A DNA stretch of 63,990 bases, counting the filler, from Caldilineae bacterium (lineage in GTDB: Bacteria > Chloroflexota > Anaerolineae > DTLA01): assembly GCA_037446815.1 (NCBI GenBank). It is 3 parts of 3 records of this genome, joined end to end, with 100 filler letters (N's around TTAATTAATTAA, not from the genome) between each part and the next. Parts side by side here need not be neighbours in the genome. Positions count along the whole stretch, not along the records: positions 26,978 to 53,362 come from JBBIHX010000030.1; 2 more parts are not named here. One strand, 5' to 3'. Of the stretch, positions 1 to 63,990 are shown piece after piece. A program made the translations under genes and the position numbers. Numbering within the stretch: position 1 is the first letter of the stretch; every line of letters begins with the position of its first letter. The notes beneath the pieces were generated by a model, which saw only the letters and a program-made list of their open reading frames with translations, was not told the DNA's origin and did not search any database.

Positions 1-106
1 ACGAGATTCCTCGGCGCTCCGCGCCTCGGAATGACAGTGCGTGTTGTCATGCTGAACCGAAGGCGAAGCATCTCATGTTGTCATGCTGAGCGAAGCGAAG
101 CATCTC
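1..106. repeat. Cluster of palindromic GTCAT...ATGAC-family repeat modules
   Basis: GAGATTCCTCGGCGCTCCGCGCCTCGGAATGACA followed by two GTCATGCTGA(A/G)C.GA....CGAAGCATCTC units; related modules recur at ~9214-9680, 17350, 60233, 62301 and 63951. Confidence 0.7.
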
Positions 107-237
107 GGCCAGCGAACGTTTGGCGGGGCGACTCACCTCGCTCCCGCCTTCGGCCTCCCTCTCGGCGGATCGGGGACCGAGGGGGCGCCGTCATGTTCAT
201 GCCACCAAATCACAACATCAACGTGGGAGCAAGGGCA

Positions 238-873
238 TTGACGAACACTCTGCGGCACCTCACACGCTTTGCGGGCGTCCGCGTCGCACTCTGGCTCGCG
301 GCGCTGGCGGCTCTGCTCATCCTGTCGCCCTCCGAGAAAACCCTCGGCGACGTGGTCAAACTGGTGTACCTGCACGGCGCGCTGGTGCGAACCGGCTTGC
401 TCGCCTTCACCGTCGCGGGCGCCCTCGGCGCGGCGGCGCTCATCGCGCGCGGGCATAGCGCCATGCGCTGGAGCGAGGCCGTCGGCCACGCGGCCCTCGC
501 CGTGTGGACGCTGTACGTCCTGTCCAGCATGGTCGTAACCTACCTCGCGTGGGGCACGGCCATCGCCTGGAGCGAGCCTCGGGTGCAGGCCAGCGCCCAC
601 ATCTTCCTGGCGGCCGTGGCGTTTTGGATTCTGTCCTATCTGCTCCAGAGCGGGCGGGCCACGGCGCTCCTCAACCTCGTGCTGGCCGTGCTCGCGTGGG
701 TGCGGGTGCGCAGCGCCGGCGTCGTCATCCATCCGGTGGACCCCATCGGCGGATCGGCGTCCGTGAACATCAAGGTCTTCTACGCGGGGATCGTCCTCTG
801 CGTCATCCTGCTGGCGGGCGAATTGGCCCTCTGGCTTCGCATGCGGAGAATGAGACAATCCCAAGAGGGGTGA
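238..873 (+). CDS. ccmC: CcmC/CcsA-like heme-handling membrane protein (cytochrome c maturation)
   Basis: About six hydrophobic segments; YLHG (His1), tryptophan-rich WGTAIAWSEPR (WWD-like motif) and VIHP (His2). TTG start at 238 chosen from the upstream GGAG; ATG at 193 is an alternative. Confidence 0.65.
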   Translation: MTNTLRHLTRFAGVRVALWLAALAALLILSPSEKTLGDVVKLVYLHGALVRTGLLAFTVAGALGAAALIARGHSAMRWSEAVGHAALAVWTLYVLSSMVVTYLAWGTAIAWSEPRVQASAHIFLAAVAFWILSYLLQSGRATALLNLVLAVLAWVRVRSAGVVIHPVDPIGGSASVNIKVFYAGIVLCVILLAGELALWLRMRRMRQSQEG

Positions 874-919
874 GCACGATGTTTGCACTCCTGCCTTTCG
901 GCCCATCTCGCGGCCGCTC

Positions 920-993
920 TGCTCACCGCGGAGACATACAGAGAACGCGGAGAGTAATCCAAACTCTGTGTCCTTTGCGCCTCTGCGGTGAGT
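920..993. repeat. Palindromic intergenic repeat (TCACCGCGGAGAC...CTCTGCGGTGA family)
   Basis: Inverted ends ctcaccgcggag / ctctgcggtgag; a related half copy lies at ~9805-9837. Confidence 0.55.
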
Positions 994-1038
994 TCGTGCT
1001 TACATGAAAGTACAAACTGCTAGGATGGTAGTGTGAGC

Positions 1039-2736
1039 ATGAAACTCGTAACCGCTGACGAAATGCGTGCCCTGGAGAAGCAAGCCGACGCTTCGGGCGT
1101 GTCCTATCGCGACATGATGGAGCGCGCCGGGCTGGCCGTGGCGCAGGCCATCCGCGCCGTCCGCGACGCGAAGAAGCACCCGCGCGTGGCCGTGCTGGTG
1201 GGGCCGGGGAACAACGGCGGCGACGGGCTTGTGGCGGCGCGCCACCTCGCCACGTGGGGCTACCAGGTCGCGGCCTACTTGGCAAAGGCGCGCCCGCCCG
1301 ACGACGAGAACCTGGCGCTGGCGGCCCAGGCCGGCGTTCACATCGTCGCCGCCGACAACGACGCCAAACGGGCCCTCTGGCGCCGCATGGTGGCCGAATG
1401 CGACATCTTCGTGGACGCGCTCCTAGGCACCGGCGTGTCGCGGCCCATAGAAGGCCCCTTCCGCGACATCCTCCTGGCGGCAGCGGAGCAACTCGCAGCG
1501 CGCAAGGGCGCGGCCCCGCGATTCGCCAACTTCGCGGGCGGCGTGGCCTGGCCCAAGGAGCCGCCCGAGCCTGCGCCCGCCGCCGCGCCGTACGTCGTGG
1601 CGGTGGACCTGCCCAGCGGCCTCAACGCCGACACCGGCGCGCTGGACCCCGCCGCCATCCCCGCCGACCTCACGGTTACCTTCGCCCTCCCCAAGCGCGG
1701 GCACTTCCTGTTCCCGGGCGCGGAGGCCGTGGGCCGGCTTCTCGTGGCCGACATCGGCATCCGCGAAGAGTGGGCCGCGGGTGTCCCGCTGAGCCTCATC
1801 ACGCCCGGGTGGGTGGCCGAACGCCTTCCCCGCCGCCCGCCCGACGCCCACAAAGGCACCTTCGGGCGCGCGCTCATCGTCGCCGGGTCTGTGAACTACA
1901 CCGGAGCGGCCGGGCTTGCCGCGGCAGCGGCGGTGCGGGTCGGCGCGGGGCTGGTAACGCTGTGCGCCGGCGCGTCCGTGAGGCCGGTCGTGGCGGGCCG
2001 ATGGCCGGAGATCACGTACCTCGTGTTGCCCGAGGAAGTCGGCGTCCTCACCGAGGCGGGCGCCCCCCTGGTCCTCCAGGAAATCCCCCGCAGCGAGGCG
2101 CTCCTCATCGGCCCGGGCCTCGGCCAAGACGAGACGACGCGACGGCTCGTGTGGGCGCTGGTGGGCGCGGGAACGCCGCGGCGAACACGCATCGGGTTCA
2201 CCGAGCGGGAGGAAGCCCCGCCTCCGCCCCCCGCGTGCCCCATCGTCATAGACGCCGACGGCCTGAATGCGCTGGCCGAACTGCCCGACTGGCACCAGCG
2301 CGTCGCGGCCCCCTGCATCCTGACCCCGCACCCGGGCGAGATGGCGCGACTGCTCCGCTGCACCACCGCTGACGTGCAGGGAGACCGCATCGGCGTTGCC
2401 ATGCGCGCCGCGCAGGCGTGGCGCAAGGTTGTCGTGCTCAAGGGGGCGCATACGGTTGTCGCGGCGCCCGATGGAACAGCCTTCGTCTGCCCCTTCGCCA
2501 ACCCCGCGCTGGCCACGGCGGGCACCGGCGACGTACTGGCGGGGATTATCGTGGGGTTACTGGCCCAGGGACTGACGCCCCAGGACGCAGCAGCAACGGG
2601 CGTGTACGTGCACGCCCTGGCGGGGGAACTGGTCTCGCGGCGCACTGGCCCGTCCGGGCTAGCCGCAAGCGACCTACTGGACGCGATACCGTTGGCGGTG
2701 GCTCGCCTGCGCGGAGTCCCGCTCAACGCGCGGTAG
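1039..2736 (+). CDS. nnr: Bifunctional NAD(P)H-hydrate epimerase/dehydratase (YjeF)
   Basis: GPGNNGGDG, DALLGTG, AVDLPSG, HKGTFG, GPGLG, IDADGL, LTPHPGE and LATAGTGDVLAG motifs. Confidence 0.95.
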   Translation: MKLVTADEMRALEKQADASGVSYRDMMERAGLAVAQAIRAVRDAKKHPRVAVLVGPGNNGGDGLVAARHLATWGYQVAAYLAKARPPDDENLALAAQAGVHIVAADNDAKRALWRRMVAECDIFVDALLGTGVSRPIEGPFRDILLAAAEQLAARKGAAPRFANFAGGVAWPKEPPEPAPAAAPYVVAVDLPSGLNADTGALDPAAIPADLTVTFALPKRGHFLFPGAEAVGRLLVADIGIREEWAAGVPLSLITPGWVAERLPRRPPDAHKGTFGRALIVAGSVNYTGAAGLAAAAAVRVGAGLVTLCAGASVRPVVAGRWPEITYLVLPEEVGVLTEAGAPLVLQEIPRSEALLIGPGLGQDETTRRLVWALVGAGTPRRTRIGFTEREEAPPPPPACPIVIDADGLNALAELPDWHQRVAAPCILTPHPGEMARLLRCTTADVQGDRIGVAMRAAQAWRKVVVLKGAHTVVAAPDGTAFVCPFANPALATAGTGDVLAGIIVGLLAQGLTPQDAAATGVYVHALAGELVSRRTGPSGLAASDLLDAIPLAVARLRGVPLNAR

Positions 2737-2798
2737 CAATAGGGGCCTGGATCGCTCGCAGGCCCCCTTGCCCACTCCCGTTGTGCAACGCCGGCGGA

Positions 2799-3146
2799 CT
2801 AGGCTTCCGACTCGGCGGGCGGGGCCTTCTTTCGAGAAGCGATGGTCTTGCCCTTCTCCACCAACTCCTCAACCTTGGCCCGCTGCTCCTCCAGCACGAT
2901 GCGCCCCTTCTGCTGTGCCTCCTGCGCGCGCTTTGCGGCCTCCTCGGCCAGGCGCTCGGCCTCGCGCCGCGCCTCGGCGCTCAACTCCTCGGCCTTGTCG
3001 CGCAATTCCAGGCCCGTCTCGCGAATCCGCGTGCGGGTCTCCTGCCCGGACTGGGGCGCGAACAACAGGGCTGCCGCGGCGCCTACCACCGCGCCGATGA
3101 TGAAACCAGCCAGAAAATCACCAGCACCGTCTCTTGCCATCTCCAA
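2799..3146 (-). CDS. YtxH-family protein
   Basis: FLAGFIIGAVVGAAAALLFAPQSGQETR signature followed by a charged coiled coil. Confidence 0.9.
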   Translation of the reverse strand: MEMARDGAGDFLAGFIIGAVVGAAAALLFAPQSGQETRTRIRETGLELRDKAEELSAEARREAERLAEEAAKRAQEAQQKGRIVLEEQRAKVEELVEKGKTIASRKKAPPAESEA

Positions 3147-3165
3147 CCTCCTTCAGTTGATTCGG

Positions 3166-3480
3166 CTATTCGGAACCCGTCTGATCCACATCTCTACCCG
3201 CGCGGCGGCGGAGGCCCAGCAGGGTCTTCACCGCCTGCTCCGCGCCGGATACGAAACTGCTGGCCGACACGATTGGATTGACCACCTTGTCGCTGATGAA
3301 CGTCGTCGTGCCGCGCAGGGTGCTTGCCGTCTCGTTCGCCGAATCCAGCAGCGGCTTGATCTCCTCCTTCAGCAGGCGAATCAGGCTGTTGACCTGAATC
3401 ACCAGGAAGATGAGCACCACGCCCACCACGATGGATTCTATCGCCAGCACGATAATCGCCACATCCCGAACATCAGCCAT
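3166..3480 (-). CDS. DUF948/YtxG-like single-pass membrane protein
   Basis: N-terminal TM helix then an amphipathic coiled coil; adjacent to ytxH; GGAGG upstream of ATG 3480. Confidence 0.7.
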   Translation of the reverse strand: MADVRDVAIIVLAIESIVVGVVLIFLVIQVNSLIRLLKEEIKPLLDSANETASTLRGTTTFISDKVVNPIVSASSFVSGAEQAVKTLLGLRRRAGRDVDQTGSE

Positions 3481-3518
3481 ATGTCCCTCCCACATCCTTC
3501 GGCCGCGTGCCCATTATA

Positions 3519-3779
3519 TCATACCTGTAGCCATTTGACAATGAACATGGCGGCCACCGCCCCGAGAATTCCCTCCAGCAGGTGCACTTCGCCCAGCATG
3601 GGAAGCGGCGACGCCACAACGCCCGCGAGGAACTGCCCCGCGATGAACCCCGCTACGCTCGTCGGCCAGTACAGGAACACGTCGCGGGAGCGCCCGCCCT
3701 GCCACCACTGGAACAGGCCCGCCAGGCCGGTCGCCAGCACGATGCACAGCAACATCGCCGGAGCCGTGAGGTACCCCAT
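3519..3779 (-). CDS. Small three-helix membrane protein, function unknown
   Basis: Hydrophobic 86-aa ORF with GGAGG RBS, directly downstream of mnmA. Confidence 0.7.
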   Translation of the reverse strand: MGYLTAPAMLLCIVLATGLAGLFQWWQGGRSRDVFLYWPTSVAGFIAGQFLAGVVASPLPMLGEVHLLEGILGAVAAMFIVKWLQV

Positions 3780-3787
3780 GCCCCCTC

Positions 3788-4918
3788 CTATGCCTCAATG
3801 ATGCCTCCGCCCAGCACCACCTCACCGTCGTAGAAGACCACCCCCTGGCCAGGCGTAATGTCCCGAAGCGGCGCAGCGAAGGCAACCCAGGCGCGGTCGC
3901 CCTCCACGCGGGTCAGCGTTGCGCGCGCTTCTCTGGCGCGGTAGCGAATCTTCGCCGTGATGGCCGCGGGCAGCGGCGGCGGGCGCCCGGCCACAAACGA
4001 GACGCGCCCCGCCACGAGCGTATCGCGGCCCAGTTCGCGCGCCGTGCCTACCACCAGCGCATTGTCCTCGGCGCGGATGGCGAGCACGTACAGCGGCTCC
4101 GTATAGGCGATGCCGAGGCCCTCGCGCTGGCCGATGGTGTAGAAGGGCAGCCCTTTGTGCGTTCCGACGCGCTCCCCGGCGGTGTCGTAAATCGGCCCAG
4201 GCCGTATGTCCTCCGGCGCCGCGTTCCGCAGAAACCGTCGGTAGTCGTTGTCGCGCACGAAGCAGATTTCTTGGCTCTCGGGGCGCTCGGCCGAGGCCAA
4301 ACCCAACTCGCGGGCCAGTTGGCGCACCTGGACCTTGGTCAGTTCGCCCAACGGGAACAGCGCATGGGCCAGTTCGCGCTGTCCCAGCATGTGCAGGACA
4401 TAGGACTGGTCTTTGCGCGCATCCAGCCCCCGCAGCAGGAGGAACATATCCCCCTCGCGGCGGATGCGCACGTAATGCCCCGTCGCCAGATAGTCGGCCC
4501 CCTGGGCCAGCGCGTAGTCCAGCAGCAGGCCGAACTTCACGTCGCGGTTGCAGTTCAGGCACGGGTTGGGCGTCCGCCCGCGCAGATAGTCGGCCACGAA
4601 CGGCTCCACAACGGCGCGGCGGAACGCCTCCACCAAGTCTATCGCGTGGAACGGCACGCCCATGCGCTCACACACCTGGCGCGCGACGGCCTCGGATTCG
4701 GGCGAGCAGCACTTATTGGGCGCGGTGGTTCCGTCGCAGGACGCCTCGGCCCAGAAGTGCGCCATGACGCCCACCACATCGTACCCCTGCTGCGCCAGCA
4801 GCGCCAGCGCCACGGAACTGTCCACGCCGCCGCTCATGGCGACCACGACGCGGGGCGCCGATGTGCCGCGCCACGTCAGGGTCGGCGCATGTGGAATGGG
4901 CAAGCGAGCCTCGGCCAT
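3788..4918 (-). CDS. mnmA: tRNA 2-thiouridine(34) synthase MnmA
   Basis: AMSGGVDSS, TPNPCLNCN, ATGHY, KDQSY, ESQEICF, YTIGQR and TPGQ motifs. Confidence 0.96.
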   Translation of the reverse strand: MAEARLPIPHAPTLTWRGTSAPRVVVAMSGGVDSSVALALLAQQGYDVVGVMAHFWAEASCDGTTAPNKCCSPESEAVARQVCERMGVPFHAIDLVEAFRRAVVEPFVADYLRGRTPNPCLNCNRDVKFGLLLDYALAQGADYLATGHYVRIRREGDMFLLLRGLDARKDQSYVLHMLGQRELAHALFPLGELTKVQVRQLARELGLASAERPESQEICFVRDNDYRRFLRNAAPEDIRPGPIYDTAGERVGTHKGLPFYTIGQREGLGIAYTEPLYVLAIRAEDNALVVGTARELGRDTLVAGRVSFVAGRPPPLPAAITAKIRYRAREARATLTRVEGDRAWVAFAAPLRDITPGQGVVFYDGEVVLGGGIIEA

Positions 4919-4929
4919 TGCGCACGCAC

Positions 4930-5823
4930 CTACCCGAATCCGAAGATCTGATGACCCGCGCGGATGGCCTCCAGGTTGAAGTCGTATGCGAGGGAGATTT
5001 CCGCGTGGGCGGCGAACCCGCAGTATTCGCAGTGGATGGCGGCGCGGTTGCGCAGGTAGCAGCCATGCGTGATCGCGCCGTCCGGCTCGGTGGTGCTGAT
5101 GAGCCACGGATGGCATCGCCACGTGTTGCGCTTCAGGCGGCGCAGGGTCGCGTAGGAGTTCAACACCGGCAACCCCTCCCGTTTCAGCGCCATCAGTTGA
5201 TCCAGTGCCCAGTCCCGCTGCTCGGTGGACAACATAAGATTGTCTGTCCCCTCAAAGGGATAGTAGAACTGGATGGTAATCCCCTTGGTGAGATCGCTCA
5301 AGAACCGCACCAGGTCGGGAATCTCCCGCCAATTGCGAGCGCCGATGGTGATGTTCGCGAGAATCTTGGGATGGGCGGAAGCGCGAATGTTGGCCACGGC
5401 GCGGTCAAAACTGTTGCCGCGCAGGGCGTTGTGGGTCTCCCGCAGCCCGTCCATGCTGACCCACACGATGTCGGCGCTGGTCTCAATGGGCAGCGTGCCG
5501 TTGGTTACCACGCTCACGGAGAAGAAGCGTCGCTTGGCCTCGGCGACGAGGTCTTCCAGGCGCTTGGAGCCATCGCGCCACAGGAACGGCTCGCCGCCCT
5601 CAAGGATGAGAAGGCGCACCCCGTCGGCGTAGAGTTGATCCATCGCGGCCACGGCCACATCATATGGGACATCGGGCCTCGGTTGTCGCCAAAACGGGCA
5701 GGCGGCGCAGTTCAGGTTGCAGCGGTACGTGAGTTTGAACCCGTTGAGCAGCGGCCGCTTGACGCCGAACAGGCGGGCGCGCGCCATGTGCGCCGTGAAG
5801 TAGAGAACCTGCGAGCCGATCAT
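4930..5823 (-). CDS. Radical SAM protein with Cys-rich C-terminal auxiliary domain
   Basis: CNLNCAAC (CxxxCxxC), GGEPF, VTNG, VSMDG; C-terminal C..GC..CEYC; its ATG overlaps the rrf2 stop (ATGA). Confidence 0.9.
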   Translation of the reverse strand: MIGSQVLYFTAHMARARLFGVKRPLLNGFKLTYRCNLNCAACPFWRQPRPDVPYDVAVAAMDQLYADGVRLLILEGGEPFLWRDGSKRLEDLVAEAKRRFFSVSVVTNGTLPIETSADIVWVSMDGLRETHNALRGNSFDRAVANIRASAHPKILANITIGARNWREIPDLVRFLSDLTKGITIQFYYPFEGTDNLMLSTEQRDWALDQLMALKREGLPVLNSYATLRRLKRNTWRCHPWLISTTEPDGAITHGCYLRNRAAIHCEYCGFAAHAEISLAYDFNLEAIRAGHQIFGFG

Positions 5824-6227
5824 CCGCTTCCCCGCGCCAGGTCGGCCAATGTGGTGTTCTCCAGCGCGCTCACCACCAGCGCGTTCACGTGCTCCCAGAC
5901 CGTGCGCGCCGCGCACTGATCCAACCGCGCGCACGACACGTCGGCGTCGGCGCAGCGCAGGCTGACCACGTCGCCCTCCAGCGCGCGGATGACATCGGCC
6001 ACCGAGACCTCGTGCGGCGGGCGCGACAAGGCGTAGCCGCCGCGAGCACCCCGCGTGCTCAACAGCAGCCCCGACTCGCGCAGCGACGGGATAATCTGCT
6101 CCAGGTAGGGCACGGGCAGCCCTTCAGCGTCGGCTACCTCGGCCACCGAGACGGGGCCTTCGCCGTAGCGCCTGGCCCATTCGGTCATGGCCCGCAACCC
6201 GTAGTATTCTTTCGCCGAGAATTGCAT
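5820..6227 (-). CDS. Rrf2-family (IscR-like) transcriptional regulator
   Basis: YGLRAM, YLEQI, STRGARGGY; three Cys in C-x6-C-x5-C. Confidence 0.92.
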   Translation of the reverse strand: MQFSAKEYYGLRAMTEWARRYGEGPVSVAEVADAEGLPVPYLEQIIPSLRESGLLLSTRGARGGYALSRPPHEVSVADVIRALEGDVVSLRCADADVSCARLDQCAARTVWEHVNALVVSALENTTLADLARGSG

Positions 6228-6258
6228 TCTGTCCTCCAATCTGCGGCGGGCTGGCCCT

Positions 6259-6287
6259 ATTTTATGCGGTTGCCGCGGGGGTGTCAA
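6259..6287 (-). promoter_or_regulatory. Sigma70-type promoter of the rrf2 operon
   Basis: TTGACA-17 bp-TAAAAT on the minus strand. Confidence 0.75.
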
Positions 6288-6326
6288 CGAGCGAAGGTCG
6301 CCCCGCGCCCAACATGACAATCCGAC

Positions 6327-6355
6327 TTGACAGCCAGCCGCCCGAAGCGTATGCT
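6327..6355 (+). promoter_or_regulatory. Sigma70-type promoter of the metal-binding lipoprotein gene
   Basis: TTGACA-17 bp-TATGCT. Confidence 0.7.
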
Positions 6356-6393
6356 AGACGCTGAACTCGCTTCCGCGCCCAGAAGGGATAACG

Positions 6394-7374
6394 ATGAAAA
6401 CTCACACGCCTGTGCTGCTCCTCGCGCTGCTCTCGGTGCTGCTCCTCGTCGGTTCCGCCTGTCGGCCCGCAGCAACCTTCACGCCCGACGCCAACCCGGT
6501 GCCGGCGCTGTCGCCGGTGCCGCTCGGCCCGACGGACCGGCTCCGCGTCGTCGCCACCACCAGCATCGTGGCCGACGTAGTCGCCAACGTAGGTGGCGAC
6601 CGTATCGCGCTCACCACGCTCGTGCCGCTGGGCGCCGACCCCCACTCCTTCCAGCCCACGCCGCAGGATATGACGGCCCTCTCGCAGGCCCACGTCATCT
6701 ATGCCAACGGGGCGGGGCTGGAAACGTTCCTGGGGTCGCTGATGGACAGCGTCGGCGTCGCGGGGCGCGTGGTGTACGTCTCCCACGGCATCGCGCTCCT
6801 CCAGGCCACGCATGAGCGCGAAGGCGAAGCAGAACACGCCGGCGAAGGCGGCGACCCGCACACCTGGTTTGACCCCAACAACGTCATCGCATGGGTTCGG
6901 AACATCCGCGACACGCTGAGCATCCTAGACCCCGCCCATGCCGACACGTACCGCGCCAATGCCGAAGCCTACACCGCGCAACTGCAGACGCTGGACACAT
7001 GGATTCGTCAGGAGGTCGCGCAGGTCCCGCCAGCGAATCGCACGCTGGTAACCGACCACACGGCCTTCACCTACTTCGCGGCTCGGTACGGGTTTGAGCA
7101 AGTTGGCGCCATCTTCCCCGGCTACAGCACGCTGGCGTCGCCCTCCGCCAAGGAACTGGCGGCGCTGGAGGACGCCATCCGTGCGCAAGGCGTCAAGGCC
7201 GTGTTCGTGGGGAAGACCATCAACCCGGCGCTGGCCCAGCGCGTGGCCCAGGATACCGGCGTGCGCCTCGTGTTCCTCTACACCGGCTCCCTGGGAGAGC
7301 CGGGAAGCCCCGCCGCAACCTACCTGGACATGATGCGCTACAACGTTTCCGCCATCGTGAGCGCGCTTCGGTAG
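6394..7374 (+). CDS. Zn/Mn ABC transporter substrate-binding lipoprotein (ZnuA/TroA family)
   Basis: Lipobox GSAC, DPHSF, NGAGLE, DPHTW, TDHTAFTYF. Confidence 0.93.
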   Translation: MKTHTPVLLLALLSVLLLVGSACRPAATFTPDANPVPALSPVPLGPTDRLRVVATTSIVADVVANVGGDRIALTTLVPLGADPHSFQPTPQDMTALSQAHVIYANGAGLETFLGSLMDSVGVAGRVVYVSHGIALLQATHEREGEAEHAGEGGDPHTWFDPNNVIAWVRNIRDTLSILDPAHADTYRANAEAYTAQLQTLDTWIRQEVAQVPPANRTLVTDHTAFTYFAARYGFEQVGAIFPGYSTLASPSAKELAALEDAIRAQGVKAVFVGKTINPALAQRVAQDTGVRLVFLYTGSLGEPGSPAATYLDMMRYNVSAIVSALR

Positions 7375-7393
7375 TCCTCGCACGGGTGGAGAC

Positions 7394-9157
7394 ATGGCAT
7401 CGTCGGATGACGTCCTCGGCAAAGCGTATGACGCCCGTATCGCCCGCAGGCTGCTGGCGTTTCTCAAGCCCCACGTGCGGCAGGCGGCGGTGGGCGGCCT
7501 GCTGATGCTGGTGGTATCGGCCTGCTCCCTGGCCGGGCCCTACATCGTGCGCCTGGCCATTGACCGAGGCATCGTTGGCCGCGACATGCGGGCGCTGGCG
7601 GTGTGGGCCGCGGCCTTCGCGGGCAGCCGCTTGGTCATGTGGATCAGCCGCTACGCCCAAATCCAGATCATGGCGCGCGTCGGCCAGCGGGTCATCTTGC
7701 ACATCCGCACCCTCCTATTCGCCCACCTCCAGCGCCTGTCGCTGCGATTCTTCTCGCACTACGCCGTGGGACGGCTGATCTCGCGCCTCACGTCCGACGT
7801 GCACGTGCTGCAAGACCTGGTAACGTGGAGCGTCTTGGGCACGGTCAACGACCTCTTCGTGCTGGTGGGCATCGTAGGCGTGATGATCAGCATGAACGCC
7901 CGCCTGGCCGCCATGACGTTCCTGGTGGTGCCGGTAATGGCGGTGATGACGGCGTCTTGGCAGAAGGAAGCGCGGCAACGCTACCGCGAGGTGCGCAAAG
8001 CCATCGCCGCCGTCAACGCGAGCCTGCAAGAAAACATCAGCGGGGTGCGCGTGGTGCAGGCGTTCTCCCGCGAGGAGCGCAACCTGCGCGCCTTCGCCGA
8101 GGAAGTCAACCGCAACGACCTGGAGGCCAACCTGCGCGCCGAACGCCTGACGGCGCTGTTCTTCCCGGCGGTGGATTTCGTCAGCACGGCGGCGACGGCC
8201 ATCGTCATCTGGCTCGGCGGGCAGATGGTCCTGCGCGGCACGCTGACGGCGGGGGAACTGGTCGCCTTCGTCCTGTACATTGACCGCTTCTTTGACCCCA
8301 TCCGCGACTTGAGCCAGCGCTACAACACCCTCCAGGCGACGATGGCAGCGGGCGAGCGCATCTTTGAGTTGCTGGACACGCCGCCGGACATCGTGGACCC
8401 GCCCGATGCCGTGGACATGCCGCCCATGCGCGGCGAGGTGGAGTTTGATCACGTGTACTTCAGTTACGATGCCGAGACCGTGGTACTGGAAGACGTTACG
8501 CTCCACATCACCCCAGGGCAGACGGTGGCCTTCGTCGGCGCGACCGGCGCGGGCAAGACCTCGCTGGTGAAACTCCTCGGCCGCTTCTACGACGTGGACG
8601 CGGGGGCCATCCGCGTGGACGGGCTGGACGTGCGGCGGTGGCGACTGGCCGCGCTCCGCGGGCAGATGAGCATCGTCCTCCAAGAGCCATTTCTGTTCAC
8701 GGGCACCATCCGCGACAACATCCGCTACGGGCGGCTGGACGCCACCGATGCCGACGTTGAGGCCGCCGCCAAAGCCGTGGGCGCCTACGGGTTCATCATG
8801 CGCCAGCCCGACGGGTTTGACACATGGGTGGAGGAACGAGGCGCGAACCTGTCCATGGGCCAGCGCCAGTTGATTTCGTTCGCACGGGCGCTGCTGGCCG
8901 ACCCCAAGATTCTCATCCTGGACGAGGCCACGTCCAGCGTGGACACGCAGACCGAGCGCGCAATCCAGGACGCCATGCGCGTGCTGCGCCAGGGTCGCAC
9001 GACCCTTATCGTGGCCCACCGCCTGTCCACCGTCGTCCACGCCGACCGCATCGTAGTCCTGCACGCGGGCCGGGTCGCGGACGAGGGCACCCACGCCGAA
9101 CTCCTGGCCCGCGGCGGCCTGTACGCCCGCCTATACGAGATGGGCTTCGCCGAATAG
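7394..9157 (+). CDS. ABC exporter, fused permease and ATP-binding domains
   Basis: N-terminal TM domain; GATGAGKT, LSMGQRQ, ILDEATS, AHRLST. Confidence 0.95.
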   Translation: MASSDDVLGKAYDARIARRLLAFLKPHVRQAAVGGLLMLVVSACSLAGPYIVRLAIDRGIVGRDMRALAVWAAAFAGSRLVMWISRYAQIQIMARVGQRVILHIRTLLFAHLQRLSLRFFSHYAVGRLISRLTSDVHVLQDLVTWSVLGTVNDLFVLVGIVGVMISMNARLAAMTFLVVPVMAVMTASWQKEARQRYREVRKAIAAVNASLQENISGVRVVQAFSREERNLRAFAEEVNRNDLEANLRAERLTALFFPAVDFVSTAATAIVIWLGGQMVLRGTLTAGELVAFVLYIDRFFDPIRDLSQRYNTLQATMAAGERIFELLDTPPDIVDPPDAVDMPPMRGEVEFDHVYFSYDAETVVLEDVTLHITPGQTVAFVGATGAGKTSLVKLLGRFYDVDAGAIRVDGLDVRRWRLAALRGQMSIVLQEPFLFTGTIRDNIRYGRLDATDADVEAAAKAVGAYGFIMRQPDGFDTWVEERGANLSMGQRQLISFARALLADPKILILDEATSSVDTQTERAIQDAMRVLRQGRTTLIVAHRLSTVVHADRIVVLHAGRVADEGTHAELLARGGLYARLYEMGFAE

Positions 9158-9164
9158 ACCGCCA

Positions 9165-9840
9165 GCCGGGGTTTGCATCCGCGGATAACACGGATGGGGC
9201 GGATGGGGGGCGGGAGATTGCTCGCGGCTTCGCCGCTCAGCAATGATAGATTGCGGTGGGCGGGGGAGCGGAGCCGCGCGGGGCTAAAGCCGCCGCGCTG
9301 AAGGTGTTGAAGTTGTGGGNNNNNNNNNNNNNNNNNNNNNNNNNNNNNNNNNNNNNNNNNNNNNNNNNNNNNNNNNNNNNNNNNNNNNNNNNNNNNNNNN
9401 NNNNNNNNNNNNNNNNNNNGGAGCGGAGCCGCGCGGGGCTAAAGCCGCCGCGCTGAAGGTGTTGAAGTTGTGGGCGCAGGGCGGGTCCTTGGGGAACGCG
9501 GCCCGATCCTGTCACCCTGAGCGGAGCGAAGGGTCTCGGTTTGCGGGATTCTTCGCGGCTTCGCCGCTCAGATGACGGTCGTATTGTGTCATGCCGAGCC
9601 GAAGGCGATACGCCCTCGCCCTCTGGGAGAGGGCTGGGGTGAGGGTCAAGATTCTTCGCGGCTTCGCCGATCAGGATGACGGCGGGACAGCAACCGCGAA
9701 TAGCGCGAATCCACGCGAATAGATGGCCTCTCTGTACGGTGTTGGGGGCTACCGCGGTTTGTTCTGAACGAGGAGGGCGCGAAGAACACCGAGTTTCTCT
9801 TGTGTCTCTCCGCGCCTTCTCCGTCTCCGCGGTGAACCTT
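9165..9840. repeat. Dense cluster of palindromic REP/MITE-like modules spanning a 100-N gap
   Basis: GATT(G/C)(C/T)TCGCGGCTTCGCCG x3; CGCGCGGGGCTAAAGCCGCCGCGCT on both sides of the gap; 9587-9680 is a near reverse complement of 60232-60326. Confidence 0.8.
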
Positions 9841-9889
9841 ACCCCTTCCCCGTCCATCCGCACGCCAGAGGCCGCGCCCCCGCCAGGAT

Positions 9890-9918
9890 TTGCGCAGAAA
9901 GGCGCCTTATGGTAAAAT
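9890..9918 (+). promoter_or_regulatory. tRNA-His promoter
   Basis: TTGCGC-17 bp-TAAAAT with extended TGn. Confidence 0.6.
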
Positions 9919-9928
9919 GCCGCTGCGT

Positions 9929-10005
9929 GGTGAGCGTAGCCGAGCGGTCAAGGCATCTGACTGTGGATCAGAAGACCGCGGGTTCGAATCCCGCCGCTCA
10001 CCCCA
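9929..10005 (+). tRNA. tRNA-His(GTG)
   Basis: G-1; acceptor stem GTGAGCG/CGCTCAC; anticodon arm TCTGA-CTGTGGA-TCAGA; TTCGAAT loop; C discriminator; encoded CCA. Confidence 0.97.
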
Positions 10006-10011
10006 AACGAA

Positions 10012-10043
10012 AACGGGGACGACGCGCGTCGTCCCCGTTGTTC
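10012..10043. terminator. Probable bidirectional intrinsic terminator
   Basis: Perfect stem AACGGGGACGAC-GCGC-GTCGTCCCCGTT between the convergent tRNA-His and cytochrome b genes. Confidence 0.8.
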
Positions 10044-10064
10044 ATTCCCTCGCGAACCCGGCGC

Positions 10065-10796
10065 CTAGACCGATTTGCGCCAGGGCTCCTTCTGCTCGCG
10101 GGCCAGGATGCGCTCGTACTCCAGCGGGTACTCGTGGCGCATCCGCTCCTCCGTTACTTTCCCCGTGAAAATGGTGGTGTCCAGCGGCACCTTGCCCTGG
10201 GCCAGGTGAGCGTTGTACATGTGCCAGATGAGGATGGCGAGGAAGGCCAGCAGCGCCTCGCCGCCATGGGCCGCCTTGGTCGCCGGGATGAAGTAGCCGG
10301 GCAGCCAGCGCGTGATGATCTCCGGCCACATCAGGAAAGCCCCCGTCAGGAACATGACGATGGTGCCCCAGATCAGCGCCCAGTACTCCACCTTCTCCTT
10401 CCAGTTGAACCGATCGTACTTCGGCAACTCTTTCACCAGGCCCAGGTTATACCCCAGGTGGCGCAGGGCATCGGTAATGTCCTTCAGGCCTGGAATCATG
10501 GAGAACCGATTCGGCGACTTCTTGATGAAGATGCTGCGGAACAGCGCGAACACGTGATAGACCGTCTCAATCCCCATCATGTAGGCGAAAATGTGGTGCA
10601 TGGTCTGCACGGTCTCAATCCCGCCCATAGCATTCATCAGGCTCTGCGCCCACGCGTAGTTATGGAACTTCTGCGGCAGGCCCGTCAGGCACAGCATGCC
10701 GAACGAGATGATGAGCAGGATGTGCTCAATGCGGGCGCTGAGGTCAAACCGAATGAACGTTCGCTGGCTACCGGTGCTCATTTCGTGCGTGCTCAT
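10065..10796 (-). CDS. Membrane cytochrome b subunit (FdnI/HydC family, CbcL-type)
   Basis: RIEH, MHH, YDRFNWKEKVEYWALIWG, AAHGGEA, IWHMY; its ATG overlaps the stop of the multiheme gene. Confidence 0.88.
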   Translation of the reverse strand: MSTHEMSTGSQRTFIRFDLSARIEHILLIISFGMLCLTGLPQKFHNYAWAQSLMNAMGGIETVQTMHHIFAYMMGIETVYHVFALFRSIFIKKSPNRFSMIPGLKDITDALRHLGYNLGLVKELPKYDRFNWKEKVEYWALIWGTIVMFLTGAFLMWPEIITRWLPGYFIPATKAAHGGEALLAFLAILIWHMYNAHLAQGKVPLDTTIFTGKVTEERMRHEYPLEYERILAREQKEPWRKSV

Positions 10797-12892
10797 GAGG
10801 CCTTCCCTCGCTTGAAGTGGTTGACGACCCTGCGGCCAATGTCCGTGAGGACGAAGAACGCCATCGCGCCGATGACCAACGGGATGAGGATGGTGTAGAA
10901 CAGGTTCACGTAGTAGGTCAGCGGCGCACGCTCGCGGGTGATCTTGTAGTGCCCCGCCCACGCCGACGCGAACTGGTCGGGCGCGTCCGGATGACACTGG
11001 CGGCAGGCGTGAATCAAGTTATCGGGGTGCACGCTGGACTTGGGGTCCGTGTGCGACCGAATCTCGTGGATGCCGTGGCAGTCGGTGCACACCGCCTCGT
11101 AGCAGTAGATGCTCGCCGATGGCCATTTCGTCTTGTACAGTTGCACCGTCATGCCGTGGAACTCCTGGGTGTACGTAACGTACACGTCGGGCGACAGGTT
11201 GTATTTGGCCATGAGCGCGGCGTCCGAGTGACACGAAGCGCACAAATCCGGCTCCCCAATGCGGAACTGCGGCGTATTCGGGTCGGGAATCTTGTGCGCG
11301 CCGTGGCAGTACGTGCAGCCCGGCACGTCGGGGTTGCCCGTCAGGAGCGCCTCGCCATGCACACCCTGCTTGTACTCGCCGTATATCGCCGTGTGGCAAC
11401 GGGCGCAGGTCTCCGACGCCGCCTGATTGTTCGTCCGCAACCCCTTCACGTCGTGGACGCCATGGCAATCGGTGCAGATGGGCGTCTGGATGCTGGGATC
11501 TTTCTCGCGCAGCACCGCATGGATGCCATCGCGGTAGTCCCGGTACACGTCCGTGGACAGCCCGTATCGGGCGACCACGTTGGGGTGAGTGTGGCACGTG
11601 GCGCAGAGTTCCGGGCTAGCCTCGCGGAATTCGCCCGTGCGCGGGTCGGGCATCTGGTGCGCGCCGTGGCAATCCTCGCAGACCGGCACGTAGGGGTTGT
11701 CTTCCTCTTTGGCGATGACACTCCCGTGGGCGCTCTTCCGGTAGGTATCCAGAATGGAGGTGTGGCACCCATCCTGGCCGCACGTCTGCGAGAGTCGGTA
11801 CCGCGGCTCGTCGGGCGGAGTAATGTCGTGTCCGCCGTGGCATTCCACGCACGTGGGCACATCGCGGTTGCCCTGGGCCAGCAGGCGGTAGTGGATGCTG
11901 TCGTGCTGCGCCTCGGTGATTTCGGCGTGGCAGGTTACGCAGGCCTCGGCTCGGCTAACGGTGAAGGCGCGGCAGTCCTCCGCTTCCAGTTTCGGATGCG
12001 GGTAGCCGGTGATGTTGGTATGGCAGCCGGTGCAGGTGATGCCCGCTTTTCCGTGCACAGACTGGCTCAGCGTGGTTGCATCCACCGTGAGCGACACCGT
12101 CTCGCCGCAGCCCGGGAAGGTATACGACAGGCCCGGTTTGGAGTGGCAGGCCAAACACCCCGAATCATCCATAGGGCCTGTGGGCGTCGGCTGGGGAACG
12201 GGCGCGGCGCCGCTCTCCGGGTGGCAGGCAGCGCACGTGCTCTCGGCGCGGTTGGCGTGGTCCGCCGGCAACTTGCTCGCCGGGTGGCACATCAGGCACG
12301 CCTCCCGCCCCGCGATGGGGTGCGGAGTGGAGGGCGCTGCGGGCGGCGCCGGTGGCTGCGCGGATGCCTCCGGGTGGCAGGCGGCGCACGTGCTCTCGGC
12401 GCGGTTCGCGTGGTCCGCCGGCAACTTGCTCGCCGGGTGGCACATCAGGCACGCCTCCCGCCCCGCGATGGGGTGCGGAGTGGAGGGCGCTGCGGGCGGC
12501 GCCGGTGGCTGCGCGGATGCCTCCGGGTGGCAGGCGGCGCACGTGCTCTCGGCGCGGTTCGCGTGGTCCGCCGGCAACTTGCTCGTCGGGTGGCACGTCA
12601 GGCACGCCTCCCGCCCCGCGATGGGGTGCGGCGTGGTCGGCGCTCCGCCCGATGTCGGCGTCGTGGTCACCGATGTTGGCGCTTCCGGATGGCAGAAGAC
12701 GCAACTCGCCTCGGAACGTCCGGAGTGATCGGCGGGGAGGGTATTGGTCGGATGACACGTTAGGCACTGCTCGCGACCTGCGATGGGGTGGGGTGTCGGC
12801 TTGCCCTGGGCCCAGACCAGCACGCTCAACAACGTCGTGCCGAGCAGCAGGGCCAGCAGCACGGACACCGTTATCCGGCTACGTGGCTTCAT
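10793..12892 (-). CDS. Membrane-anchored multiheme cytochrome c (20 CxxCH + 1 CxxxxCH)
   Basis: Signal peptide, heme motifs counted by eye, C-terminal TM helix, GGAGG RBS. Confidence 0.93.
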   Translation of the reverse strand: MKPRSRITVSVLLALLLGTTLLSVLVWAQGKPTPHPIAGREQCLTCHPTNTLPADHSGRSEASCVFCHPEAPTSVTTTPTSGGAPTTPHPIAGREACLTCHPTSKLPADHANRAESTCAACHPEASAQPPAPPAAPSTPHPIAGREACLMCHPASKLPADHANRAESTCAACHPEASAQPPAPPAAPSTPHPIAGREACLMCHPASKLPADHANRAESTCAACHPESGAAPVPQPTPTGPMDDSGCLACHSKPGLSYTFPGCGETVSLTVDATTLSQSVHGKAGITCTGCHTNITGYPHPKLEAEDCRAFTVSRAEACVTCHAEITEAQHDSIHYRLLAQGNRDVPTCVECHGGHDITPPDEPRYRLSQTCGQDGCHTSILDTYRKSAHGSVIAKEEDNPYVPVCEDCHGAHQMPDPRTGEFREASPELCATCHTHPNVVARYGLSTDVYRDYRDGIHAVLREKDPSIQTPICTDCHGVHDVKGLRTNNQAASETCARCHTAIYGEYKQGVHGEALLTGNPDVPGCTYCHGAHKIPDPNTPQFRIGEPDLCASCHSDAALMAKYNLSPDVYVTYTQEFHGMTVQLYKTKWPSASIYCYEAVCTDCHGIHEIRSHTDPKSSVHPDNLIHACRQCHPDAPDQFASAWAGHYKITRERAPLTYYVNLFYTILIPLVIGAMAFFVLTDIGRRVVNHFKRGKAS
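12215..12631 (-). repeat. 153-bp near-identical tandem repeat encoding a 51-aa diheme module
   Basis: TCCGGGTGGCAGG at 12216, 12369 and 12522; a fourth, diverged module extends to ~12790. Confidence 0.9.
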
Positions 12893-12940
12893 CGTTCGTC
12901 CTCCACAAGAGGGGCATATGCGGTAGCAATGGGATTCACC

Positions 12941-12978
12941 TTGTGAATTGGCGCACACTATCGTGCAGCATATCACAA
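12941..12978. promoter_or_regulatory. Two tandem Rex-like operator boxes
   Basis: TTGTGAA-TTGG-CGCACAC and TCGTGCA-GCAT-ATCACAA versus the Rex consensus TTGTGAA-n4-TTCACAA; the second box overlaps the -10. Confidence 0.5.
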
Positions 12979-12995
12979 CCTTCGCATACTGTCAA
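12967..12995 (-). promoter_or_regulatory. Sigma70-type promoter of the multiheme/cytochrome b operon
   Basis: TTGACA-17 bp-TATGCT on the minus strand. Confidence 0.7.
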
Positions 12996-13037
12996 GTTTG
13001 CCGCAACTCTTGTAAAGCCAAGTCAAACACACTGGGC

Positions 13038-13187
13038 GATTCGGTTCCAAAGTCTGTTGGTACCCGTCATTGCGAGGGCACGCAGTGCCCGAAGCAATCT
13101 CCGGGGCGTGGGATTGCTTCGCTTCGCTCGCAATGACACACGAAGAGAGTGCGCGCACGGTTCACCAACACAGTTTGGAACCGAATC
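13038..13187 (+). mobile_element. ~150-bp MITE-like element, copy 1
   Basis: Terminal inverted repeats GATTCGGTTCCAAAGTCTGTTGGT / ACCAACACAGTTTGGAACCGAATC enclosing a GTCATTGCGAG...CTCGCAATGAC palindrome. Confidence 0.75.
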
Positions 13188-13377
13188 CCCTGGGCCGGTG
13201 GGCTTCCTCGGGGACATTCCTGCCTCTTCGTTCTCCGCAGGAGCTTGTCCGACACGGTGCAGGCGGCCGCCGACCGGCGATAAGCCACGGCCCGGCGCGC
13301 CGCTCCCTGAGAACGCGAAAAGCAAAGAGGACGCCGAAAGCGTCCTCTTTGCAGCGTCTCGCACGAGGTAAGCGCGC

Positions 13378-15618
13378 TTACTTCTGCCAGGATCGCAGGA
13401 ACTGCACCAACGCGCCGATTTCGGCGGGGCTGAGCGTGCCGCCAAACGCAGGCATGCTCTCCTTGCCGTCGCGGATGACGCGCGCAAGGTCGTCATCCGT
13501 ATGCGCGCTCAGGTACTGGGGCGAGTTGATGGGCTCTTTGGCGATCGGGCCGCCCTGGCCACTATCGCCGTGGCACGCTGCGCACAGCCGCGCATACATG
13601 GCCGCACCGTCCGGGGCAGCAGCCGGGCTAGGCGCTGTCGTCGGCGTTACGGTGTGAGCCGGCCCCGACACGCCCGTCGCGGTCGGCGCGGGAGTGGGCG
13701 CCTTGCCGCTGAACGACAGCATGTACAGGGCCAGGCTCTCCAGTTCCACGTCCGTGAGTTTGGCATACGGCGGCATCGTGGAGTCTGGATCCAGGCTCTT
13801 CGGGTCTGCGACGTACTGCTTCAGGAAAGCGAGGTCGCGGCTCTCGCCGATACGGGTGAGGTCAGGCCCCAGCGTTCCGCCCCGGCCTTGCAGGGCATGG
13901 CATACGCTGCACCCCTGCTCATCGTAGACGACCTTGCCGGCCTCCACCGACGGGCCGGCCGCCAGCGCGCCCCCGGTCAGCCCGGCCAGGTAGTCGGCGA
14001 TGGCCTGGATGTCCTCCGGCGCAAGGGCGTGGACCGGCATCCGCGTATTGGGCAGCACAACGGTAGGGTCTTGGAGATACCGCACCAGCCAAGCCCGATC
14101 GCGGCGTGCACCTACTGCGCTCAGGTCAGGCCCGGTGATGCCCCCCATGCCGTCAATCGTGTGGCACGCGGGGCACCCTTGAGCCAGATACTTGGCCTGC
14201 CCGGGGGATACGGGGGTCGGCGAGGGTAGCCCGGCCTTCGGGGGCGTGGTCAACGTGAGCAGATATGCTGTCAGCGCGATCAAGTCGCGGTTGTCCAAGG
14301 TGTAGGCAGGCATAAGGGAGGAACCGGCCGCCGGCCGCAGGTGGGCAATGAGCGCCTCCGGATCCAGGCGCGTACCCACGCCCGCCAGGTCTGGCCCGCG
14401 TGTGCCGCCCACGCCGTCAATCGCATGGCATACGGCGCATGCGCTCTCCTTGTAAATCTGGCGGCCCTCCTCCTCAATCGGCGTGAGCCGCGTGATCTCC
14501 AGCCGCGTAACCTGGGCCGGCTCGGGCGACGGCGCAAGCGCGCCCTGCACGGTCAGGGCGACTATCCCCGCGACCGCCAGAATCGCCAAGATCGTTACCG
14601 CGGGGCGATCCAGCGGATGCCGATAGCGATTGCGATCCAGAAAAGGCAACAGCAGCAGAATCAGCACGCCGGCCAGCGGGAAGACCAACGTCCCGAGAAT
14701 CTCCCATTCCGGCTTCAGCAAGCGCAGGAACTGGAACAAGAACAGGAAATACCACTCCGGGCGGGGCACGAAGTCGGTGGCGGTGGGATCGGCCTTGGGT
14801 TCCGGCTTCACCCCCACAAAGATCGCCAGCGCCGCCAGAATCGCGAAGACAACCAAGAACGCCAGGCTGTCCTTGAAGATCACATGAGGGTAGAACGTAT
14901 GGCCACCCTTCTTCCGCTCCGAGTAGAATGCCTGATACCCCTGCGGGTCAGAGGGCACCGGCACCTTGCGTTCTGGAGGGTTGGAGATGCCCTGACGCAC
15001 CACCAGATACAGGTGCGGCCCAAAGAGGAGGACCGCCGCCAGCGGCAAGAAAATCACGTGCAGCGAGAAGAACCGCGCCAGCGTTACCGCGCCAACCTCG
15101 GTACCGCCGCGTGCCAATTGCAGCAAGGTCGGGCCGACGACGGGAATCGTCCCGATGATCTCGGTAACGACCGTCGTCCCCCAATAGGACACCTGATTCC
15201 ACGGAAGCAGGTATCCCGTCAGGGCCAGAGCCAACGCGGCCAGCAGGAGGCCAACGCCGATAAGCCAATTCGCCTCGCGCGGGTATTTGTAGGCGCCGAA
15301 GAAGAGCACGCGGAGCAGATGCAGCACCATCAGCACGATGAGCGCGCTGGCCGACCAGTGATGCAGGCCGCGGATAAAACCGCCAAACAGCACCTCATGG
15401 GTGATGTACTCCACGCTCTCGTATGCCTGATCCACCGACGGGACATAGTACAGCGTGAGGAAGATGCCCGTGATGCCCTGAATCAAGGCCGTGAGCATGG
15501 TGGCGCTCCCGAAGATGTACCACCAGCCCACTCCACGGGGCACGGGCCGGTACAAGAAGCCCGCCAGAAGGTTGCGGATGCCCGTTCGCTCGTCAATCCA
15601 ATCCAGCAGTCGGCGCAT
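13378..15618 (-). CDS. Rieske/cytochrome b complex cytochrome b (PetB+PetD-like regions) fused to four monoheme c-type domains
   Basis: GLHHW, LHLLR, SLHV and PHLY heme-b His; TGYLLPWNQ; RPEWYF; then CAVCH, CPACH, CSVCH and CAACH, each followed by a MP motif. Confidence 0.92.
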   Translation of the reverse strand: MRRLLDWIDERTGIRNLLAGFLYRPVPRGVGWWYIFGSATMLTALIQGITGIFLTLYYVPSVDQAYESVEYITHEVLFGGFIRGLHHWSASALIVLMVLHLLRVLFFGAYKYPREANWLIGVGLLLAALALALTGYLLPWNQVSYWGTTVVTEIIGTIPVVGPTLLQLARGGTEVGAVTLARFFSLHVIFLPLAAVLLFGPHLYLVVRQGISNPPERKVPVPSDPQGYQAFYSERKKGGHTFYPHVIFKDSLAFLVVFAILAALAIFVGVKPEPKADPTATDFVPRPEWYFLFLFQFLRLLKPEWEILGTLVFPLAGVLILLLLPFLDRNRYRHPLDRPAVTILAILAVAGIVALTVQGALAPSPEPAQVTRLEITRLTPIEEEGRQIYKESACAVCHAIDGVGGTRGPDLAGVGTRLDPEALIAHLRPAAGSSLMPAYTLDNRDLIALTAYLLTLTTPPKAGLPSPTPVSPGQAKYLAQGCPACHTIDGMGGITGPDLSAVGARRDRAWLVRYLQDPTVVLPNTRMPVHALAPEDIQAIADYLAGLTGGALAAGPSVEAGKVVYDEQGCSVCHALQGRGGTLGPDLTRIGESRDLAFLKQYVADPKSLDPDSTMPPYAKLTDVELESLALYMLSFSGKAPTPAPTATGVSGPAHTVTPTTAPSPAAAPDGAAMYARLCAACHGDSGQGGPIAKEPINSPQYLSAHTDDDLARVIRDGKESMPAFGGTLSPAEIGALVQFLRSWQK

Positions 15619-15626
15619 GGTCCACC

Positions 15627-16127
15627 TCACTCTCCCTGGGGCTGAATCTCGCCCAGGAACAACTGTCCATTCTCCACCTTCACCGCGTACCGGTCCAGCG
15701 GGCGAGGAGCAGGCCCTGCCACAACCCTGCCCTCGGCGTCAAACACCGCCGCGTGGCACGGGCAGAAGAACTGTTGAGCCTTGCCGTTCCACTGGACGCC
15801 GCACCCCAGATGCGTACACTTCGGACTGAACACGGTGAAGCGGTCGCCATCTTCGCGGCGCACATAGACGGAGACATGCTGCTCCTTCGTAACCCACCCA
15901 TCCTTCACCACGCGCGAGAAGATGGCGAGCACGGGCTGACCTTGGGGGAAATCGGACGCGGGGCCCACCTCGTGCCACTGGGAGGGCTTGGTGCCGAGAA
16001 GCGGGGATAGGACATATGCCACGGCAGGGATGCCGACTGCTGCCGCAACAATACCCCCTATCGTTGCGATGATGCCGCCGAGAAATCCTCGTCGGCTTAC
16101 GCCAGGGCCATCGGTGCCTTCGGTCAT
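15627..16127 (-). CDS. Rieske 2Fe-2S subunit of a quinol:cytochrome c oxidoreductase
   Basis: Tat motif SRRGFL, TM helix, CTHLGC, CPCH, GPAPRPL; GAGGAGG RBS. Confidence 0.94.
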   Translation of the reverse strand: MTEGTDGPGVSRRGFLGGIIATIGGIVAAAVGIPAVAYVLSPLLGTKPSQWHEVGPASDFPQGQPVLAIFSRVVKDGWVTKEQHVSVYVRREDGDRFTVFSPKCTHLGCGVQWNGKAQQFFCPCHAAVFDAEGRVVAGPAPRPLDRYAVKVENGQLFLGEIQPQGE

Positions 16128-16343
16128 GGTTGCCTCCTCATATGAAAGGTTTCCGTCCACTGCTGTGACGCCAAGCAGCGAAGGGGCACGGTGGGAACGC
16201 CCCTTAACTTCACTGAAGTTGCCCAATAACTGCGATCTCGCGCATCACGCGGGGCACGCCTGGTTCCGCTGCAAGACGGTCTCCACAATGAGAACGGTGC
16301 ACACGGTGCGCCGCCTCACGCCGGGAACCCGACCATGATGTGC

Positions 16344-16372
16344 ATTATACCACGCCTGGTGAGCCTTGTCAA
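16344..16372 (-). promoter_or_regulatory. Consensus sigma70 promoter for the Rieske-cytochrome b operon
   Basis: TTGACA-17 bp-TATAAT with TGn on the minus strand. Confidence 0.85.
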
Positions 16373-16472
16373 TGCATTTGACATTGAATAGTTTGGTTTC
16401 TTATGGCAGGATTTGTATGCACAAAATTATATGAGAAAATACTGTGATTACTACGCATATAGTGCCGCCATA

Positions 16473-16502
16473 TTGACAAATCCCCCAAAAGTGTGCTATA
16501 AT
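16473..16502 (+). promoter_or_regulatory. Consensus sigma70 promoter, divergent, toward the dksA-like gene
   Basis: TTGACA-18 bp-TATAAT with TGn. Confidence 0.8.
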
Positions 16503-16817
16503 ACGGCAGCATGGGGCAACGGGCGGGCGCAGACCCGCCCAGGTGTTTCTCTCCGCAATGGGCTGCCCCCGCGGGCTGCTGAGGGCACTGGCGTCGCCCG
16601 GCAAGGCGGCCCATGGGCCCGCCGGGGCAAAGCCGAGGAACCCTGGTTCCCGCGCCGTAGAACATGGACGTCGCACCGCCGCTGCGCACGCCTTTGGCGT
16701 TAGCGTCTGCGCCGCGCCCCATCCAATGTTGTGGAGGAGTTGCACGTGTCGGACGCAGTAGATGGGCAGGGAAGCGCCGTGAATCTGCCGCGCGCCACCG
16801 GTTCGGGAGGGGTGATG

Positions 16818-17183
16818 ATGGCCCACCCTCGGACGCAAAAAGAGAAGGTCGCCGTGAGCGAACGGGAAGCGAAGTACCGAGAACGGTTACAGAAAGAAAT
16901 AGACGACGTTCGGCGCAGCCTGGCCGAGGTGGAAGAGCGCCTGGCTGAAAAGGGCGACTATACCCTCGGCGAGGGCGATCCTGCCATCTACTTGTGGGAG
17001 ATGAACCTGGCGCGGCGACAGCGCCTGCAAGCGCGCCTGGACGAACTCCAGGCGGCCATGGCACGGTTGGATCGCGGAACCTACGAACAGTGTTCGGTCT
17101 GCGGCGGCCGCATTGAGGCGGACCGCCTGGAACTGTTGCCCACGACCCGCACGTGCAGCGAGTGCGCGCGGAAAGGGCGGTAG
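16818..17183 (+). CDS. TraR/DksA C4-type zinc finger protein
   Basis: Coiled coil then GTYEQCSVCGGRIEADRLELLPTTRTCSEC; start codon uncertain (16812-16854). Confidence 0.85.
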   Translation: MAHPRTQKEKVAVSEREAKYRERLQKEIDDVRRSLAEVEERLAEKGDYTLGEGDPAIYLWEMNLARRQRLQARLDELQAAMARLDRGTYEQCSVCGGRIEADRLELLPTTRTCSECARKGR

Positions 17184-17317
17184 TTTGACAACCTGGCCCG
17201 GTTGCCCTGGGCAAGAGGGCACCGCCGCTGTGTCTCTCGCTTGGTGTGCCCGTGGCGCGGGCGCAAGCGGGGACTGGCCCGCCCAGCGCGAGCACGGGTC
17301 GCTTGTTCGGGCCACAG

Positions 17318-17468
17318 GACTCGGTTCCAAAGTCTGTTGGCATCTACTGTCATTCTGAGCGGCGAAGCCGCGAAGAATCTCGCTGACCGAGATGCTTCGC
17401 CTTCGGCTCAGCATGACAGAGTGGAGAGGCGGTGCGAGGGACAGACCAACACAAGACGCAACCGACTC
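17318..17468 (+). mobile_element. ~150-bp MITE-like element, copy 2
   Basis: GACTCGGTTCCAAAGTCTGTTGG...CCAACACAAGACGCAACCGACTC with a GTCATTCTGAGCGGCGAAG...CATGAC core. Confidence 0.7.
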
Positions 17469-17483
17469 GGCCACAGGCCCGAT

Positions 17484-17512
17484 TTGCCGATTGGGGCCTT
17501 TCAGACTATAAT
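17484..17512 (+). promoter_or_regulatory. Promoter of the sigma factor gene
   Basis: TTGCCG-17 bp-TATAAT. Confidence 0.7.
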
Positions 17513-17667
17513 AAGTGTTTGCTGCCAAAGTCGGTAGCACTTATCGCGGTACGCGGTGGACGGCGAAGGTGCGCGAGCGCGCGCCTTTTTGCTGTCGCTG
17601 ACCGACTTGCAGTCTCAGTGACATCACGTCCGGGGCCGCTGCCCCGTGCATCATACGAGGTGATCCA

Positions 17668-18837
17668 TTGTCTAGCCTTGAGGAATTGCTGGAAAAAGGA
17701 AAACGACAAGGATACGTAACTTACGACGATATCCTGTCCACCCTTCCGAAGGTGGAAGAGTCCCTGGCTGAAGTAGAGGACATCATGTTTGAACTTCAGC
17801 AGCAGGGCATTGAGATTCTGGACGCCGAAGGCGCAGCCGAGGAGGTCCTGGAAACCCAACTGGCCGAACTTGAAGAGACCCAGTTGGAAGACCTCCTCGC
17901 CGAGGAGCAGTCCGATTTTGACCTGACCGCCGTGGACAGCGACGATCCGATGACCCTCTACTTGCGGGAAATCGGCCGCTACTCCCTGCTCACGGCAGAG
18001 GATGAGGTCGCTCTCGCCAAGCAGCGCGAACGCGGCGAGCAGGCCGCGCGCCTGCTGGAACAGGGCGTCAGCGACCCCGACCTGGCAGACCAACTGCGGC
18101 AGGAGGTGGAGCGCGGCAAGCAGGCCCGCGACCGCCTCATCCAGGGCAACTTCCGCCTCGTCATCAGCATCGCCAAGCAGTACCAGGGCTATGGCGTGCC
18201 GTTCCTGGACCTCATCCAGGAGGGCAACCTGGGCCTCATGCGCGCCATTGACAAGTTTGACTATCGCCGTGGGTACAAACTCTCCACCTACGCCACGTGG
18301 TGGATTCGCCAGGCTGTGGGCCGCGCCGTCGCCGACTACGGCCGCAACATCCGCCTGCCCGTCCACATGAACGAGCGGCTCCGCCGATTGTACCGCCTGT
18401 CCCAGCGCATGGAGCAGGAACTGGGCCGCAAGCCCTCCACCGAGGAACTGGCCGAGGAAATGGGCATTGCCCCCTCCAAGATTCAGGCCATGCTGGGCCT
18501 GTCCCAGGACACCCTGTCGCTGGAGATGCCCGTCGGCGAGGAACAGGAGAGCGAACTGGGCCAGTTCATTGAGGACGAGATTAGCCCGGCCCCCGACGAT
18601 CGCGCGTCCCACGAACTCCTGCACGAGGACGTGGAAGAGGCGCTGGAGACCCTCACGCCGCGCGAGAGCCGCATCCTTCGGCTTCGCTTCGGGCTGTACG
18701 ACGGCCACAGTTACACCCTGGAAGAAGTGGGGCGGAAATTCGGCCTCACCCGCGAGCGCGTGCGCCAGATTGAGAAGCATGCCTTGCGGCGGCTCCGCCA
18801 CGCCAGCCGCAGCCGCAAACTCCGCGGATACCTGTAG
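17668..18837 (+). CDS. RpoD/SigA-family sigma70 factor (likely paralog)
   Basis: Region 1.1-like GKRQGYVTYDDI; DDPMTLYLREIG, DLIQEGNLGLMRA, STYATWWIRQA, TLEEVG, TRERVRQIE; TTG start with GAGGTG RBS. Confidence 0.93.
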   Translation: MSSLEELLEKGKRQGYVTYDDILSTLPKVEESLAEVEDIMFELQQQGIEILDAEGAAEEVLETQLAELEETQLEDLLAEEQSDFDLTAVDSDDPMTLYLREIGRYSLLTAEDEVALAKQRERGEQAARLLEQGVSDPDLADQLRQEVERGKQARDRLIQGNFRLVISIAKQYQGYGVPFLDLIQEGNLGLMRAIDKFDYRRGYKLSTYATWWIRQAVGRAVADYGRNIRLPVHMNERLRRLYRLSQRMEQELGRKPSTEELAEEMGIAPSKIQAMLGLSQDTLSLEMPVGEEQESELGQFIEDEISPAPDDRASHELLHEDVEEALETLTPRESRILRLRFGLYDGHSYTLEEVGRKFGLTRERVRQIEKHALRRLRHASRSRKLRGYL

Positions 18838-18988
18838 CGGCTCGCCCCGCGCGACCCACTACAGGCGGCAAGCGGCCCGACGCTCTAGCCTCATTTTCCT
18901 ATTGCCACCGCTCCGCGGCTGTGTACAATGCAGGTGAGACACCCAGCGGTGTCCCGCCTTTGCACGCACATCATCGGGAGTGGCGCCT

Positions 18989-20512
18989 ATGAAGACCAAC
19001 GGAAAAGCCATCTTCGCGGTCCTTTCCGCGCTCGTCATCCTGCTCCTCATCGCCCAGCCTGCCTTCGCCGGCGACCGCTGGCGCTTCGGCTTCGGCGCGA
19101 ACCGCAAACTCACCGACTACCCCGACTGGCCCACGCTGGGCGCCTCCTGGTTCCACATCTGGGGCCCCTACCCCAGTTACAACGTGAGCGGGCTCACCTT
19201 CTACCCTATGGTCGCGGCCTACGGCGACCTCATGGGCAACGAGACGCTGGAGTCGCTCCAGCAACAGTACAACTGGAAGCCCCAGTACTACCCGCCCGGC
19301 ACCGTGTGGATCATCAGCAACGAACTTGAGTACGACACCTTCTGCACCAAGAACGGCGTGCCGCTCAACCCGTGCCGCGGCATCACCCCCACCGAGTACG
19401 CCGAGAAGTTCAAGAAATACTACGACATCATCCGCCAGTTGCAGCCCTACGGCCCCACCTACAAATTCGCCATCGGCTTCATCAACGCCATCCCAGAGGC
19501 GGGCCGTCCGTTCACCCTCGCCGACGTGCTGGACGCCTACAAGGCACGCTGGGGCGTGGACATGCCTGCGGACGTGTTCAACCTGCACGTCTACGGCTTC
19601 GGGCGCTCCATTGACTTTGACTACTGCTTCGTGCCCACCATCACCACCTATCGCCAGGTCATGGCCAACAAGGGCTATCGCGACAAACCCCTCATCATCA
19701 CCGAGGTCGGCGTGCTAGAAGGCGTGTATGTATCCGACATCCCGCAGGATTACGTGCTTAACTTCATGGTGCAAGCCTTTGACTGGCTCCGCACGGCCCG
19801 CTCCGACACAACCGGCATGCCCTCCGACGACAACCGCCTCGTGCAGCGGTGGGCGTGGTTCGCCCTCACCTCCTGGCACCCCAGCGACAACTACAAATGG
19901 CGCAAGACGGCGCTGTTTGACATAGACACCAAGCAGATCACCGTGGTGGGCCAACAGTACCGCGACTACCTGCAAAGCCTGACCCACACCATCACCACCA
20001 CGGTGCAGCCCGGATGGAACCTGCTGTCGGCGCCGGTGGAACTCTCCAGTTACGCCATCACCGACGTGCTGTCCTCGCTGGCGGGATCCTACGACCTGGC
20101 CTACACCTACGACGCCCAGACGGACACGTGGCGCGTGTACGACGTGGCGGCCCCGCCCGGAGCCAACACCCTCACGACCCTGAACCCGGGCGACGGCCTG
20201 TGGGTGCACGCCACCGCCTCCGACGACTGGGTCGTGAGCGGCGAAGAGTACAGCACATTCCACATCGCCCTGTACGAGGGCTGGAACCTCATCGCGTACC
20301 CGCTGGTCAGCGCCAAGCCCGTCGCCGAGGCGCTCTCGTCCATCGCGGGCAAGTACACCGCCGTGTACGCCTACGACCCCGCCCAGCCGGAGCCGTGGCT
20401 GAAATACGTGCCCGGCGCGCCGCCGTGGGCGTCCAACCTGGACCAGATGACCCCGGGCAAAGGGTACTGGGTGAAGGTAACGCAGGACTGCACGGTGGAG
20501 TTCGCCGAGTAG
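18989..20512 (+). CDS. Secreted putative clan GH-A glycoside hydrolase with two C-terminal GWNL..P repeats
   Basis: Signal peptide; SNE (acid/base), NLHVY, ITEVG (nucleophile), WAWF; duplicated GWNL(L/I)..P...PG.G(L/Y)WV domain. Confidence 0.75.
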   Translation: MKTNGKAIFAVLSALVILLLIAQPAFAGDRWRFGFGANRKLTDYPDWPTLGASWFHIWGPYPSYNVSGLTFYPMVAAYGDLMGNETLESLQQQYNWKPQYYPPGTVWIISNELEYDTFCTKNGVPLNPCRGITPTEYAEKFKKYYDIIRQLQPYGPTYKFAIGFINAIPEAGRPFTLADVLDAYKARWGVDMPADVFNLHVYGFGRSIDFDYCFVPTITTYRQVMANKGYRDKPLIITEVGVLEGVYVSDIPQDYVLNFMVQAFDWLRTARSDTTGMPSDDNRLVQRWAWFALTSWHPSDNYKWRKTALFDIDTKQITVVGQQYRDYLQSLTHTITTTVQPGWNLLSAPVELSSYAITDVLSSLAGSYDLAYTYDAQTDTWRVYDVAAPPGANTLTTLNPGDGLWVHATASDDWVVSGEEYSTFHIALYEGWNLIAYPLVSAKPVAEALSSIAGKYTAVYAYDPAQPEPWLKYVPGAPPWASNLDQMTPGKGYWVKVTQDCTVEFAE

Positions 20513-20730
20513 GCGCGGAGGCCCCGCCGCTGCCCATCGCGTCGTGCCGGCCCCCCGTGCCATTCCTACCGCTCGCGGCGCCGTGCCCGGCCTCCGCCAT
20601 CGGGATAACCGACGCGAGAATCCGCCCTCTCCCGTGCCCTTCCCCCCACTATGGCCTTCCTCTCCGCCGGCAGGGGCCGGGATAGGCAAGGCAGACCCAT
20701 GACCGAAACGCGCGCACAGTGCGCACCGTA

Positions 20731-20759
20731 TTGACGCGCGCCCGCAACCGTGCTACAAT
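20731..20759 (+). promoter_or_regulatory. Promoter of the Lon-like protease gene
   Basis: TTGACG-17 bp-TACAAT with TGn. Confidence 0.75.
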
Positions 20760-20791
20760 GCCCGCAACCTGAGCCTGGGAGAGGGTACGTC

Positions 20792-23302
20792 ATGGACTTG
20801 AGCCGCTATGAAGTTCCTCCCGACCAACTCCGGCGGGCGTGCGCTCCCCTTCTAGAAAGCGCCGCCTTTGCCTCCACCGCCGACCTGGAGCGCCTGGACA
20901 CCATCATCGGCCAAGAGCGCGCCACCCGTGCCATTGAGTTCGGCATAGACATTCAGTCCTACGGCTACCACATTTTCGCCATGGGGCCTGTGGGAGCCGG
21001 CAAGATGACCACCGTGCAGCGATTCTTGGAGCAGAAGGCCCGCACCCGCCCCACGCCGTCTGACTGGTGTTATGTCAATAACTTCGCCAACCCCGACCGC
21101 CCCGAGGCCATAGAGTTGCCCCCTGGCAAAGCGACCGTCTTCCGCAAGCAGATGGAAGACCTGGTTCAGCGCGTTCAGGAGAGCATTGCGCGCGCCTTCT
21201 CCGGCGAGCAGTACGAGGAGCATCGCGCCCAAATCGCCCGCGAAGTGGAGAACCGCAAGCGCCAGGTGCTGGAGGACATCAACGCCTTTGCCAACGCCCA
21301 GGGGTTCGCGCTTGTCCCCACCCCGAGCGGCCTCATGGTGGGCGTGTACGAGGGGGGCAAGGTGCTGAGCCAGGAAGAATACCAGGCGCTGCCCGAAGAG
21401 CGCCGCCGACAACTGGAGGCCGCCCAGCCCGCCGTGCAAGCCGAAATGGAGCGACGCTTCCGCAAGGTGCGCGCCCTGGACGAGGAGGCTCGCACGCACC
21501 TTCAGAACCTGGACAAACAGGTGGCCGATTTCGCCATCCGCCACTTGTTTGAGCCGCTCAAACGCGAATACGAGTCCATCCCCGACGCGCTGGTCTTCCT
21601 TGACGGCGTATACCGCGACATTCTGGACAATCTGGCTCTATTCCGTTCGCTGGCCCAAGGCCCCGCAGAAGGGGCCGAAGAGCCTCCCCAACGGCGACAG
21701 TCCCCCGTGGACCGCTATCGGGTCAACATGCTGGTGGACAACAGTCAGACCAAAGGTGCGCCCGTCGTCGTGGAGAGCAATCCCACGTGCCGCGCCCTCG
21801 TCGGTCGGATAGAATACCGCGCCGAGTTCGGCACGCTGGTTACCGATTTCAGCATGATCAAAGCGGGCGCGCTCCACCGCGCCAACGGCGGCTATCTGGT
21901 CATAGAGGCTCGCAAGTTGCTTCAGGATCCGTTCGCGTGGGAATGCCTGAAGCGAGCCCTTCGCGACCGCAAGGTCTCGGTTCACGAAATCGCCCAGCAA
22001 TACGCGCTTCTCTCCACCACCTCGCTGGAGCCGGAGCCCATCCCGCTGGATGTGAAGGTCGTGCTCACCGGCGAGCCGTACATCTACTACATGCTCTACG
22101 ACCTGGACCCCGAGTTCGCCAAACTGTTCAAGGTGAAGGCGGACTTCGCCGAGGAGATGCCCCTCACCGAGAACAGCATCATGGACTATGCGCGGTTCAT
22201 CGCCACCCGATGCGCCGACGAGGGCCTCCCGCATTTCACGCGCGATGCCGTGGCGAAGGTCGCGGAGTACGGCGCAAGACTCGTGGAAGACCAGCAGAAA
22301 CTGAGCACGCGGTTCGCCTTTGTCCTAGATGTCATCTCCGAGGCGGCCTACTGGGCGCGGCGCGCCGGCCACGACCTCGTCCAAGCCGAGGATGTCCAGC
22401 GCGCGCTGGATGAAAAGCGCTACCGCTCCAGTCAGCCGGAGGAGCGCGTCCGCGAGGCCATCTTGGCCGATACCCTGATGATCACCACGGACGGACTGAA
22501 GGTCGGCCAGGTAAACGGCCTGTCGGTGGCATTCCTGGGCGACTACGCATACGCGCGCCCGACCCGCATCTCGTGCCAGACCATGCTGGGGGCCGCGGGC
22601 GTCATGAACATTGACCGCGAGTCCAAACTCAGCGGCAACATCCACGACAAAGGGCTGCTCATCCTGGAGCGCTACTTGGCCGCCAAATTCGCCAAAGACC
22701 GCCCTCTCAGCATCGCCGCCAGCATCTGCTTTGAGCAATCCTACTCCGAAGTGGAGGGGGATAGCGCCTCGGCGGCCGAACTGTACGTGCTGCTGTCGGC
22801 AGTGTCAGGCGTCCCCATCAAGCAGGGCATCGCCGTAACGGGTTCCGTCAATCAATACGGCGAGATTCAGCCCATCGGCGCGGTCAACGAGAAGATAGAA
22901 GGCTTCTTTGACGTGTGCAACGCGCGCGGGCTAACCGGCGAGCAAGGCGTCATCATCCCCGCCCGCAACGTGCGCCACCTCATGCTCCGCGAGGACGTGG
23001 TAGAAGCCGTGCGACAGGGCCGCTTCCACATCTGGGCCGTCAGCACCGTGGACGAGGGCATCGGCATCCTCACCGGCGTGGAAGCCGGCGAGCGCGACGA
23101 GAAAGGCGCGTACCCGCCCGACTCGGTCAACGGCCGATTCCTCGCCCGGATGGAGGAAAACGAGCGGCTCATGCGCCGTCGGTGGCCCGTGGAAGCCAAG
23201 GCGCTCAACTGGTTCCAGCGGATGCTAAATCACGTGAGGAAGCCCGCAACCAGGGCGGACGAAAAGAAACAGGCAGAGGGCGAAAAACCCGAGAGCGAAT
23301 AG
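20792..23302 (+). CDS. Lon-like S16 protease (LonC/AAA_32 type)
   Basis: IIGQERA, GALHRANGGYL, FKVKADF, GQVNGLS; Ser-Lys dyad in GDSASAAE and EKIEGFF. Confidence 0.92.
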   Translation: MDLSRYEVPPDQLRRACAPLLESAAFASTADLERLDTIIGQERATRAIEFGIDIQSYGYHIFAMGPVGAGKMTTVQRFLEQKARTRPTPSDWCYVNNFANPDRPEAIELPPGKATVFRKQMEDLVQRVQESIARAFSGEQYEEHRAQIAREVENRKRQVLEDINAFANAQGFALVPTPSGLMVGVYEGGKVLSQEEYQALPEERRRQLEAAQPAVQAEMERRFRKVRALDEEARTHLQNLDKQVADFAIRHLFEPLKREYESIPDALVFLDGVYRDILDNLALFRSLAQGPAEGAEEPPQRRQSPVDRYRVNMLVDNSQTKGAPVVVESNPTCRALVGRIEYRAEFGTLVTDFSMIKAGALHRANGGYLVIEARKLLQDPFAWECLKRALRDRKVSVHEIAQQYALLSTTSLEPEPIPLDVKVVLTGEPYIYYMLYDLDPEFAKLFKVKADFAEEMPLTENSIMDYARFIATRCADEGLPHFTRDAVAKVAEYGARLVEDQQKLSTRFAFVLDVISEAAYWARRAGHDLVQAEDVQRALDEKRYRSSQPEERVREAILADTLMITTDGLKVGQVNGLSVAFLGDYAYARPTRISCQTMLGAAGVMNIDRESKLSGNIHDKGLLILERYLAAKFAKDRPLSIAASICFEQSYSEVEGDSASAAELYVLLSAVSGVPIKQGIAVTGSVNQYGEIQPIGAVNEKIEGFFDVCNARGLTGEQGVIIPARNVRHLMLREDVVEAVRQGRFHIWAVSTVDEGIGILTGVEAGERDEKGAYPPDSVNGRFLARMEENERLMRRRWPVEAKALNWFQRMLNHVRKPATRADEKKQAEGEKPESE

Positions 23303-23327
23303 GCGTTCGGCCCGATAGACAGTCGGC

Positions 23328-23567
23328 TCAGTGGCCGCACGTGGCGCAGGAATTGGAGCCGCACGTGGCGCAGGACGAGCCGGTCCCCGAGACCGTGCGG
23401 GTCTCGCCGCCGGCCCCTTTGGACATCGCCGCGAAGACCGAGAGGCCCCGACGGGCTTCTGTGCTCCCGCACTTGGGGCACGGGATCGGCGCGTCGGCCT
23501 GGCTCATGGGCCGCAGCGCCTCAAACTTGGTCGCGCATACGGGACAGGTATACTCATAGACGGGCAT
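23328..23567 (-). CDS. FmdB-family zinc-ribbon protein
   Basis: MPVYEYTCPVC...CPKCGS plus a Cys-rich tail CATCGSNSCATC. Confidence 0.9.
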   Translation of the reverse strand: MPVYEYTCPVCATKFEALRPMSQADAPIPCPKCGSTEARRGLSVFAAMSKGAGGETRTVSGTGSSCATCGSNSCATCGH

Positions 23568-23599
23568 GGTGCACTCCATGACGCTGTAACTTCACAATC

Positions 23600-23628
23600 A
23601 TTGTACGCGGGAGCCCGAGAAGGTCAAG
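23600..23628 (-). promoter_or_regulatory. Promoter of the fmdB-like gene
   Basis: TTGACC-17 bp-TACAAT on the minus strand. Confidence 0.65.
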
Positions 23629-23689
23629 TTGGAGACTGCCATTGCGAGGGCGCGTAGCGCCCGATGCAATCCCGGCGTGGGCAGGCGCA

Positions 23690-23910
23690 CGTGTGGAGCA
23701 AGTTGTCAATTTGCTCCACGCGGGCGGGGGCAAATCGCCGCGTACCCGCGCAGGGCTAATGCCGCCGCGCTGAGGGTGTAGAGCAAATTGTCAATTTGCT
23801 CAACGCGGGTGAGGGTGAATCGCCGCATACCCGCGCGGGGCTAATGCCACCGCGCTGAGGGTGTAGAGCAAATTGTCAATTTGCTCAACGCGGGTGAGGG
23901 TGAATCGCCC
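23690..23910. repeat. 85-bp period BIME-like tandem array of two alternating REP-like palindromes
   Basis: GAGCAA(G/A)TTGTCAATTTGCTC at 23696, 23781 and 23866, alternating with CGCGC(A/G)GGGCTAATGCC(G/A)CCGCGCT. Confidence 0.85.
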
Positions 23911-24003
23911 CACGGCCGCGCGGAGGGTGAGGCCTGCCCTCGTCCCACATCCTATTCGTGTAGATTCGTGCTATTCGTGGATACAAACCGTGGGAGGTGA
24001 ACC

Positions 24004-25449
24004 TTGAAAGAACTGACCGATCGCGCATTGAACCTGGCCAAGGTCAAAGGCGCAACCTATGCCGACATGCGAATCGTGCGCCGCACCAGCCGCGCTATCA
24101 CCGTCAAGAACGGCGAGGTCGCATCGCTGGAGAGTTACACCACCGAGGGGTTCGGCGTGCGCGTGGTGGTGGATGGCGCGTGGGGCTTCGCGTCCAGCGC
24201 GCGCCTGGAGCCGCGCGAGGTGGACGCAGTTACCGCCCTCGCAGTGCAGATCGCCAAAGCCAGCGCGCTGTTCAAACTGGAACCCGTGAACCTGGGCGAA
24301 CCGGTTAGCCACGTCGCCACATACCGCACGCCCGTCAAGATTGACCCGTTCTCCGTGCCGCTGGACAAGACGCTGGCCCTGCTCTTGGCCGCCGACGCGG
24401 CCATGCGCGCGGTGAAGGGCATCGTCGTCGCCGAATCCTCCGCCGCGTTCATCCGCGAGGAGAAGACCTTTGCCAACAGCGAGGGCGCGTACATTGAGCA
24501 GGAAATCGTGGAGACCGGCGGCGGGCTAGAGGCGCTCGCCGTGGGCAACGACGACGTGCAGAAACGTTCCTACCCCAACTCCTTCGGGCGGCACCAGGGC
24601 ACGGCAGGCTACGAACTGCTGGAGGCGATGGACCTGGTGGGCAATGCCCCGCGCGTCGCGGAGGAAGCCGTCATGCTCCTCACCGCTCCCCCCTGCCCCA
24701 GCGGCATCACCACCATCATCCTTGACGCGACGCAACTGGCGCTCCAGGTGCACGAATCGTGCGGCCACCCTACCGAACTAGACCGCGTCATGGGCATGGA
24801 AGCGGCCTACGCGGGCACCAGTTTCCTGACCCTGGACAAACTCGGCACGTTCCGCTACGGCTCGCCTATTGTCAACATCACCGCCGACGCGACCATCCCC
24901 GGCGGCCTGGGTACCTTCGGCTACGACGACGAGGGCGTGGAGGCCCAGCGCACCCCCATCATCCGCGACGGCATCTTCGTGGGCTACCTCACGTCCCGCG
25001 AGACCGCCGCGAAACTCGGCCAGCGCAGCAACGGCACCATGCGCGCCGATGGCTGGAACCGCATCCCCATCATCCGCATGACCAACATCAACCTGGAGCC
25101 AGGCGAATGGGCGTTTGACGACCTCATCGCCGACACCGACGACGGCATCTACATGGAGATGAACAAGAGTTGGAGCATTGACGACAAGCGCCTGAACTTC
25201 CAGTTCGGCACCGAGGTCGCGTACCAAATCAAGAACGGCAAGATGGGGCAACTGTACAAGAACGCCACCTACACGGGCATCACGCCGCAATTCTGGGCGG
25301 GGTGCGACGCCATCTGCAACCGGAATCATTGGAACGTGTGGGGCACGCCCAACTGCGGCAAGGGCCAGCCGCCCCAGGTGGCTCACGTGGGCCACGGCAC
25401 CGCGCCGGCCCGCTTCCGCAACGTCCAAGTGGGCGTCATGAAAGGCTAA
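24004..25449 (+). CDS. tldD: TldD metalloprotease subunit
   Basis: HESCGH, YDDEG, RMTN, CGKGQP; TTG start with GGAGGTG RBS. Confidence 0.93.
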   Translation: MKELTDRALNLAKVKGATYADMRIVRRTSRAITVKNGEVASLESYTTEGFGVRVVVDGAWGFASSARLEPREVDAVTALAVQIAKASALFKLEPVNLGEPVSHVATYRTPVKIDPFSVPLDKTLALLLAADAAMRAVKGIVVAESSAAFIREEKTFANSEGAYIEQEIVETGGGLEALAVGNDDVQKRSYPNSFGRHQGTAGYELLEAMDLVGNAPRVAEEAVMLLTAPPCPSGITTIILDATQLALQVHESCGHPTELDRVMGMEAAYAGTSFLTLDKLGTFRYGSPIVNITADATIPGGLGTFGYDDEGVEAQRTPIIRDGIFVGYLTSRETAAKLGQRSNGTMRADGWNRIPIIRMTNINLEPGEWAFDDLIADTDDGIYMEMNKSWSIDDKRLNFQFGTEVAYQIKNGKMGQLYKNATYTGITPQFWAGCDAICNRNHWNVWGTPNCGKGQPPQVAHVGHGTAPARFRNVQVGVMKG

Positions 25450-25533
25450 AACGCGCACGTCGCCGCGCGCCTCTTGCCCCCGTGTCAAGAGGGCCAGAGG
25501 CCGGCGGCCACACGCTGACCGAAAGGAGTTCAC

Positions 25534-26877
25534 ATGCTCGGGGAAAAACAATTCCGCAAACTGGCAGATTATGTCTTGTCCAAATCCACGGCCGACCAGA
25601 CCGAAGTCCTGCTCCAGGCGGGCGACAGCGCCCTCACGCGCTTCGCCAACTCGTACATCCACCAGAACGTGGCCGAGTCGGATGCCGTGGTGCGCCTGCG
25701 CGTCGTCATCGGGCGGCGCACAGGCGTGGCCACGACCAACGACCTGAGCGACGCGGGGCTTGAGCAGGCGCTGGAAACCGCCGTGCTCGTCGCGCGGCTG
25801 CAACCCGAGAACCCCAACCTGCCGCCCATGCCCGCGCCCCAGCCCGTGCCGTTGGCCACAGCGTTCTCCGAGGCCACCGCCAACGCATCGCCGGAACTGC
25901 GGGCGCGCGCCGCCGGCGTCTTCTGCACGATGGCCCGCGAGAAGGGGCTGACCGCAGCCGGCGCGTTTCGCACCGCCCTCTGGGAGATGGGCGTGGCCAA
26001 TTCCCTGGGCCACTTCGTCTACAGCGTGGGCACCGTGGCCGATGTGAACTCGGTCATCATGAGCGACGACAGTTCGGGCTACAGCGAAGCGGCCGCCGTG
26101 GACGTGCGCCACCTGGATCCTGAGGCGCTGGCGTCCGAGGCCGTGGGGAAGGCGCTGCGAAGCCGAAACCCGCGCCCCTTGCCGGCGGGGGAGTATCCCG
26201 TCGTCTTGGAGCACTACGCCACCGCCGACATCGTCAGCATCATGGGCTACCTGGCGTTCTCGGCGCTGGCCGTGCAGGAAGGCCGCTCGTTCATGGCCGG
26301 CAAATTCGGCCAACAGATTATGTCAACGCAAGTCTCCATATGGGATGACGGGCTTGACCCCTCGGGGCTTCCCCTCCCGTTTGACTTTGAGGGCACGCCC
26401 AAGAAGCGCGTGGACCTCATCAAGGCGGGTCTTGCAGCGGGCGTCGTGCACGACTCGGCCACGGCGCTGAAGGACGGCGTCGCCAGCACAGGCCACTCGC
26501 TCCCCATGCCCAACCCGCAGGGGCCCTTCCCGCTGAACCTGTTCATGGCGCCCGGAAACGATCCCCTGGACGACCTGATTCGGGGGCTGGACCGGGGCTT
26601 GCTGGTTACGCGGTTCCACTACACCGTGCCGGTGCATCCGGCGAGGGCCGTGGTTACCGGCATGACCCGCGACGGCACCTTCTGGGTAGAGCAGGGCGAG
26701 ATCGCCTATCCGGTCAAGAACCTGCGGTTCACCGAAAGTTACCTGGACGCCTTCAACCGCGTGGAGGCCGTCGGCAAGGAGGCGCGTCTCTTGCTGTCCC
26801 GCTTTGAGATCGGCGGGGTCCGCACGCCCGCGGTGCGACTATCAGGGTTCCGCTTCACCGGCGCGACGGAGTTTTAG
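25534..26877 (+). CDS. tldE: TldE/PmbA-family protein
   Basis: TRFANSYIHQN, PFDFEG, STGH, TGMTRDG, PVKNLRF; lacks HExxH; follows tldD. Confidence 0.9.
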   Translation: MLGEKQFRKLADYVLSKSTADQTEVLLQAGDSALTRFANSYIHQNVAESDAVVRLRVVIGRRTGVATTNDLSDAGLEQALETAVLVARLQPENPNLPPMPAPQPVPLATAFSEATANASPELRARAAGVFCTMAREKGLTAAGAFRTALWEMGVANSLGHFVYSVGTVADVNSVIMSDDSSGYSEAAAVDVRHLDPEALASEAVGKALRSRNPRPLPAGEYPVVLEHYATADIVSIMGYLAFSALAVQEGRSFMAGKFGQQIMSTQVSIWDDGLDPSGLPLPFDFEGTPKKRVDLIKAGLAAGVVHDSATALKDGVASTGHSLPMPNPQGPFPLNLFMAPGNDPLDDLIRGLDRGLLVTRFHYTVPVHPARAVVTGMTRDGTFWVEQGEIAYPVKNLRFTESYLDAFNRVEAVGKEARLLLSRFEIGGVRTPAVRLSGFRFTGATEF

Positions 26878-26977
26878 NNNNNNNNNNNNNNNNNNNNNNN
26901 NNNNNNNNNNNNNNNNNNNNNTTAATTAATTAANNNNNNNNNNNNNNNNNNNNNNNNNNNNNNNNNNNNNNNNNNNN
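26878..26977. other. Artificial contig-joining spacer
   Basis: N44-TTAATTAATTAA-N44, giving stops in all six frames. Confidence 0.95.
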
Positions 26978-27017
26978 CGCGCGGGGCTAAAGCCGCCGCG
27001 GTGAGGGGCGTGGGCGC

Positions 27018-27644
27018 CTACAACAGCAGGCGCGGCCCCAGCGCTTGCAGAAACAGCGCCGGATTGCGGGTGCGGATGCCGTCCGCCCCCTTCTCTATCC
27101 ACTCCGAGATTTCATCCCTGGTATCCAGTACGCCCACGTAAACCCGCGTCCGCTTCTCCCAGGAGAGAAGCATGACCTCCTCATCGGCGACTTTGGGCGA
27201 GCAGACGATGGCGTCCACGACTTGATTCTGGATGAAGTCCTTGGCCGTTTCCGCGTCCTCTGTCTCCAGGGCAATGGCGATGCGGTGCTCCGTCAGGCTG
27301 GTAACCTGCATGACGCCGATGTGCCGCGCGATGAACGTGAACCGATGGCTGGTCTCGGTCGCCTTGCCCAGCCGTATGAGGGGCATGGCGGCCAGACTGT
27401 CGGGGACGTGAATGTGGATGTTCACGTGGGCGGGGAGCATTTCCAGCAGGCGCACCATGGGCACCGGCCCGTGGCGGGTTACCACGGCCAGGTCCTTGGT
27501 CGTCGGCCGCACGAGCGCGCACTCCACGGCGTCCACATGCTCGGCCACGCCATCGGTTGCGCCGCCGAGTTCCAGCCAGGGGGCGTAGGCGTGCAGGAGG
27601 GCGATGCACGCAATGTCCTCCGGCGGGCGGCGGCTAGCGCGCAT
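27018..27644 (-). CDS. Divergent glycerophosphodiester phosphodiesterase-like TIM-barrel protein
   Basis: C-terminal VYVGVLDT...KGADGIRTRNP resembles the GDPD end motif; DAVECALVRPTTKDLAVVTRH resembles the GDPD E-x-D...H region; its start overlaps the end of the ROK gene. Confidence 0.55.
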   Translation of the reverse strand: MRASRRPPEDIACIALLHAYAPWLELGGATDGVAEHVDAVECALVRPTTKDLAVVTRHGPVPMVRLLEMLPAHVNIHIHVPDSLAAMPLIRLGKATETSHRFTFIARHIGVMQVTSLTEHRIAIALETEDAETAKDFIQNQVVDAIVCSPKVADEEVMLLSWEKRTRVYVGVLDTRDEISEWIEKGADGIRTRNPALFLQALGPRLLL

Positions 27645-28608
27645 GGGGGTCTCCCGCCTCAAAGGCAAGGGCGGCGACACCCAGCAGGCCGGCGTCGTCG
27701 CCCAGGGCGGCGGGCACGATGTCCACGCCCTTGCGGAAGGCGAAGGGGGCGCGCGCGTCCACCGTCTGGCGAATGGGGCCGAACAGCAGGTCGCCGGCGA
27801 AACTGACGCCCCCGCCGATGACGACGCGGCCCGGGTTGAGGATGTGCAGCAGATTGACAATGCCGACGCCGATGTAGAAGCCCGCGTTCGCCAGGAGTTC
27901 GCGGGCCAGCGCATCGCCGGCCTTGGCCGCGTCGGTTACGATGTGGGCGGTGATGTTCTGCGGGTCGCCGCCCGGCGTCATGTCCAGGATGCGGGTGGGG
28001 CGACCCTCGGCGATGGCGGCGCGGGCGTTGCGGGCGATGGCCGGACCCGCGGCCAGGGCCTCCAGGCAGCCGATGTTGCCGCAGTTGCAGCGCGGGCCGT
28101 GGGCCTCCAGGGTCATGTGGCCCACCTCGCCGGCGTACCCGTGCTCGCCCCAGTAGAGTTTGCCCTCCACAATGATGCCCCCGCCGATGCCGGTGCTGAT
28201 GGTGAGATACACCATGTTGGCGAAGCCGCGGCCCGCGCCGAAGCGTTGCTCGCCGACGGCGGCGGCGTTGGCGTCGTTTTCCACGATGGTGGGCAGGCCA
28301 GTGGCCTCCATGATGCGGTCGCGCATCGGGTAGTGGTCAAAGCCCGGCAGGTTGGGGCATTCAATGATGATGCCCGTGCGCGGTTGGAGGGGGCCGGGCG
28401 CGCCGATGCCGATCGCCTGCACGCAGCACGTTGGGTTCTGGCGGATGGCCTCGCCGATGAGTTGAAGCATGCGGGCGACGACGTGCTCCGCGCCCAGGTG
28501 GGCTTCCGTCTCCGTCTTAGCGCGGTATAGGATGCGGCCGTCGGCAGTGCAGACGGCAGTCCGCAGGTGCGTTCCTCCCAGGTCCACGGCGATTACGGTA
28601 GGTTCCAT
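27634..28608 (-). CDS. ROK-family sugar kinase (glucokinase-like)
   Basis: DLGGT, ENDANAAA.GE, STGIGGG, GEVGH, CNCGNIGCLE. Confidence 0.94.
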   Translation of the reverse strand: MEPTVIAVDLGGTHLRTAVCTADGRILYRAKTETEAHLGAEHVVARMLQLIGEAIRQNPTCCVQAIGIGAPGPLQPRTGIIIECPNLPGFDHYPMRDRIMEATGLPTIVENDANAAAVGEQRFGAGRGFANMVYLTISTGIGGGIIVEGKLYWGEHGYAGEVGHMTLEAHGPRCNCGNIGCLEALAAGPAIARNARAAIAEGRPTRILDMTPGGDPQNITAHIVTDAAKAGDALARELLANAGFYIGVGIVNLLHILNPGRVVIGGGVSFAGDLLFGPIRQTVDARAPFAFRKGVDIVPAALGDDAGLLGVAALAFEAGDPHAR

Positions 28609-28640
28609 GCGCTCGCTCCGAAGGTCTCGTGCTGCCGCAG

Positions 28641-28670
28641 AGTATAGCACAGGCGGGGAATGGGGGTCAA
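28641..28670 (-). promoter_or_regulatory. Promoter of the ROK operon
   Basis: TTGACC-18 bp-TATACT with TGn on the minus strand. Confidence 0.6.
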
Positions 28671-28685
28671 CCTACGTGGCCCCCT

Positions 28686-28835
28686 GATTCGGTTTCATCT
28701 TGTGTTGGTGAACCGTAGGCGCACTCTGCCCTGTGTCATTGCGAGCGAAGCGAAGCAACCCCACGCCCCCGGCGATTGCTTCGGGCGCTCCGCGCCCTCG
28801 CAATGACAGGTACCAACAGACTTTGGAACTGACTC
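28686..28835 (-). mobile_element. ~150-bp MITE-like element, copy 3 (reverse orientation)
   Basis: Near reverse complement of 13038-13187 along its whole length. Confidence 0.75.
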
Positions 28836-28990
28836 GGCCTCTTGGGGGCAGCCCATGGGTGGCGGGTTCCCTGGTACGGAAATTGCACACGACCCGTAGG
28901 AATCGTGCGCCTCCCCGTGCCGGGAGGCCGTCTCGCCGCGTCGCGGAAAGGTTCCCCGGCGGCAAAATGAGGGGAACTTTGGCGGGCAGG

Positions 28991-29032
28991 TTGACAAGGT
29001 TATTGACAAGTGCTAGAAAACGGTTGTATAAT
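28991..29032 (+). promoter_or_regulatory. Tandem overlapping sigma70 promoters of the giant surface-protein gene
   Basis: TTGACAAG at 28991 and 29003; TTGACA-17-TAGAAA (TGn) and TTGACA-18-TATAAT. Confidence 0.75.
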
Positions 29033-29296
29033 ACATAACGTAAAGGGGAGTCTGATACTCCGGGGCCTTTTCGCATCATGCGGTTGGGCCGAACGCCTTT
29101 CGGCGCGAGAAGGGCGGTTGGCGCATGGGCGAGAAGGTGGCACCCCGCCGCTTGTTTCCACGAAACGAATACGGACAACTGAAGAAAGCGCCGAGGCACG
29201 GAGGCGCGAGTTCGTGCATGGCCGGGAAGTCCAGCGAAAAGCGCTGCGGCTTCGTTTTGGCCTATGCGCAGACCAGTGCGTACAAGGAGGCCTGTC

Positions 29297-32200
29297 ATGA
29301 GGAAGGCAACATGGTTGGGCGTAGTTGTACTCGTAGCGCTTGCGCTGGCAGTCGGGATGGGGCTGGCGATTCGGCCCGTCCATGCGGCTCCCGGCGTGGT
29401 GCTGGTGAAGACCTCCAGTGCTGGCGGAACGGCCGTGCCGGGCCAGGTCATCCAGTACACCCTGTGGATCACGAACACGGACCCGGCACCCGTAACGTTG
29501 GAGGTGCGAGATGACCTGCCGTCGCAGGTGCTGTACATCGGCGGCAGCGCCGTGGCCGCCTCGCCTCTGACGTACGCCGATGACTTCAACGTGGTCAGTT
29601 GGTCCAACAACACGGGCACCGCCAACTGGGCCGGGCCATGGGTGGAGACCAACGACGCCGTCGGCCCCCATATCGGTGACCTGGTGATTGAGGATGACGC
29701 GGGCAGTTTTCGCCTGCGCCTCCGCGCGGCCAACAAGTCGGTGGATCGCCCTGCCGACACGTCCACGATGCTCCAGCCTACGCTGCGCTTCATCCGCAAG
29801 TTGTGGTCCGTGGAGACCAACGACTGGTTCTACCTGGACGTGTACGACGGCGGCGTGTGGCACAATGGCGTAATGTCCTGGAGCGTGGGCTCCACGCAAG
29901 ATGTGTACATCGCCGAAGAGGTGAACCTGACCGCGTACAAGTCCTCCGCCATGAAGATTCGGTTCCGCACGGGCGCGGCGGTGGCAACCGGCGATGTGAT
30001 GTACGTGGACGACGTGGAAATCTACGACAAGGGCGTTGCCCTGGCCGCGCCGCCGGTCATGACGACCAGCCTGCAGGTGGAGGCCAACGCGACCAAGGTG
30101 GTGCGCCTGTCGGCGGTGGTGTTGCAGCCGCTGTCGGGCGGCACGCTCATGACCAACACCGCAACGGTCAAGAGCGGGGCGGTAACCCTGGCCACGGCCC
30201 AGGTTACCGACGTGCTCCAGGCCCCGATCTTGCAGATCACCAAGAGCGCGATTCCCGCCGTTGTGGAGGCGGGCGAGCGCATCACCTACACGGTGCGGGT
30301 TACGAACACCGGCACCACTACCGCGAACAACGTTTCCATCTACGACCCCGTCCCCGCGAACACGTCCTATGTGGGCGGGAGCGTCCAACTGACCGACCTG
30401 TTGCCCGATGATGTGCCTTCCGTCGGGCCTCGCGCCACGCTGTGGGATTCGGAGCACGCCGGCCTGGTGCGCGCGCGGCTCACCCCGAGCATTGAGATCG
30501 CGGGTGTGGGCGCGCCGCCGTGGATCCTGACCGGCCACACCCTGGCGCCTGGGCAGGCGGTAACGGTTACCTTTGAGGTGCAGTCGCAGGCCCCCTTGAC
30601 CAATGGCCTGGTGATCACGAACACGGCATCGGTAACGTGCACGCAGATCATCACGCCGGTTTCGGCGTCGGCGTACACGACCGTGCACAGCAGCCCCTCG
30701 CTGACCATCACCAAATCCTCGCAGAACCTGAACCCGCCGCAACTGAACCCCGATGACACGTTGCGGTACGTGATCACGCTGACCAACTCGGGCAACGGCA
30801 ACGCCACGGGCACCGTGGTGAGCGACACGCTGCCCGCGAACACGACGTTCGTGCCCGGGAGCGTGGTGATATCGCCCGCGTCGGCGGGCGGAACGCCGGG
30901 AACCCCGCCCAACATCGCCACGGGCATCTCGGTGCCCGGCATGGGCGGCTCGGTAACCGTTCGGTACGACGTGAAGGTGGACAAGCCGTTGCAGAATGGC
31001 ACCGTGATCACCAACGTGGCCGCCGCGCGCTGCACCGAGGCCATGACCTGGGTCGTTTCCTCGGCGGTTACCGACACGGTCGTGAGCGCGCCCTATGTGG
31101 TTGCCACCAAGTCGGCGCAAGACATGACGGGCGGCGCGCCCCTGCGCCCCGGCGATGTGTTGAGTTACACCGTCGTGCTGAACAACATCGGCACGATGAA
31201 CTACTATGACCTGGCGAATCATGAGTTTGTAGATATCCTGCCGCTCACCTATGCCTCATATGTGGCCGGCTCGCACACCGCGTCCAGCGGCACCATCACG
31301 TTCGCCACCGACCGCGTGCGCTGGAACGGCGACCTGCTGGTGGGCCAGCCGGTAACGTTATCCTTCGCCATCCAGTTGAACACGCCGCTGACCAATGGGC
31401 TGACCATCACCAACACGGGCGAGGTGCGCTATGATAGCGACGGCGACGGCGACTACGACGGGCTGGACATCCCAGCCCAGACCAACGCCGTCGTCAGCAC
31501 CGTTACGGCGTCGCCCAACATCGTCGTAACGAAGACATCGGCGGACATGACGGGCGGGGCGCCGCTGCAACCCGGCGATCAACTGCGCTACGAGATCGTG
31601 TTCACCAACACCGGCGACATGAACGCCACCGACATGGTGCTCACCGACACCATCCCCGCGAATACGACCTTCGCCAGCCCGGGCTCCGTGCCCGGTGGCG
31701 GCACGCTGGTGTCCACCAGTCCGGTGTTGCGCATAGAGGGGATTGACCTGGCGGCGGGCGCCTCGGCGTCGTTCGTGTTCCGCGTCAACCTGAACAGCGT
31801 CATCACCGTCGGCACGTCCATCACCAACCGCGCCTACATCTTCTACGACAGCGACGGGGTGGGTGGCAATGACACGTTGGCGCAGTCCAACCTCGTGTCG
31901 GACGCGGTTACAAGTTCGCCGCAGTTCACGCTCACGAAGCAGGCTCACAGCGGGAGCATCGTGCCCGGCCAGCCGGTAACATACACGATTGTGCTGACGA
32001 ACACGGGCAACGCCCCCGCGACGGGCGTCGTAGTGAGCGACACGTTGCCGGTCTCGCTCACGTTCGTGCCCGGCAGCGTTACCATCGCGCCGGCATCGGC
32101 GGGCGGCACGCCTGGAACGCCGCCGCAGATCGCCACGGGCATCAGTGCGCCCGTCGGCCAGCCCATCACGGTTACCTTCCGGGCCACCCTGGCGCGGCCA

Positions 32201-35200
32201 CTGGACAACGGGACGATTATCACGAACACGGCCAGCGTCTGGTGCGCCGAGAACCCGACGCCCGTCGCCAGCGGCCCCGCCACATTCACCGTGAGCAGCG
32301 CGCCGTCCGTCGCGGGCGTGAAGACGATGCAGGACCTGAACGGGCCGCCACTTCGCCCGGGCGACCAGGTGCGTTACACGCTGGTGGTTACTAACACCGG
32401 CACGATGAACCAGGGCGACTATGGCGGCAACGAAATCCGCGATGACTTGCCAACCTATACCTCCATGGTGAGCGGAACCCTGTTCGCCTCGTCGGGCACG
32501 GCAACCTATGACAGCGTGAACCGCCGCGTTCTGTGGAACGGGGCGTTGCCGGTGGACCAGCCCGTTACCATCGTCTTTGACGTGGTGCTGGATAACGCCA
32601 TTCCCAACGGCACCGTGATTCAGAACCGCGGGCGGCTGTACTGGGACGACGACGGCGACAAGGCGAACAACCGCACCACGTACACGCCTTACGTTTCGGG
32701 GACCGTGGTGAGCGCGCCGCTGATGGTCGCGCACAAGACCTCGCTGGACCTGAACGGCGGCGTGTTTGAGCCGGGCGATGTCATCAGTTACACCGTCGTG
32801 ATCACCAATATCGGGAACATGGACCAGCCGGATATACCGTCGCACTTTGAGTTCTACGACCCCATATTCCCGGGCCTCACCTACAAGCCGGGGACGGCAA
32901 CCCAGCCCTGGGGCACGTGGGGCATTGACGGCACGGCGGTACGCTGGACCGGCCCCATCACCGTGGGCGTGCCGCTAACCCTCACCTGGGCCATGGACGT
33001 GGGCATCATCAACCACGGGACGGTGGTTACCAACGCCGCAGAAATCCGCTACGACAGCGACGCCGATGGCGATTGGGACACCAATGACGTGGTCGTTACG
33101 ACGAACACCACACAAGACACGATTTACTACCTGTCGGCGCTGCACGCCACGAAGATTTCGGAGGACATGACGGGCGGCGCGCCGCTCCAGCCCAACGATG
33201 TCATCCGCTACACGGTGATTATCACCAACACGGGCAACCGGCCCGTTACGGGCGCGGTCTTCACCGACGTGGTGCCCGCCAACACCACGTTCCTGAACGT
33301 GCCCACCCTTCCGGGCGGCGCGGTCAACGAGAGCACGGCGTCGCTGGTGAAAATCTCCAACATCTCCATCCCGGCCAACGGCGGCAGCGCCACGATTCAG
33401 TTCCGCGTGCGCGTGAACCTGCCGCTGTGGGATGGTACGGTCATCAGCAACCAGGGGTACGTGCGCTACGACCGCGACGGCCTGGGCACGTATGAGATGA
33501 TCGCCACGGACGACCCGCGCACGCCGACGGTGGGCGACCCGACGCAGGACACGGTAACCGCAGCGCCCGCGTTGGTGGTAACCAAGACGGCGCAGGACAT
33601 GAACGGGGGCAATCTGCGCCCGGGCGACGTGTTGAGTTACACCATCGTCATCACCAACACCGGCACCGAGAATGCGGTCAACGTCGCGGTAACGGATACC
33701 GTGCCTGCCAATACGGCCTTCGTGCCCGGCAGCGTAACGCGCGAGCCGGCATCGGCGGGCGGGACGCTGGGCACGCCGCCGAGCCTGGTGTCGGGCATGG
33801 TGATCACGGCCCAGACATCGGTTACCGTAACCATGGCGGTGCAACTGGACGTGCCGCTGCCCAACGGCGCCCTCATCACCAACACGGCCACGGTGAGCGC
33901 CGACCGCCTGACGCCGATTACCGCGACGGTTACCAATACCGTAACCAGCGCGCCCATCGGCAACGTGGCCAAGACGGGCACGGACGCGAACGGCGGCAAC
34001 GTAGTGCCGGGCGATCGCCTGGACTTCCAGGTGGTGCTGTGGAATACCGGCGACATGAACCAGGGCGACAACGCGGGCGATGAGTTCTGGGATGTCCTTT
34101 CGCCGCATGTAACCCTGGTGCCGGGGACTTTGGCGGCCACTTCGGGGACGGCGACGTACAATTCCGGCGCGCACCGCATTGAGTGGAACGGCCCGGTCAA
34201 CGTGGGCCAGCCCGTTACCATCACCTACAGCGCCGACGTGAACCTGCCGCTGAACAACGGCACCAACGTGCAGAACACGGCGTATTTCACCTATGACAGC
34301 GACGGCGACAACGTCAACGAGACGACTGTAACGTCTTCGGTGAACTTCACGGTGGTGAGCGCGCCGTTGGTGGTTGCGCACAAGTCGTCGCTGGACGTGA
34401 ACGGTTACCCGGTGCGCCCGGGCGACATCCTTAGTTACACCGTCGTCCTGACCAACGTGGGGACGATGGANNNNNNNNNNNNNNNNNNNNNNNNNNNNNN
34501 NNNNNNNNNNNNNNNNNNNNNNNNNNNNNNNNNNNNNNNNNNNNNNNNNNNNNNNNNNNNNNNNNNNNNNACGGACACGGTTACCAGCGCCGCCGTGATT
34601 GCGATAACCAAGTACTCCGAGGACATGACGGGCGGCGCGCCGCTCCAGCCCGGCGATGAGTTGCGCTACACCATCAACTTCACCAACACGGGCGACATGG
34701 ACGCGGTGGATATGGTGCTCACGGATACCATCCCGGCACACACGACCTTCCAGTCGTCTGGCGCGCTGCCTGGCGGCGGCGTCCTCGTCTCCACCAGCCC
34801 GGTGCTCCGCATTGAGGGCATTGACTTGGCGGCGGGCGCGTCGGCTCAATTCCGCTTCCGCGTTACGCTGGACAGCGTGATACCGGTGGGCACGTCTATC
34901 ACCAATCGCGCCTACATCCTCTACGACGCCGACGGCAACGGCTCCATGGAGTCGCTGCGGCAGTCCAACGAGGTGGTTGATCCGGTAACCAGCGCGCCCG
35001 TGCTGGCGATCACCAAGTCGGCGCAGGATCTCAACGGTGCGCCGTTGGTGCCCGGTGATACGCTGCGGTACACGCTTGTGGTCAACAACACGGGCAACGC
35101 CCCGGCGGAGAACACCGTCATCAGCGACACGCTGCCCGCCAACACCATGTGGGCCGACAACATCACCATCAACCCGCCATCGGCAGGCGGAACGCCCGGA

Positions 35201-38200
35201 ACGCCGCCCAACATCGTTACCGGCCTGACGGTGCAGGTGGGCTCGCCGGTTACGGTAACCTTTGACGTAACGGTGAACCGACCGACGGCCGACGGTAGCC
35301 AGGTGCGGAACCGCGCCGATGTGTCGGCAACGGGCGCGATGACGCCGGTGCTCAGCAACCTGGTAACGCGCACCGTGTCGGCTCCCGTGTTTGACATCCG
35401 CAAGGTGAGCGTGCCGATGACGGTAACGCCCGGCTCGCTCATGACCTACACGATTTACATTACCAACACCGGCCCCGTGGCGGCCAATGACATGGGCATC
35501 CTGGACAACCTGCCGCCGTATGTTACGTATGTGCCCGGCAGCGCGGGCCTGAAGGTGCCGACGGTCTACGCCGATGACTTTGAGTCCAACACCTACAGCG
35601 GCAACAGCGGCAACACCAACTTCGCCAGCAACTGGGTGGAGTCGCTGGATGATGGCTCGTCCGCGTCGGGGAACATCCTCCTGACGTCCAACCTAGGCAG
35701 CAGGCGGCTGCGGCTGAACGGCGACCTGACGAACGCGATGACCATCCGGCGCAACGTGGGCAACATTCTCCCGTTCACGTCGCCGCGGGTGGAGTTTGAC
35801 GCCAGGGCCGTTAGCATGGAGGCGGGCGATGAGTTCCGCTTCCAGGTGTACGACGGCTCCGTATGGCAGACGGTTTACACATGGAGCGGCCCGCTGGCCG
35901 AGTCGGGCTACACGACCCGCTCGTTTGACATCACGGGGTACAAGAGCGCCGACCTGCGCATTCGCTTCTGGGTCAGCACGGCCAACGATTCCGGCGACTA
36001 CCTGTACGTGGACAACGTGCGGGTATACGACGCCGGCGCGCCGCTGAACCCGCCGCCCAACTTGGCGACGGGCCTGACCCTGAACCCCGGCCAGGCCATC
36101 ACCGTTACGTTCAACGTTACGGCGACATCGCCGCTGACGAATGGCTTGTCCATCGTCAACGAGGCCGGCGTGTACTGCTACGAACTGCCGGTGCCGCAGT
36201 ACACGACCGCCGCCAGCGTCGTGGACAGCAGCGTGAGCCTGGCCGCGACCAAGATGAGCATTGACCTGAACGGCGGCGATATAACCCCCGGCGACACGCT
36301 GCGATACCAGGTGGTGTTGACGGCGATGGGTTCGGGCATCGCCACGAACACGAGCATCGTTGACCCGCTGCCGGCCAACACGACCTGGCAGAACAACGTC
36401 GTGGTTACGCCGCCGGGCGGGGTGGCGGGGGCGCCGCCCAACGTGCTCACCGGCCTGTCGGTGCCGGGCGGCTCCACGGTAACCGTTACCTACGACGTGC
36501 AGGTGAATGCGCCGCTGGCCGAGGGCACGATCATCACCAACACGGCCACCATCAGCAGCCCGAACATCCCGGCGGCCCTGACCTCTACGGTTACGGATAC
36601 GGTGCGCACCGCGGCGCTGTCCATCGGCAAGGCGGCGGATCCGTCGCCCATCGCGGCCGGCGGCGTGGTAACCTACATCATCACGGTGCGCAACACCGGC
36701 ACGACGACCGCCACCAACGTGGTGGTAACCGACACGCTCCCGCCCGAAGTCACGTACATCCCGGGCTCCACCACCATCGCCAGCGCCTTCGTGTTCGCTG
36801 ACGACTTCGGCTCCGGCGACTACAGCGGCAGCACGGGCACGCAGCCGTGGACAGGCGGCTGGACCGAGTCGCCGGCGGATGGCGGCCCGCTTTCCGGCGA
36901 CATCACCGTGGTGTCCGAGAGCGGGAGCCTGCGCCTGCACGTGAGCGGGACGAGCAAGACCATTCGCCGCCAGGCCGACATCCGCAGCATGTTCTACCCG
37001 GTGTTGGAGTTTGACCGCAAACTGGTGGGCATGGAGAGCGGCGACACGTTCACGCTGGAACTGTACAACGGCAGCGCGTGGACGACGGTGCGCTCGTGGA
37101 ACGGCCCGGCGGATGAGTCCGGCTACACGCATGAGGTGGTGGACCTGAGCGGCTACAAGGCCAGCAACTTCCGCCTGCGGTTTGGCAGCGGGCCGGCCAA
37201 CGCCGCCGATGACCATCTGTACGTGGACAACGTGATCATCTACGATACCGGCGTGCCGGGCAACGCGCCGCCGGTGCTCACCGATACGCTGTCCATCGGG
37301 CCTGGGATGGCGATGAACGTGTCGTTCCAGGGCAACGTCGCCAGCCCGCTGGAGAATGGCTCCACGATCACCAACCGCGCGGGCGCCAGCAGCCAGCAGA
37401 CGCCGACGCCGGTCCTGGCGCAACTGGTGTCCACCATCTCCAGCGCGCCGGACGTGCAGGTTACCAAGACTTCGTTTGACCCCAGCGGCTATCCGCTGCG
37501 GCCCGACGAGGTGCTGAACTACACCATCGTGCTCCACAACGTGGGCACGATGAACCAGCACGACAACGCAGGCCACGAGTTGGTGGACGCGATTCCCACC
37601 AACACGACCTACGTGCCCGGCAGTTTGTTCTACACATCGGGCGCGGGCGCGTACAACGCCGGCCTGAACCGCATAGAGTGGAACGGCGCGGTGAACGTGG
37701 GCCAGCCGGTAACGGTGTCCTTCTCGGTGCGGACGAACCCGCTGCTGGTCAACGGCACGCCCATCTACAACCTGGCCGTGCTGTCCTACGACAGCGACGG
37801 CGACAACGTGAACGACGCCACGCGGGGCAGCCCGGTGATTGACCTCATCACCAGCGCGCCGTTTGTGGTGGCGCACAAGACATCGGTGGATGTGGATGGC
37901 GCGCCGCTGCGCCCGGGCGAGGTTCTGTCGTACACGGTGGTCTTCACCAACGCCGGCGACATGGATCAACTGGACAAGCCCGGCGCCGAGTTCCTGGACG
38001 ACATTCCGGCGAACAGCGCCTACATCCCCGGCTCCGCTTGGGCTTCGTCTGGCTCGGTGTCGTACAACAGCACCTACAACCGCATCGCCTGGAACGGCAA
38101 CTTGCCTGTGGGCGTGCCGGTAACGGTGAAGTTCGCCGTGCAGACGAACAGCCCGCTACCCAACGGGACGGCCATCGTGAACACGGGCCGCGCGTTCTAC

Positions 38201-41200
38201 GACGCCGACGGCGACGGTACGACGAACGAGGCGGTGGCGCTGGCCGGGCCCATCACCGATACCATCACCAGCGCGCCGCGGATTGAGATCACCAAGGCGG
38301 CCGTGGACGTGAACGGCGCGCCGCTGGAGCCCGGCGACACCCTGGCCTACGACATCACCATCACCAACTCCGGCAACATGAACGCCGTGGGCATGGTGTT
38401 CACCGACACCATCCCGGCGCACACCGCGTACCTGTCGGTGGAGAATCTGCCGGCGGGCGCGGTGCTGGCGGCCACGTCGCCCGAGTTGCGCATCACGAAC
38501 CTGACCGTGAACGCGGGCACGGCGGTTACCTTCCGCCTGAACGTGGTGCTGGACATCCCGCTGGTCAACGGGACCGTCATCAGCAACCAGGGCATGCTGG
38601 CCTACGACGCGGACGGCAACGGGAGCAACGAATCGCTGGCGCCCACCGATGACCCGTCCACGCCGGCCATCAACGACCCGACGGTGCGGACGGTGGTGAG
38701 CGGGCCGGTGCTGGTGGTTACGAAGACCTCCAACGACCTGAACGGCGCGCCGCTTGGGCCGAGCGATGTCCTCCAGTACCAGGTGGTCATCCGCAACGAC
38801 GGCAAGGCCAACGCGACCGGCGTTGTGGTGAGCGACACCGTGCCTGCCTTCACAACCTGGCAGGATGCGGTAACGATTGACCCGGCGTCGGCCGGTGGCG
38901 TCATCGGCGCTCCGCCGCTCATCGTATCCGGCTTGACGGTGGCCGCGCAGCAGTCGGTAACCGTAACGTACAACGTGCAGGTCAGCGCGGGCGTCGCCGA
39001 TGGTACGCCTATCGTGAACCGCGTGCAGGTGCAGTGCGCCGAAGATCCGACCTGGCGCACGGCGGTGCTGACCGATACGGCCTACGCGCCGGTGCTCCAG
39101 ATATCCAAGGTCGGCGAGCCGAACCCGGTGGAAGCGGGCGCGGTGCTGACGTACACCATCCTCGTGTCCAACACGGGCGGCTATCCGACGGGCAATGTAT
39201 CGCTGGCCGACACGCTGCCCGCGCAGGTGGCCTACGTGCCCGGTTCCACGGTCCTGGCCGTAACGACTACCTACGCCGACGACTTTGAGAGCGCGACCTA
39301 CAGCGGCAACACCGGCACCCACAACTGGGCCAGCAACTGGGTGGAGCCGGCCGGGGACGGCGGCGCGCTGGCGGGCGACGTGGGCATCCTCAGCGAGTCG
39401 CTGAGCAGGCGGCTGCACGTCAGCGGCGCCAGCAAGTACGCCTGGCGGCAGGCGGACCTGACGCCGTTCCTGAAGCCGACCCTGCGGTTTGACCGCAAGT
39501 TGGTCAGCCTGGATGGGGCCAGCGACTACTTCCGCGTGGAAGTGTGGAATGGCGTGGCGTGGACGCCGCTGCAGACGTGGACGGGGCCTGCGGACGATGG
39601 CGCGTACTACACCGAGACCTTTGACCTGTCGCCGTTCATCGTGAGCGGCGCGCGCATCCGCTTCCGCAGCGGCCCGTCCAACAGCGTGGACGATCACCTG
39701 TACGTGGACAACGTGATGATTTACGACGAGGGCGTGCCCGGAGGCGCGCCGCCGGTGCTGGCCACCGGCCTGACGCTCCAGCCGCGCACGACGCTGCGGG
39801 CCACGTTCCAGGTGCAGGTGAACAGCCCGCTGCCCGACGGCACGACGCTTATCAACAGCGCGTCGGTAACCAGCCAGCACTTCCCGACGCCTATCGTCGC
39901 CACGGCGATGAACACGGTGCACTCCGCGCCGGACATTCGGGTGGACAAGACGTCGCTGGACGTGAACGGCGGCCTGCTCGCGCCGTATGATGTGCTGCGG
40001 TACCAGGTGGTGATCCAGAACGCGGGCAACGCCGACGCAACCAATGTCAACTTGACGGACGAACTGCCGCCATACACCACGTGGGTTGGCAACGTGAGCA
40101 TCGCGCCGGTCTCCGCCGGTGGCATTCCGGGCACGCCGCCCAACGTGGCGACCGGAATGACCGTGCGCGGCGGCGAGAGCGTAACGGTAACCTACGAGGT
40201 GCGCGTGATGCGACCGGTGATGGACGGCACCGACATCGTGAACACGGCCAGCGTGAGCAGCCTGCAAGCGCCCGGCCCGTTCACCGATACCATCACCGAC
40301 ACGGTGCACTCGCCCACGCTGCTCATCGGCAAGGGCGGAGCGCCGCAGCCGGTGGAGGCGGGCGGCCTGGTTACCTACACCATCGCTATCACCAACTCCG
40401 GCACGCTGACGGCGACCGGCGTGGTGGTGAGCGATACCCTGCCGCCGCAGATTACCTACGTGCCCGGCACGTCCACATGGCGGCTTGGCGCGACCTACGC
40501 CGACACGTTCTCCATCTACAGTTACTCGGAGAACGACGGCACGGTCAACTGGGCCAGCAACTGGATTGAGCAGAACGACGACGGCCTGCCCACGTCGGGC
40601 AACGTCGGCATGGTCTGGGATGCGGGCAGTCTGCGCCTGATGGTGCAGAACGTCAACCGCGCCATCTGGCGGCAGGCGGACATCAGTTACTTCTACAACC
40701 CGAAACTGCGGTTTGACCGCCGCATCCTGGGCCTGGAAGCCGGCAAAGCGTTCTACCTGGACGTGTACAATGGCTCCACGTGGCAGGTGGCGCAGACCTG
40801 GTTCGGGCCGCTGGACGAGGCGACGTACAGCACCATCGTGGTGGACCTGAGCGCCTACAAGTCCACGGCCACGCGCATCCGCTTCCGCGCCGGCACCACG
40901 TTGGACTCGGCGGACAGCATGTACGTGGACAACGTGGAAATCTACGACGAGGCGCAGGCGGGCGGGTCGCCGGGTAGCCTGGTGAGCGGGGCGACGATCC
41001 CGCCGGGCGCGAGCCTGGTGGCGCAGTTGACCGGCCGGGTGGCCAGCCCGCTGCCCAACGGCACCATGCTGCCCAACACCGGCTGGGTGCGCTGCACCGA
41101 GTGGCCCGAGGGCGTGTCGTCCACGTTCAACAGCCAGGTGCACAGCACAACCGTGCTCCAGGTTACCAAGTCGTCGCAGGATGTCAACGGCGGCGACCTG

Positions 41201-44200
41201 CAGCCGGGCGACGTGCTGCGGTACCGGTTGCGGCTGGAGAATGTGGGCAATCAGAACCAGGCCGACAACCCGGGCAACGAACTGGTGGACGTCATCCCGC
41301 CTAACACGACCTACGTGCCTGGGTCGGCCACGGCGACCAGCGGCATCGTCATCTACAACGGCGGCGCCAACCGCGTGGAGTGGAACGGCGCGGTGAATGT
41401 GGGCACGCCGGTGGACGTAACGTTTGACGTGCAGGTGAACAACGGCCTGGCCAACGGCACGGTCATCGCCAACCATGCCACGTCGTACTACGACGCCAAC
41501 GGCGACGGTTCCAACGAGGCCACAGTGGACAGCAACACGACCGAGGACACGGTGGTGAGCCGCGTTACCATCGTCGCCACCAAGATCTCCGAGGACTTGA
41601 ACGGCGGCCTGTTGGAACCGGGCGATACCTTGCGCTACACCATCGGCATCACCAACACGGGCAGCATGGATCAGCCCAACTCGCCCGCCCACGAGTTGCT
41701 GGATGAGTTGCCGGCGCACACGCACTACGTGCCCGGGTCGCTGTCGGCTACCAGCGGCGCGGCGCTGTTCGTGGACGGCACCACCATCCAGTGGGACGGC
41801 GCGCTGCCGGCGGGCGGCTCGGTAACCATCCTGTTCTCGGTTACCGTGGACGCGGGCACGCCGAACAATACCATCATCTCCAATCAGGGCTGGGTGTTCT
41901 ACGACAGCAACGGCGATGGCTCGGTGAACGAGGACGATACGCCGAAGGTTACCGACGATCCGCGCGTGCCTGGGCCGGATAACCCGACCGAGGACCGAGT
42001 CGGGCACGCGCCGCTGCTGCAGGCGACGAAGGTATCGGTGGATCAAAATGGCGGGTTCTTGGAGCCGGGCGACGTGCTGGTGTACACCATCGTGCTGCAC
42101 AACATCGGCAACGCCGACTTGGTCAACAACGTAGACCCCGAGTTCCTGGACAACATCCCGGCCAATACCACGTACATCCTCGGCACGGCCAGCGCGACGG
42201 TGGGTTCGGTAACTCTGAACCCGACCAACACGCAGTTGCGGTGGGATGGAACGCTAGCGCCCAGCCAGGCGACCGCGATCACGTTCCAGGTCCGCCTGAA
42301 CTCGCCGCTGGCCCACATGACGCAAATCTGCAACCAGGGCACCGTGTACTACGACGGCGATGGCGACGGCACCAACGAGTCCACCGTGCCCACGGATGAC
42401 CCGCGCACGCCGGAGAAGGACGACGCGACGTGCGACACCGTGGTGAGCGGGCCTATCCTCGGCGTGAGCAAGGCGTCGGAGGATGTGGATGGCGGCGACC
42501 TGCTGCCGAGGGACATGCTGCGCTACACGGTTACCATCAGCAACACCGGCAACGACGCGGCGCACAACGTGGCCATCAGCGACACCATGCCCGCCGAAGT
42601 AACGTGGTTTGACAGCGTTACGGTGAACCCGCCGTCGGCAGGCGGCACGCCGGGCACCCCGCCCATGGTCATCACCGGCATGACGGTGCCCGCGGGCGGT
42701 ACGGTAACGGTGAGTTACCTGGTGAGGGTGAACTCGCCGCTGCCCAACGGCACGGTCATCACCAACACGGCGGAGGTCTCGGCCGACAGGATTGAGCCGG
42801 TCTCGGCGACGGTTACCAATGTCGTGTCCAGCGATCACATCCTGGCGCTGTCCAAGGTTGGATCGCCGAAGCCGGTGCCGGCGGGCGACCTGCTGACCTA
42901 CACCATCCAGTACGAGGTCATCGGCGACGAACCTGCGCCTATGGCCGTCATCACCGACAGCGTGCCGGCGAACACCGAGTTCGTCAGCGCCAGCGGCGGC
43001 GTAACGCCCGTGGGCGGCGTCCTGGTGTGGAACCTGGGCGCGCTCACCGCTCCGACGACCGGCGAAGTAACCTTCACGGTGCGGGTGAACACGCCGTTGC
43101 CACGCGGCACGGCCATCGCCAACACCGCTTACTTCCGCGATCAGGATGGCCGCAGCGCCTCGGCCACGGATACCACGCTGGTAACCAGCGACCATACCCT
43201 GGCGCTGTCCAAACTGGACGTGGTGGATCCGGTGCAGGCCGGCGAATTGCTGACCTACACGCTGACGTTGGACGTTGCGGGCAACGAGCCTGCGACCAAC
43301 GTCATCATCTCGGACGGCATCCCGGCGGGCACCACGTTCTACTCGGCCAGCGGCGGCACGTCTATAGAGTCGCCGCCGGTGGGCCAGCCCGGCATGGTGC
43401 GCTGGACGCTGGATTCGGTCAACCCGGGCGAGCCGGCTGTGGTAACGCTGACGGTGCGGGTGGACCTCTCGGTGCCCAACGGCACGACCATCCTGAACTG
43501 GGCCAGCGCGCTGGACGACCAGGGCAGGGGCGCGACCGCCTCGGCGTCCACGCTGGTGGAGAACACCGACGTGAGCATCGTCAAGACGGTTGAGCCGGCC
43601 ACGGTGAAGTCGGGCGACGTAATCACGTACACCATCGGCTACATGAACGCAGGGCCTGCCGCGGCGCTGAACGTGCGCATCACGGACACGCTGCCGTCCG
43701 GCCTGACGTTCGGCGGCGTGGTGCACGCGGAGCCGGGCGTCGTCGGCCCGTCGCAAGTCGGCCAGGACTTCATCTGGTCCGTCGGCACGCTGCCGTCGGG
43801 CGCGTCCGGAACCCTGGTGTTCACGGCGACGGTCGACCCGACCGGCGAGACGGAGCGCACGCTGACCAATGTGGCCCTCATCGGCACGAGCACCGCCGAG
43901 CGCAACTACGGCAACAACGCATCCAGCGCCAGCAACACCCTGCGCCAGGCGATCAACGTGCGGGTCATCAAGCAGTCGTCGGCGGGCGGGTTCGTCCAGC
44001 CGGGCGCCGAGATTCAGTACTCGGTAACCGTGCAGAATATCGGCGATGGCATCGTCACCGGCCTCACGATTTCGGACACGGTGCCGGCGAACACGACCTT
44101 CGTGCCAGGGAGCATCGTGCTGGATCCGCTTGGGTCGGGCACGCCTGGGTTCACGCCGCCGACGCTGGCCAGCAACGTTACCATCCCCATGGGCGGGAGC

Positions 44201-45418
44201 GTAACGGCGCGGTATCGGGTGCGCGTCGCGGCTCCGCTGCCCAACAATACGCCCATCGTGAACACGGCGGAGGCCATGGGCGGCGGGCTGCCCGTGCCGG
44301 TGCAGGCGAGCATCACCGACCTGGTGCAGAGTAGCCACACGCTCAGCCTGCTGAAGGTGGACACGCCCGATCCGGTGCAGGCGGGCGGCCTGTTGACCTA
44401 CACGTTGCAATACCAGGTGATGGGGAACGAGCCGGCCAACGGCGTGGTGCTGACCGACACGCTGCCTGCCCAGGTAACGGTGCAGAGCATCAGCAACGGC
44501 GGCATCCAGAGCGGCAACCAGATTGCCTGGAACCTGGGCGACCTGACGCCGCCCGCGACGGGTAGCGTGAGCGTGGTGGTGCGGGTGAACGCGCCGCTGC
44601 CCAACGGGACGGTGCTGGTGAACCGCGCAACCCTCGCCGACGCCCAGGGCGCTACGGCCAGCGCCACGGCATCCACGACGGTGCAGAGCGCGCCGGCGTT
44701 CAGCGTGTCCAAGTTGGCGCCGGCGACGGTGCGGGCGGGCGACATCCTGACCTACACCATCGTCTTCACCAATACCGGCAATGCCTACGCCACGTCGGTG
44801 GTCATCACCGACCGCATCCCGGCGCACACCGAATGGCATTCGGGCGGGCACTCGCACACGGCCACCGAAGTGCGTTGGAACGTGGCGAGCATGGCTCCGG
44901 GCGTTACGGGCTACGCCGTCTTCTCGGTGCGCGTCCTGCCCGACACGCCGGTCGGGACGGTGATTCTGAACAGCCAGTATGGCGTGCGCTGCGCCGAACT
45001 GCCCACCACGACCGGTGGAGCGCCGCTCGGCGTTACCGTGGCGCCGCCGACGGGCATCACGCTGGAGTACTTCCGGCTCAGGCGCGTCGGGCCATCGGTG
45101 GAACTGGAGTGGCGCACGGCGACGGAAATCAACAACCGCGGGTTCAACGTGTACCGCGGCACAACCGACAACTTTGAGGAGGCGGTGCGCCTGAACAGCG
45201 AGTTGATTCCGGGCCAGGGCCGTGGGCTGGCCGGCGGCGCGACCTACACGTTCACCGACACAGGCGTGGAGCCCGGCCACACGTATTACTACTGGCTGGA
45301 GGACATTGACCTGTACAACAACGTGCAGGCGCGCATGCTCCGCTCCATCGGCGTGTACACGTACATCCCGGACGAGGCACGGAAGCACACCTTGCGCTTG
45401 CCGTCGGTGTGGCGCTAG
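29297..45418 (+). CDS. Giant (~5,400 aa) secreted DUF11-repeat surface protein / putative adhesin
   Basis: AAGGAGG RBS; signal peptide ending VHA-A; about 34 repeats of K...PGD.L.YT....N.G...D.(L/I)P...ITN.A; five inserted YADDF...YVDNV.IYD domains; C-terminal LEW.TATE.NN.GFNVYR...YTFTD...YYYWLED.D domain; ends RLPSVWR. It contains a 100-N gap, so the true length is uncertain. Confidence 0.9.
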   Translation: MRKATWLGVVVLVALALAVGMGLAIRPVHAAPGVVLVKTSSAGGTAVPGQVIQYTLWITNTDPAPVTLEVRDDLPSQVLYIGGSAVAASPLTYADDFNVVSWSNNTGTANWAGPWVETNDAVGPHIGDLVIEDDAGSFRLRLRAANKSVDRPADTSTMLQPTLRFIRKLWSVETNDWFYLDVYDGGVWHNGVMSWSVGSTQDVYIAEEVNLTAYKSSAMKIRFRTGAAVATGDVMYVDDVEIYDKGVALAAPPVMTTSLQVEANATKVVRLSAVVLQPLSGGTLMTNTATVKSGAVTLATAQVTDVLQAPILQITKSAIPAVVEAGERITYTVRVTNTGTTTANNVSIYDPVPANTSYVGGSVQLTDLLPDDVPSVGPRATLWDSEHAGLVRARLTPSIEIAGVGAPPWILTGHTLAPGQAVTVTFEVQSQAPLTNGLVITNTASVTCTQIITPVSASAYTTVHSSPSLTITKSSQNLNPPQLNPDDTLRYVITLTNSGNGNATGTVVSDTLPANTTFVPGSVVISPASAGGTPGTPPNIATGISVPGMGGSVTVRYDVKVDKPLQNGTVITNVAAARCTEAMTWVVSSAVTDTVVSAPYVVATKSAQDMTGGAPLRPGDVLSYTVVLNNIGTMNYYDLANHEFVDILPLTYASYVAGSHTASSGTITFATDRVRWNGDLLVGQPVTLSFAIQLNTPLTNGLTITNTGEVRYDSDGDGDYDGLDIPAQTNAVVSTVTASPNIVVTKTSADMTGGAPLQPGDQLRYEIVFTNTGDMNATDMVLTDTIPANTTFASPGSVPGGGTLVSTSPVLRIEGIDLAAGASASFVFRVNLNSVITVGTSITNRAYIFYDSDGVGGNDTLAQSNLVSDAVTSSPQFTLTKQAHSGSIVPGQPVTYTIVLTNTGNAPATGVVVSDTLPVSLTFVPGSVTIAPASAGGTPGTPPQIATGISAPVGQPITVTFRATLARPLDNGTIITNTASVWCAENPTPVASGPATFTVSSAPSVAGVKTMQDLNGPPLRPGDQVRYTLVVTNTGTMNQGDYGGNEIRDDLPTYTSMVSGTLFASSGTATYDSVNRRVLWNGALPVDQPVTIVFDVVLDNAIPNGTVIQNRGRLYWDDDGDKANNRTTYTPYVSGTVVSAPLMVAHKTSLDLNGGVFEPGDVISYTVVITNIGNMDQPDIPSHFEFYDPIFPGLTYKPGTATQPWGTWGIDGTAVRWTGPITVGVPLTLTWAMDVGIINHGTVVTNAAEIRYDSDADGDWDTNDVVVTTNTTQDTIYYLSALHATKISEDMTGGAPLQPNDVIRYTVIITNTGNRPVTGAVFTDVVPANTTFLNVPTLPGGAVNESTASLVKISNISIPANGGSATIQFRVRVNLPLWDGTVISNQGYVRYDRDGLGTYEMIATDDPRTPTVGDPTQDTVTAAPALVVTKTAQDMNGGNLRPGDVLSYTIVITNTGTENAVNVAVTDTVPANTAFVPGSVTREPASAGGTLGTPPSLVSGMVITAQTSVTVTMAVQLDVPLPNGALITNTATVSADRLTPITATVTNTVTSAPIGNVAKTGTDANGGNVVPGDRLDFQVVLWNTGDMNQGDNAGDEFWDVLSPHVTLVPGTLAATSGTATYNSGAHRIEWNGPVNVGQPVTITYSADVNLPLNNGTNVQNTAYFTYDSDGDNVNETTVTSSVNFTVVSAPLVVAHKSSLDVNGYPVRPGDILSYTVVLTNVGTMXXXXXXXXXXXXXXXXXXXXXXXXXXXXXXXXXXTDTVTSAAVIAITKYSEDMTGGAPLQPGDELRYTINFTNTGDMDAVDMVLTDTIPAHTTFQSSGALPGGGVLVSTSPVLRIEGIDLAAGASAQFRFRVTLDSVIPVGTSITNRAYILYDADGNGSMESLRQSNEVVDPVTSAPVLAITKSAQDLNGAPLVPGDTLRYTLVVNNTGNAPAENTVISDTLPANTMWADNITINPPSAGGTPGTPPNIVTGLTVQVGSPVTVTFDVTVNRPTADGSQVRNRADVSATGAMTPVLSNLVTRTVSAPVFDIRKVSVPMTVTPGSLMTYTIYITNTGPVAANDMGILDNLPPYVTYVPGSAGLKVPTVYADDFESNTYSGNSGNTNFASNWVESLDDGSSASGNILLTSNLGSRRLRLNGDLTNAMTIRRNVGNILPFTSPRVEFDARAVSMEAGDEFRFQVYDGSVWQTVYTWSGPLAESGYTTRSFDITGYKSADLRIRFWVSTANDSGDYLYVDNVRVYDAGAPLNPPPNLATGLTLNPGQAITVTFNVTATSPLTNGLSIVNEAGVYCYELPVPQYTTAASVVDSSVSLAATKMSIDLNGGDITPGDTLRYQVVLTAMGSGIATNTSIVDPLPANTTWQNNVVVTPPGGVAGAPPNVLTGLSVPGGSTVTVTYDVQVNAPLAEGTIITNTATISSPNIPAALTSTVTDTVRTAALSIGKAADPSPIAAGGVVTYIITVRNTGTTTATNVVVTDTLPPEVTYIPGSTTIASAFVFADDFGSGDYSGSTGTQPWTGGWTESPADGGPLSGDITVVSESGSLRLHVSGTSKTIRRQADIRSMFYPVLEFDRKLVGMESGDTFTLELYNGSAWTTVRSWNGPADESGYTHEVVDLSGYKASNFRLRFGSGPANAADDHLYVDNVIIYDTGVPGNAPPVLTDTLSIGPGMAMNVSFQGNVASPLENGSTITNRAGASSQQTPTPVLAQLVSTISSAPDVQVTKTSFDPSGYPLRPDEVLNYTIVLHNVGTMNQHDNAGHELVDAIPTNTTYVPGSLFYTSGAGAYNAGLNRIEWNGAVNVGQPVTVSFSVRTNPLLVNGTPIYNLAVLSYDSDGDNVNDATRGSPVIDLITSAPFVVAHKTSVDVDGAPLRPGEVLSYTVVFTNAGDMDQLDKPGAEFLDDIPANSAYIPGSAWASSGSVSYNSTYNRIAWNGNLPVGVPVTVKFAVQTNSPLPNGTAIVNTGRAFYDADGDGTTNEAVALAGPITDTITSAPRIEITKAAVDVNGAPLEPGDTLAYDITITNSGNMNAVGMVFTDTIPAHTAYLSVENLPAGAVLAATSPELRITNLTVNAGTAVTFRLNVVLDIPLVNGTVISNQGMLAYDADGNGSNESLAPTDDPSTPAINDPTVRTVVSGPVLVVTKTSNDLNGAPLGPSDVLQYQVVIRNDGKANATGVVVSDTVPAFTTWQDAVTIDPASAGGVIGAPPLIVSGLTVAAQQSVTVTYNVQVSAGVADGTPIVNRVQVQCAEDPTWRTAVLTDTAYAPVLQISKVGEPNPVEAGAVLTYTILVSNTGGYPTGNVSLADTLPAQVAYVPGSTVLAVTTTYADDFESATYSGNTGTHNWASNWVEPAGDGGALAGDVGILSESLSRRLHVSGASKYAWRQADLTPFLKPTLRFDRKLVSLDGASDYFRVEVWNGVAWTPLQTWTGPADDGAYYTETFDLSPFIVSGARIRFRSGPSNSVDDHLYVDNVMIYDEGVPGGAPPVLATGLTLQPRTTLRATFQVQVNSPLPDGTTLINSASVTSQHFPTPIVATAMNTVHSAPDIRVDKTSLDVNGGLLAPYDVLRYQVVIQNAGNADATNVNLTDELPPYTTWVGNVSIAPVSAGGIPGTPPNVATGMTVRGGESVTVTYEVRVMRPVMDGTDIVNTASVSSLQAPGPFTDTITDTVHSPTLLIGKGGAPQPVEAGGLVTYTIAITNSGTLTATGVVVSDTLPPQITYVPGTSTWRLGATYADTFSIYSYSENDGTVNWASNWIEQNDDGLPTSGNVGMVWDAGSLRLMVQNVNRAIWRQADISYFYNPKLRFDRRILGLEAGKAFYLDVYNGSTWQVAQTWFGPLDEATYSTIVVDLSAYKSTATRIRFRAGTTLDSADSMYVDNVEIYDEAQAGGSPGSLVSGATIPPGASLVAQLTGRVASPLPNGTMLPNTGWVRCTEWPEGVSSTFNSQVHSTTVLQVTKSSQDVNGGDLQPGDVLRYRLRLENVGNQNQADNPGNELVDVIPPNTTYVPGSATATSGIVIYNGGANRVEWNGAVNVGTPVDVTFDVQVNNGLANGTVIANHATSYYDANGDGSNEATVDSNTTEDTVVSRVTIVATKISEDLNGGLLEPGDTLRYTIGITNTGSMDQPNSPAHELLDELPAHTHYVPGSLSATSGAALFVDGTTIQWDGALPAGGSVTILFSVTVDAGTPNNTIISNQGWVFYDSNGDGSVNEDDTPKVTDDPRVPGPDNPTEDRVGHAPLLQATKVSVDQNGGFLEPGDVLVYTIVLHNIGNADLVNNVDPEFLDNIPANTTYILGTASATVGSVTLNPTNTQLRWDGTLAPSQATAITFQVRLNSPLAHMTQICNQGTVYYDGDGDGTNESTVPTDDPRTPEKDDATCDTVVSGPILGVSKASEDVDGGDLLPRDMLRYTVTISNTGNDAAHNVAISDTMPAEVTWFDSVTVNPPSAGGTPGTPPMVITGMTVPAGGTVTVSYLVRVNSPLPNGTVITNTAEVSADRIEPVSATVTNVVSSDHILALSKVGSPKPVPAGDLLTYTIQYEVIGDEPAPMAVITDSVPANTEFVSASGGVTPVGGVLVWNLGALTAPTTGEVTFTVRVNTPLPRGTAIANTAYFRDQDGRSASATDTTLVTSDHTLALSKLDVVDPVQAGELLTYTLTLDVAGNEPATNVIISDGIPAGTTFYSASGGTSIESPPVGQPGMVRWTLDSVNPGEPAVVTLTVRVDLSVPNGTTILNWASALDDQGRGATASASTLVENTDVSIVKTVEPATVKSGDVITYTIGYMNAGPAAALNVRITDTLPSGLTFGGVVHAEPGVVGPSQVGQDFIWSVGTLPSGASGTLVFTATVDPTGETERTLTNVALIGTSTAERNYGNNASSASNTLRQAINVRVIKQSSAGGFVQPGAEIQYSVTVQNIGDGIVTGLTISDTVPANTTFVPGSIVLDPLGSGTPGFTPPTLASNVTIPMGGSVTARYRVRVAAPLPNNTPIVNTAEAMGGGLPVPVQASITDLVQSSHTLSLLKVDTPDPVQAGGLLTYTLQYQVMGNEPANGVVLTDTLPAQVTVQSISNGGIQSGNQIAWNLGDLTPPATGSVSVVVRVNAPLPNGTVLVNRATLADAQGATASATASTTVQSAPAFSVSKLAPATVRAGDILTYTIVFTNTGNAYATSVVITDRIPAHTEWHSGGHSHTATEVRWNVASMAPGVTGYAVFSVRVLPDTPVGTVILNSQYGVRCAELPTTTGGAPLGVTVAPPTGITLEYFRLRRVGPSVELEWRTATEINNRGFNVYRGTTDNFEEAVRLNSELIPGQGRGLAGGATYTFTDTGVEPGHTYYYWLEDIDLYNNVQARMLRSIGVYTYIPDEARKHTLRLPSVWR

Positions 45419-45431
45419 CCTCAAGGACACA

Positions 45432-45471
45432 TTCGCAGGGGGCGGCGGGCATGCCCTGTCCGCCCCCGCGG
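45432..45471 (+). terminator. GC-rich hairpin between the giant gene and the C25 gene (terminator or RNA-stabilising stem)
   Basis: GGGGGCGG...CCGCCCCC stem, no clear U tract. Confidence 0.4.
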
Positions 45472-45518
45472 TTCATCTGGAATCGGGACGCATCACGGCT
45501 CCCGGCAGGGAGAGGCTC

Positions 45519-48512
45519 ATGAATCGGAAACGGATACTGGGGTGCACGATTGCGGCGCTGCTCATGAGCGTCGTTGCGGTGCAGGCCGCGCAGCCTGAAT
45601 CATCCTGGGGGCGCGAACTGAAGCCCGAAGTCCGCGTGGTGGCGGGCAGCGCCGATGCCATCGTGCTGGACATCTTCACGCCGCGCCCGACGGTGGAGAC
45701 GGTGGCGTGGGAGGGCGAAGTCTGGCAGCGCGTGAGCATCCCCGGACTGGCGACAGCCGCGGAACCAGGCGCGCCGGAACTGCCCGTGCAGAGCGCCATG
45801 CTGGGCATCCCGCCCAAGGCCGCGTGGCAGGTGCAGGTGGAAAGCACCGACCGCATCCTGCTGGAAGGGCCGTATCGGCTCCTGCCCGCCCCGACGGTGC
45901 GCGCGGATTACGCGGATGGGGAGGCGCGTACCGAGCAGGCCCGAACCCCCGATGCGCGCATCTACGGGGCGTCGGCGTTCTACCCGGTGGACGTGGTGGA
46001 AGTCGCCGGAAGCGGCTACCTGCGCGACCAGCGGTTCCTGGCGCTGCGGGTGCATCCGGTGCGATACAATCCGACAACCGGCCAGGTAGAGTGGTATCAG
46101 CGTATGCGGGTGCGCGTCGCGTTGAGCGGCGGAGACCTGGCCGCGTGCGATGGCGAGCGGGACGGCTACTTTGAGCCGGTGCTCCGCGCGACTATCCTCA
46201 ACTACGAGCAGGCGAAGGCGTGGCGCTCGCGGGAGCCTTCCACCGTCGCCGCGCAGGCGGGGCCTATCTGCGGCATCGGCCCGCAGTACAAGGTCATCGT
46301 CGGAGCCGAGGGCCTGCACGAAATCACCTACGCGGACCTGGTGGGGGCGGGCTTTCCCGTTACCTCGGTGGACCCCGCGCGGCTCACCATGTGCTACATG
46401 GGCCAGGAAATCGCCATCCAGGTTACGGGGCAGGAGGATCACATTCTGAATCCCGCTGACCGCATCCTTTTCTATGCGGCGATCCCATACAGCCGCTACA
46501 CGAACACCGGCACGTACTGGTTGAGTTTCGGCGCGGCGGACGGGAAGCGGATGCAGACGAAGAGCGGGGCTGTCAGTCCCGCGACGCCCTACACGCCGAC
46601 GCGCACGGTTACGGCCGTCGCCGAGCGGTCGCTGGAATATGACAGCAAGTACGCCTCGCCCAAGGGCGATCACTGGTTCTGGGACACCCTTCACTGGCTG
46701 GACGTTGCGCCGTACACGCCGCGCACCTACACGCTCCAGTTGACGGAGCCGCCTGCCGGAGTCGCCAACGCGGTCCTGCGCGTCGGGCTTCAGGGGCGCG
46801 ACGCCAGCCTGCACGAATTGAACTTCACGTTCAACGGCCTATCGCTGGGCAGCCGACAGTGGGCGGGCGAGGAGTATCGGACGCTCTCGTTCCTCGTCCC
46901 GACCACGGCGCTGCGCCTGGGGGCCAACACGCTGACCCTGTCCAGCAAGGACCGAGGCGCGACGCTGGACTACGTGTGGCTGGATTTCTTCAGCGTGGAG
47001 TACAGCGCGCGGAACGTAACGACGGATGGCAAGGAGTTCACGTTCACGGGCCAGAGCGGGCCAGCGCGGTATTGGATTACCGGCTTCGCCCAGGGCGATG
47101 TGGCCGTGTACGATGTCTCGGACGTGCGCAACGTGGCGCAGATTACGCATATCCCCGCCGAGCCGGTCAGTTCGGTGCGGTTGCCGTCGGTGTGGAAGCG
47201 CGACGGCGCGAGCGCGGCGGATGCCGAAGAGGCCCTCGTTGCGGGGCGGCAGGATACGTTTGCGCAGTCGGCGGCGGCCACCTATGGCGTCGCGTTCCAG
47301 AGCAACGAGGCATCGGCGCGCACGTACTGGGTGGGGACGGGCGCGGCAATCCGCCGGCCTTTGTCCATCGCGGCAGACCCCATCACGAACTGGCGTTCGC
47401 CGTCCCTCGGCGCGGACTACCTCATTATTACTGACCCGGCGCTGGCAACCGAGGCCAATCGCTTGGTAACCCACCACCAGAACCAGGGGCTTCAGCCGCT
47501 GGTGGTGTACGTGCAGGACATCTACGACGAGTTCAACTACGGCCAGGCCGATCCCGCCGCCATCCGCGCCTTCTTGCAGTACGCCTATGACCAATGGAAC
47601 ATGAGGCCGTCCTACGTGCTCCTCCTGGGCGACGGTAGTTATGATTTTCTGAATTACAAAGGCTACGGGCTGCGCGAGATGGTGCCGCCGCTCCTGGCTC
47701 CGGTGGACAAGACCATGGGCGAGACGGCCACTGACAACCGCTACGTGGCGGTGCACGGCGATGACATCCTGCCGGATATGTACATCGGCAGGATTCCCGC
47801 GGCCAATGCGGACCAGGCCAAGACGATGGTGGACAAGACTCTTGCGTATCCTACGGCTCCAGGCGGCGCGTGGGACAGGGAGATTATCCTCGTGTCGGAC
47901 AAACCCGACGCACCCGACTACAACAACTTCATCCAGGCGTCCGATGAGATGTACGAGTGGCTGGGGATGGCGGCTCCCACGTACACCCGAACGCGCGTGT
48001 ACTACGATCCGTCCGCGAGCAGCGCGCCCTGGGTGTACACCAGCATCGGTGCGGCGAGGACGGCCATGTTCGCCGAGTTCAACCAGGGCGCGCTGTTCTG
48101 GAACTTCATGGGGCACGCCTCGGAGCATCAGTGGGTGGCCGACCGCCTGCTGCACGTGGATGACGTGCCCGCGCTGACCAACGGCCTGCGCCTGCCGGTG
48201 CTGCTGGAGATGACCTGCCAGACGGGGCAATTCCACCTGGCGCAGGCTTCACCCGCCGCCGAGTGTTTGGCCGAGCAGTTGATTCGCCGCGCCGGCGGGG
48301 GGACGGTCGCCAGTTGGTCGTCCACGGGGTGGGGGATGGCTTCGGGGCACGATGTGATGCAGCAGGGGTTCTACGAGGCGATCTTTTCGGGCGGCCTGCG
48401 GCAATTGGGGCCTGCCGTGGCGATTGGCACGGTTCATGCATACAACGCAGGGTACAATGACCTGGTGGACACGTTCGTGTTGTTCGGCGACCCTGCTCTG
48501 TTTGTGCGGTAG
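45519..48512 (+). CDS. Secreted C25 (gingipain-family) cysteine peptidase with PorU-like architecture
   Basis: Signal peptide; C25 propeptide-like PGAPELP; YKV.V...GL..IT..DL...G and DRILFYA...YWL; ADYLII, DIYDEF..G, YVLLLGDG, D.YIGRIP; catalytic GHA and MTC; ends LFGDPALFVR. Confidence 0.9.
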   Translation: MNRKRILGCTIAALLMSVVAVQAAQPESSWGRELKPEVRVVAGSADAIVLDIFTPRPTVETVAWEGEVWQRVSIPGLATAAEPGAPELPVQSAMLGIPPKAAWQVQVESTDRILLEGPYRLLPAPTVRADYADGEARTEQARTPDARIYGASAFYPVDVVEVAGSGYLRDQRFLALRVHPVRYNPTTGQVEWYQRMRVRVALSGGDLAACDGERDGYFEPVLRATILNYEQAKAWRSREPSTVAAQAGPICGIGPQYKVIVGAEGLHEITYADLVGAGFPVTSVDPARLTMCYMGQEIAIQVTGQEDHILNPADRILFYAAIPYSRYTNTGTYWLSFGAADGKRMQTKSGAVSPATPYTPTRTVTAVAERSLEYDSKYASPKGDHWFWDTLHWLDVAPYTPRTYTLQLTEPPAGVANAVLRVGLQGRDASLHELNFTFNGLSLGSRQWAGEEYRTLSFLVPTTALRLGANTLTLSSKDRGATLDYVWLDFFSVEYSARNVTTDGKEFTFTGQSGPARYWITGFAQGDVAVYDVSDVRNVAQITHIPAEPVSSVRLPSVWKRDGASAADAEEALVAGRQDTFAQSAAATYGVAFQSNEASARTYWVGTGAAIRRPLSIAADPITNWRSPSLGADYLIITDPALATEANRLVTHHQNQGLQPLVVYVQDIYDEFNYGQADPAAIRAFLQYAYDQWNMRPSYVLLLGDGSYDFLNYKGYGLREMVPPLLAPVDKTMGETATDNRYVAVHGDDILPDMYIGRIPAANADQAKTMVDKTLAYPTAPGGAWDREIILVSDKPDAPDYNNFIQASDEMYEWLGMAAPTYTRTRVYYDPSASSAPWVYTSIGAARTAMFAEFNQGALFWNFMGHASEHQWVADRLLHVDDVPALTNGLRLPVLLEMTCQTGQFHLAQASPAAECLAEQLIRRAGGGTVASWSSTGWGMASGHDVMQQGFYEAIFSGGLRQLGPAVAIGTVHAYNAGYNDLVDTFVLFGDPALFVR

Positions 48513-48593
48513 AATCCGCCGGGGCGGGGGCGCGAAACCCGCCCTGGGGGACTTACGATCGGTTCCAGGGTAGTGCCTTGAGGGAGGAAGGAT

Positions 48594-49043
48594 ATGTTGA
48601 CGATGAACTGGAAGAGGGTGGCCCTGGTGGGGCTGTTCGTGGCCGTCTGGGTGGTAGCGGCGGGGCTCGGGCCAGGTGGCGAGCCTGCGGGATCCGCGCT
48701 GGCCCTGGGGTTCACGTCCACGCCGACGTTCACGCCCGAGGCCCCGACGGAGACGCCCGCCCCGCCTACGGCGACGGCGACTCCTGTCCCGCCGACGGCG
48801 ACCGCCACGCCGGTCCCGCCCACGGCGACGGCGACTCCTGTCCCGCCGACCGTTGCGCCGCAGCCCACGCAGCCGCCCCCGCAACCGACGCAGCCGCCGG
48901 CTCCACAGCCGACCGCGACGCCGGTCGCCGCGCCGGCCCCGTCGGTCCCGAAGACCGGCTCGGGCCTGCTGGGGGCGATTCTGGCGGGCGCGCTGATTCT
49001 GATCCTGTTCGGTGCCAGGCGGGTTCGCACGGCCTCTCGGTAG
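48594..49043 (+). CDS. Small Pro/Thr-rich protein with an LPXTG-like (VPKTG) sorting signal
   Basis: GGAGG RBS, signal peptide, PPTATATPV repeats, then VPKTG + TM helix + RRVR tail. Confidence 0.85.
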   Translation: MLTMNWKRVALVGLFVAVWVVAAGLGPGGEPAGSALALGFTSTPTFTPEAPTETPAPPTATATPVPPTATATPVPPTATATPVPPTVAPQPTQPPPQPTQPPAPQPTATPVAAPAPSVPKTGSGLLGAILAGALILILFGARRVRTASR

Positions 49044-49187
49044 GGAAGCGGGCGGCCGTCAACCCGACCGCCCCGCTCGTTCCATCGCGCGGGTTTCGTC
49101 GCGCGCGGATAACGTCTGCGGCAGTCGCCACCGCCGCCGATGTCTCTCGTGGCATCGGCGGCTTTTGTTTGGGGCGGGGCCTCGGGT

Positions 49188-49216
49188 TTGACGGCTTCCC
49201 GTCGCGCCGCTAGAAT
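49188..49216 (+). promoter_or_regulatory. mutS promoter
   Basis: TTGACG-17 bp-TAGAAT. Confidence 0.7.
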
Positions 49217-49246
49217 TGGGCCATCATCCCACATCGTGGAGCGGCC

Positions 49247-51847
49247 ATGTCCACACCCGTTCGGCGGCAGTATCTTGCCATCAAGAAGCGGTTTCCGAAT
49301 ACCATCGTCTTCTTCCGCCTGGGCGATTTCTACGAAACCTTTGACGACGACGCCAAGACTGTGGCGCAGGTCTGCGACATCGTGCTCACCTCGCGGCCGG
49401 TGGGCAAGGATCAGCGCGTGCCGCTGGCAGGCGTGCCCTATCATGCGGTGGACGCCTACCTGGCGAAACTGATTGCGGCGGGGTACAAAGTCGCCATCGT
49501 GGAGCAGGTGAGCGATCCCAGGGAGAGCAAGGGCCTGGTCGCGCGCGAGGTGGTGCGGGTGGTAACGCCGGGCACGGTGGTGGAGCCGTCGCTGCTGGAC
49601 GAGCGGCGGAACAATTTCTTGGCGGCGGTGGCGCTGGAAGACCGCCGCGCCGGCCTGGCATACGTTGACATAACAACAGGGGAGTTCGCCGCGACGCAGT
49701 TCTCCGGCGACGACGCCGAGCGCGAAGTGCTCCAGGAACTTGCCCGCATCCAGCCGGCCGAATGCCTCATCCCAAGCGGCGCAGACGCGCGCGAGCGGGC
49801 CTTGCTGCGCGGGGCCGAGGGGCACATCACCGAGTGGGACGCCTGGCGGTTTGACGTGCAGACGGCGCGCGAGGCGCTGCTCAAGCATTTCGGCGTGAGC
49901 ACGCTGGCCGGCTTCGGCTGCGAGGGCTTGCCCCAGGCCATTCGCGCGGCCGGGGCTATCGTGCAGTATTTGGAGGAGACGCAGAAGTCCGCGCTGGCGC
50001 ACCTGGACTCGCTGACCACCTACAGCACCTCGCGCTTCATGACGCTGGACGCCTCCACGCGCCGCAACCTGGAACTGGTGTCCACGATTCGCACGGGCGC
50101 GGTGAAGGGGTCGCTGCTGGGCGTGCTGGACCTGACGCGCACGTCCATGGGCGGGCGCCTGCTACGACAGTGGCTGCTTCAGCCGCTGTTGGAGAAGCCG
50201 GCCATTGAGCGGCGACTGGATGCGGTGGAGGCGCTGTACAACGCCACGCCGCAGCGCATGAAAATCCGTGAGTTGCTGGGCGGGGTGGGGGACTTGGAGC
50301 GGTTGACCAACCGTCTGGCCCAGGGGATCGCCACGCCGCGAGACCTGCTCGGCTTGGCGCGGGCGCTGCGGCGCGTGCCGGACATCACGGCGGCGCTGGA
50401 CGAGGTGCTGGCCCAGACTGCGGCGGGCCATCCGCTGGCCGAATTGCGGGCGCGGCTCAACCCGTGCGAGGCCGAGGCGAGCCTGATAGAGGCGGCCATC
50501 GCCGAGGACGCGCCCGCTAGCCTTGCCAACGGTGGCGTGATTCGGCCGGGCTACTCCGAGGAGTTGGACGCCATCGCCCATGCGTCGCGGGATGCCAAGC
50601 AGTGGGTCGCCGGGTTGGAGCAGCGCGAACGTCAGCGCACCGGCATCAAGTCGCTGAAGGTGGGCTACAACAAGGTCTTCGGGTATTACATTGAGGTCAG
50701 CAAGGCGAACATGGACCGCGTCCCGCCCGACTACGTGCGCAAGCAGACGCTGGTCAACGGCGAGCGGTTCATCACGCCCGAACTGAAGGAATACGAGTCG
50801 CTGATTCTGAACGCCCAGGAGCGGCGGCTGGAACTGGAGACGCGGCTGTACAAGGAGTTGTGCGAGCGGCTGGCGGCGGCGCGGGGGCGGATGCTGGAAA
50901 CGGGCAGGGCGCTGGCCGAGTTGGACGTGTTGGCATCGCTGGCCGAGGTGGCCGTGCGCAACCGCTACGTGCGCCCCGACATCGCCGAGGATGGCATCAT
51001 TGACATCCAGGAGGGGCGGCACCCGGTGGTGGAACTGACGCAGAAGGACGAGCCGTTCGTGCCCAACGGGGTGCGGCTGGTTCCGGGCGAGGGCGAAATC
51101 ATCATCCTGACCGGCCCCAACATGGCGGGCAAGAGCACGTTCCTGCGGCAGGTGGCGCTCATCGTGCTGATGGCGCAGGTGGGGAGTTTCGTTCCGGCGG
51201 CCCGAGCGCACATCGGCATCGTGGACCGCATCTTCACGCGCATCGGCGCGCAGGATGAGATTGCCGCCGGCCAGTCCACCTTCATGGTGGAGATGGTAGA
51301 GGTGGCCAACATCCTGCACCACGCCACGTCGGCGAGCCTGCTCATCCTGGACGAGGTGGGGCGCGGCACCAGCACCTACGATGGCATTTCCATCGCGTGG
51401 GCGGTGGTGGAGCATATCCACAATCACCCGCGCCTGCGCGCCAAGACGTTGTTTGCGACCCACTACCACGAGTTGACCGATTTGGCCGATACCCTGCCGC
51501 GGGTGCGGAATTTTACCATGGCCGTGGCGGAGGAAGGCGATCGGGTCATCTTCCTGCGCAAGGTGGTGCCCGGCGGCGCGGATCGCAGTTACGGCATCCA
51601 TGTGGCCGAATTGGCGGGCCTGCCCAAGACGGTGATTCACCGCGCCGAGGAGTTGTTGCGCGAGTTGGAGTCGGGGCAGACTGGCGCGGCGATCAAGCCC
51701 CGAGCACCCCGCGCCAAGCAGTTGAGTTTCCTCACGGAGACCGACCCGGTGCTGCAGGAATTGCGCGACCTGGACATTAGCACCATGACCCCGCTAGAGG
51801 CCATCAACAAGTTGTACGAGTTGCAGCGCCGAGTGGGGAGGACCTAG
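49247..51847 (+). CDS. mutS: DNA mismatch repair protein MutS
   Basis: GDFYETF, GRHPVVE, TGPNMAGKST, STFMVEM, DEVGRGT, FATHYHEL, SYGIHVA. Confidence 0.97.
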   Translation: MSTPVRRQYLAIKKRFPNTIVFFRLGDFYETFDDDAKTVAQVCDIVLTSRPVGKDQRVPLAGVPYHAVDAYLAKLIAAGYKVAIVEQVSDPRESKGLVAREVVRVVTPGTVVEPSLLDERRNNFLAAVALEDRRAGLAYVDITTGEFAATQFSGDDAEREVLQELARIQPAECLIPSGADARERALLRGAEGHITEWDAWRFDVQTAREALLKHFGVSTLAGFGCEGLPQAIRAAGAIVQYLEETQKSALAHLDSLTTYSTSRFMTLDASTRRNLELVSTIRTGAVKGSLLGVLDLTRTSMGGRLLRQWLLQPLLEKPAIERRLDAVEALYNATPQRMKIRELLGGVGDLERLTNRLAQGIATPRDLLGLARALRRVPDITAALDEVLAQTAAGHPLAELRARLNPCEAEASLIEAAIAEDAPASLANGGVIRPGYSEELDAIAHASRDAKQWVAGLEQRERQRTGIKSLKVGYNKVFGYYIEVSKANMDRVPPDYVRKQTLVNGERFITPELKEYESLILNAQERRLELETRLYKELCERLAAARGRMLETGRALAELDVLASLAEVAVRNRYVRPDIAEDGIIDIQEGRHPVVELTQKDEPFVPNGVRLVPGEGEIIILTGPNMAGKSTFLRQVALIVLMAQVGSFVPAARAHIGIVDRIFTRIGAQDEIAAGQSTFMVEMVEVANILHHATSASLLILDEVGRGTSTYDGISIAWAVVEHIHNHPRLRAKTLFATHYHELTDLADTLPRVRNFTMAVAEEGDRVIFLRKVVPGGADRSYGIHVAELAGLPKTVIHRAEELLRELESGQTGAAIKPRAPRAKQLSFLTETDPVLQELRDLDISTMTPLEAINKLYELQRRVGRT

Positions 51848-51944
51848 GGGGCAGGGTCTTGCGTTATTGTTCTTGGGACCGTTGAGTCTATTCGCGTGGT
51901 ATCGGTTTAGCGGGGGGCTTGCTCTCCGGACATAGGAGGTTACT

Positions 51945-53362
51945 ATGAGACGCGTCCCTGCACCACTAGTTGTCGTCCTCGTTGTCGTCGCGTTTCTGTT
52001 GCCATCATTGTTGGCCATGGCTGCCGTGCCGAGCGGCGGCGCTCCTCAGCCCGCGCCGCGCCGTAGCCTTCCCGAAGCCGCCGATGTAAGCATCTGCGCG
52101 TGGGTTGTGGATACCCAGAACAACCGCGCCGTGGAGGGCGCATCGGTCTCGCTTCTGGGGCGATTCGCGGGCACGTGGCAGGCGCTGACTTCGGCGGTCA
52201 GCGATGCCACAGGGCATGTGCTGCTCACCTACACAGGGGAGACCCCCGAGCGCTTCGCATTGGTGAAGACTAACCCGCCTGGCTACGCCTCGGTCTCGGC
52301 CAGCGGCAGCGGCTGGACCGTCGTCAGCCCCGACCGCGTGGAATCCCCCGACGGGGCGTTGGGGTGCGCCACGTTTGTTGTCGTCGCCGTTGCGCCAACA
52401 TCCACACGAACGGCTACGCCGCGCCCCACTGCCACGGCAGGCAACACGCCCACCCGCACGCCTACCCCGCCCGTGAGCACCATCTACACCCTGTGCGGGT
52501 GGGTTGTCACGCCTAGCGGCACGCCGCTCGTCGGCTGGCCCGTGCGCCTGGACTGGTGGAACGGCGCTTCATGGGTGCGGCCCGTGGCGTCGGGCGTGAG
52601 CGATGGCAGCGGCCGCTTCTGCCTGACGACGGACACCCACGGCGGCCCCCCGCAATTCTCGCTGGTGCAGCAGCCCGTCCTACCAGGCTGGACGGCTGTG
52701 GACGCGCGGCCGCTCATCGCGGGCGGGACCGTGTCCGACGGCTACACCGTATTCACGTTTGGCGTGGGGGCTCCCGGCACGTACAACGTGGTGGAATTCG
52801 TGCGCGGTCAGAACACGCCCACGCCAACCCCTGCCCCGCCGCTGTCAAAAGTCGTTGGATACGTGTACGAGGACCTGCCCGTGCCGGTGCCGATCGCGGG
52901 CGTCCCTGTGCGTCTGTACGCCGTGGACGGCGGGATCACCCCTCTTGGCTCCACCTTCACCAATGCGTTTGGGTACTTTGAGTTTGAGGGCGCGTATCCG
53001 CCGGGCACGCTGGCCGTCATTGAGGAGGATTTGCCCGGGTACTACTCCACGCGCTCACTTGGCGATGAGCGGTGGGTCCCCATCACGGCGAACCGCGTGG
53101 ACAGCGATGGCAAGGTGCCCATCTGGGGCTGCCTGTACTTCTACGACCTGCGGGAGCCAACGCCCACGCCCACCGACACGCCAGAGCCGACATCTACGCC
53201 GACCGACACGCCGACGTCGCCCCCGCCCACCGACACGCCCACGGCGACGCCGAGCAGCACCGCCACTCCGGTGGCCACCCTGGAGCCGACGAGCACGGCC
53301 CAACCGGCCACGCCCACGCCGACGGGCACGCCAGAGGTGCCTGTTCCCACTGCCACGCCGAC
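51945..53362 (+). CDS. Secreted Pro/Thr-rich protein with three prealbumin-like (SdrD-B/carboxypeptidase-regulatory-like) domains; truncated at contig end
   Basis: AGGAGG RBS; signal peptide; three units of the type G.V...P..G..V.L....(S/T)(D/N)..G.F separated by PT linkers; runs into Ns. Confidence 0.75.
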
Positions 53363-53462
53363 NNNNNNNNNNNNNNNNNNNNNNNNNNNNNNNNNNNNNN
53401 NNNNNNTTAATTAATTAANNNNNNNNNNNNNNNNNNNNNNNNNNNNNNNNNNNNNNNNNNNN
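53363..53462. other. Artificial contig-joining spacer
   Basis: N44-TTAATTAATTAA-N44. Confidence 0.95.
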
Positions 53463-53473
53463 CGAAGAATCTC

Positions 53474-53500
53474 GTAGAGCAAGTTGGCAACTTGCTCTAC
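53474..53500. repeat. GTAG-initiated REP-like palindrome
   Basis: GTAGAGCAAGTTG-G-CAACTTGCTCTAC, same family as the 23.7-kb array. Confidence 0.8.
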
Positions 53501-53584
53501 TTTACCCCATCCGTGCCATCCGCGCACACAACCCCGGAGACGCTTCGCCTTCGGCATGGAGCCGACTGCGCACAACCCCAAAAC

Positions 53585-53613
53585 TTGCGCAAACGGTCGC
53601 AATGGGGTATAAT
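53585..53613 (+). promoter_or_regulatory. tRNA-Pro promoter
   Basis: TTGCGC-17 bp-TATAAT. Confidence 0.7.
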
Positions 53614-53628
53614 GTCCGTGTACCGAGT

Positions 53629-53705
53629 CGGGGCGTAGCGCAGTCCGGGAGCGCACTTGTATGGGGTACAAGTGGTCGGTGGTTCAAATCCACTCGCCCC
53701 GACCA
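53629..53705 (+). tRNA. tRNA-Pro(GGG)
   Basis: Acceptor stem CGGGGCG/CGCCCCG; anticodon arm CTTGT-ATGGGGT-ACAAG; TTCAAAT loop; A discriminator; encoded CCA. Confidence 0.96.
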
Positions 53706-53796
53706 GCAGAAATCGCTGTGGGTGGCCGATGCGCGTCATGCCGTCGGCCACCTATACTATCGGCAAGCCACCTCCTCCTGTGCACAGGTGCGCAGC

Positions 53797-55299
53797 ATGA
53801 GCGAATCCAACGACTATGGCAAGCCTCTCCCAGAAGACGACCGTCGGTTCCTGGCGAAAATCCAGGCGGACATGCCCATCACGTGCGACGTGAGCCGGGC
53901 CGATTTCTTGCTGTACCGCTTGCTGGACCCGCAGCGCGCCGTCGTCATTGCCCATGCCCGGCCCCGTTCCATCGCGCACACGCGCCTCTCGGCGGCCGAC
54001 GGGACCATCGTCTCGCCCCAAGAGGAGCCTCTCGTGTTCCGCGCCCTCAAGCAAGGCAAGCGCGGCACCGGCACCGGCATGATCCGCTCCACTGGCGCGC
54101 CCATCGTGCAGCAGGTCTATCCCATCATCGGACCCAGCGGGGCCGTCATCGCCGCCTTGAGCATTGAGTCCAACCTGCTGGAGCACGAGCGCCATCGCCG
54201 TCGCCGCCCCGCCTTCCAGCGCGCGCTGCGCCAGATGCAGCACATGTTCCTGCGCGGCCAGTTGGTCGGCGCCGATTCGCTCCAGCCCTTCGGCGAGCAC
54301 GACGGCATTCTCGTGGCAGACCGCGATATGCAAATCCTGTACGTGAGCGGCATCGCCACCAACCTTTACCGCCGACTGGGATACGGCGGCAATCTCGTGG
54401 GGCGCCATCTGACCTTTCTCAACACAGGCGACGCCGAACTCGTCCGTCTTGCCCTGTCCGAGGGGCGCTGCGTGGAGGCCGAGCGACAAGAGGGCTACCG
54501 ACACTGGGTGCGGAAGGTCATCCCGCTCCTGCCCGAGCCTGGCCTCGCGGGGCGCCTTCTGGGCATCCGCCCTAAGGAGCCGCCCGCGCCCGACAGCGTC
54601 ATGATCCTGATTCACGACGCCACTGCCGCCCGCAGGCGCGAGCAAGCCATGCGCGTGCGCACGGCCATGATCCAAGAAGTGCACCACCGCGTCAAGAACA
54701 ACCTGCAAGCCGTCGCGTCGCTCCTCCGCATTCAGGCGAGGCGCGCCAAGAGCGACGAGGCCCGCGCCGCCCTGAACGATAGCGTCAACCGCATCCTCAG
54801 CGTGGCGGTCGTGCACGAATTCCTGTCGCAACATGAGTCGCGGGTTATCAACATCCGCGACGTGAGCCAGCGCATCATCGCCCAGGTGGAGCAGAATACC
54901 GTCCCGCCCGACAAGCGCATCCGCTTCGGGTTCCGCGGGCGAAGCGTGTACCTGCCCAACCAGCAGGCGACCGCATGTGCCCTCGTCATCAACGAACTCC
55001 TGAACAACGCGCTGGAACATGGCTTCGCGCGCAAGTCCGAAGGCTCCATCACCGTGGAACTGGAAGACTCCGGCGACCGCGTCGCCATCCGCGTGGTGGA
55101 CGACGGCCAGGGCCTGCCCGATGGGTTTGATGTCTCCGAAGAGACCAGCCTGGGGTTGACGATCGTGCGCACCCTGGTGCAAAATGATCTAAAAGGTTCA
55201 CTGAGCCTAACGCGGCGGGCCGAGGGTGGCACTGTCGCTACGGTCATCTTTCCCAAAAACACTCTTGGAGGGGATGAAACGTGGATAGAACAAGAATAG
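53797..55299 (+). CDS. pdtaS: Cytoplasmic HisKA_2 sensor histidine kinase (PdtaS/EutW-like)
   Basis: N-terminal D.SRAD domain; EVHHRVKNNLQ; NELLNNALEHG; DDGQG; SLGL.IV. Confidence 0.88.
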   Translation: MSESNDYGKPLPEDDRRFLAKIQADMPITCDVSRADFLLYRLLDPQRAVVIAHARPRSIAHTRLSAADGTIVSPQEEPLVFRALKQGKRGTGTGMIRSTGAPIVQQVYPIIGPSGAVIAALSIESNLLEHERHRRRRPAFQRALRQMQHMFLRGQLVGADSLQPFGEHDGILVADRDMQILYVSGIATNLYRRLGYGGNLVGRHLTFLNTGDAELVRLALSEGRCVEAERQEGYRHWVRKVIPLLPEPGLAGRLLGIRPKEPPAPDSVMILIHDATAARRREQAMRVRTAMIQEVHHRVKNNLQAVASLLRIQARRAKSDEARAALNDSVNRILSVAVVHEFLSQHESRVINIRDVSQRIIAQVEQNTVPPDKRIRFGFRGRSVYLPNQQATACALVINELLNNALEHGFARKSEGSITVELEDSGDRVAIRVVDDGQGLPDGFDVSEETSLGLTIVRTLVQNDLKGSLSLTRRAEGGTVATVIFPKNTLGGDETWIEQE

Positions 55300-55868
55300 T
55301 CATCGCAGACGACGAATCCCTGATCCGCATGGACCTCCGCGAGATGCTGAGCCAGTTGGGCTACCTGGTGGTCGGCGAAGCGGGAGACGGGCAGAGCGCG
55401 GTCAACATCGCCCGCGAACTCAAGCCCGACGTGGTCATCATGGACATCAAGATGCCCGACCTGGACGGGATTGAGGCCGCCCGCGTCCTCACCCAGGAGC
55501 GCATCGCCCCTGTCCTCCTGCTCACCGCCTACAGCGACCGCGAACTGATTGACCGGGCGCGGGAAGCCGGCGTTGCGGGCTATCTGGTCAAGCCCTTCCG
55601 CGAGTCCGACCTGGCCCCCGCCATTGAAATCGCCCTGGCGCGCTTCGCCGAGTTCCGCGAACTGGAGAAGGAAATCGGCGATCTGCAGGAGACGCTGGAG
55701 ACCCGCAAACTCGTGGATCGGGCCAAGGGCATCCTCATGGACACCCAGGGCCTGACCGAGGCCGAGGCGTTCCGCCGCATTCAGAAGATGAGCATGAACA
55801 CCCGCAAGCCCATGAAAGAGGTCGCCGAGGCCATCATCCTGGCCCACGAGGCCACCAAGAAACCCTAG
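55281..55868 (+). CDS. pdtaR: Receiver-ANTAR response regulator (PdtaR/EutV-like)
   Basis: IADDE, MDIKMP, YLVKPF; ANTAR segment RKLVDRAKGILM...EAFRRIQKMSM. Confidence 0.93.
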   Translation: MDRTRIVIADDESLIRMDLREMLSQLGYLVVGEAGDGQSAVNIARELKPDVVIMDIKMPDLDGIEAARVLTQERIAPVLLLTAYSDRELIDRAREAGVAGYLVKPFRESDLAPAIEIALARFAEFRELEKEIGDLQETLETRKLVDRAKGILMDTQGLTEAEAFRRIQKMSMNTRKPMKEVAEAIILAHEATKKP

Positions 55869-55976
55869 CCGTAGCGCGGAGACGCAGCGCCGCGTCTCCC
55901 TTCTCGCTCCGCTCTTTCCGCCGATCCATCGCAGGATCCCAGCCGCGAAAGCGAGCCGCAACGTATGCGCCGAGCG

Positions 55977-58967
55977 ATGCCCAGAGGAAAGCGACTGCTC
56001 CCCACATGGCCCTTGTGGGCCGTGCCTGCGCTCGTGGTTGCCTTTCTCTGGAAAATCGTTTTCACCGGCAGAATCCTCGCCGGGGTAGATGTTTTCACCT
56101 ACTTCTACCCCTATCGGGCGTTTCTGACCGAGTCCCTGCGCAACGGGGAGTTCCCGCTGTGGAACCCGTATCTGTTCCTGGGCGCGCCCTTCTTCGCCGA
56201 CTCCCAGGCCGGCGCACTTTATCCATTGAATCTTCTGTTGATCGGACTCCCCGTGCCGTACCAGGTCAGCGCCGCCATCGTCATCCATCTGGTGCTGGGC
56301 GGGCTGTTCGCCTACCTCTTCGCGCGCCGCTCCCTGCACCTGGACAGACCGGCCGCATTCACAGCGTCGGCGGTGTTTGCGCTCGGCGGGTTTCTGCTTG
56401 CCCAGGCCGAGCACGTCAACCAGTTGAGCGTCTCGGCCTACCTACCGCTGATGCTGTATCTCATAGACCGCGCCCGCGAGCGCGTCCGGGCTTCCCCGCG
56501 CGCGGAGAGGGGGAGGCCAAAGGCCGGGGGTGAGGTGCGCACGGCCACAGAGATTGCTTCGGGCGCTCCGCGCCCTCGCAATGACGATTACCAACGCACT
56601 TTGGCACCGAATCAACGGCCACTACCGGCGGTCAGAGCCGCCTTCTGGCCCGCGTCGGCGTTGGCGGGCGTCATTGCGCTTTGCGTGCTGGCCGGGCACG
56701 CCCAGTCCCTGTACATCTGCGCGGTCGCCGTGGCGGTCTACGCCCTGTGGCCCCTTCTCGCGCGCGAGCGTGCGCCCACGGGCGAGAGGCCGCGCCCCCT
56801 CGCGCACACTGGCGTGGCCCTGGCCGCCCTGGCCGCAGCGGCGGTGCTGGGGCTTCTCGTGGCGGCGGTGCAGGTGCTGCCGACGCTGGAACTGTCGCAA
56901 CTGTCGCTGCGGGGCGGCGGCATGACCTACCGCGAGGCCGTATCCTTCTCCCTGCGGCCCCGTCTCTTGCTTACAGCCCTCTTTCCCCAGTACCGCACGG
57001 GCGTCTTTTCCGAGTACATCGCCTACGTGGGCATCTTCGGCATGGCGTTGGCCATCGTGGGATTCTGGCGCTGGCCCCACCGCGGCCAAGCGCGTATCTT
57101 CGCGGTTATGGCGGGCGCGGGGCTTTTCCTGGCGCTCGGCGGATTCAATCCGATCTACTACGTGCTCTACCGCGTCGTCCCCGGCTTTGACCTCTTCCGC
57201 GTGCCCGCGCGCTGGATGCTCCTCTACCACACCGCGGCGGCCATGCTGGCGGGCATGGGCATCCAAGCCCTGTTGCGTCCCGATGAAGCCGCCCGCGGGG
57301 GCGCGCGCTGGAAGCCCCCCATCGGGACGGCCATCGCGCTCGCGGCGGCCTTGAGCGTCGGCGCGCTGTGGATGGAGCGACCGACGGCGCGCGCGGCCAT
57401 CGCCTGGGGAGCCTGCGCTGGCATGGCAGTTGTCCTCATCGGGTTGGCGACGCGGCCCCGATGGCGGCGCGGGGCCACGGCCTTGCTCATCGTCGCGGCG
57501 CTTGGCGAACTCTTCGCGGCGAGCCGATCCCTCGCCGTCAACCACCCCACCGCGCCCCAGGCGTACACGTCCATGCGCCCATCCGTCGCGCACCTGCTCG
57601 CCGACCCCGACCGCGGGCGCATGTTGAGCCTGTCGGACCTCATCTTTGACCCGGGCGACCTGGCGGAGATTCGCGCCATCTACGGCCCCTACCTCGCCGC
57701 CGATGCCCTGTCCCCCGACAAGGTGAGCGAAGCCATCTACGACTACGTTGTCGCCACCAAGCAGAAGGAGATTCTCGTTCCCAACCTACCCATGATTTAC
57801 GGCATCGCGTCGCTGGACGGGTACGGCGGCGGCATCCTGCCCCTGCGCGGCTACTACGAACTGGAGCGACTGTTCCTGCCCGAAGGCCGCCTGTCGCGCG
57901 ACGGGCGGCTCCGCGAGGGCCTCACCGAAATCCCCGATGGCCGACTTCTCGGCGCGTTCGGGGTGAAGTACATCATCGCCGACAAAGCCTACGACATCTG
58001 GCGCGACGGCGTGTACTATGACCTGTCCCACCGTGCGGCGTTCCGAAGTGGCCAGGGCGTTGAAGCCATCCTGGGGCTCGGCCAGGACTTCCCCGCCGAC
58101 GCCGTGGGCATCGTCTCCTACCTGGACGGCATGGCCAACCTGCCCGACGGGGCGCCGGTGGCCGATGTCATCCTGGACTTCGCGGACGGCTCCCGCCAGC
58201 GCATCTCCCTCGCCGCCGGGCGCGATACCGCCGAAGGACGCTACGGCGCGCACGTCGCCCACGCCCGCGCCCGCGAGGTTGCCGCCCTTCGCGGCGCACC
58301 CGACACGACCCTGTACCTGACCATCCTCCCGCTTGACAGGATGCACCGCATTCGCCGTATGGAAATCGTCCAGACGGCCGCCGAGGGCGCGCTCATCCTC
58401 CGTGGCGCGTCCCTCCTGAACCGCGCCACCGGCACGCACTGTCCGATTATTATGTCAACCGCAGGGCGATTTGAACTCGTCCACTCCGGCGACGTGAAAA
58501 TCTACCGTAACCTGGACGCCAAGCCGCGCCTGTATGTCGCCTTCCGCGCCGTGCCCGTGGCCGACAGACAAGAAGCCATAGACCGCTTGCTGCGCGGCGA
58601 GGTGGACGCCCAGGGCGCCATCGCCGTGGAGGGCGGGCAAGCCCTGGACAGTAGCGGTGCGGCAGACGTTACCCCGCTGGCCGACGAGGCGGGTCGCGTG
58701 GCCGCCCGCGTGCGCCTGGACGCGCCGGGCTACCTGGTGCTGAGCGACGCCGACTATCCGGGCTGGCGCGCCACGGTGGACGGCCAACCCGCGCCCATCC
58801 TGCGCGCCAACGGGTTCGTGCGTGCCGTCCTCCTGTCCCCGGGCGAGCACACGGTGGAATTCACGTTCGCGCCGCCCTCGCTCGTTGCCGGAGCCGCGTG
58901 TTCCGCAGCCGCCCTGGGATTATGGGTCGCCGCGGCAATCGCGTTCGCCGTCTTGCGCCGCGCCTAG
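55977..58967 (+). CDS. YfhO-family (GT-C-like) membrane protein
   Basis: FPLWNPY...GAPF.AD.Q...YP; RVPAR; C-terminal LVLSD..YPGW.ATVDG...RANG..RAV...G.H.VEF.F.P plus TM helix. Confidence 0.88.
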   Translation: MPRGKRLLPTWPLWAVPALVVAFLWKIVFTGRILAGVDVFTYFYPYRAFLTESLRNGEFPLWNPYLFLGAPFFADSQAGALYPLNLLLIGLPVPYQVSAAIVIHLVLGGLFAYLFARRSLHLDRPAAFTASAVFALGGFLLAQAEHVNQLSVSAYLPLMLYLIDRARERVRASPRAERGRPKAGGEVRTATEIASGAPRPRNDDYQRTLAPNQRPLPAVRAAFWPASALAGVIALCVLAGHAQSLYICAVAVAVYALWPLLARERAPTGERPRPLAHTGVALAALAAAAVLGLLVAAVQVLPTLELSQLSLRGGGMTYREAVSFSLRPRLLLTALFPQYRTGVFSEYIAYVGIFGMALAIVGFWRWPHRGQARIFAVMAGAGLFLALGGFNPIYYVLYRVVPGFDLFRVPARWMLLYHTAAAMLAGMGIQALLRPDEAARGGARWKPPIGTAIALAAALSVGALWMERPTARAAIAWGACAGMAVVLIGLATRPRWRRGATALLIVAALGELFAASRSLAVNHPTAPQAYTSMRPSVAHLLADPDRGRMLSLSDLIFDPGDLAEIRAIYGPYLAADALSPDKVSEAIYDYVVATKQKEILVPNLPMIYGIASLDGYGGGILPLRGYYELERLFLPEGRLSRDGRLREGLTEIPDGRLLGAFGVKYIIADKAYDIWRDGVYYDLSHRAAFRSGQGVEAILGLGQDFPADAVGIVSYLDGMANLPDGAPVADVILDFADGSRQRISLAAGRDTAEGRYGAHVAHARAREVAALRGAPDTTLYLTILPLDRMHRIRRMEIVQTAAEGALILRGASLLNRATGTHCPIIMSTAGRFELVHSGDVKIYRNLDAKPRLYVAFRAVPVADRQEAIDRLLRGEVDAQGAIAVEGGQALDSSGAADVTPLADEAGRVAARVRLDAPGYLVLSDADYPGWRATVDGQPAPILRANGFVRAVLLSPGEHTVEFTFAPPSLVAGAACSAAALGLWVAAAIAFAVLRRA
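56490..56613 (-). repeat. Palindromic repeat/MITE half inserted in-frame in the YfhO-like gene
   Basis: GATTGCTTCGGGCGCTCCGCGCCCTCGCAATGAC is identical to 28774-28807 and is followed by a degenerate TIR ACCAACGCACTTTGGCACCGAATC. Confidence 0.8.
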
Positions 58968-58995
58968 CGCCCTACACTCGCCGAGGAGAGCCCCC

Positions 58996-60198
58996 TTGAC
59001 CGAATCTGTCCCGCGCCCAACACCGAACCCGCTCCGTCTCGTCATCTCCGCCGGCCTGACCATCGGCCTGGTCATCATGGGCGACTCCCTGCTGTACAAC
59101 CTCCTCCCGCTGGAAGCGGCGAGGCTTGGCATCTCCCTGCCCCTGGTGGGAATCCTCCTCAGCGCCAACCGCATCGTGCGCCTCGCCTCCAACGCCTGGA
59201 TGAGCACCGTCTTTGAGCGCCTCGGCCCGCGCCTCCCCTTCATCGGCGCGGCGGTGCTGGGCCTGGCAACCACGGCCGCCTACGGCGTGGCGTGGGGGTT
59301 CGCGGCGTTCCTGGCGGCGCGCCTGGGTTGGGGCGTCGCGTGGTCGGCCCTGCGGCAAGGCGGCTACCAGGCGGCCTGGGCCAACGGCAACGACGTGAAA
59401 GGCCGCCACATGGGCCTGCTGTGGGGCCTCGTCCGCCTGGGCAGCGCCCTTAGCGTGGTGGCCAGCGGTTTCCTGCGAGACCGATACGGCTACAACGTCG
59501 CCGTGTGGGCCGTCGCCTGCGTGGGGCTGCTGGGGATTCCGGTGGCCCTGTCCATGCGCTGGCCGGCGTTTCAGAAGCCGCCGCGTCCCGCGAATGGCAC
59601 GCCTGCGGGCGGCTGGGGCGAGACCTTCCGCGATGGTCGCCGACGGCTCATCCTCGCCGCCGGCCTGGTGGACAACCTCTTTGAGGGCACCCTCGTGTCC
59701 ACGGCCTCGCTGTTTCTGGCCGGCGTGCTGGGCAGCGCGGAGGCGACGCTGGGCGCGGGGATTGGCCTGGGCACGATGGGCGGCATGCTCCTGGCCGTGC
59801 GATGGACGTCCGACCTCATCTTCGGCCCCGCGTTCGGCGCCCTATCCGATCACCTCGGCCAGCCGCGCACCGCGGCCCTTCTGGCGTGCGTCCTGTTCGC
59901 CGCCACGGCGGGAGCTGCGACGGCCCGCGGCCTCGCCGCCGTTCCATGCCTCGCGCTGGTGTTCATCCTTGGCGCGGGGCTGAACATCGTGCTCGGCACC
60001 CTGGCCAACGGTCTGGCCGTGCGATCCGAGCGCCCCCACCTGTTTGTGGGCGCCTACACCACGGCCACCGACGCGGGCTTGGCGCTTGGCCCTCTGGTCG
60101 CCTATGCGTTCGGGGGCGGCTCCCGCCTTCCGGTCATCTACCTTGCCATCGCCGGCCTCATCGCGGCGGTAGTCATCGCCTTCTGGCGCGCGCGATAG
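58996..60198 (+). CDS. MFS transporter
   Basis: About 12 TM segments, GDSLLY, LSANR..R, motif-A-like G.LSD..G..R; TTG start after GAGGAG. Confidence 0.88.
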   Translation: MTESVPRPTPNPLRLVISAGLTIGLVIMGDSLLYNLLPLEAARLGISLPLVGILLSANRIVRLASNAWMSTVFERLGPRLPFIGAAVLGLATTAAYGVAWGFAAFLAARLGWGVAWSALRQGGYQAAWANGNDVKGRHMGLLWGLVRLGSALSVVASGFLRDRYGYNVAVWAVACVGLLGIPVALSMRWPAFQKPPRPANGTPAGGWGETFRDGRRRLILAAGLVDNLFEGTLVSTASLFLAGVLGSAEATLGAGIGLGTMGGMLLAVRWTSDLIFGPAFGALSDHLGQPRTAALLACVLFAATAGAATARGLAAVPCLALVFILGAGLNIVLGTLANGLAVRSERPHLFVGAYTTATDAGLALGPLVAYAFGGGSRLPVIYLAIAGLIAAVVIAFWRAR

Positions 60199-60231
60199 CG
60201 ACGACTCGGCTCCCAAGCCCCTTGGCCCCCA

Positions 60232-60326
60232 CTGTCATTCTGAGCGGCGAAGCTGCGAAGAATCTCGCCCCTCACCCAAGCCCTCTCCCGAGGGCGAGGG
60301 CGTATCGCCTTCGGCTCAGCATGACA
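60232..60326. repeat. Composite palindromic element (GTCAT...ATGAC shell with nested CCCTCACCC module)
   Basis: Near reverse complement of 9587-9680. Confidence 0.8.
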
Positions 60327-60349
60327 AGAGAAACGGAAAGAACGCGCGC

Positions 60350-60378
60350 TTGCAGCGGACGGCCCGTTGGGATACAAT
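60350..60378 (+). promoter_or_regulatory. Promoter of the glmS-like gene
   Basis: TTGCAG-17 bp-TACAAT. Confidence 0.6.
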
Positions 60379-60445
60379 ATCGCCGCCGCGGCAGCCCACG
60401 GAAAGCCCAACGGCGAACATGCAAGCAAAGGAGCAAGACTGGCGT

Positions 60446-62245
60446 ATGTGCGGAATCTTCGGCATCATCACGGATCGGGAACAGATTCTGGGCACTACCC
60501 TTGTTGAGGCTGCGCGGCGCCTCGCCTACCGCGGCTACGACTCCGTTGGGTGCGCCACCATCGCGGCGGATGGCGCCATTGACCTTCGCAAGGACGTTGG
60601 CCGCCTAGACGATGTCAGCGCTCGGCTGGACTTGCCCGCCATGCGCGGCATCCGCGGTATCGCCCAACTGCGCTGGGCCACCTTCGGCGCGCCCTCCTAC
60701 GCCAACGCCCAGCCGCACCTGGACTCCGACGGCGACATGGTCGGCGCGCACAACGGCAACGTCGTCAACAACGTCCAGTTGCGCGAACTCTTCCTCCGCG
60801 AGGGCCTTACCGTTCGCGGAACCAACGACGGCGAGACCTGCGTCCACGCCGTGGAGCGCCACTTTGACCGCAACGGCAACAACATGCTAGAAGCCATCCG
60901 CGCCGCCTACGCCGATTTGGAGGGCGACTATGCCTTCGTCATTACCCATCGCGACGACCATCGCCTATTCGCCATCAAGAAGGGGTCGGGGTTGGTCGCG
61001 GGCGTTGGCGACGGCTTCACCTGCGTCTCGTCGGACCTGCCCAGCATCCTGCCCCTCACGCGGCGCATCGTCCGCATCAACGACGGCGAGATCGTCGTCC
61101 TATCGCCTCACGGCCTGGACCTGTACCGCGTAGACGACGGCTCGCCCATTCGGCGCCAGGCCGAATGGTACGACGGCCCCGTGGAAGTGGCGGAGAAAGA
61201 GGGGTATCCCCACTTCATGCTGAAAGAGATTCACCAGCAGCCGACGGTGGCGCGCGAACTCCTCCACCTGCTTGACAGTTCACCGCACGTGAACCGCTTC
61301 CTGGACGCGATGAACGCCTCCGAGGGACGCCCGGTCTATCTGGTGGGCTGCGGCACCAGTTACCATGCCTGCCTGCTGGGCGCCTACTACTTCGGCCAGA
61401 TCGCCGGGCGCATCGCCGTGCCGTTGTTGGGGCCGCAGTTCATTGAGCAATGCGGAACCGCCGTCGGGCCGGGCGATGTCGCCGTCTTCGTCAGCCAGAG
61501 CGGCGAGACGAAGGATATCCTCAACGCGGTCAAAGTCATGCGGCGGCAGGGCGGCAAGGTGCTGGGCGTTCTCAACGTGCTGGGGTCCTCCCTCATGCAC
61601 CACAGCGACGTGTACTTGCCCCTGGCCTGCGGCTACGAAATCAGCGTGCCCGCCACCAAGACGTTCGTCAACCAGGCGGTGCTGTTCCTGTACCTTGCCT
61701 ACCGCCTCGCGGGCCGCGACACCCAGCCGCTCCACACCTTGCCCGACCTGCTGGCCCGCGCGCTGGAGGAAAGCGAGCCGCACGCCCGAGCCGTCGCCGC
61801 GTACCTCCACCACTGGAGCGCCATGAACTACTTGGGGTACGGCATCACCCACGCCATCGCGCTGGAGGCGGCGCTGAAGTTGAAGGAAATCACCTACACC
61901 CACTGCGAGGGGATGTTCTCCAGCGAGTTCAAGCACGGGCCTCTGTCGGCCGTCCACGACGGCTACCCCGTGCTGTTCATCACCGCGCCGGAAGACGAGG
62001 CCATGATGATCAACCACGTCAACGAGGTTACCACGCGGGGCGGGCGCGCCATCGCCATCGCCGCAGAGCACCCGGCGCTGCGCGCCAACGTCCACGACTA
62101 CGTGCCGGTGCCGGCCTCGCCCCGCGACCTGTCGCCCATCGTGCTCACGATTCCGGCCCAGTTGATCGCCTACCACCTGAGCGTGGCGAGGGGGATTGAT
62201 CCGGACTTCCCCCGCAACCTGAGCAAGACGCTCACCGTGGACTGA
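60446..62245 (+). CDS. glmS: Glutamine--fructose-6-phosphate transaminase family protein (divergent GlmS)
   Basis: MCGI, YRGYDS.G, HNG, CGTSYHA, SQSGET, LKLKEI, EFKHGP, PRNL.K..TV; atypical QLRWATFG. Confidence 0.85.
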   Translation: MCGIFGIITDREQILGTTLVEAARRLAYRGYDSVGCATIAADGAIDLRKDVGRLDDVSARLDLPAMRGIRGIAQLRWATFGAPSYANAQPHLDSDGDMVGAHNGNVVNNVQLRELFLREGLTVRGTNDGETCVHAVERHFDRNGNNMLEAIRAAYADLEGDYAFVITHRDDHRLFAIKKGSGLVAGVGDGFTCVSSDLPSILPLTRRIVRINDGEIVVLSPHGLDLYRVDDGSPIRRQAEWYDGPVEVAEKEGYPHFMLKEIHQQPTVARELLHLLDSSPHVNRFLDAMNASEGRPVYLVGCGTSYHACLLGAYYFGQIAGRIAVPLLGPQFIEQCGTAVGPGDVAVFVSQSGETKDILNAVKVMRRQGGKVLGVLNVLGSSLMHHSDVYLPLACGYEISVPATKTFVNQAVLFLYLAYRLAGRDTQPLHTLPDLLARALEESEPHARAVAAYLHHWSAMNYLGYGITHAIALEAALKLKEITYTHCEGMFSSEFKHGPLSAVHDGYPVLFITAPEDEAMMINHVNEVTTRGGRAIAIAAEHPALRANVHDYVPVPASPRDLSPIVLTIPAQLIAYHLSVARGIDPDFPRNLSKTLTVD

Positions 62246-62270
62246 AACGCGGCTCCGCCCGTCAGTCCGC

Positions 62271-62423
62271 GATTCGGTTCCAAAGTGCGCTGGCGTTCAC
62301 TGTCATTCTGAGCGGCGAAGCCGCGAAGAATCTCGCTAATGGAGAGGCGCCATTTTCGGCTCACCCTGATAAGAGCACAGGAAGGCTGCGCGCGGGACAG
62401 AGCAACACAAAGGGAACCGAGTT
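62271..62423 (+). mobile_element. ~150-bp MITE-like element, copy 4 (degenerate)
   Basis: GATTCGGTTCCAAAGT...GCAACACAAAGGGAACCGAGTT with a GTCATTCTGAGCGGCGAAG core. Confidence 0.65.
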
Positions 62424-62732
62424 CAGTCCACGCGCCGATACAGCGTGAAGTGCTCAATCACCGCCTCGGCGCGGTAACCGACGCGAAGCCGTTCCGCCAT
62501 CTGGGGATACCAGCCCAGCGCGGTCTTGGAGTCCACCCGCTGCACCGGGCTGTAGTCCTGTTCCACAACCACCACGTACAGTGGGCGTCGCGCGTCAAAC
62601 TCGGCGAGAAACTCCGCGAACCACTTCTGTAACAGCGGATGATCGCGTGGCCCAACGAGAAACGGCCAAATCATGCTGAAGCGCGTCGGCGCGAACCGTT
62701 GCGCCAGAAAGTTGATGCATGGCTCGAACCCC
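62423..62732 (-). pseudogene. C-terminal remnant of a GT-C/ArnT-like membrane glycosyltransferase
   Basis: GFEPCINFLAQRFAPTRF...RPLYVVV...GY.......FTLYRR resembles GT39-like C-termini; no TM region and no credible start codon. Confidence 0.5.
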
Positions 62733-62760
62733 TCGCGGCGCTTCTGCCCGCCACACAGCC

Positions 62761-63825
62761 CTACCAGTCGCCTGTCGGTCGCCCCCCGCACGTTCGGCGC
62801 ACGACCAGGTACACCGGCAGAATCTTGCGCACCGGCTCCGTCAGGTCGCCGTTGATGGCCTCCAGCAAGAGCGTCGTGGCCTCTCGCGCCAACTGGCCCA
62901 GGTCGCCGTGAATGGTAGACAGGCCCACCAGGCGATTGGACGCGATGGCGATATCGTCAAATCCGACCACGGCCACGTCCTCGGGCACGCGCAGGCCCAG
63001 AGCGGTCGCGGCATCAATCACGCTCAGCGCCATGACATCATTGGCCGCGAAGACGGCGGTTGGCCGATTCCTCATCCGCAGCAGCAAGTCAGCGGCTATC
63101 CGCGCTACCTCGGGGTGGTAGTCGCCCCAGGCGATGAGTTCGGGCGATGGGTCAATCCCGAATTCCGCCAGCGCCCGCCGATACCCTTGCTCGCGCTCAA
63201 TGCTGGTGGATGCGCCCCGCGTCCCGCGCATGAACGCAATCCGCCGGTGGCCCAGGTTCAGCAGGTGCTTAGTCGCCAGGTATCCGCCCTGCTCGTTATC
63301 CACGCCCACGAAACTGACCGAGTATTGTTCCGGATGGCGATTGAACAGCACGACCTTGATGCCTGCGGCCGACAGAGTCTCGGCCGCGCGGCTATCCATA
63401 CGGCTGCTGGCGATGATGACGCCGTCTACCCGCTGCTCAATGAGCAGATGGACGTACCGCTCCTCCTCGTCCGGATCGCGCCCCGTGTTGCACAGCATGA
63501 CCATGAAGCCTGCCTGCCGCGCCAGGGCAGCCACGCCTTCCACCATCTCGGGATACGCGGGGTTTGTGATGTCCGCGAGAATCAGCCCGATGAGGCGGCG
63601 GCTGCGCGTTACCATGCCGCGCGCCACGGCGCTGGGGTAGTAGTTCAGTTCGCGGATCGCCTGCAACACGCGCTCGCGGGTGGCGGGCTTCACAACGGGG
63701 CGATTGTTGACCACGTTGGAGACCGTCTTGGGGGACACATTCGCGAGCCGCGCCACGTCCTTAATCGTTACAGGCCGCCTCTGTCCCGTAGTTTCGTCCC
63801 TCGGCACGTAATCCTCCTGGCTCAA
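62761..63825 (-). CDS. LacI-family transcriptional regulator
   Basis: VTIKDVARLANVSPKTVSNVVN HTH, HLLNLGHRRIA, VPEDVAVVGFDD. Confidence 0.95.
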   Translation of the reverse strand: MSQEDYVPRDETTGQRRPVTIKDVARLANVSPKTVSNVVNNRPVVKPATRERVLQAIRELNYYPSAVARGMVTRSRRLIGLILADITNPAYPEMVEGVAALARQAGFMVMLCNTGRDPDEEERYVHLLIEQRVDGVIIASSRMDSRAAETLSAAGIKVVLFNRHPEQYSVSFVGVDNEQGGYLATKHLLNLGHRRIAFMRGTRGASTSIEREQGYRRALAEFGIDPSPELIAWGDYHPEVARIAADLLLRMRNRPTAVFAANDVMALSVIDAATALGLRVPEDVAVVGFDDIAIASNRLVGLSTIHGDLGQLAREATTLLLEAINGDLTEPVRKILPVYLVVRRTCGGRPTGDW

Positions 63826-63854
63826 AGAATGACGTAAGATTCAGGTCAGGCGTC

Positions 63855-63883
63855 ATTATAGCGCATGTACGAGCATATCACAA
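63855..63883 (-). promoter_or_regulatory. Promoter of the LacI gene
   Basis: TTGTGA-17 bp-TATAAT on the minus strand. Confidence 0.6.
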
Positions 63884-63908
63884 GCGCACGCGCGACTCGT
63901 TGTGTCCT

Positions 63909-63987
63909 GTAGCGCGGCGGCTTCAGCCCCGCGCAGCCATGCCCCCCATCTGTCATTCTGAGCGGCGAAGCCGCGAAGAATCTCGCA
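63909..63987. repeat. REP-like GTAG palindrome plus the start of a GTCATTCTGAGC element
   Basis: GTAGCGCGGCGGCTTCAGCCCCGCGC (reverse-complement family of 9276, 9430 and 26978) then GTCATTCTGAGCGGCGAAGCCGCGAAGAATCTC. Confidence 0.75.
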
Positions 63988-63990
63988 AAC

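Follow-up and report, generated by a model that had tools for sequence, protein, structure and literature searches.

Gram-positive pilus and adhesin loci combine isopeptide-domain pilins with a dedicated sortase and an LPXTG base subunit. In peptidase family C25, PorU is, to our knowledge, the sole enzyme known as a sortase, and it is known within the T9SS of Bacteroidota alone. The YLP-box (NF050076, sort_motif_YLP) is an ultrashort C-terminal tag catalogued by NCBI, for which we know of no reader, and NCBIfam itself labels the motif ‘putative’. The literature search found no paper on the YLP-box motif, and nothing relevant was found, among the papers listed, on PorU or C25 in Chloroflexi/Anaerolineae or on sorting signals of Chloroflexota; Haft's myxosortase preprint, searched by term, does not mention YLP, Chloroflexi or PorU. 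According to a review (PMC10202324), the Cys/His peptidase PorU both removes C-terminal signals and acts as a transpeptidase, is itself a signal-bearing substrate, and is kept latent by another PorU molecule, whose hairpin occupies its active site.

The window analysed here, i.e., the whole stretch of 63,990 nt, consists of three contigs joined via N/TTAATTAATTAA linkers, and the locus lies entirely on contig C30 (window positions 26978–53362). The genes encoding a giant adhesin, a C25 cysteine peptidase (P0001) and a small stalk protein are predicted to form one three-gene operon; promoter-like and terminator-like signals flank all three genes, and no such site was found in between. The promoter-like site lies ~230 nt upstream of the ATG of the giant ORF. 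The spacer between the giant and the C25 gene is 100 nt long, with GGGAGAGG before the peptidase ATG at 45519. The giant–C25 pair was found at five related loci, and the stalk gene at the same five and at L040. The positions of all features are collected in the table.

Table. Features of the giant–C25–stalk locus, with positions counted along the window.
Feature	Position	Strand	Evidence or remark
Sigma-70-type promoter-like site, TTGACA-18-TATAAT	29003..29032	+	12/12 match; 0.1 sites on average in shuffles
Giant secreted DUF11/isopeptide-domain adhesin ORF	29264..45418	+	5384 codons as read through the gap
Scaffold gap of 100 N within the giant ORF	34471..34570		Sequence
FN3-like ‘pre-anchor’ domain of the giant	45053..45325	+	phmmer, AF2, Foldseek
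C-terminal tag RLPSVWR of the giant	45395..45415	+	YLP-box-like, on a low-confidence flexible segment
PorU-like C25 cysteine peptidase P0001, 997 aa	45519..48512	+	Pfam, NCBIfam, AF2, Foldseek, phmmer
Propeptide_C25 domain (residues 35–231)	45621..46211	+	Pfam; Foldseek matches RgpB and Kgp prodomains
Disordered 33-residue loop of the peptidase (residues 553–585)	47175..47273	+	pLDDT <50; beta-sandwich insertion preceding the catalytic domain
Internal tag RLPSVWK of the peptidase (residues 554–560)	47178..47198	+	Sequence
Peptidase_C25 catalytic domain (residues 634–994)	47418..48500	+	His866 at 48114–48116; Cys900 at 48216–48218
149-aa stalk protein	48594..49043	+	Signal peptide, conserved LGFTSTPTFTPE, PT-rich linker, VPKTG (48945–48959), hydrophobic helix, RRVR
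Intrinsic-terminator-like hairpin	49133..49162	+	12-bp stem with 9 G-C pairs, then a T run

These boundaries amend the preliminary description. It had started the giant at 29297; the ORF, on the + strand, is real, but 29297 is its twelfth codon, a Met, and the ORF opens at 29264. The giant had been given ~5,400 aa on contiguous sequence; its junction with the C25 gene is indeed contiguous, but the giant ORF spans the 100-N gap, and 5,384 aa is its length as read through it. The end that had been set at 49043 is the stop codon of the third gene, to which no reference had been made.

The peptidase was matched by Peptidase_C25 (PF01364) over residues 634–994 with 319 bits (cut-off 23 bits; E = 6.2 × 10−95). 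His866 (MGHAS) and Cys900 (EMTCQ), which align with the catalytic region of RgpB, Kgp and PorU, were present in 48/48 and 46/48 aligned homologs, respectively. Like PorU, the secreted P0001 carries a long multi-domain region before a C25 catalytic domain with the His/Cys dyad. The PorU profile NF033707 was aligned from residue 257 to residue 994 over profile positions 8–730 of 1095, with 276.8 bits, which is below the family cut-off of 420, and the top Foldseek match of the AF2 model (pLDDT 87, pTM 0.87) was PorU (6za2_B, E = 3.8 × 10−30), whose multi-domain fold was covered over 862 aligned columns. With phmmer, PorU was matched at 9 × 10−17 and RgpB at 2.6 × 10−11. Judged by these HMM, phmmer and fold ranks, the peptidase appears to be nearer to PorU than to the gingipains. 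The preliminary description had recognised a secreted C25 peptidase with intact His and Cys, a PorU-like middle region and an end at LFGDP without a CTD (the C-terminus reads LFGDPALFVR), all of which was borne out, and the grouping that it had left to be decided between PorU and Rgp/Kgp falls, by these ranks, on the PorU side.

The resemblance to PorU is not complete. P0001 has a gingipain-type prodomain and lacks a T9SS CTD or any other domain past the catalytic domain. Its prodomain and catalytic domain are shared with RgpB and Kgp (Foldseek matches 1cvr, 4ief, 4rbm and 5mun), and so is an acidic residue, D809, aligned with RgpB residue 163, a column that is Asp or Glu in 40/48 homologs whereas PorU has Ser. 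In RgpB, Asp163 determines the specificity for Arg. The peptidase differs from the gingipains in its identity of ~20–22%, in an additional PorU-like middle region, ~400 residues long, and in the absence of the IgSF domain, adhesin domains and CTD.

The genome, with a completeness of 93.6%, adds a further difference from PorU. Profile searches for SprA, PorV and GldM gave no match in it, and of these only the PorV search gave matches among the control genomes. No type-A T9SS CTD (TIGR04183) was found genome-wide, a model for which the control genomes were silent as well. Genome-wide searches for LpxC and Omp85 were also negative, whereas they detected 4/14 and 7/14 diderm controls, respectively. 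By these markers, the organism appears to be a monoderm-type member of the Anaerolineae without a detectable T9SS, in line with the earlier supposition that it lacks a T9SS and LPS.

The N-terminus of the giant is of the Sec type, and its sequence contains at least 28 DUF11 stretches (PF01345, E = 3 × 10−75 and 2 × 10−180), plus DUF7507, DUF7927 and DUF7619, and it was matched by TIGR01451 in 31 stretches and by TIGR04226 (E = 8 × 10−29 and 2 × 10−43), as expected of a DUF11/isopeptide adhesin. The TIGR04226 matches, of the RrgB isopeptide-domain type, recall the Gram-positive pilus loci, and so does the combination, in one putative operon, of a cysteine transpeptidase-like enzyme with a small LPXTG-type wall-anchored protein, in a genome with two sortase matches (PF04203). 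In contrast to those loci, the enzyme here is a clan CD, family C25 peptidase instead of a sortase; an LPXTG signal is missing from the giant, and the small protein lacks a pilin domain.

The last 140 aa of the giant comprise an FN3-like domain, with 13,856 phmmer matches at E ≤ 10−3, followed by a flexible tail with RLPSVWR at its end. The AF2 model of this region is a beta-sandwich with FN3 domains as Foldseek matches, behind which the tag sits on a low-confidence tail, and a tblastn search of the genome for paralogs of the domain found none. The tail could be aligned column by column with 21 YLP tails (alignment A4), in which the Pro is invariant. It resembles the YLP-box in being ultrashort, in its position at the extreme C-terminus of a secreted protein, in its L-P core and in its basic last residue; the FN3-like domain also precedes many YLP tails. 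It differs in having Arg in place of Tyr/Phe and Ser-Val-Trp in place of Leu-Val-x, and in that a second copy of the tag is internal, in the peptidase loop. NF050076 (cut-off 15 bits) gave no match at E ≤ 1, whether the final 140 or the final 100 residues of the giant were searched, in a scan in which true YLP tails scored 11–13 bits. The alignment suggests that RLPSVWR is a divergent form of the YLP-box tag. The earlier statement that the giant has no recognisable anchor has to be amended, as its YLP-box-like tail aligns with a catalogued, putative sorting type.

The presence of the same tag in the peptidase loop is a new observation of this study. Six-frame translation of the genome gave 29,018 ORFs of 60 aa or more, among which RLPSVW[KR] was confined to the giant and C25 ORFs. 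A DNA-pattern scan of all five genomes of the genus placed all in-frame copies in the giant and the peptidase, the loop copy being found in 5/5 and the tail copy in 3/5 with a pattern that cannot match RLPFVWR, the tail variant of L003 and L039. A third copy, RLPTVWN, recurred in 5/5 genomes of the genus and was rejected, as it lies off-frame inside an oppositely oriented gene of 1990 aa. Basic residues are found on both sides of the tag. In the peptidase, the tag opens the loop of residues 553–585, which is the sole long disordered stretch of the AF2 model. The insert is present in 11/48 aligned sequences and missing from 37/48, and it is confined to close orthologs, as was also seen in alignment A1.

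Our tentative proposal, to which we would give somewhat less than an even chance, is that the tag is a signal, for cleavage or for recognition, which the C25 peptidase itself reads. The enzyme would cut its own loop at the tag, and its halves would remain joined, because one beta-sandwich is common to both; it would also process the tail of the giant, which would make the two a private enzyme–substrate pair. A cut behind the last Arg of the giant is impossible, because its chain stops one residue past the Trp of the tag. Complex prediction with peptidase residues 240–997 and the last 140 aa of the giant, both supplied as alignments and run without controls, gave 0.00 and 0.00, which speaks neither for nor against the pair. 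We infer, rather than observe, the reading of the tag by the peptidase, the position of the cut, and the choice between plain cleavage and a PorU-like transfer to an envelope acceptor. The locus offers a test case: because the peptidase and its neighbour have a private seven-residue tag in common, it sets out an enzyme, a pair of candidate sites and a candidate acceptor. Reading of the tag by the peptidase would account for a route by which giant adhesins are sorted in monoderm Chloroflexota, and a new peptide ligase might follow; otherwise the peptidase would be a further tagged protease of the surface, and the machinery for the tag would lie elsewhere.

The latter outcome is a serious possibility, if on the doubtful side: the giant and the peptidase may both be cargo of another machine that handles YLP tags, the peptidase being a tethered degradative or maturation protease that bears the tag via a common destination. 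Many unrelated secreted proteins carry YLP-type tails: the same genome has 10 or more of them, and at other loci the tail was found on subtilase, M14 carboxypeptidase and LTD-domain proteins. Such a tail is also borne by 17 of the 61 distinct distant C25 homologs with an intact 3′ end, which gives the enzymes themselves the appearance of cargo. Two genomes, G279 (99% complete) and G266 (96% complete), have three YLP tails each without any PF01364 match, indicating that a C25 enzyme is not generally required for these tails. Moreover, Anaerolineae genomes contain up to 11 C25 matches, often in tandem, as would fit a diversified secreted protease family. What the cargo reading fails to explain is why the two neighbours carry a private variant amid canonical tails in the same genome, given that the consensus, [YF]-L-P-[LVM]-[VI]-x-[RK], is loose; no candidate machine is known, and the bearing of a tag is compatible with an enzyme role, since PorU is both a signal peptidase and a signal-bearing substrate. 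In this respect the relatives of P0001, with the same type of tag as the presumed substrates, resemble PorU. Sortase as the reader of YLP tails was considered and rejected, as its presence in 38/41 YLP-rich genomes and 280/401 overall was non-discriminating and three YLP-rich genomes (G076, G012 and G044) have no sortase.

The wider survey also bears on the locus as a system. PorU-like C25 proteins without a T9SS were found in 51/401 sampled genomes and in 34/61 relatives; the setting is therefore not singular but common in Chloroflexota. The linkage of a C25 gene to a giant repeat protein, the recurrence of which had been proposed as a check, is rare beyond the genus: of 75 distant loci at which a C25 ORF was called, only 8 have a neighbour of 700 aa or more on the same strand, and at one of them (L082) this neighbour is a DUF11 adhesin whose tail is YLP-like. 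Homologs of P0001 were present in 32/41 genomes with at least five YLP-HMM matches versus 19/360 others, a tally that is confounded both by relatedness and by the C25 proteins themselves counting as YLP proteins. The six-frame scan with the 11-position YLP HMM is noisy, giving matches in control genomes and, in the genome studied here, placing one of the three listed matches inside a histidine kinase, and it was used for coarse tallies alone.

The third gene supplies a candidate acceptor. In the stalk protein, VPKTG, a 20-residue hydrophobic stretch rich in Gly, Ala, Leu and Ile, and RRVR make up a tripartite sortase signal, for which TIGR01167 gave 12.6 bits (residues 119–140), under its cut-off of 15.9. 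The sole conserved part of the protein outside the linker is LGFTSTPT[FY]TPE, and its only primary amines are the N-terminal amine of mature LGFTSTPTFTPE and the Lys inside VPKTG. We consider it unlikely that the tag stays uncut and acts as a non-covalent handle by which both proteins dock on a common receptor, such as the N-terminal peptide of the stalk or a wall polymer. Docking would suit a conserved short motif placed on a flexible segment in both proteins, in a putative operon that also encodes a wall-anchored stalk with a conserved peptide, and most YLP tails stop exactly at the basic residue, as ligands with a free C-terminus do. However, the peptidase copy is internal, so that only with a cut loop could a free carboxylate be required; no binding domain was identified, and the stalk gene was found in the close clade only, at none of the 75 distant loci.

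The proposal that the peptidase reads the tag can be extended to an anchoring relay, which we regard as improbable in this full form. An acyl-enzyme would be formed at the giant tag and at the enzyme's own loop, ligation to the stalk N-terminus LGFTSTPTFTPE would follow, and a housekeeping sortase would fix the stalk to the wall via VPKTG. If true, the relay would place a clan-CD protein ligase in the role of a pilus sortase and provide the first enzyme for the YLP-box family.

That the heptapeptide is a functionless trace of recombination between neighbours, left in an extracellular protease that merely lies beside an adhesin, is very improbable: the similarity between giant and peptidase extends weakly over ~17 residues (IPxE...RLPSVW[KR]), as a copied segment might, yet the peptide is constant at both sites of 6 loci through synonymous codon changes (TTG/CTG/CTA, TCG/TCC and GTG/GTA/GTC), and its conservation inside a disordered and otherwise sequence-variable loop indicates selection. 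The loop tag is retained in C25 orthologs down to ~67–70% identity. At 57–60% identity it is degraded to RLPSVPKQ and RLPAATRD, indicating that it is not indispensable. Giant fragments down to 61% identity retain the tail as RLPVIWR (P0195) and RLPFIWRR (P0193). As a lead only, from unlinked contigs, Ile stands at the same place in the loop RLPSIWK (P0012) as in these two tails.

The C-terminus of the giant DUF11 adhesin and a loop within the PorU-like C25 peptidase encoded next to it (P0001) carry the same heptapeptide tag with one substitution. Residues 554-560 of P0001 (window 47178-47198) read RLPSVWK, the RLPSVWR of the giant's tail with Lys replacing Arg. A search of 29,018 six-frame ORFs from the genome under study (G000) found the pattern RLPS[LIVM]W[RK] in these two proteins only. 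The AF2 model of P0001 showed that the loop copy starts the only long disordered stretch of the protein (residues 553-585), an insertion in the beta-sandwich N-terminal to the catalytic domain that 11 close orthologs share and 37 more distant homologs lack; the tag is the conserved part of this loop, whose Ala-rich remainder is variable. The shared tag is conserved, short and carried on flexible segments in both neighbouring proteins, which marks it as a short linear signal and not as a structural element or a chance match.

Comparison of homologous loci showed the tag to be under selection. At six loci, the peptide of both copies was unchanged despite synonymous codon changes. A degenerate DNA pattern run against all five genomes of the genus recovered the loop copy in 5/5 and the tail copy in 3/5, this pattern being unable to match RLPFVWR, the variant of loci L003 and L039. 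C-terminal fragments of the giant at 67% and 61% identity end in RLPVIWR and RLPFIWRR. Peptidase orthologs at 67-70% identity retain the loop tag as RLPSIWK or RLPSVWA, and at 57-60% identity it has decayed to RLPSVPKQ and RLPAATRD. A further match, RLPTVWN at G000:C35:9533-9552 and at the same place in the four congeners (G401-G404), lies off-frame in a 1990-aa minus-strand gene and was rejected as an artefact; degenerate DNA patterns can catch conserved genes in wrong frames.

Both genes, and a third encoding a 149-aa stalk protein, lie within contig C30 (window 26978-53362). The window joins contigs C29, C30 and C98 with linkers of 44 N + TTAATTAATTAA + 44 N at 26878-26977 and 53363-53462, and the assembly comprises 3.19 Mb in 265 contigs (93.6% complete, 2.9% contaminated). 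The three genes are read as one operon from the promoter-like site before them, the hairpin after them, and the intergenic stretches, where neither a promoter-like nor a hairpin/T-run site was found. The locus is flanked by a divergent ROK kinase gene on the upstream side and by mutS on the downstream side. The preliminary description ended its interval at 49043, which is the stop of the stalk gene, absent from that description. The scaffold gap inside the giant ORF means that its true length is not fixed by the codon count. Contig C29 holds an additional 100-N scaffold gap at 9320-9419, and a secreted protein with repeated PT-rich linkers (51945-53362, +) runs off the end of C30, its C-terminus lying outside the contig.

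Features of the three-gene locus, in window coordinates
Feature	Coordinates	Strand	Remarks
Promoter-like site	29003-29032		TTGACA-18-TATAAT, perfect
Giant ORF	29264-45418	+	5384 codons as read, across 100-N gap
Scaffold gap inside giant ORF	34471-34570		100 N
Peptidase ORF (P0001)	45519-48512	+	997 aa; start 100 nt past giant stop; good ribosome-binding site
Stalk ORF	48594-49043	+	149 aa
Hairpin, then T run	49133-49162		12-bp hairpin

The giant has a Sec-type N-terminus, at least 28 DUF11 stretches, DUF7507, DUF7927 and DUF7619, and matches to TIGR01451 and TIGR04226 (isopeptide-forming fimbrial domain). Between the DUF11 runs stand five modules of ~150 aa that start ...YADDF or YADTF (e.g. 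TYADDFESNTYSGNSGN...YVDNVRVYD); one of them matches choice-of-anchor J below threshold (28.4 bits vs a cut-off of 30). Pfam search of the last 140 aa returned no family; phmmer against 1.84 billion representatives returned 13,856 proteins at E<=1e-3. AF2 and Foldseek analyses resolved the C-terminal region into an FN3-like beta-sandwich and a low-confidence tail of ~30 residues. Among the 150 best phmmer hits (P0041-P0190), this domain directly precedes several kinds of C-terminal sorting signal: T9SS type-A CTDs, a hydrophobic helix with an Arg-rich end (one form starting PTAVTL), RLLPARPRP-type ends and, very often, a short ...RIYLPLVxR-stop end, which is NCBIfam NF050076, the 'YLP-box putative sorting motif'. 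At least four kinds of end follow this 'pre-anchor' domain overall, and the ...RLLPARPRPxP... class looks undescribed.

The final residues of the giant, ...HTLRLPSVWR, can be aligned with 21 YLP tails column for column, with Pro invariant. Contrary to what had been supposed, the giant is therefore not anchor-less, though the NF050076 HMM gave no match to its tail at E<=1; judged from the alignment, the tail is a divergent member of a catalogued tag without explained function. At least 10 other ORFs of G000 carry canonical YLP-type tails, usually behind PT-rich linkers. At locus L120 (G279:C2:396672-396698, minus strand), a YLP-box-like GRIYLPLVQR stands just past the signal peptide, at the N-terminus rather than the C-terminus.

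P0001 comprises Propeptide_C25 (residues 35-231) and Peptidase_C25 (residues 634-994, E 6e-95), and ends where the catalytic domain ends, with no CTD. The catalytic residues noted in the preliminary description proved intact, His866 being conserved in 48/48 and Cys900 in 46/48 aligned homologs. The enzyme was also confirmed as PorU-like but not PorU: residues 257-994 match positions 8-730 of the 1095 in the NCBIfam PorU model at 276.8 bits, below the cut-off of 420. AF2 gave a model of good quality (pLDDT 87, pTM 0.87), whose best solved match in Foldseek is latent PorU (6za2; E 3.8e-30, 862 aligned columns), followed by the catalytic domains and prodomains of RgpB and Kgp. phmmer against PDB sequences likewise ranked PorU (9e-17) ahead of RgpB (2.6e-11). 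P0001 is thus a C25 member of PorU-resembling fold outside PorU as NCBIfam defines it. D809 of P0001 aligns with RgpB residue 163, Asp163, which has a role in Arg specificity; PorU has Ser there, and the column is acidic in 40/48 homologs. Basic residues flank the tag.

G000 encodes two further secreted C25 paralogs, on C175 (1759-4182, -) and C133 (5779-8115, -), with repeated C-terminal domains and without the PorU-like middle region. A third C25-like domain ends a longer ORF with no obvious signal peptide on C7 (27506-30124, -).

The supposition that the organism lacks T9SS and LPS was borne out in this 93.6% complete genome. Searches for SprA, PorV, GldM and type-A CTDs found none, with control signal limited to sub-threshold PorV in Bacteroides, and searches for LpxC and Omp85 found none, with matches in diderm control genomes; the searches show a monoderm-type, T9SS-free context. 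G000 has two sortases and only three LPXTG-like ORFs. The stalk protein consists of a signal peptide, a conserved LGFTSTPT[FY]TPE, a PT-rich linker, [SA][VI]PKTG, a hydrophobic helix and a basic end, and scored 12.6 bits against the LPXTG model (cut-off 15.9). In each of the five orthologous loci the stalk gene comes after that of the peptidase, and it does so too in L040, whose peptidase shows 61% identity. The mature stalk protein of the window has no Lys besides that in VPKTG, so its N-terminal amine would be the sole other primary amine.

We tentatively prefer the view that P0001 itself reads the tag, as a signal for recognition or cleavage. Several considerations favour it. The closest solved relative, PorU, is described in a review as both signal peptidase and signal-bearing substrate, another PorU molecule blocking its active site with a hairpin (PMC10202324). 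P0001 would recognise or cleave the tag; cleavage within the loop would not part the two halves of P0001, which the shared beta-sandwich would hold together, and the new C-terminus would bear the tag, as does the true C-terminus of distant homologs. D809, its acidic column and the basic residues around the tag also agree with this preference. Such a mechanism, although unproven, would be unusually testable.

The rival that both proteins are cargo of a separate YLP-reading machine remains strong and is quite conceivable. YLP tails occur without C25: neither G279 (99% complete, 4 contigs) nor G266 (96% complete) gave a PF01364 match, yet genuine C-terminal YLP tails number three in each. Many C25 homologs resemble cargo, a YLP-type tail being found on 17/61 distinct distant C25 homologs with an intact 3' end, compared with 15/252 neighbouring ORFs and 25/5650 six-frame ORFs of G000. 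The family has also expanded as secreted proteases often do; P0001 homologs occur in 51/401 sampled Chloroflexota genomes (E<=1e-20) and 34/61 relatives (E<=1e-30), with up to 11 matches per genome, often in tandem, and the loop-bearing ortholog is restricted to the genus (4/4 genomes and G000). In favour of P0001 as the reader, a homolog of it was present in 32/41 genomes with at least five YLP-HMM matches (one of them, G227, unpublished) vs 19/360 others, tallies confounded by relatedness and by C25 proteins themselves being YLP proteins; of the eight published genomes that break the pattern, six match PF01364 at least weakly. However, a general machine reading a loose YLP consensus leaves a private variant in just two neighbours unexplained, which is a further reason for preferring P0001 as the reader. 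A tag serving as a non-covalent docking handle is unlikely, and a functionless shared relic highly improbable.

No paper on the YLP-box, or on C25 peptidases of Anaerolineae, came up in the literature searches. What this locus adds is a second copy of a private tag variant inside a loop of P0001, an operon that includes a sortase-anchored stalk protein, and evidence that the tag is under selection.

Of 75 distant loci with a called C25 ORF, 8 have a neighbour on the same strand that is 700 aa or longer; these neighbours include a DUF11/SdrD adhesin with a YLP-like tail (L082) and a subtilase with a YLP tail (L043). A sortase gene directly follows that of a YLP-tailed PorU-like C25 protein in six genomes belonging to a single genus (family f38): G099:C7 (L025), G048:C1, G060:C65, G144:C2, G189:C1 and G223:C1. 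At L025 the C-terminus of the C25 protein reads ...QLYLPLTVAAP, and the ORF of a 302-aa sortase begins ~110 nt later. Four metagenome loci (L045, L058, L086 and L104) share a recurrent gene set upstream of distant C25 homologs, which looks like a peptide-modification cassette tied to that family. It comprises a radical SAM/SPASM protein of ~370 aa and a P-loop protein of 227-337 aa with weak HPr-kinase-C or AAA-type matches (not called in L104), joined in L058 and L086 by an LTD-domain protein of ~550-570 aa (YLP-tailed in L058) and in L086 also by an NTP_transf_5 nucleotidyltransferase.

Follow-up and report, generated by a model that had tools for sequence, protein, structure and literature searches.

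A putative YLP-type tag variant shared by a giant DUF11-repeat protein and a loop of the neighbouring PorU-like C25 peptidase

A giant adhesin-like protein and a C25 peptidase encoded side by side

The stretch of DNA analysed here (hereafter, the window; 63,990 nucleotides, filler included, joined from three parts of a Caldilineae bacterium genome, GCA_037446815.1) encodes on its plus strand a giant secreted, adhesin-like DUF11-repeat protein (29264..45418, from the ORF list and its translation). As scaffolded, this protein comprises 5384 aa, a length that is only approximate because the ORF spans a 100-N scaffold gap (34471-34570). Both of its ends match Pfam DUF11, DUF7507, DUF7927 and DUF7619. 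Its translation begins with a hydrophobic stretch that reads as a signal or anchor segment and ends in ...YIPDEARKHTLRLPSVWR, directly before the stop codon, so that the RLPSVWR tag is indeed its C-terminus, as the initial annotation had proposed. The tag is preceded by a beta-sandwich domain of about 90-100 aa (ITLEYF...IGVYTY; 45056..45364, plus strand), based on an orthologue profile and AF2, which we refer to as the pre-anchor domain and which gave zero matches in Pfam and NCBIfam searches. Between this domain and the stop codon (45416-45418) lies a tail module conserved in orthologues, IPDEARKHTLRLPSVWR (45365..45415, plus strand), whose last seven codons encode the tag core RLPSVWR (45395-45415). 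The tail is kept in 9/9 orthologous loci, with I104, P105, D106, E107, R109, R114, L115, P116, W119 and R120 invariant. In a weak AF2 model of the C-terminal part (pLDDT 57), strands extend up to residue 102, and the tail (104-120) is predicted without secondary structure, at pLDDT <50.

The gap that separates the giant gene from the next contains a G+C-rich stem-loop (45433..45472, plus strand, by RNA folding); the fold of 45416-45525 has an energy of -51.7 kcal/mol (z -2.67 relative to shuffles). A T-tract terminator and a sigma-70-like promoter were looked for in this intergenic region, and neither was found.

Downstream lies a gene for a secreted PorU-like C25 cysteine peptidase of 997 aa (45519..48512, plus strand), identified by Pfam, AF2 and fold matching. 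Its residues 1-24 resemble a signal peptide, and it matches Propeptide_C25 at 35-231 (74 bits) and Peptidase_C25 (PF01364) at 634-994 (319 bits; cut-off 23). G865, H866 and C900 are invariant across 68 aligned homologues; going by the established gingipain-type C25 dyad, we take H866 (48114-48116) and C900 (48216-48218) to be the catalytic His and Cys, which places the dyad region at 48114..48218 on the plus strand. The AF2 model is confident (pLDDT 88.4), and a Foldseek search with it retrieved the multidomain PorU fold, with PorU 6za2_B as the best match (E 1.6e-30, 862 columns, TM-score ~0.4), 6za2_A also found, and the gingipains RgpB and Kgp thereafter. With the gingipains the peptidase shares the catalytic-domain and prodomain folds and the invariant His/Cys, but it differs from them in having extra beta-sandwich domains between prodomain and catalytic domain, as in PorU. 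Although its architecture (Propeptide_C25, beta-sandwich domains and a gingipain-type catalytic domain) is that of PorU, it is only 17-18% identical in the structural alignment, comes from a Chloroflexota host and lacks a T9SS C-terminal domain: the protein ends in ...GDPALFVR, with neither a Por_Secre_tail nor any other domain C-terminal to the catalytic one. It scores below the cut-offs of both the T9SS sortase PorU model (NF033707, 276.8 bits vs 420) and the PorU2 model (NF052324, 212.6 bits vs 450), and no T9SS context was seen among the flanking genes of the locus (PmbA/TldD, MutS, histidine kinase).

Conservation of the two RLPSVW(R/K) copies

The initial annotation had also pointed to a second tag within the peptidase, and this copy was borne out: the protein reads ...THIPAEPVSSVRLPSVWKRDGASAAD... 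at S552-R561 (47172-47201), with RLPSVWK at R554-K560 (47178..47198, plus strand) in an alignment of clade sequences. The linker between VYDVSD and VAFQS in which the motif had been placed turned out to be a clade-specific 42-residue insertion (about residues 549-590; 47163..47288, plus strand), located in a hairpin loop of the beta-sandwich domain immediately N-terminal to the catalytic domain. The insertion is found in 12 close orthologues; of the 56 homologues in alignment A2 that are more distant, 55 lack it, and the remaining one (L077) has an insertion of its own at this place, bearing a canonical YLP box (see below). Residues 554-583 have pLDDT <50 inside the otherwise confident model, suggesting that the loop is probably disordered. 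While the insertion downstream of the motif is poorly conserved and of low complexity, the motif itself is kept in all 12 clade sequences of alignment A1 (window included). In 9 of these it is nearly exact (RLPSVWK in 7/12, RLPSVWR and RLPSIWK in one each); the degenerate forms are RLPSVWA, RLPSVPK and RLPAATR, the last belonging to the most distant clade member (P0012/L083).

The initial annotation had drawn attention to 15 nucleotides shared by the two sites. The window does contain TTGCCGTCGGTGTGG exactly twice (45398 and 47181; mean 0.01 in shuffled windows, and 0/100 shuffles gave two), but the identity is not conserved at the nucleotide level: within the tag, orthologues vary between CTG, CTA and TTG, between TCG and TCC, and between GTG and GTC. 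On this codon evidence, the 15 shared nucleotides reflect a chance agreement in codon choice. The six-frame translation of the whole genome (4.54 million residues) contains RLPSVW just twice, in each case within the giant-peptidase cassette, and RLPSVW[RK] would be expected 6e-6 times in a neighbour of 997 aa. Since every orthologous cassette examined retains both copies despite synonymous drift of their codons, selection appears to act on the protein. The motif is thus present in the C25 orthologues and in those of the giant, and both copies are predicted by AF2 to be exposed and disordered, rather than buried in a structural strand.

Relation to the YLP-type tag family

A (I/V)YLP(L/I)(I/V)x(R/K) motif of Chloroflexota, mentioned in the initial annotation, proved to be real, as matches to the NCBIfam model NF050076 in related genomes include many such boxes. 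The family is already catalogued, as NF050076 (sort_motif_YLP, 11 positions) and NF053834 (ultrashort_CTERM, 10 positions), so that the initial annotation's remark that the motif's function is not known to be described is only partly borne out, though our literature search did not find a paper naming the motif. Its members are short peptides of the pattern hydrophobic-LP-hydrophobic-basic, carried by exported proteins of Chloroflexota, for the most part 0-11 residues before the stop and often after Pro/Thr linkers. The C-terminal enrichment that the initial annotation anticipated was seen in this genome, where 9/54 motif matches in coding-like ORFs lie 0-4 aa before the stop (1.23 expected; binomial P 3.5e-6), compared with 3/54 for the reversed motif.

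The giant's tail resembles both models in its LP core, V at +2, aromatic residue at +3, basic residue at +4 and extreme C-terminal position, yet RLPSVW departs from them in having R for Y/F at -1, S for L at +1 and W at +3. A search of the genome with NF050076, in which 15 prefiltered candidates were scored, listed three places at E<=10; neither tag site, which may not have been among the 15 candidates, was one of them, and none of the three reached the 15-bit cut-off. With this 11-position model, hmmscan displays no match even for canonical tails. We also scored the tags with a proxy matrix built from 39 boxes chosen by the NCBIfam model. The giant tag obtained 3.2 bits and the peptidase tag 6.0 bits, whereas the training boxes themselves reach 20-31 bits, and 337 and 124 segments, respectively, of 1.3 million in this genome scored at least as high. 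RLPSVW being weak by profile and unreported by the NF050076 search, its assignment to the YLP type rests on position and context.

As to position, alignments and homologues of the pre-anchor domain place both copies where homologous proteins have canonical boxes. The giant's copy abuts the stop codon behind the pre-anchor domain, in a protein with an N-terminal signal or anchor segment, as is typical of a C-terminal YLP-type tag. A profile of the pre-anchor domain, built from the 9 orthologous copies, matched 16,885 representative proteins at E<=1e-3. Among 149 of the best 150 matches, the sequences that come after the domain include YLP-like tails (35), RLLPxRPR-type tails (12), T9SS-CTD-like ends (12) and TM+basic anchors (11), and the protein P0030 was confirmed to carry a T9SS type A sorting domain. 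These successions support the view that RLPSVWR occupies a sorting-signal slot. Classical C-terminal sorting signals (T9SS CTD, LPXTG/sortase, and PEP-CTERM/exosortase-type TM+basic) fill the same slot in homologues, but the RLPSVW tag differs from them in being ultrashort (7-10 residues), with neither a membrane-spanning segment nor a folded domain.

The peptidase copy differs from both models in being internal, in a loop, 437 residues from the C-terminus; in the clade of this peptidase a C-terminal YLP box is absent, and the matching box lies in the loop insertion instead. A strict tail pattern is found on 13/72 C25 ORFs vs 10/2385 genes of this genome, and on 5/359 non-C25 neighbours of C25 genes. 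Among 98 non-clade C25 homologues we counted 37 pattern matches vs 5.6 +/- 2.4 in shuffles: 26 C-terminal, 7 at query positions 509-573, 2 near the C-terminus and 2 elsewhere. These counts show, at the level of sequence, that PorU-like C25 peptidases of Chloroflexota very often bear a YLP box, usually directly after the catalytic domain. Canonical boxes were also found at the loop hot spot in at least 7 other C25 lineages, 5 of them without a C-terminal box. Those of L029, L102 and L077 align with the tag-bearing loop and those of L062, L023, L101 and L103 with the loop next to it, so that the hot spot comprises two hairpin loops within one domain. Taken by slot, hot spot, exposure and conservation, RLPSVW(R/K) behaves as a lineage-specific, divergent YLP-type tag, in agreement with the reading of it as a tag variant.

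Possible roles of the shared tag

We consider it about an even bet (probability roughly 0.5) that both copies are working copies of a divergent, genus-specific YLP-type tag, the two proteins both being cargo. The box would then be a position-independent short linear motif, displayed on a flexible stretch, by which exported proteins dock onto an envelope receptor or a sorting factor. Among the 26 top YLP matches in related genomes, 20 lie at the C-terminus and 5 directly follow the signal peptide, and in four genomes lacking a C25 match 19 YLP places divide into 8 C-terminal, 6 N-proximal and 5 internal; sortase-type signals do not act from the N-proximal and internal positions in which YLP-related boxes are also seen. 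A peptidase that is itself cargo would have a parallel in PorU, which is described in a review (PMC10202324) as cargo retaining its own sorting domain. Through the shared variant, adhesin and peptidase would be delivered to one location, and there the adhesin may become a target of its peptidase. What is new here is the loop-displayed form of this putative sorting tag, the tag family itself being already known.

The initial annotation had instead read the tag as a recognition or attachment signal matched between enzyme and substrate, a proposal that we now regard as unlikely. The peptidase would recognise the adhesin's RLPSVW-type box and cleave or transfer it in a sortase-like manner, its own loop copy serving as a pseudo-substrate, namely a latency element or autoprocessing site lodged in the active site, either in cis or within a dimer. 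The invariant catalytic His/Cys, the conserved two-gene cassette and the same idiosyncratic variant in both boxes all speak for it. The boxes end in R or K, the residues after which gingipain-type C25 enzymes cut; but the giant terminates exactly at R, so cleavage there would yield no leaving group. In addition, the review PMC10202324 describes inhibition of PorU by a beta-hairpin of one monomer that obstructs the catalytic domain of the other, and the boxes here lie in hairpin loops beside the catalytic domain, yet in the AF2 monomer the loop is undocked. Comparison across genomes is also unfavourable. Four genomes with 12-17 YLP matches each (G016, which is closed and 98% complete, G007, G011 and G029) have no Peptidase_C25 match at E<=1; four others (G010, G017, G024 and G036) have C25 matches and only 0-2 YLP matches, and the two counts are uncorrelated over 37 genera (Spearman rho 0.02). 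Moreover, the tag is found preferentially on C25 peptidases themselves and rarely on their non-C25 neighbours, and YLP boxes also occur internally and just C-terminal to signal peptides. Nor do the two copies covary strictly, as matched partners had been expected to: a giant with RLPFVWR accompanies a peptidase with RLPSVWK, and one with RLPLAWR a peptidase with RLPAATR.

A generic tag does not account for the unusual residues common to both boxes (R at -1, S at +1 and W at +3), which counts against the sorting-tag reading, and on this one point a pair-specific interaction is the better fit. The variant could be a private address uniting this peptidase and adhesin, like a minimal dockerin, with both boxes binding one common site or pairing with each other as strands; overall, we think this improbable, more so than recognition of the box by the enzyme. 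RLPxxW is private to the cassette within the genome, where the other tails are unlike it, and the variant is retained in both partners genus-wide and in a 57%-identical relative. The likeness extends upstream (IP(D/A)E...RLPSVW; BLASTP 15/47 identities, E 4e-5 for the single comparison), but the IP-A/D-E context also stands upstream of canonical boxes in the unrelated P0081, P0119 and P0120, and the same loop hot spot holds canonical YLP boxes in lineages that have no matching neighbour.

Finally, the loop insertion is very unlikely to be a functionless relic, i.e., a neutral remnant left when a segment encoding a tail was copied into the gene of the peptidase, for although the insertion outside the box shows little conservation and low complexity and the box has degenerated in the most distant clade member, the box is much better conserved than its flanks in 57-87% identical orthologues, despite synonymous change, and YLP boxes have been gained independently at the hot spot in those at least 7 other lineages, vs ~0.3 by chance as estimated from the shuffle mean.

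Two copies of one motif in adjacent genes

The giant, a protein with DUF11 repeats, is encoded by an ORF at 29264..45418 (+) whose C-terminus reads YIPDEARKHTLRLPSVWR up to the stop codon. Inside the next gene, which encodes the C25 peptidase (45519..48512, +, 997 aa), lies THIPAEPVSSVRLPSVWKRDGASAAD, with S552-R561 at 47172-47201. The flanking genes are housekeeping genes (PmbA/TldD, MutS and a histidine kinase), and we therefore take the cassette to consist of the giant and the peptidase alone. RLPSVW(R/K) is thus carried by both partners, as the initial annotation had claimed; in a six-frame translation of the 3.19-Mb genome (4.54 million residues) RLPSVW occurs only at these two places, both in the cassette, and 6e-6 occurrences of RLPSVW(R/K) would be expected by chance within the 997-aa neighbour.

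The 15-mer TTGCCGTCGGTGTGG, reported earlier as identical at the two sites, is indeed present at both (two copies within the window vs 0.01 expected). Among orthologues, however, the codons of the box vary (TTG/CTG/CTA, TCG/TCC and GTG/GTC), which points to selection on the peptide and makes the 15-nt identity a coincidence of codon choice. Gene conversion or nucleotide-level conservation as its source was rejected on the same grounds, since synonymous sites differ in the orthologues. The window is scaffolded from three contigs. N runs mark the contig joins (window positions 9320-9419, 26878-26977, 34471-34570 and 53363-53462), and the giant's ORF stays in frame through the 100-N gap at 34471-34570, where missing repeats may hide, so that its length is only approximate. 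The two genes are separated by 100 nt that hold a strong G+C-rich stem-loop (window 45433-45472; fold z -2.67), at which no T-tract was found.

In the peptidase, the motif sits within a 42-residue insertion in 12 clade sequences, namely the window's own and those of eleven orthologues that share 57-87% identity with it; the insertion is missing from four distant homologues. The box reads RLPSVWK in seven of the 12, RLPSVWR and RLPSIWK in one each, with degenerate forms in the remaining three (RLPSVWA, RLPSVPK and RLPAATR), while the rest of the insertion is Ala-rich and freely variable across the clade. The giant's tail has the consensus YIPDE.R(K/R)(Y/H)..RLP(S/F/L)(V/A)WR before the stop in nine loci, which cover four genomes of the same genus and a relative with a 57%-identical peptidase. 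The covariation proposed between giant and enzyme variants is loose: the copies stay alike, but a giant with RLPFVWR is paired with an enzyme with RLPSVWK, and RLPLAWR with RLPAATR. Only a 47-residue local similarity, with the box at its end, remains between peptidase and giant. Homology of the peptidase's beta-sandwich domain to the pre-anchor domain, which precedes the giant's tail, was rejected (hhalign probability 0.13), and a tblastn search of this genome for further copies of the C-terminal domain of the giant found none.

The giant's tail and the YLP-type tag

Many exported Chloroflexota proteins bear a YLP-type tag, curated at NCBI as the NCBIfam models NF050076 (sort_motif_YLP) and NF053834 (ultrashort_CTERM). 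Our literature searches found no paper naming the motif, and nothing relevant on Chloroflexi C-terminal sorting signals together with C25. The C-terminal enrichment anticipated in the initial annotation was seen in this genome, where nine of 54 matches to a loose LP-xxx-[RK] pattern fell 0-4 aa from the stop vs 1.23 expected, the reversed pattern giving 3/54 as a control. Tails found here include RRYLPIILRF, RLHLPLIMRSVTR and VRLPVLFKGM, each at the stop, and Pro/Thr linkers often precede them. When scored on a matrix built from 39 canonical boxes, the RLPSVW of the giant reached 3.2 bits and that of the peptidase 6.0 bits, vs 20-31 for the training boxes, so that the profile allows no more than a divergent relationship to the canonical box. 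In hmmscan searches against NCBIfam (E<=10) the short YLP models were never listed, canonical tails included, making these searches unusable for assigning membership. We also observed in this genome a 1490-aa exported protein (C141:1144-5616(+), locus L094) in which a Pro/Thr linker is followed by an internal box, RLILPLVWRDGA, that continues "...W(R/K).GA" like the peptidase copy; the same protein ends in the C-terminal variant RYFPLALRLF.

At E<=1e-3, a profile built on the giant's last 120 residues had 16,885 matches among representative proteins. The pre-anchor domain (window 45056-45364; also in P0030-P0179 of the proteins compared) is a ~90-aa beta-sandwich with "choice-of-anchor"-like behaviour, and no Pfam or NCBIfam match was found for it in the eight sequences tested. 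Among 149 of the best 150 matches to this domain, YLP-like tails followed after 0-41 residues in 35, T9SS C-terminal-domain-like ends in 12 (a T9SS ending being confirmed by Pfam and NCBIfam in one case), a membrane segment and then basic residues in 11, and an RLLPxRPR-type tail in 12; a further 29 continued for >110 residues, a class holding more T9SS-like ends, and 50 had other ends. Since the domain precedes YLP-like, T9SS and membrane-anchor tails alike, the giant's tail occupies a slot in which sorting signals are placed, and this sharing of one slot by the YLP tag and T9SS, membrane-anchor and other tails is comparative evidence for the tag being a sorting signal. The earlier view of RLPSVW(R/K) as a variant of the Chloroflexota tag is therefore upheld by position, the giant's tail standing in this slot and the peptidase's loop holding canonical boxes in other lineages, but not by profile. 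The RLLP-type tail is a second recurrent one, (R/Y)RLLP(A/T/G)RPR(L/P)AP plus about 10 residues, carried by P0061, P0075, P0102, P0104, P0107, P0109, P0127, P0143, P0144, P0155, P0160 and P0162.

YLP-type boxes on C25 peptidases

The peptidase comprises Propeptide_C25 (35-231) and Peptidase_C25 (634-994, 319 bits) domains and falls under the cut-offs of the NCBIfam PorU models (276.8 vs 420). AF2 models it with confidence (pLDDT 88.4, pTM 0.87), the nearest solved structure is PorU (6za2, E 1.6e-30), with RgpB and Kgp next, and G865, H866 and C900 are invariant across 68 homologues. Residues 554-583 have pLDDT below 50 and are flanked by confident strands (547-549 and 589-597). For the giant, a weak model (pLDDT 57) shows no structure over the final 17 residues, so that a buried strand is predicted for neither copy. 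The clade peptidase probably displays a divergent YLP-type motif on a flexible loop.

A strict tail pattern matched 13 of 72 C25 ORFs from loci labelled Chloroflexota, compared with backgrounds of 10/2385 for the genes of this genome and 5/359 for non-C25 neighbours. Gene calls throughout are crude (longest-ORF or GC3 filters), and taxon labels were taken over from the MAG records. With a looser box pattern, 98 distinct non-clade homologues gave 37 matches vs 5.6 +/- 2.4 in shuffled and one in reversed sequences. Most of these (26) lay <=11 residues from the C-terminus, two lay at 35 residues, seven at query positions 509-573 and two elsewhere. The seven internal boxes are canonical (e.g., YLPLISGG, YLPVVQGG, YLPLIVGG, YLPLIGGE and YLPLVLRN) and fall in two hairpin loops, one of them the clade's loop, within the beta-sandwich domain that precedes the catalytic domain. 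L101 and L103 have a C-terminal box as well, whereas the other five enzymes (L062, L023, L029, L102 and L077) carry none, like the clade, and so the loop box seems to take the place of the usual C-terminal one. PorU-like peptidases thus emerge as preferred tag carriers, and the defined hot spot where they display the tag adjoins the catalytic domain.

Besides these boxes, other tails were observed on C25 proteins. In this genome C25 is represented by three full genes plus a weak match. The other two full peptidases, C133:1-2339(-) and C175:1695-4121(-), have no YLP box; their C-terminus is a small module, ...GWNLV...GYW(I/L)...W..P before the stop, which also occurs on C25 homologues of other genomes (L005, L009, L036 and L065). 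A subset of C25 paralogues (P0016 and the second C25 ORF of L014, L024, L029, L042, L063 and L075) has a different short conserved tail, ...(R)VGEFDF(A/G)LV(A/P)G(D/N/E). At L044, whose record is labelled Pirellulales, a C25 homologue ends in the canonical tail VFLPLVVK, for which a binning error or transfer is possible.

What reads the tag

The most economical account is that giant and peptidase are both cargo, each with a divergent YLP-type linear motif that is read by another factor. The private variant common to both partners is the chief observation that a generic tag leaves unexplained. On another reading, the loop boxes beside the catalytic domain of Chloroflexota PorU-like peptidases would be pseudo-substrate or latency elements of a T9SS-independent surface-protein sortase system, in which the enzyme recognises YLP-type tails such as the giant's RLPSVWR and its own matching copy keeps it silent or anchored until cargo is met. 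We consider this unlikely, although a review (PMC10202324) describes PorU as an enzyme that retains its own sorting signal, and a hairpin that blocks the active site, a precedent that keeps the pseudo-substrate idea alive.

The claim that the enzyme recognises the tag was not supported across related genomes. NF050076 matched at E<=1 in 38 of 41 genomes of the class, with counts of 1-3 possibly noise since controls also matched in 6 of 14 unrelated genomes; relatives of P0002, one of the proteins compared, were present in 21 of the 41. Four genomes with 12-17 YLP matches each (G016, G007, G011 and G029) had no Peptidase_C25 match at E<=1, G016 being one contig and 98% complete, and four others (G010, G017, G024 and G036) had C25 matches with 0-2 YLP matches; distant Peptidase_C25 matches were present in G034. 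Across 37 genera, with related genomes being non-independent samples, C25 and YLP counts were uncorrelated (Spearman rho 0.02). Tagged genes were weakly enriched beside C25 genes (5/359), two of the five being orthologues of the giant. A complex prediction that paired residues 232-997 of the peptidase with the final 120 of the giant scored 0.00 in both runs with the controls unfolded, a result that weighs on neither side.

The cassette constrains the putative action of the tag through its position, its carriage by C25 enzymes and the slot it shares with other sorting tails, and the matched adhesin tail and enzyme loop form a compact system in which the tag may be address, substrate or both. 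A classical sortase or exosortase reaction requires a C-terminal membrane anchor, and placement of the tag in a disordered internal loop, just behind a signal peptide or at the C-terminus argues against it. Of the top 26 box matches in related genomes, 20 lay 0-11 residues from the stop, five followed a signal-peptide-like segment and short linker, and one is probably spurious. The 19 box places in the four genomes lacking a C25 match divide into eight C-terminal, six N-proximal and five internal, so that a free C-terminus is not required. Canonical boxes 15-50 residues past a signal-peptide-like segment, at the mature N-terminal end, were observed in G016 (L138, L142, L143 and L145), G011 (L152), G029 (L155), G034 (L120) and G040 (L119), and among the eight places read in the closed genome G016 the N-proximal position was the commonest.
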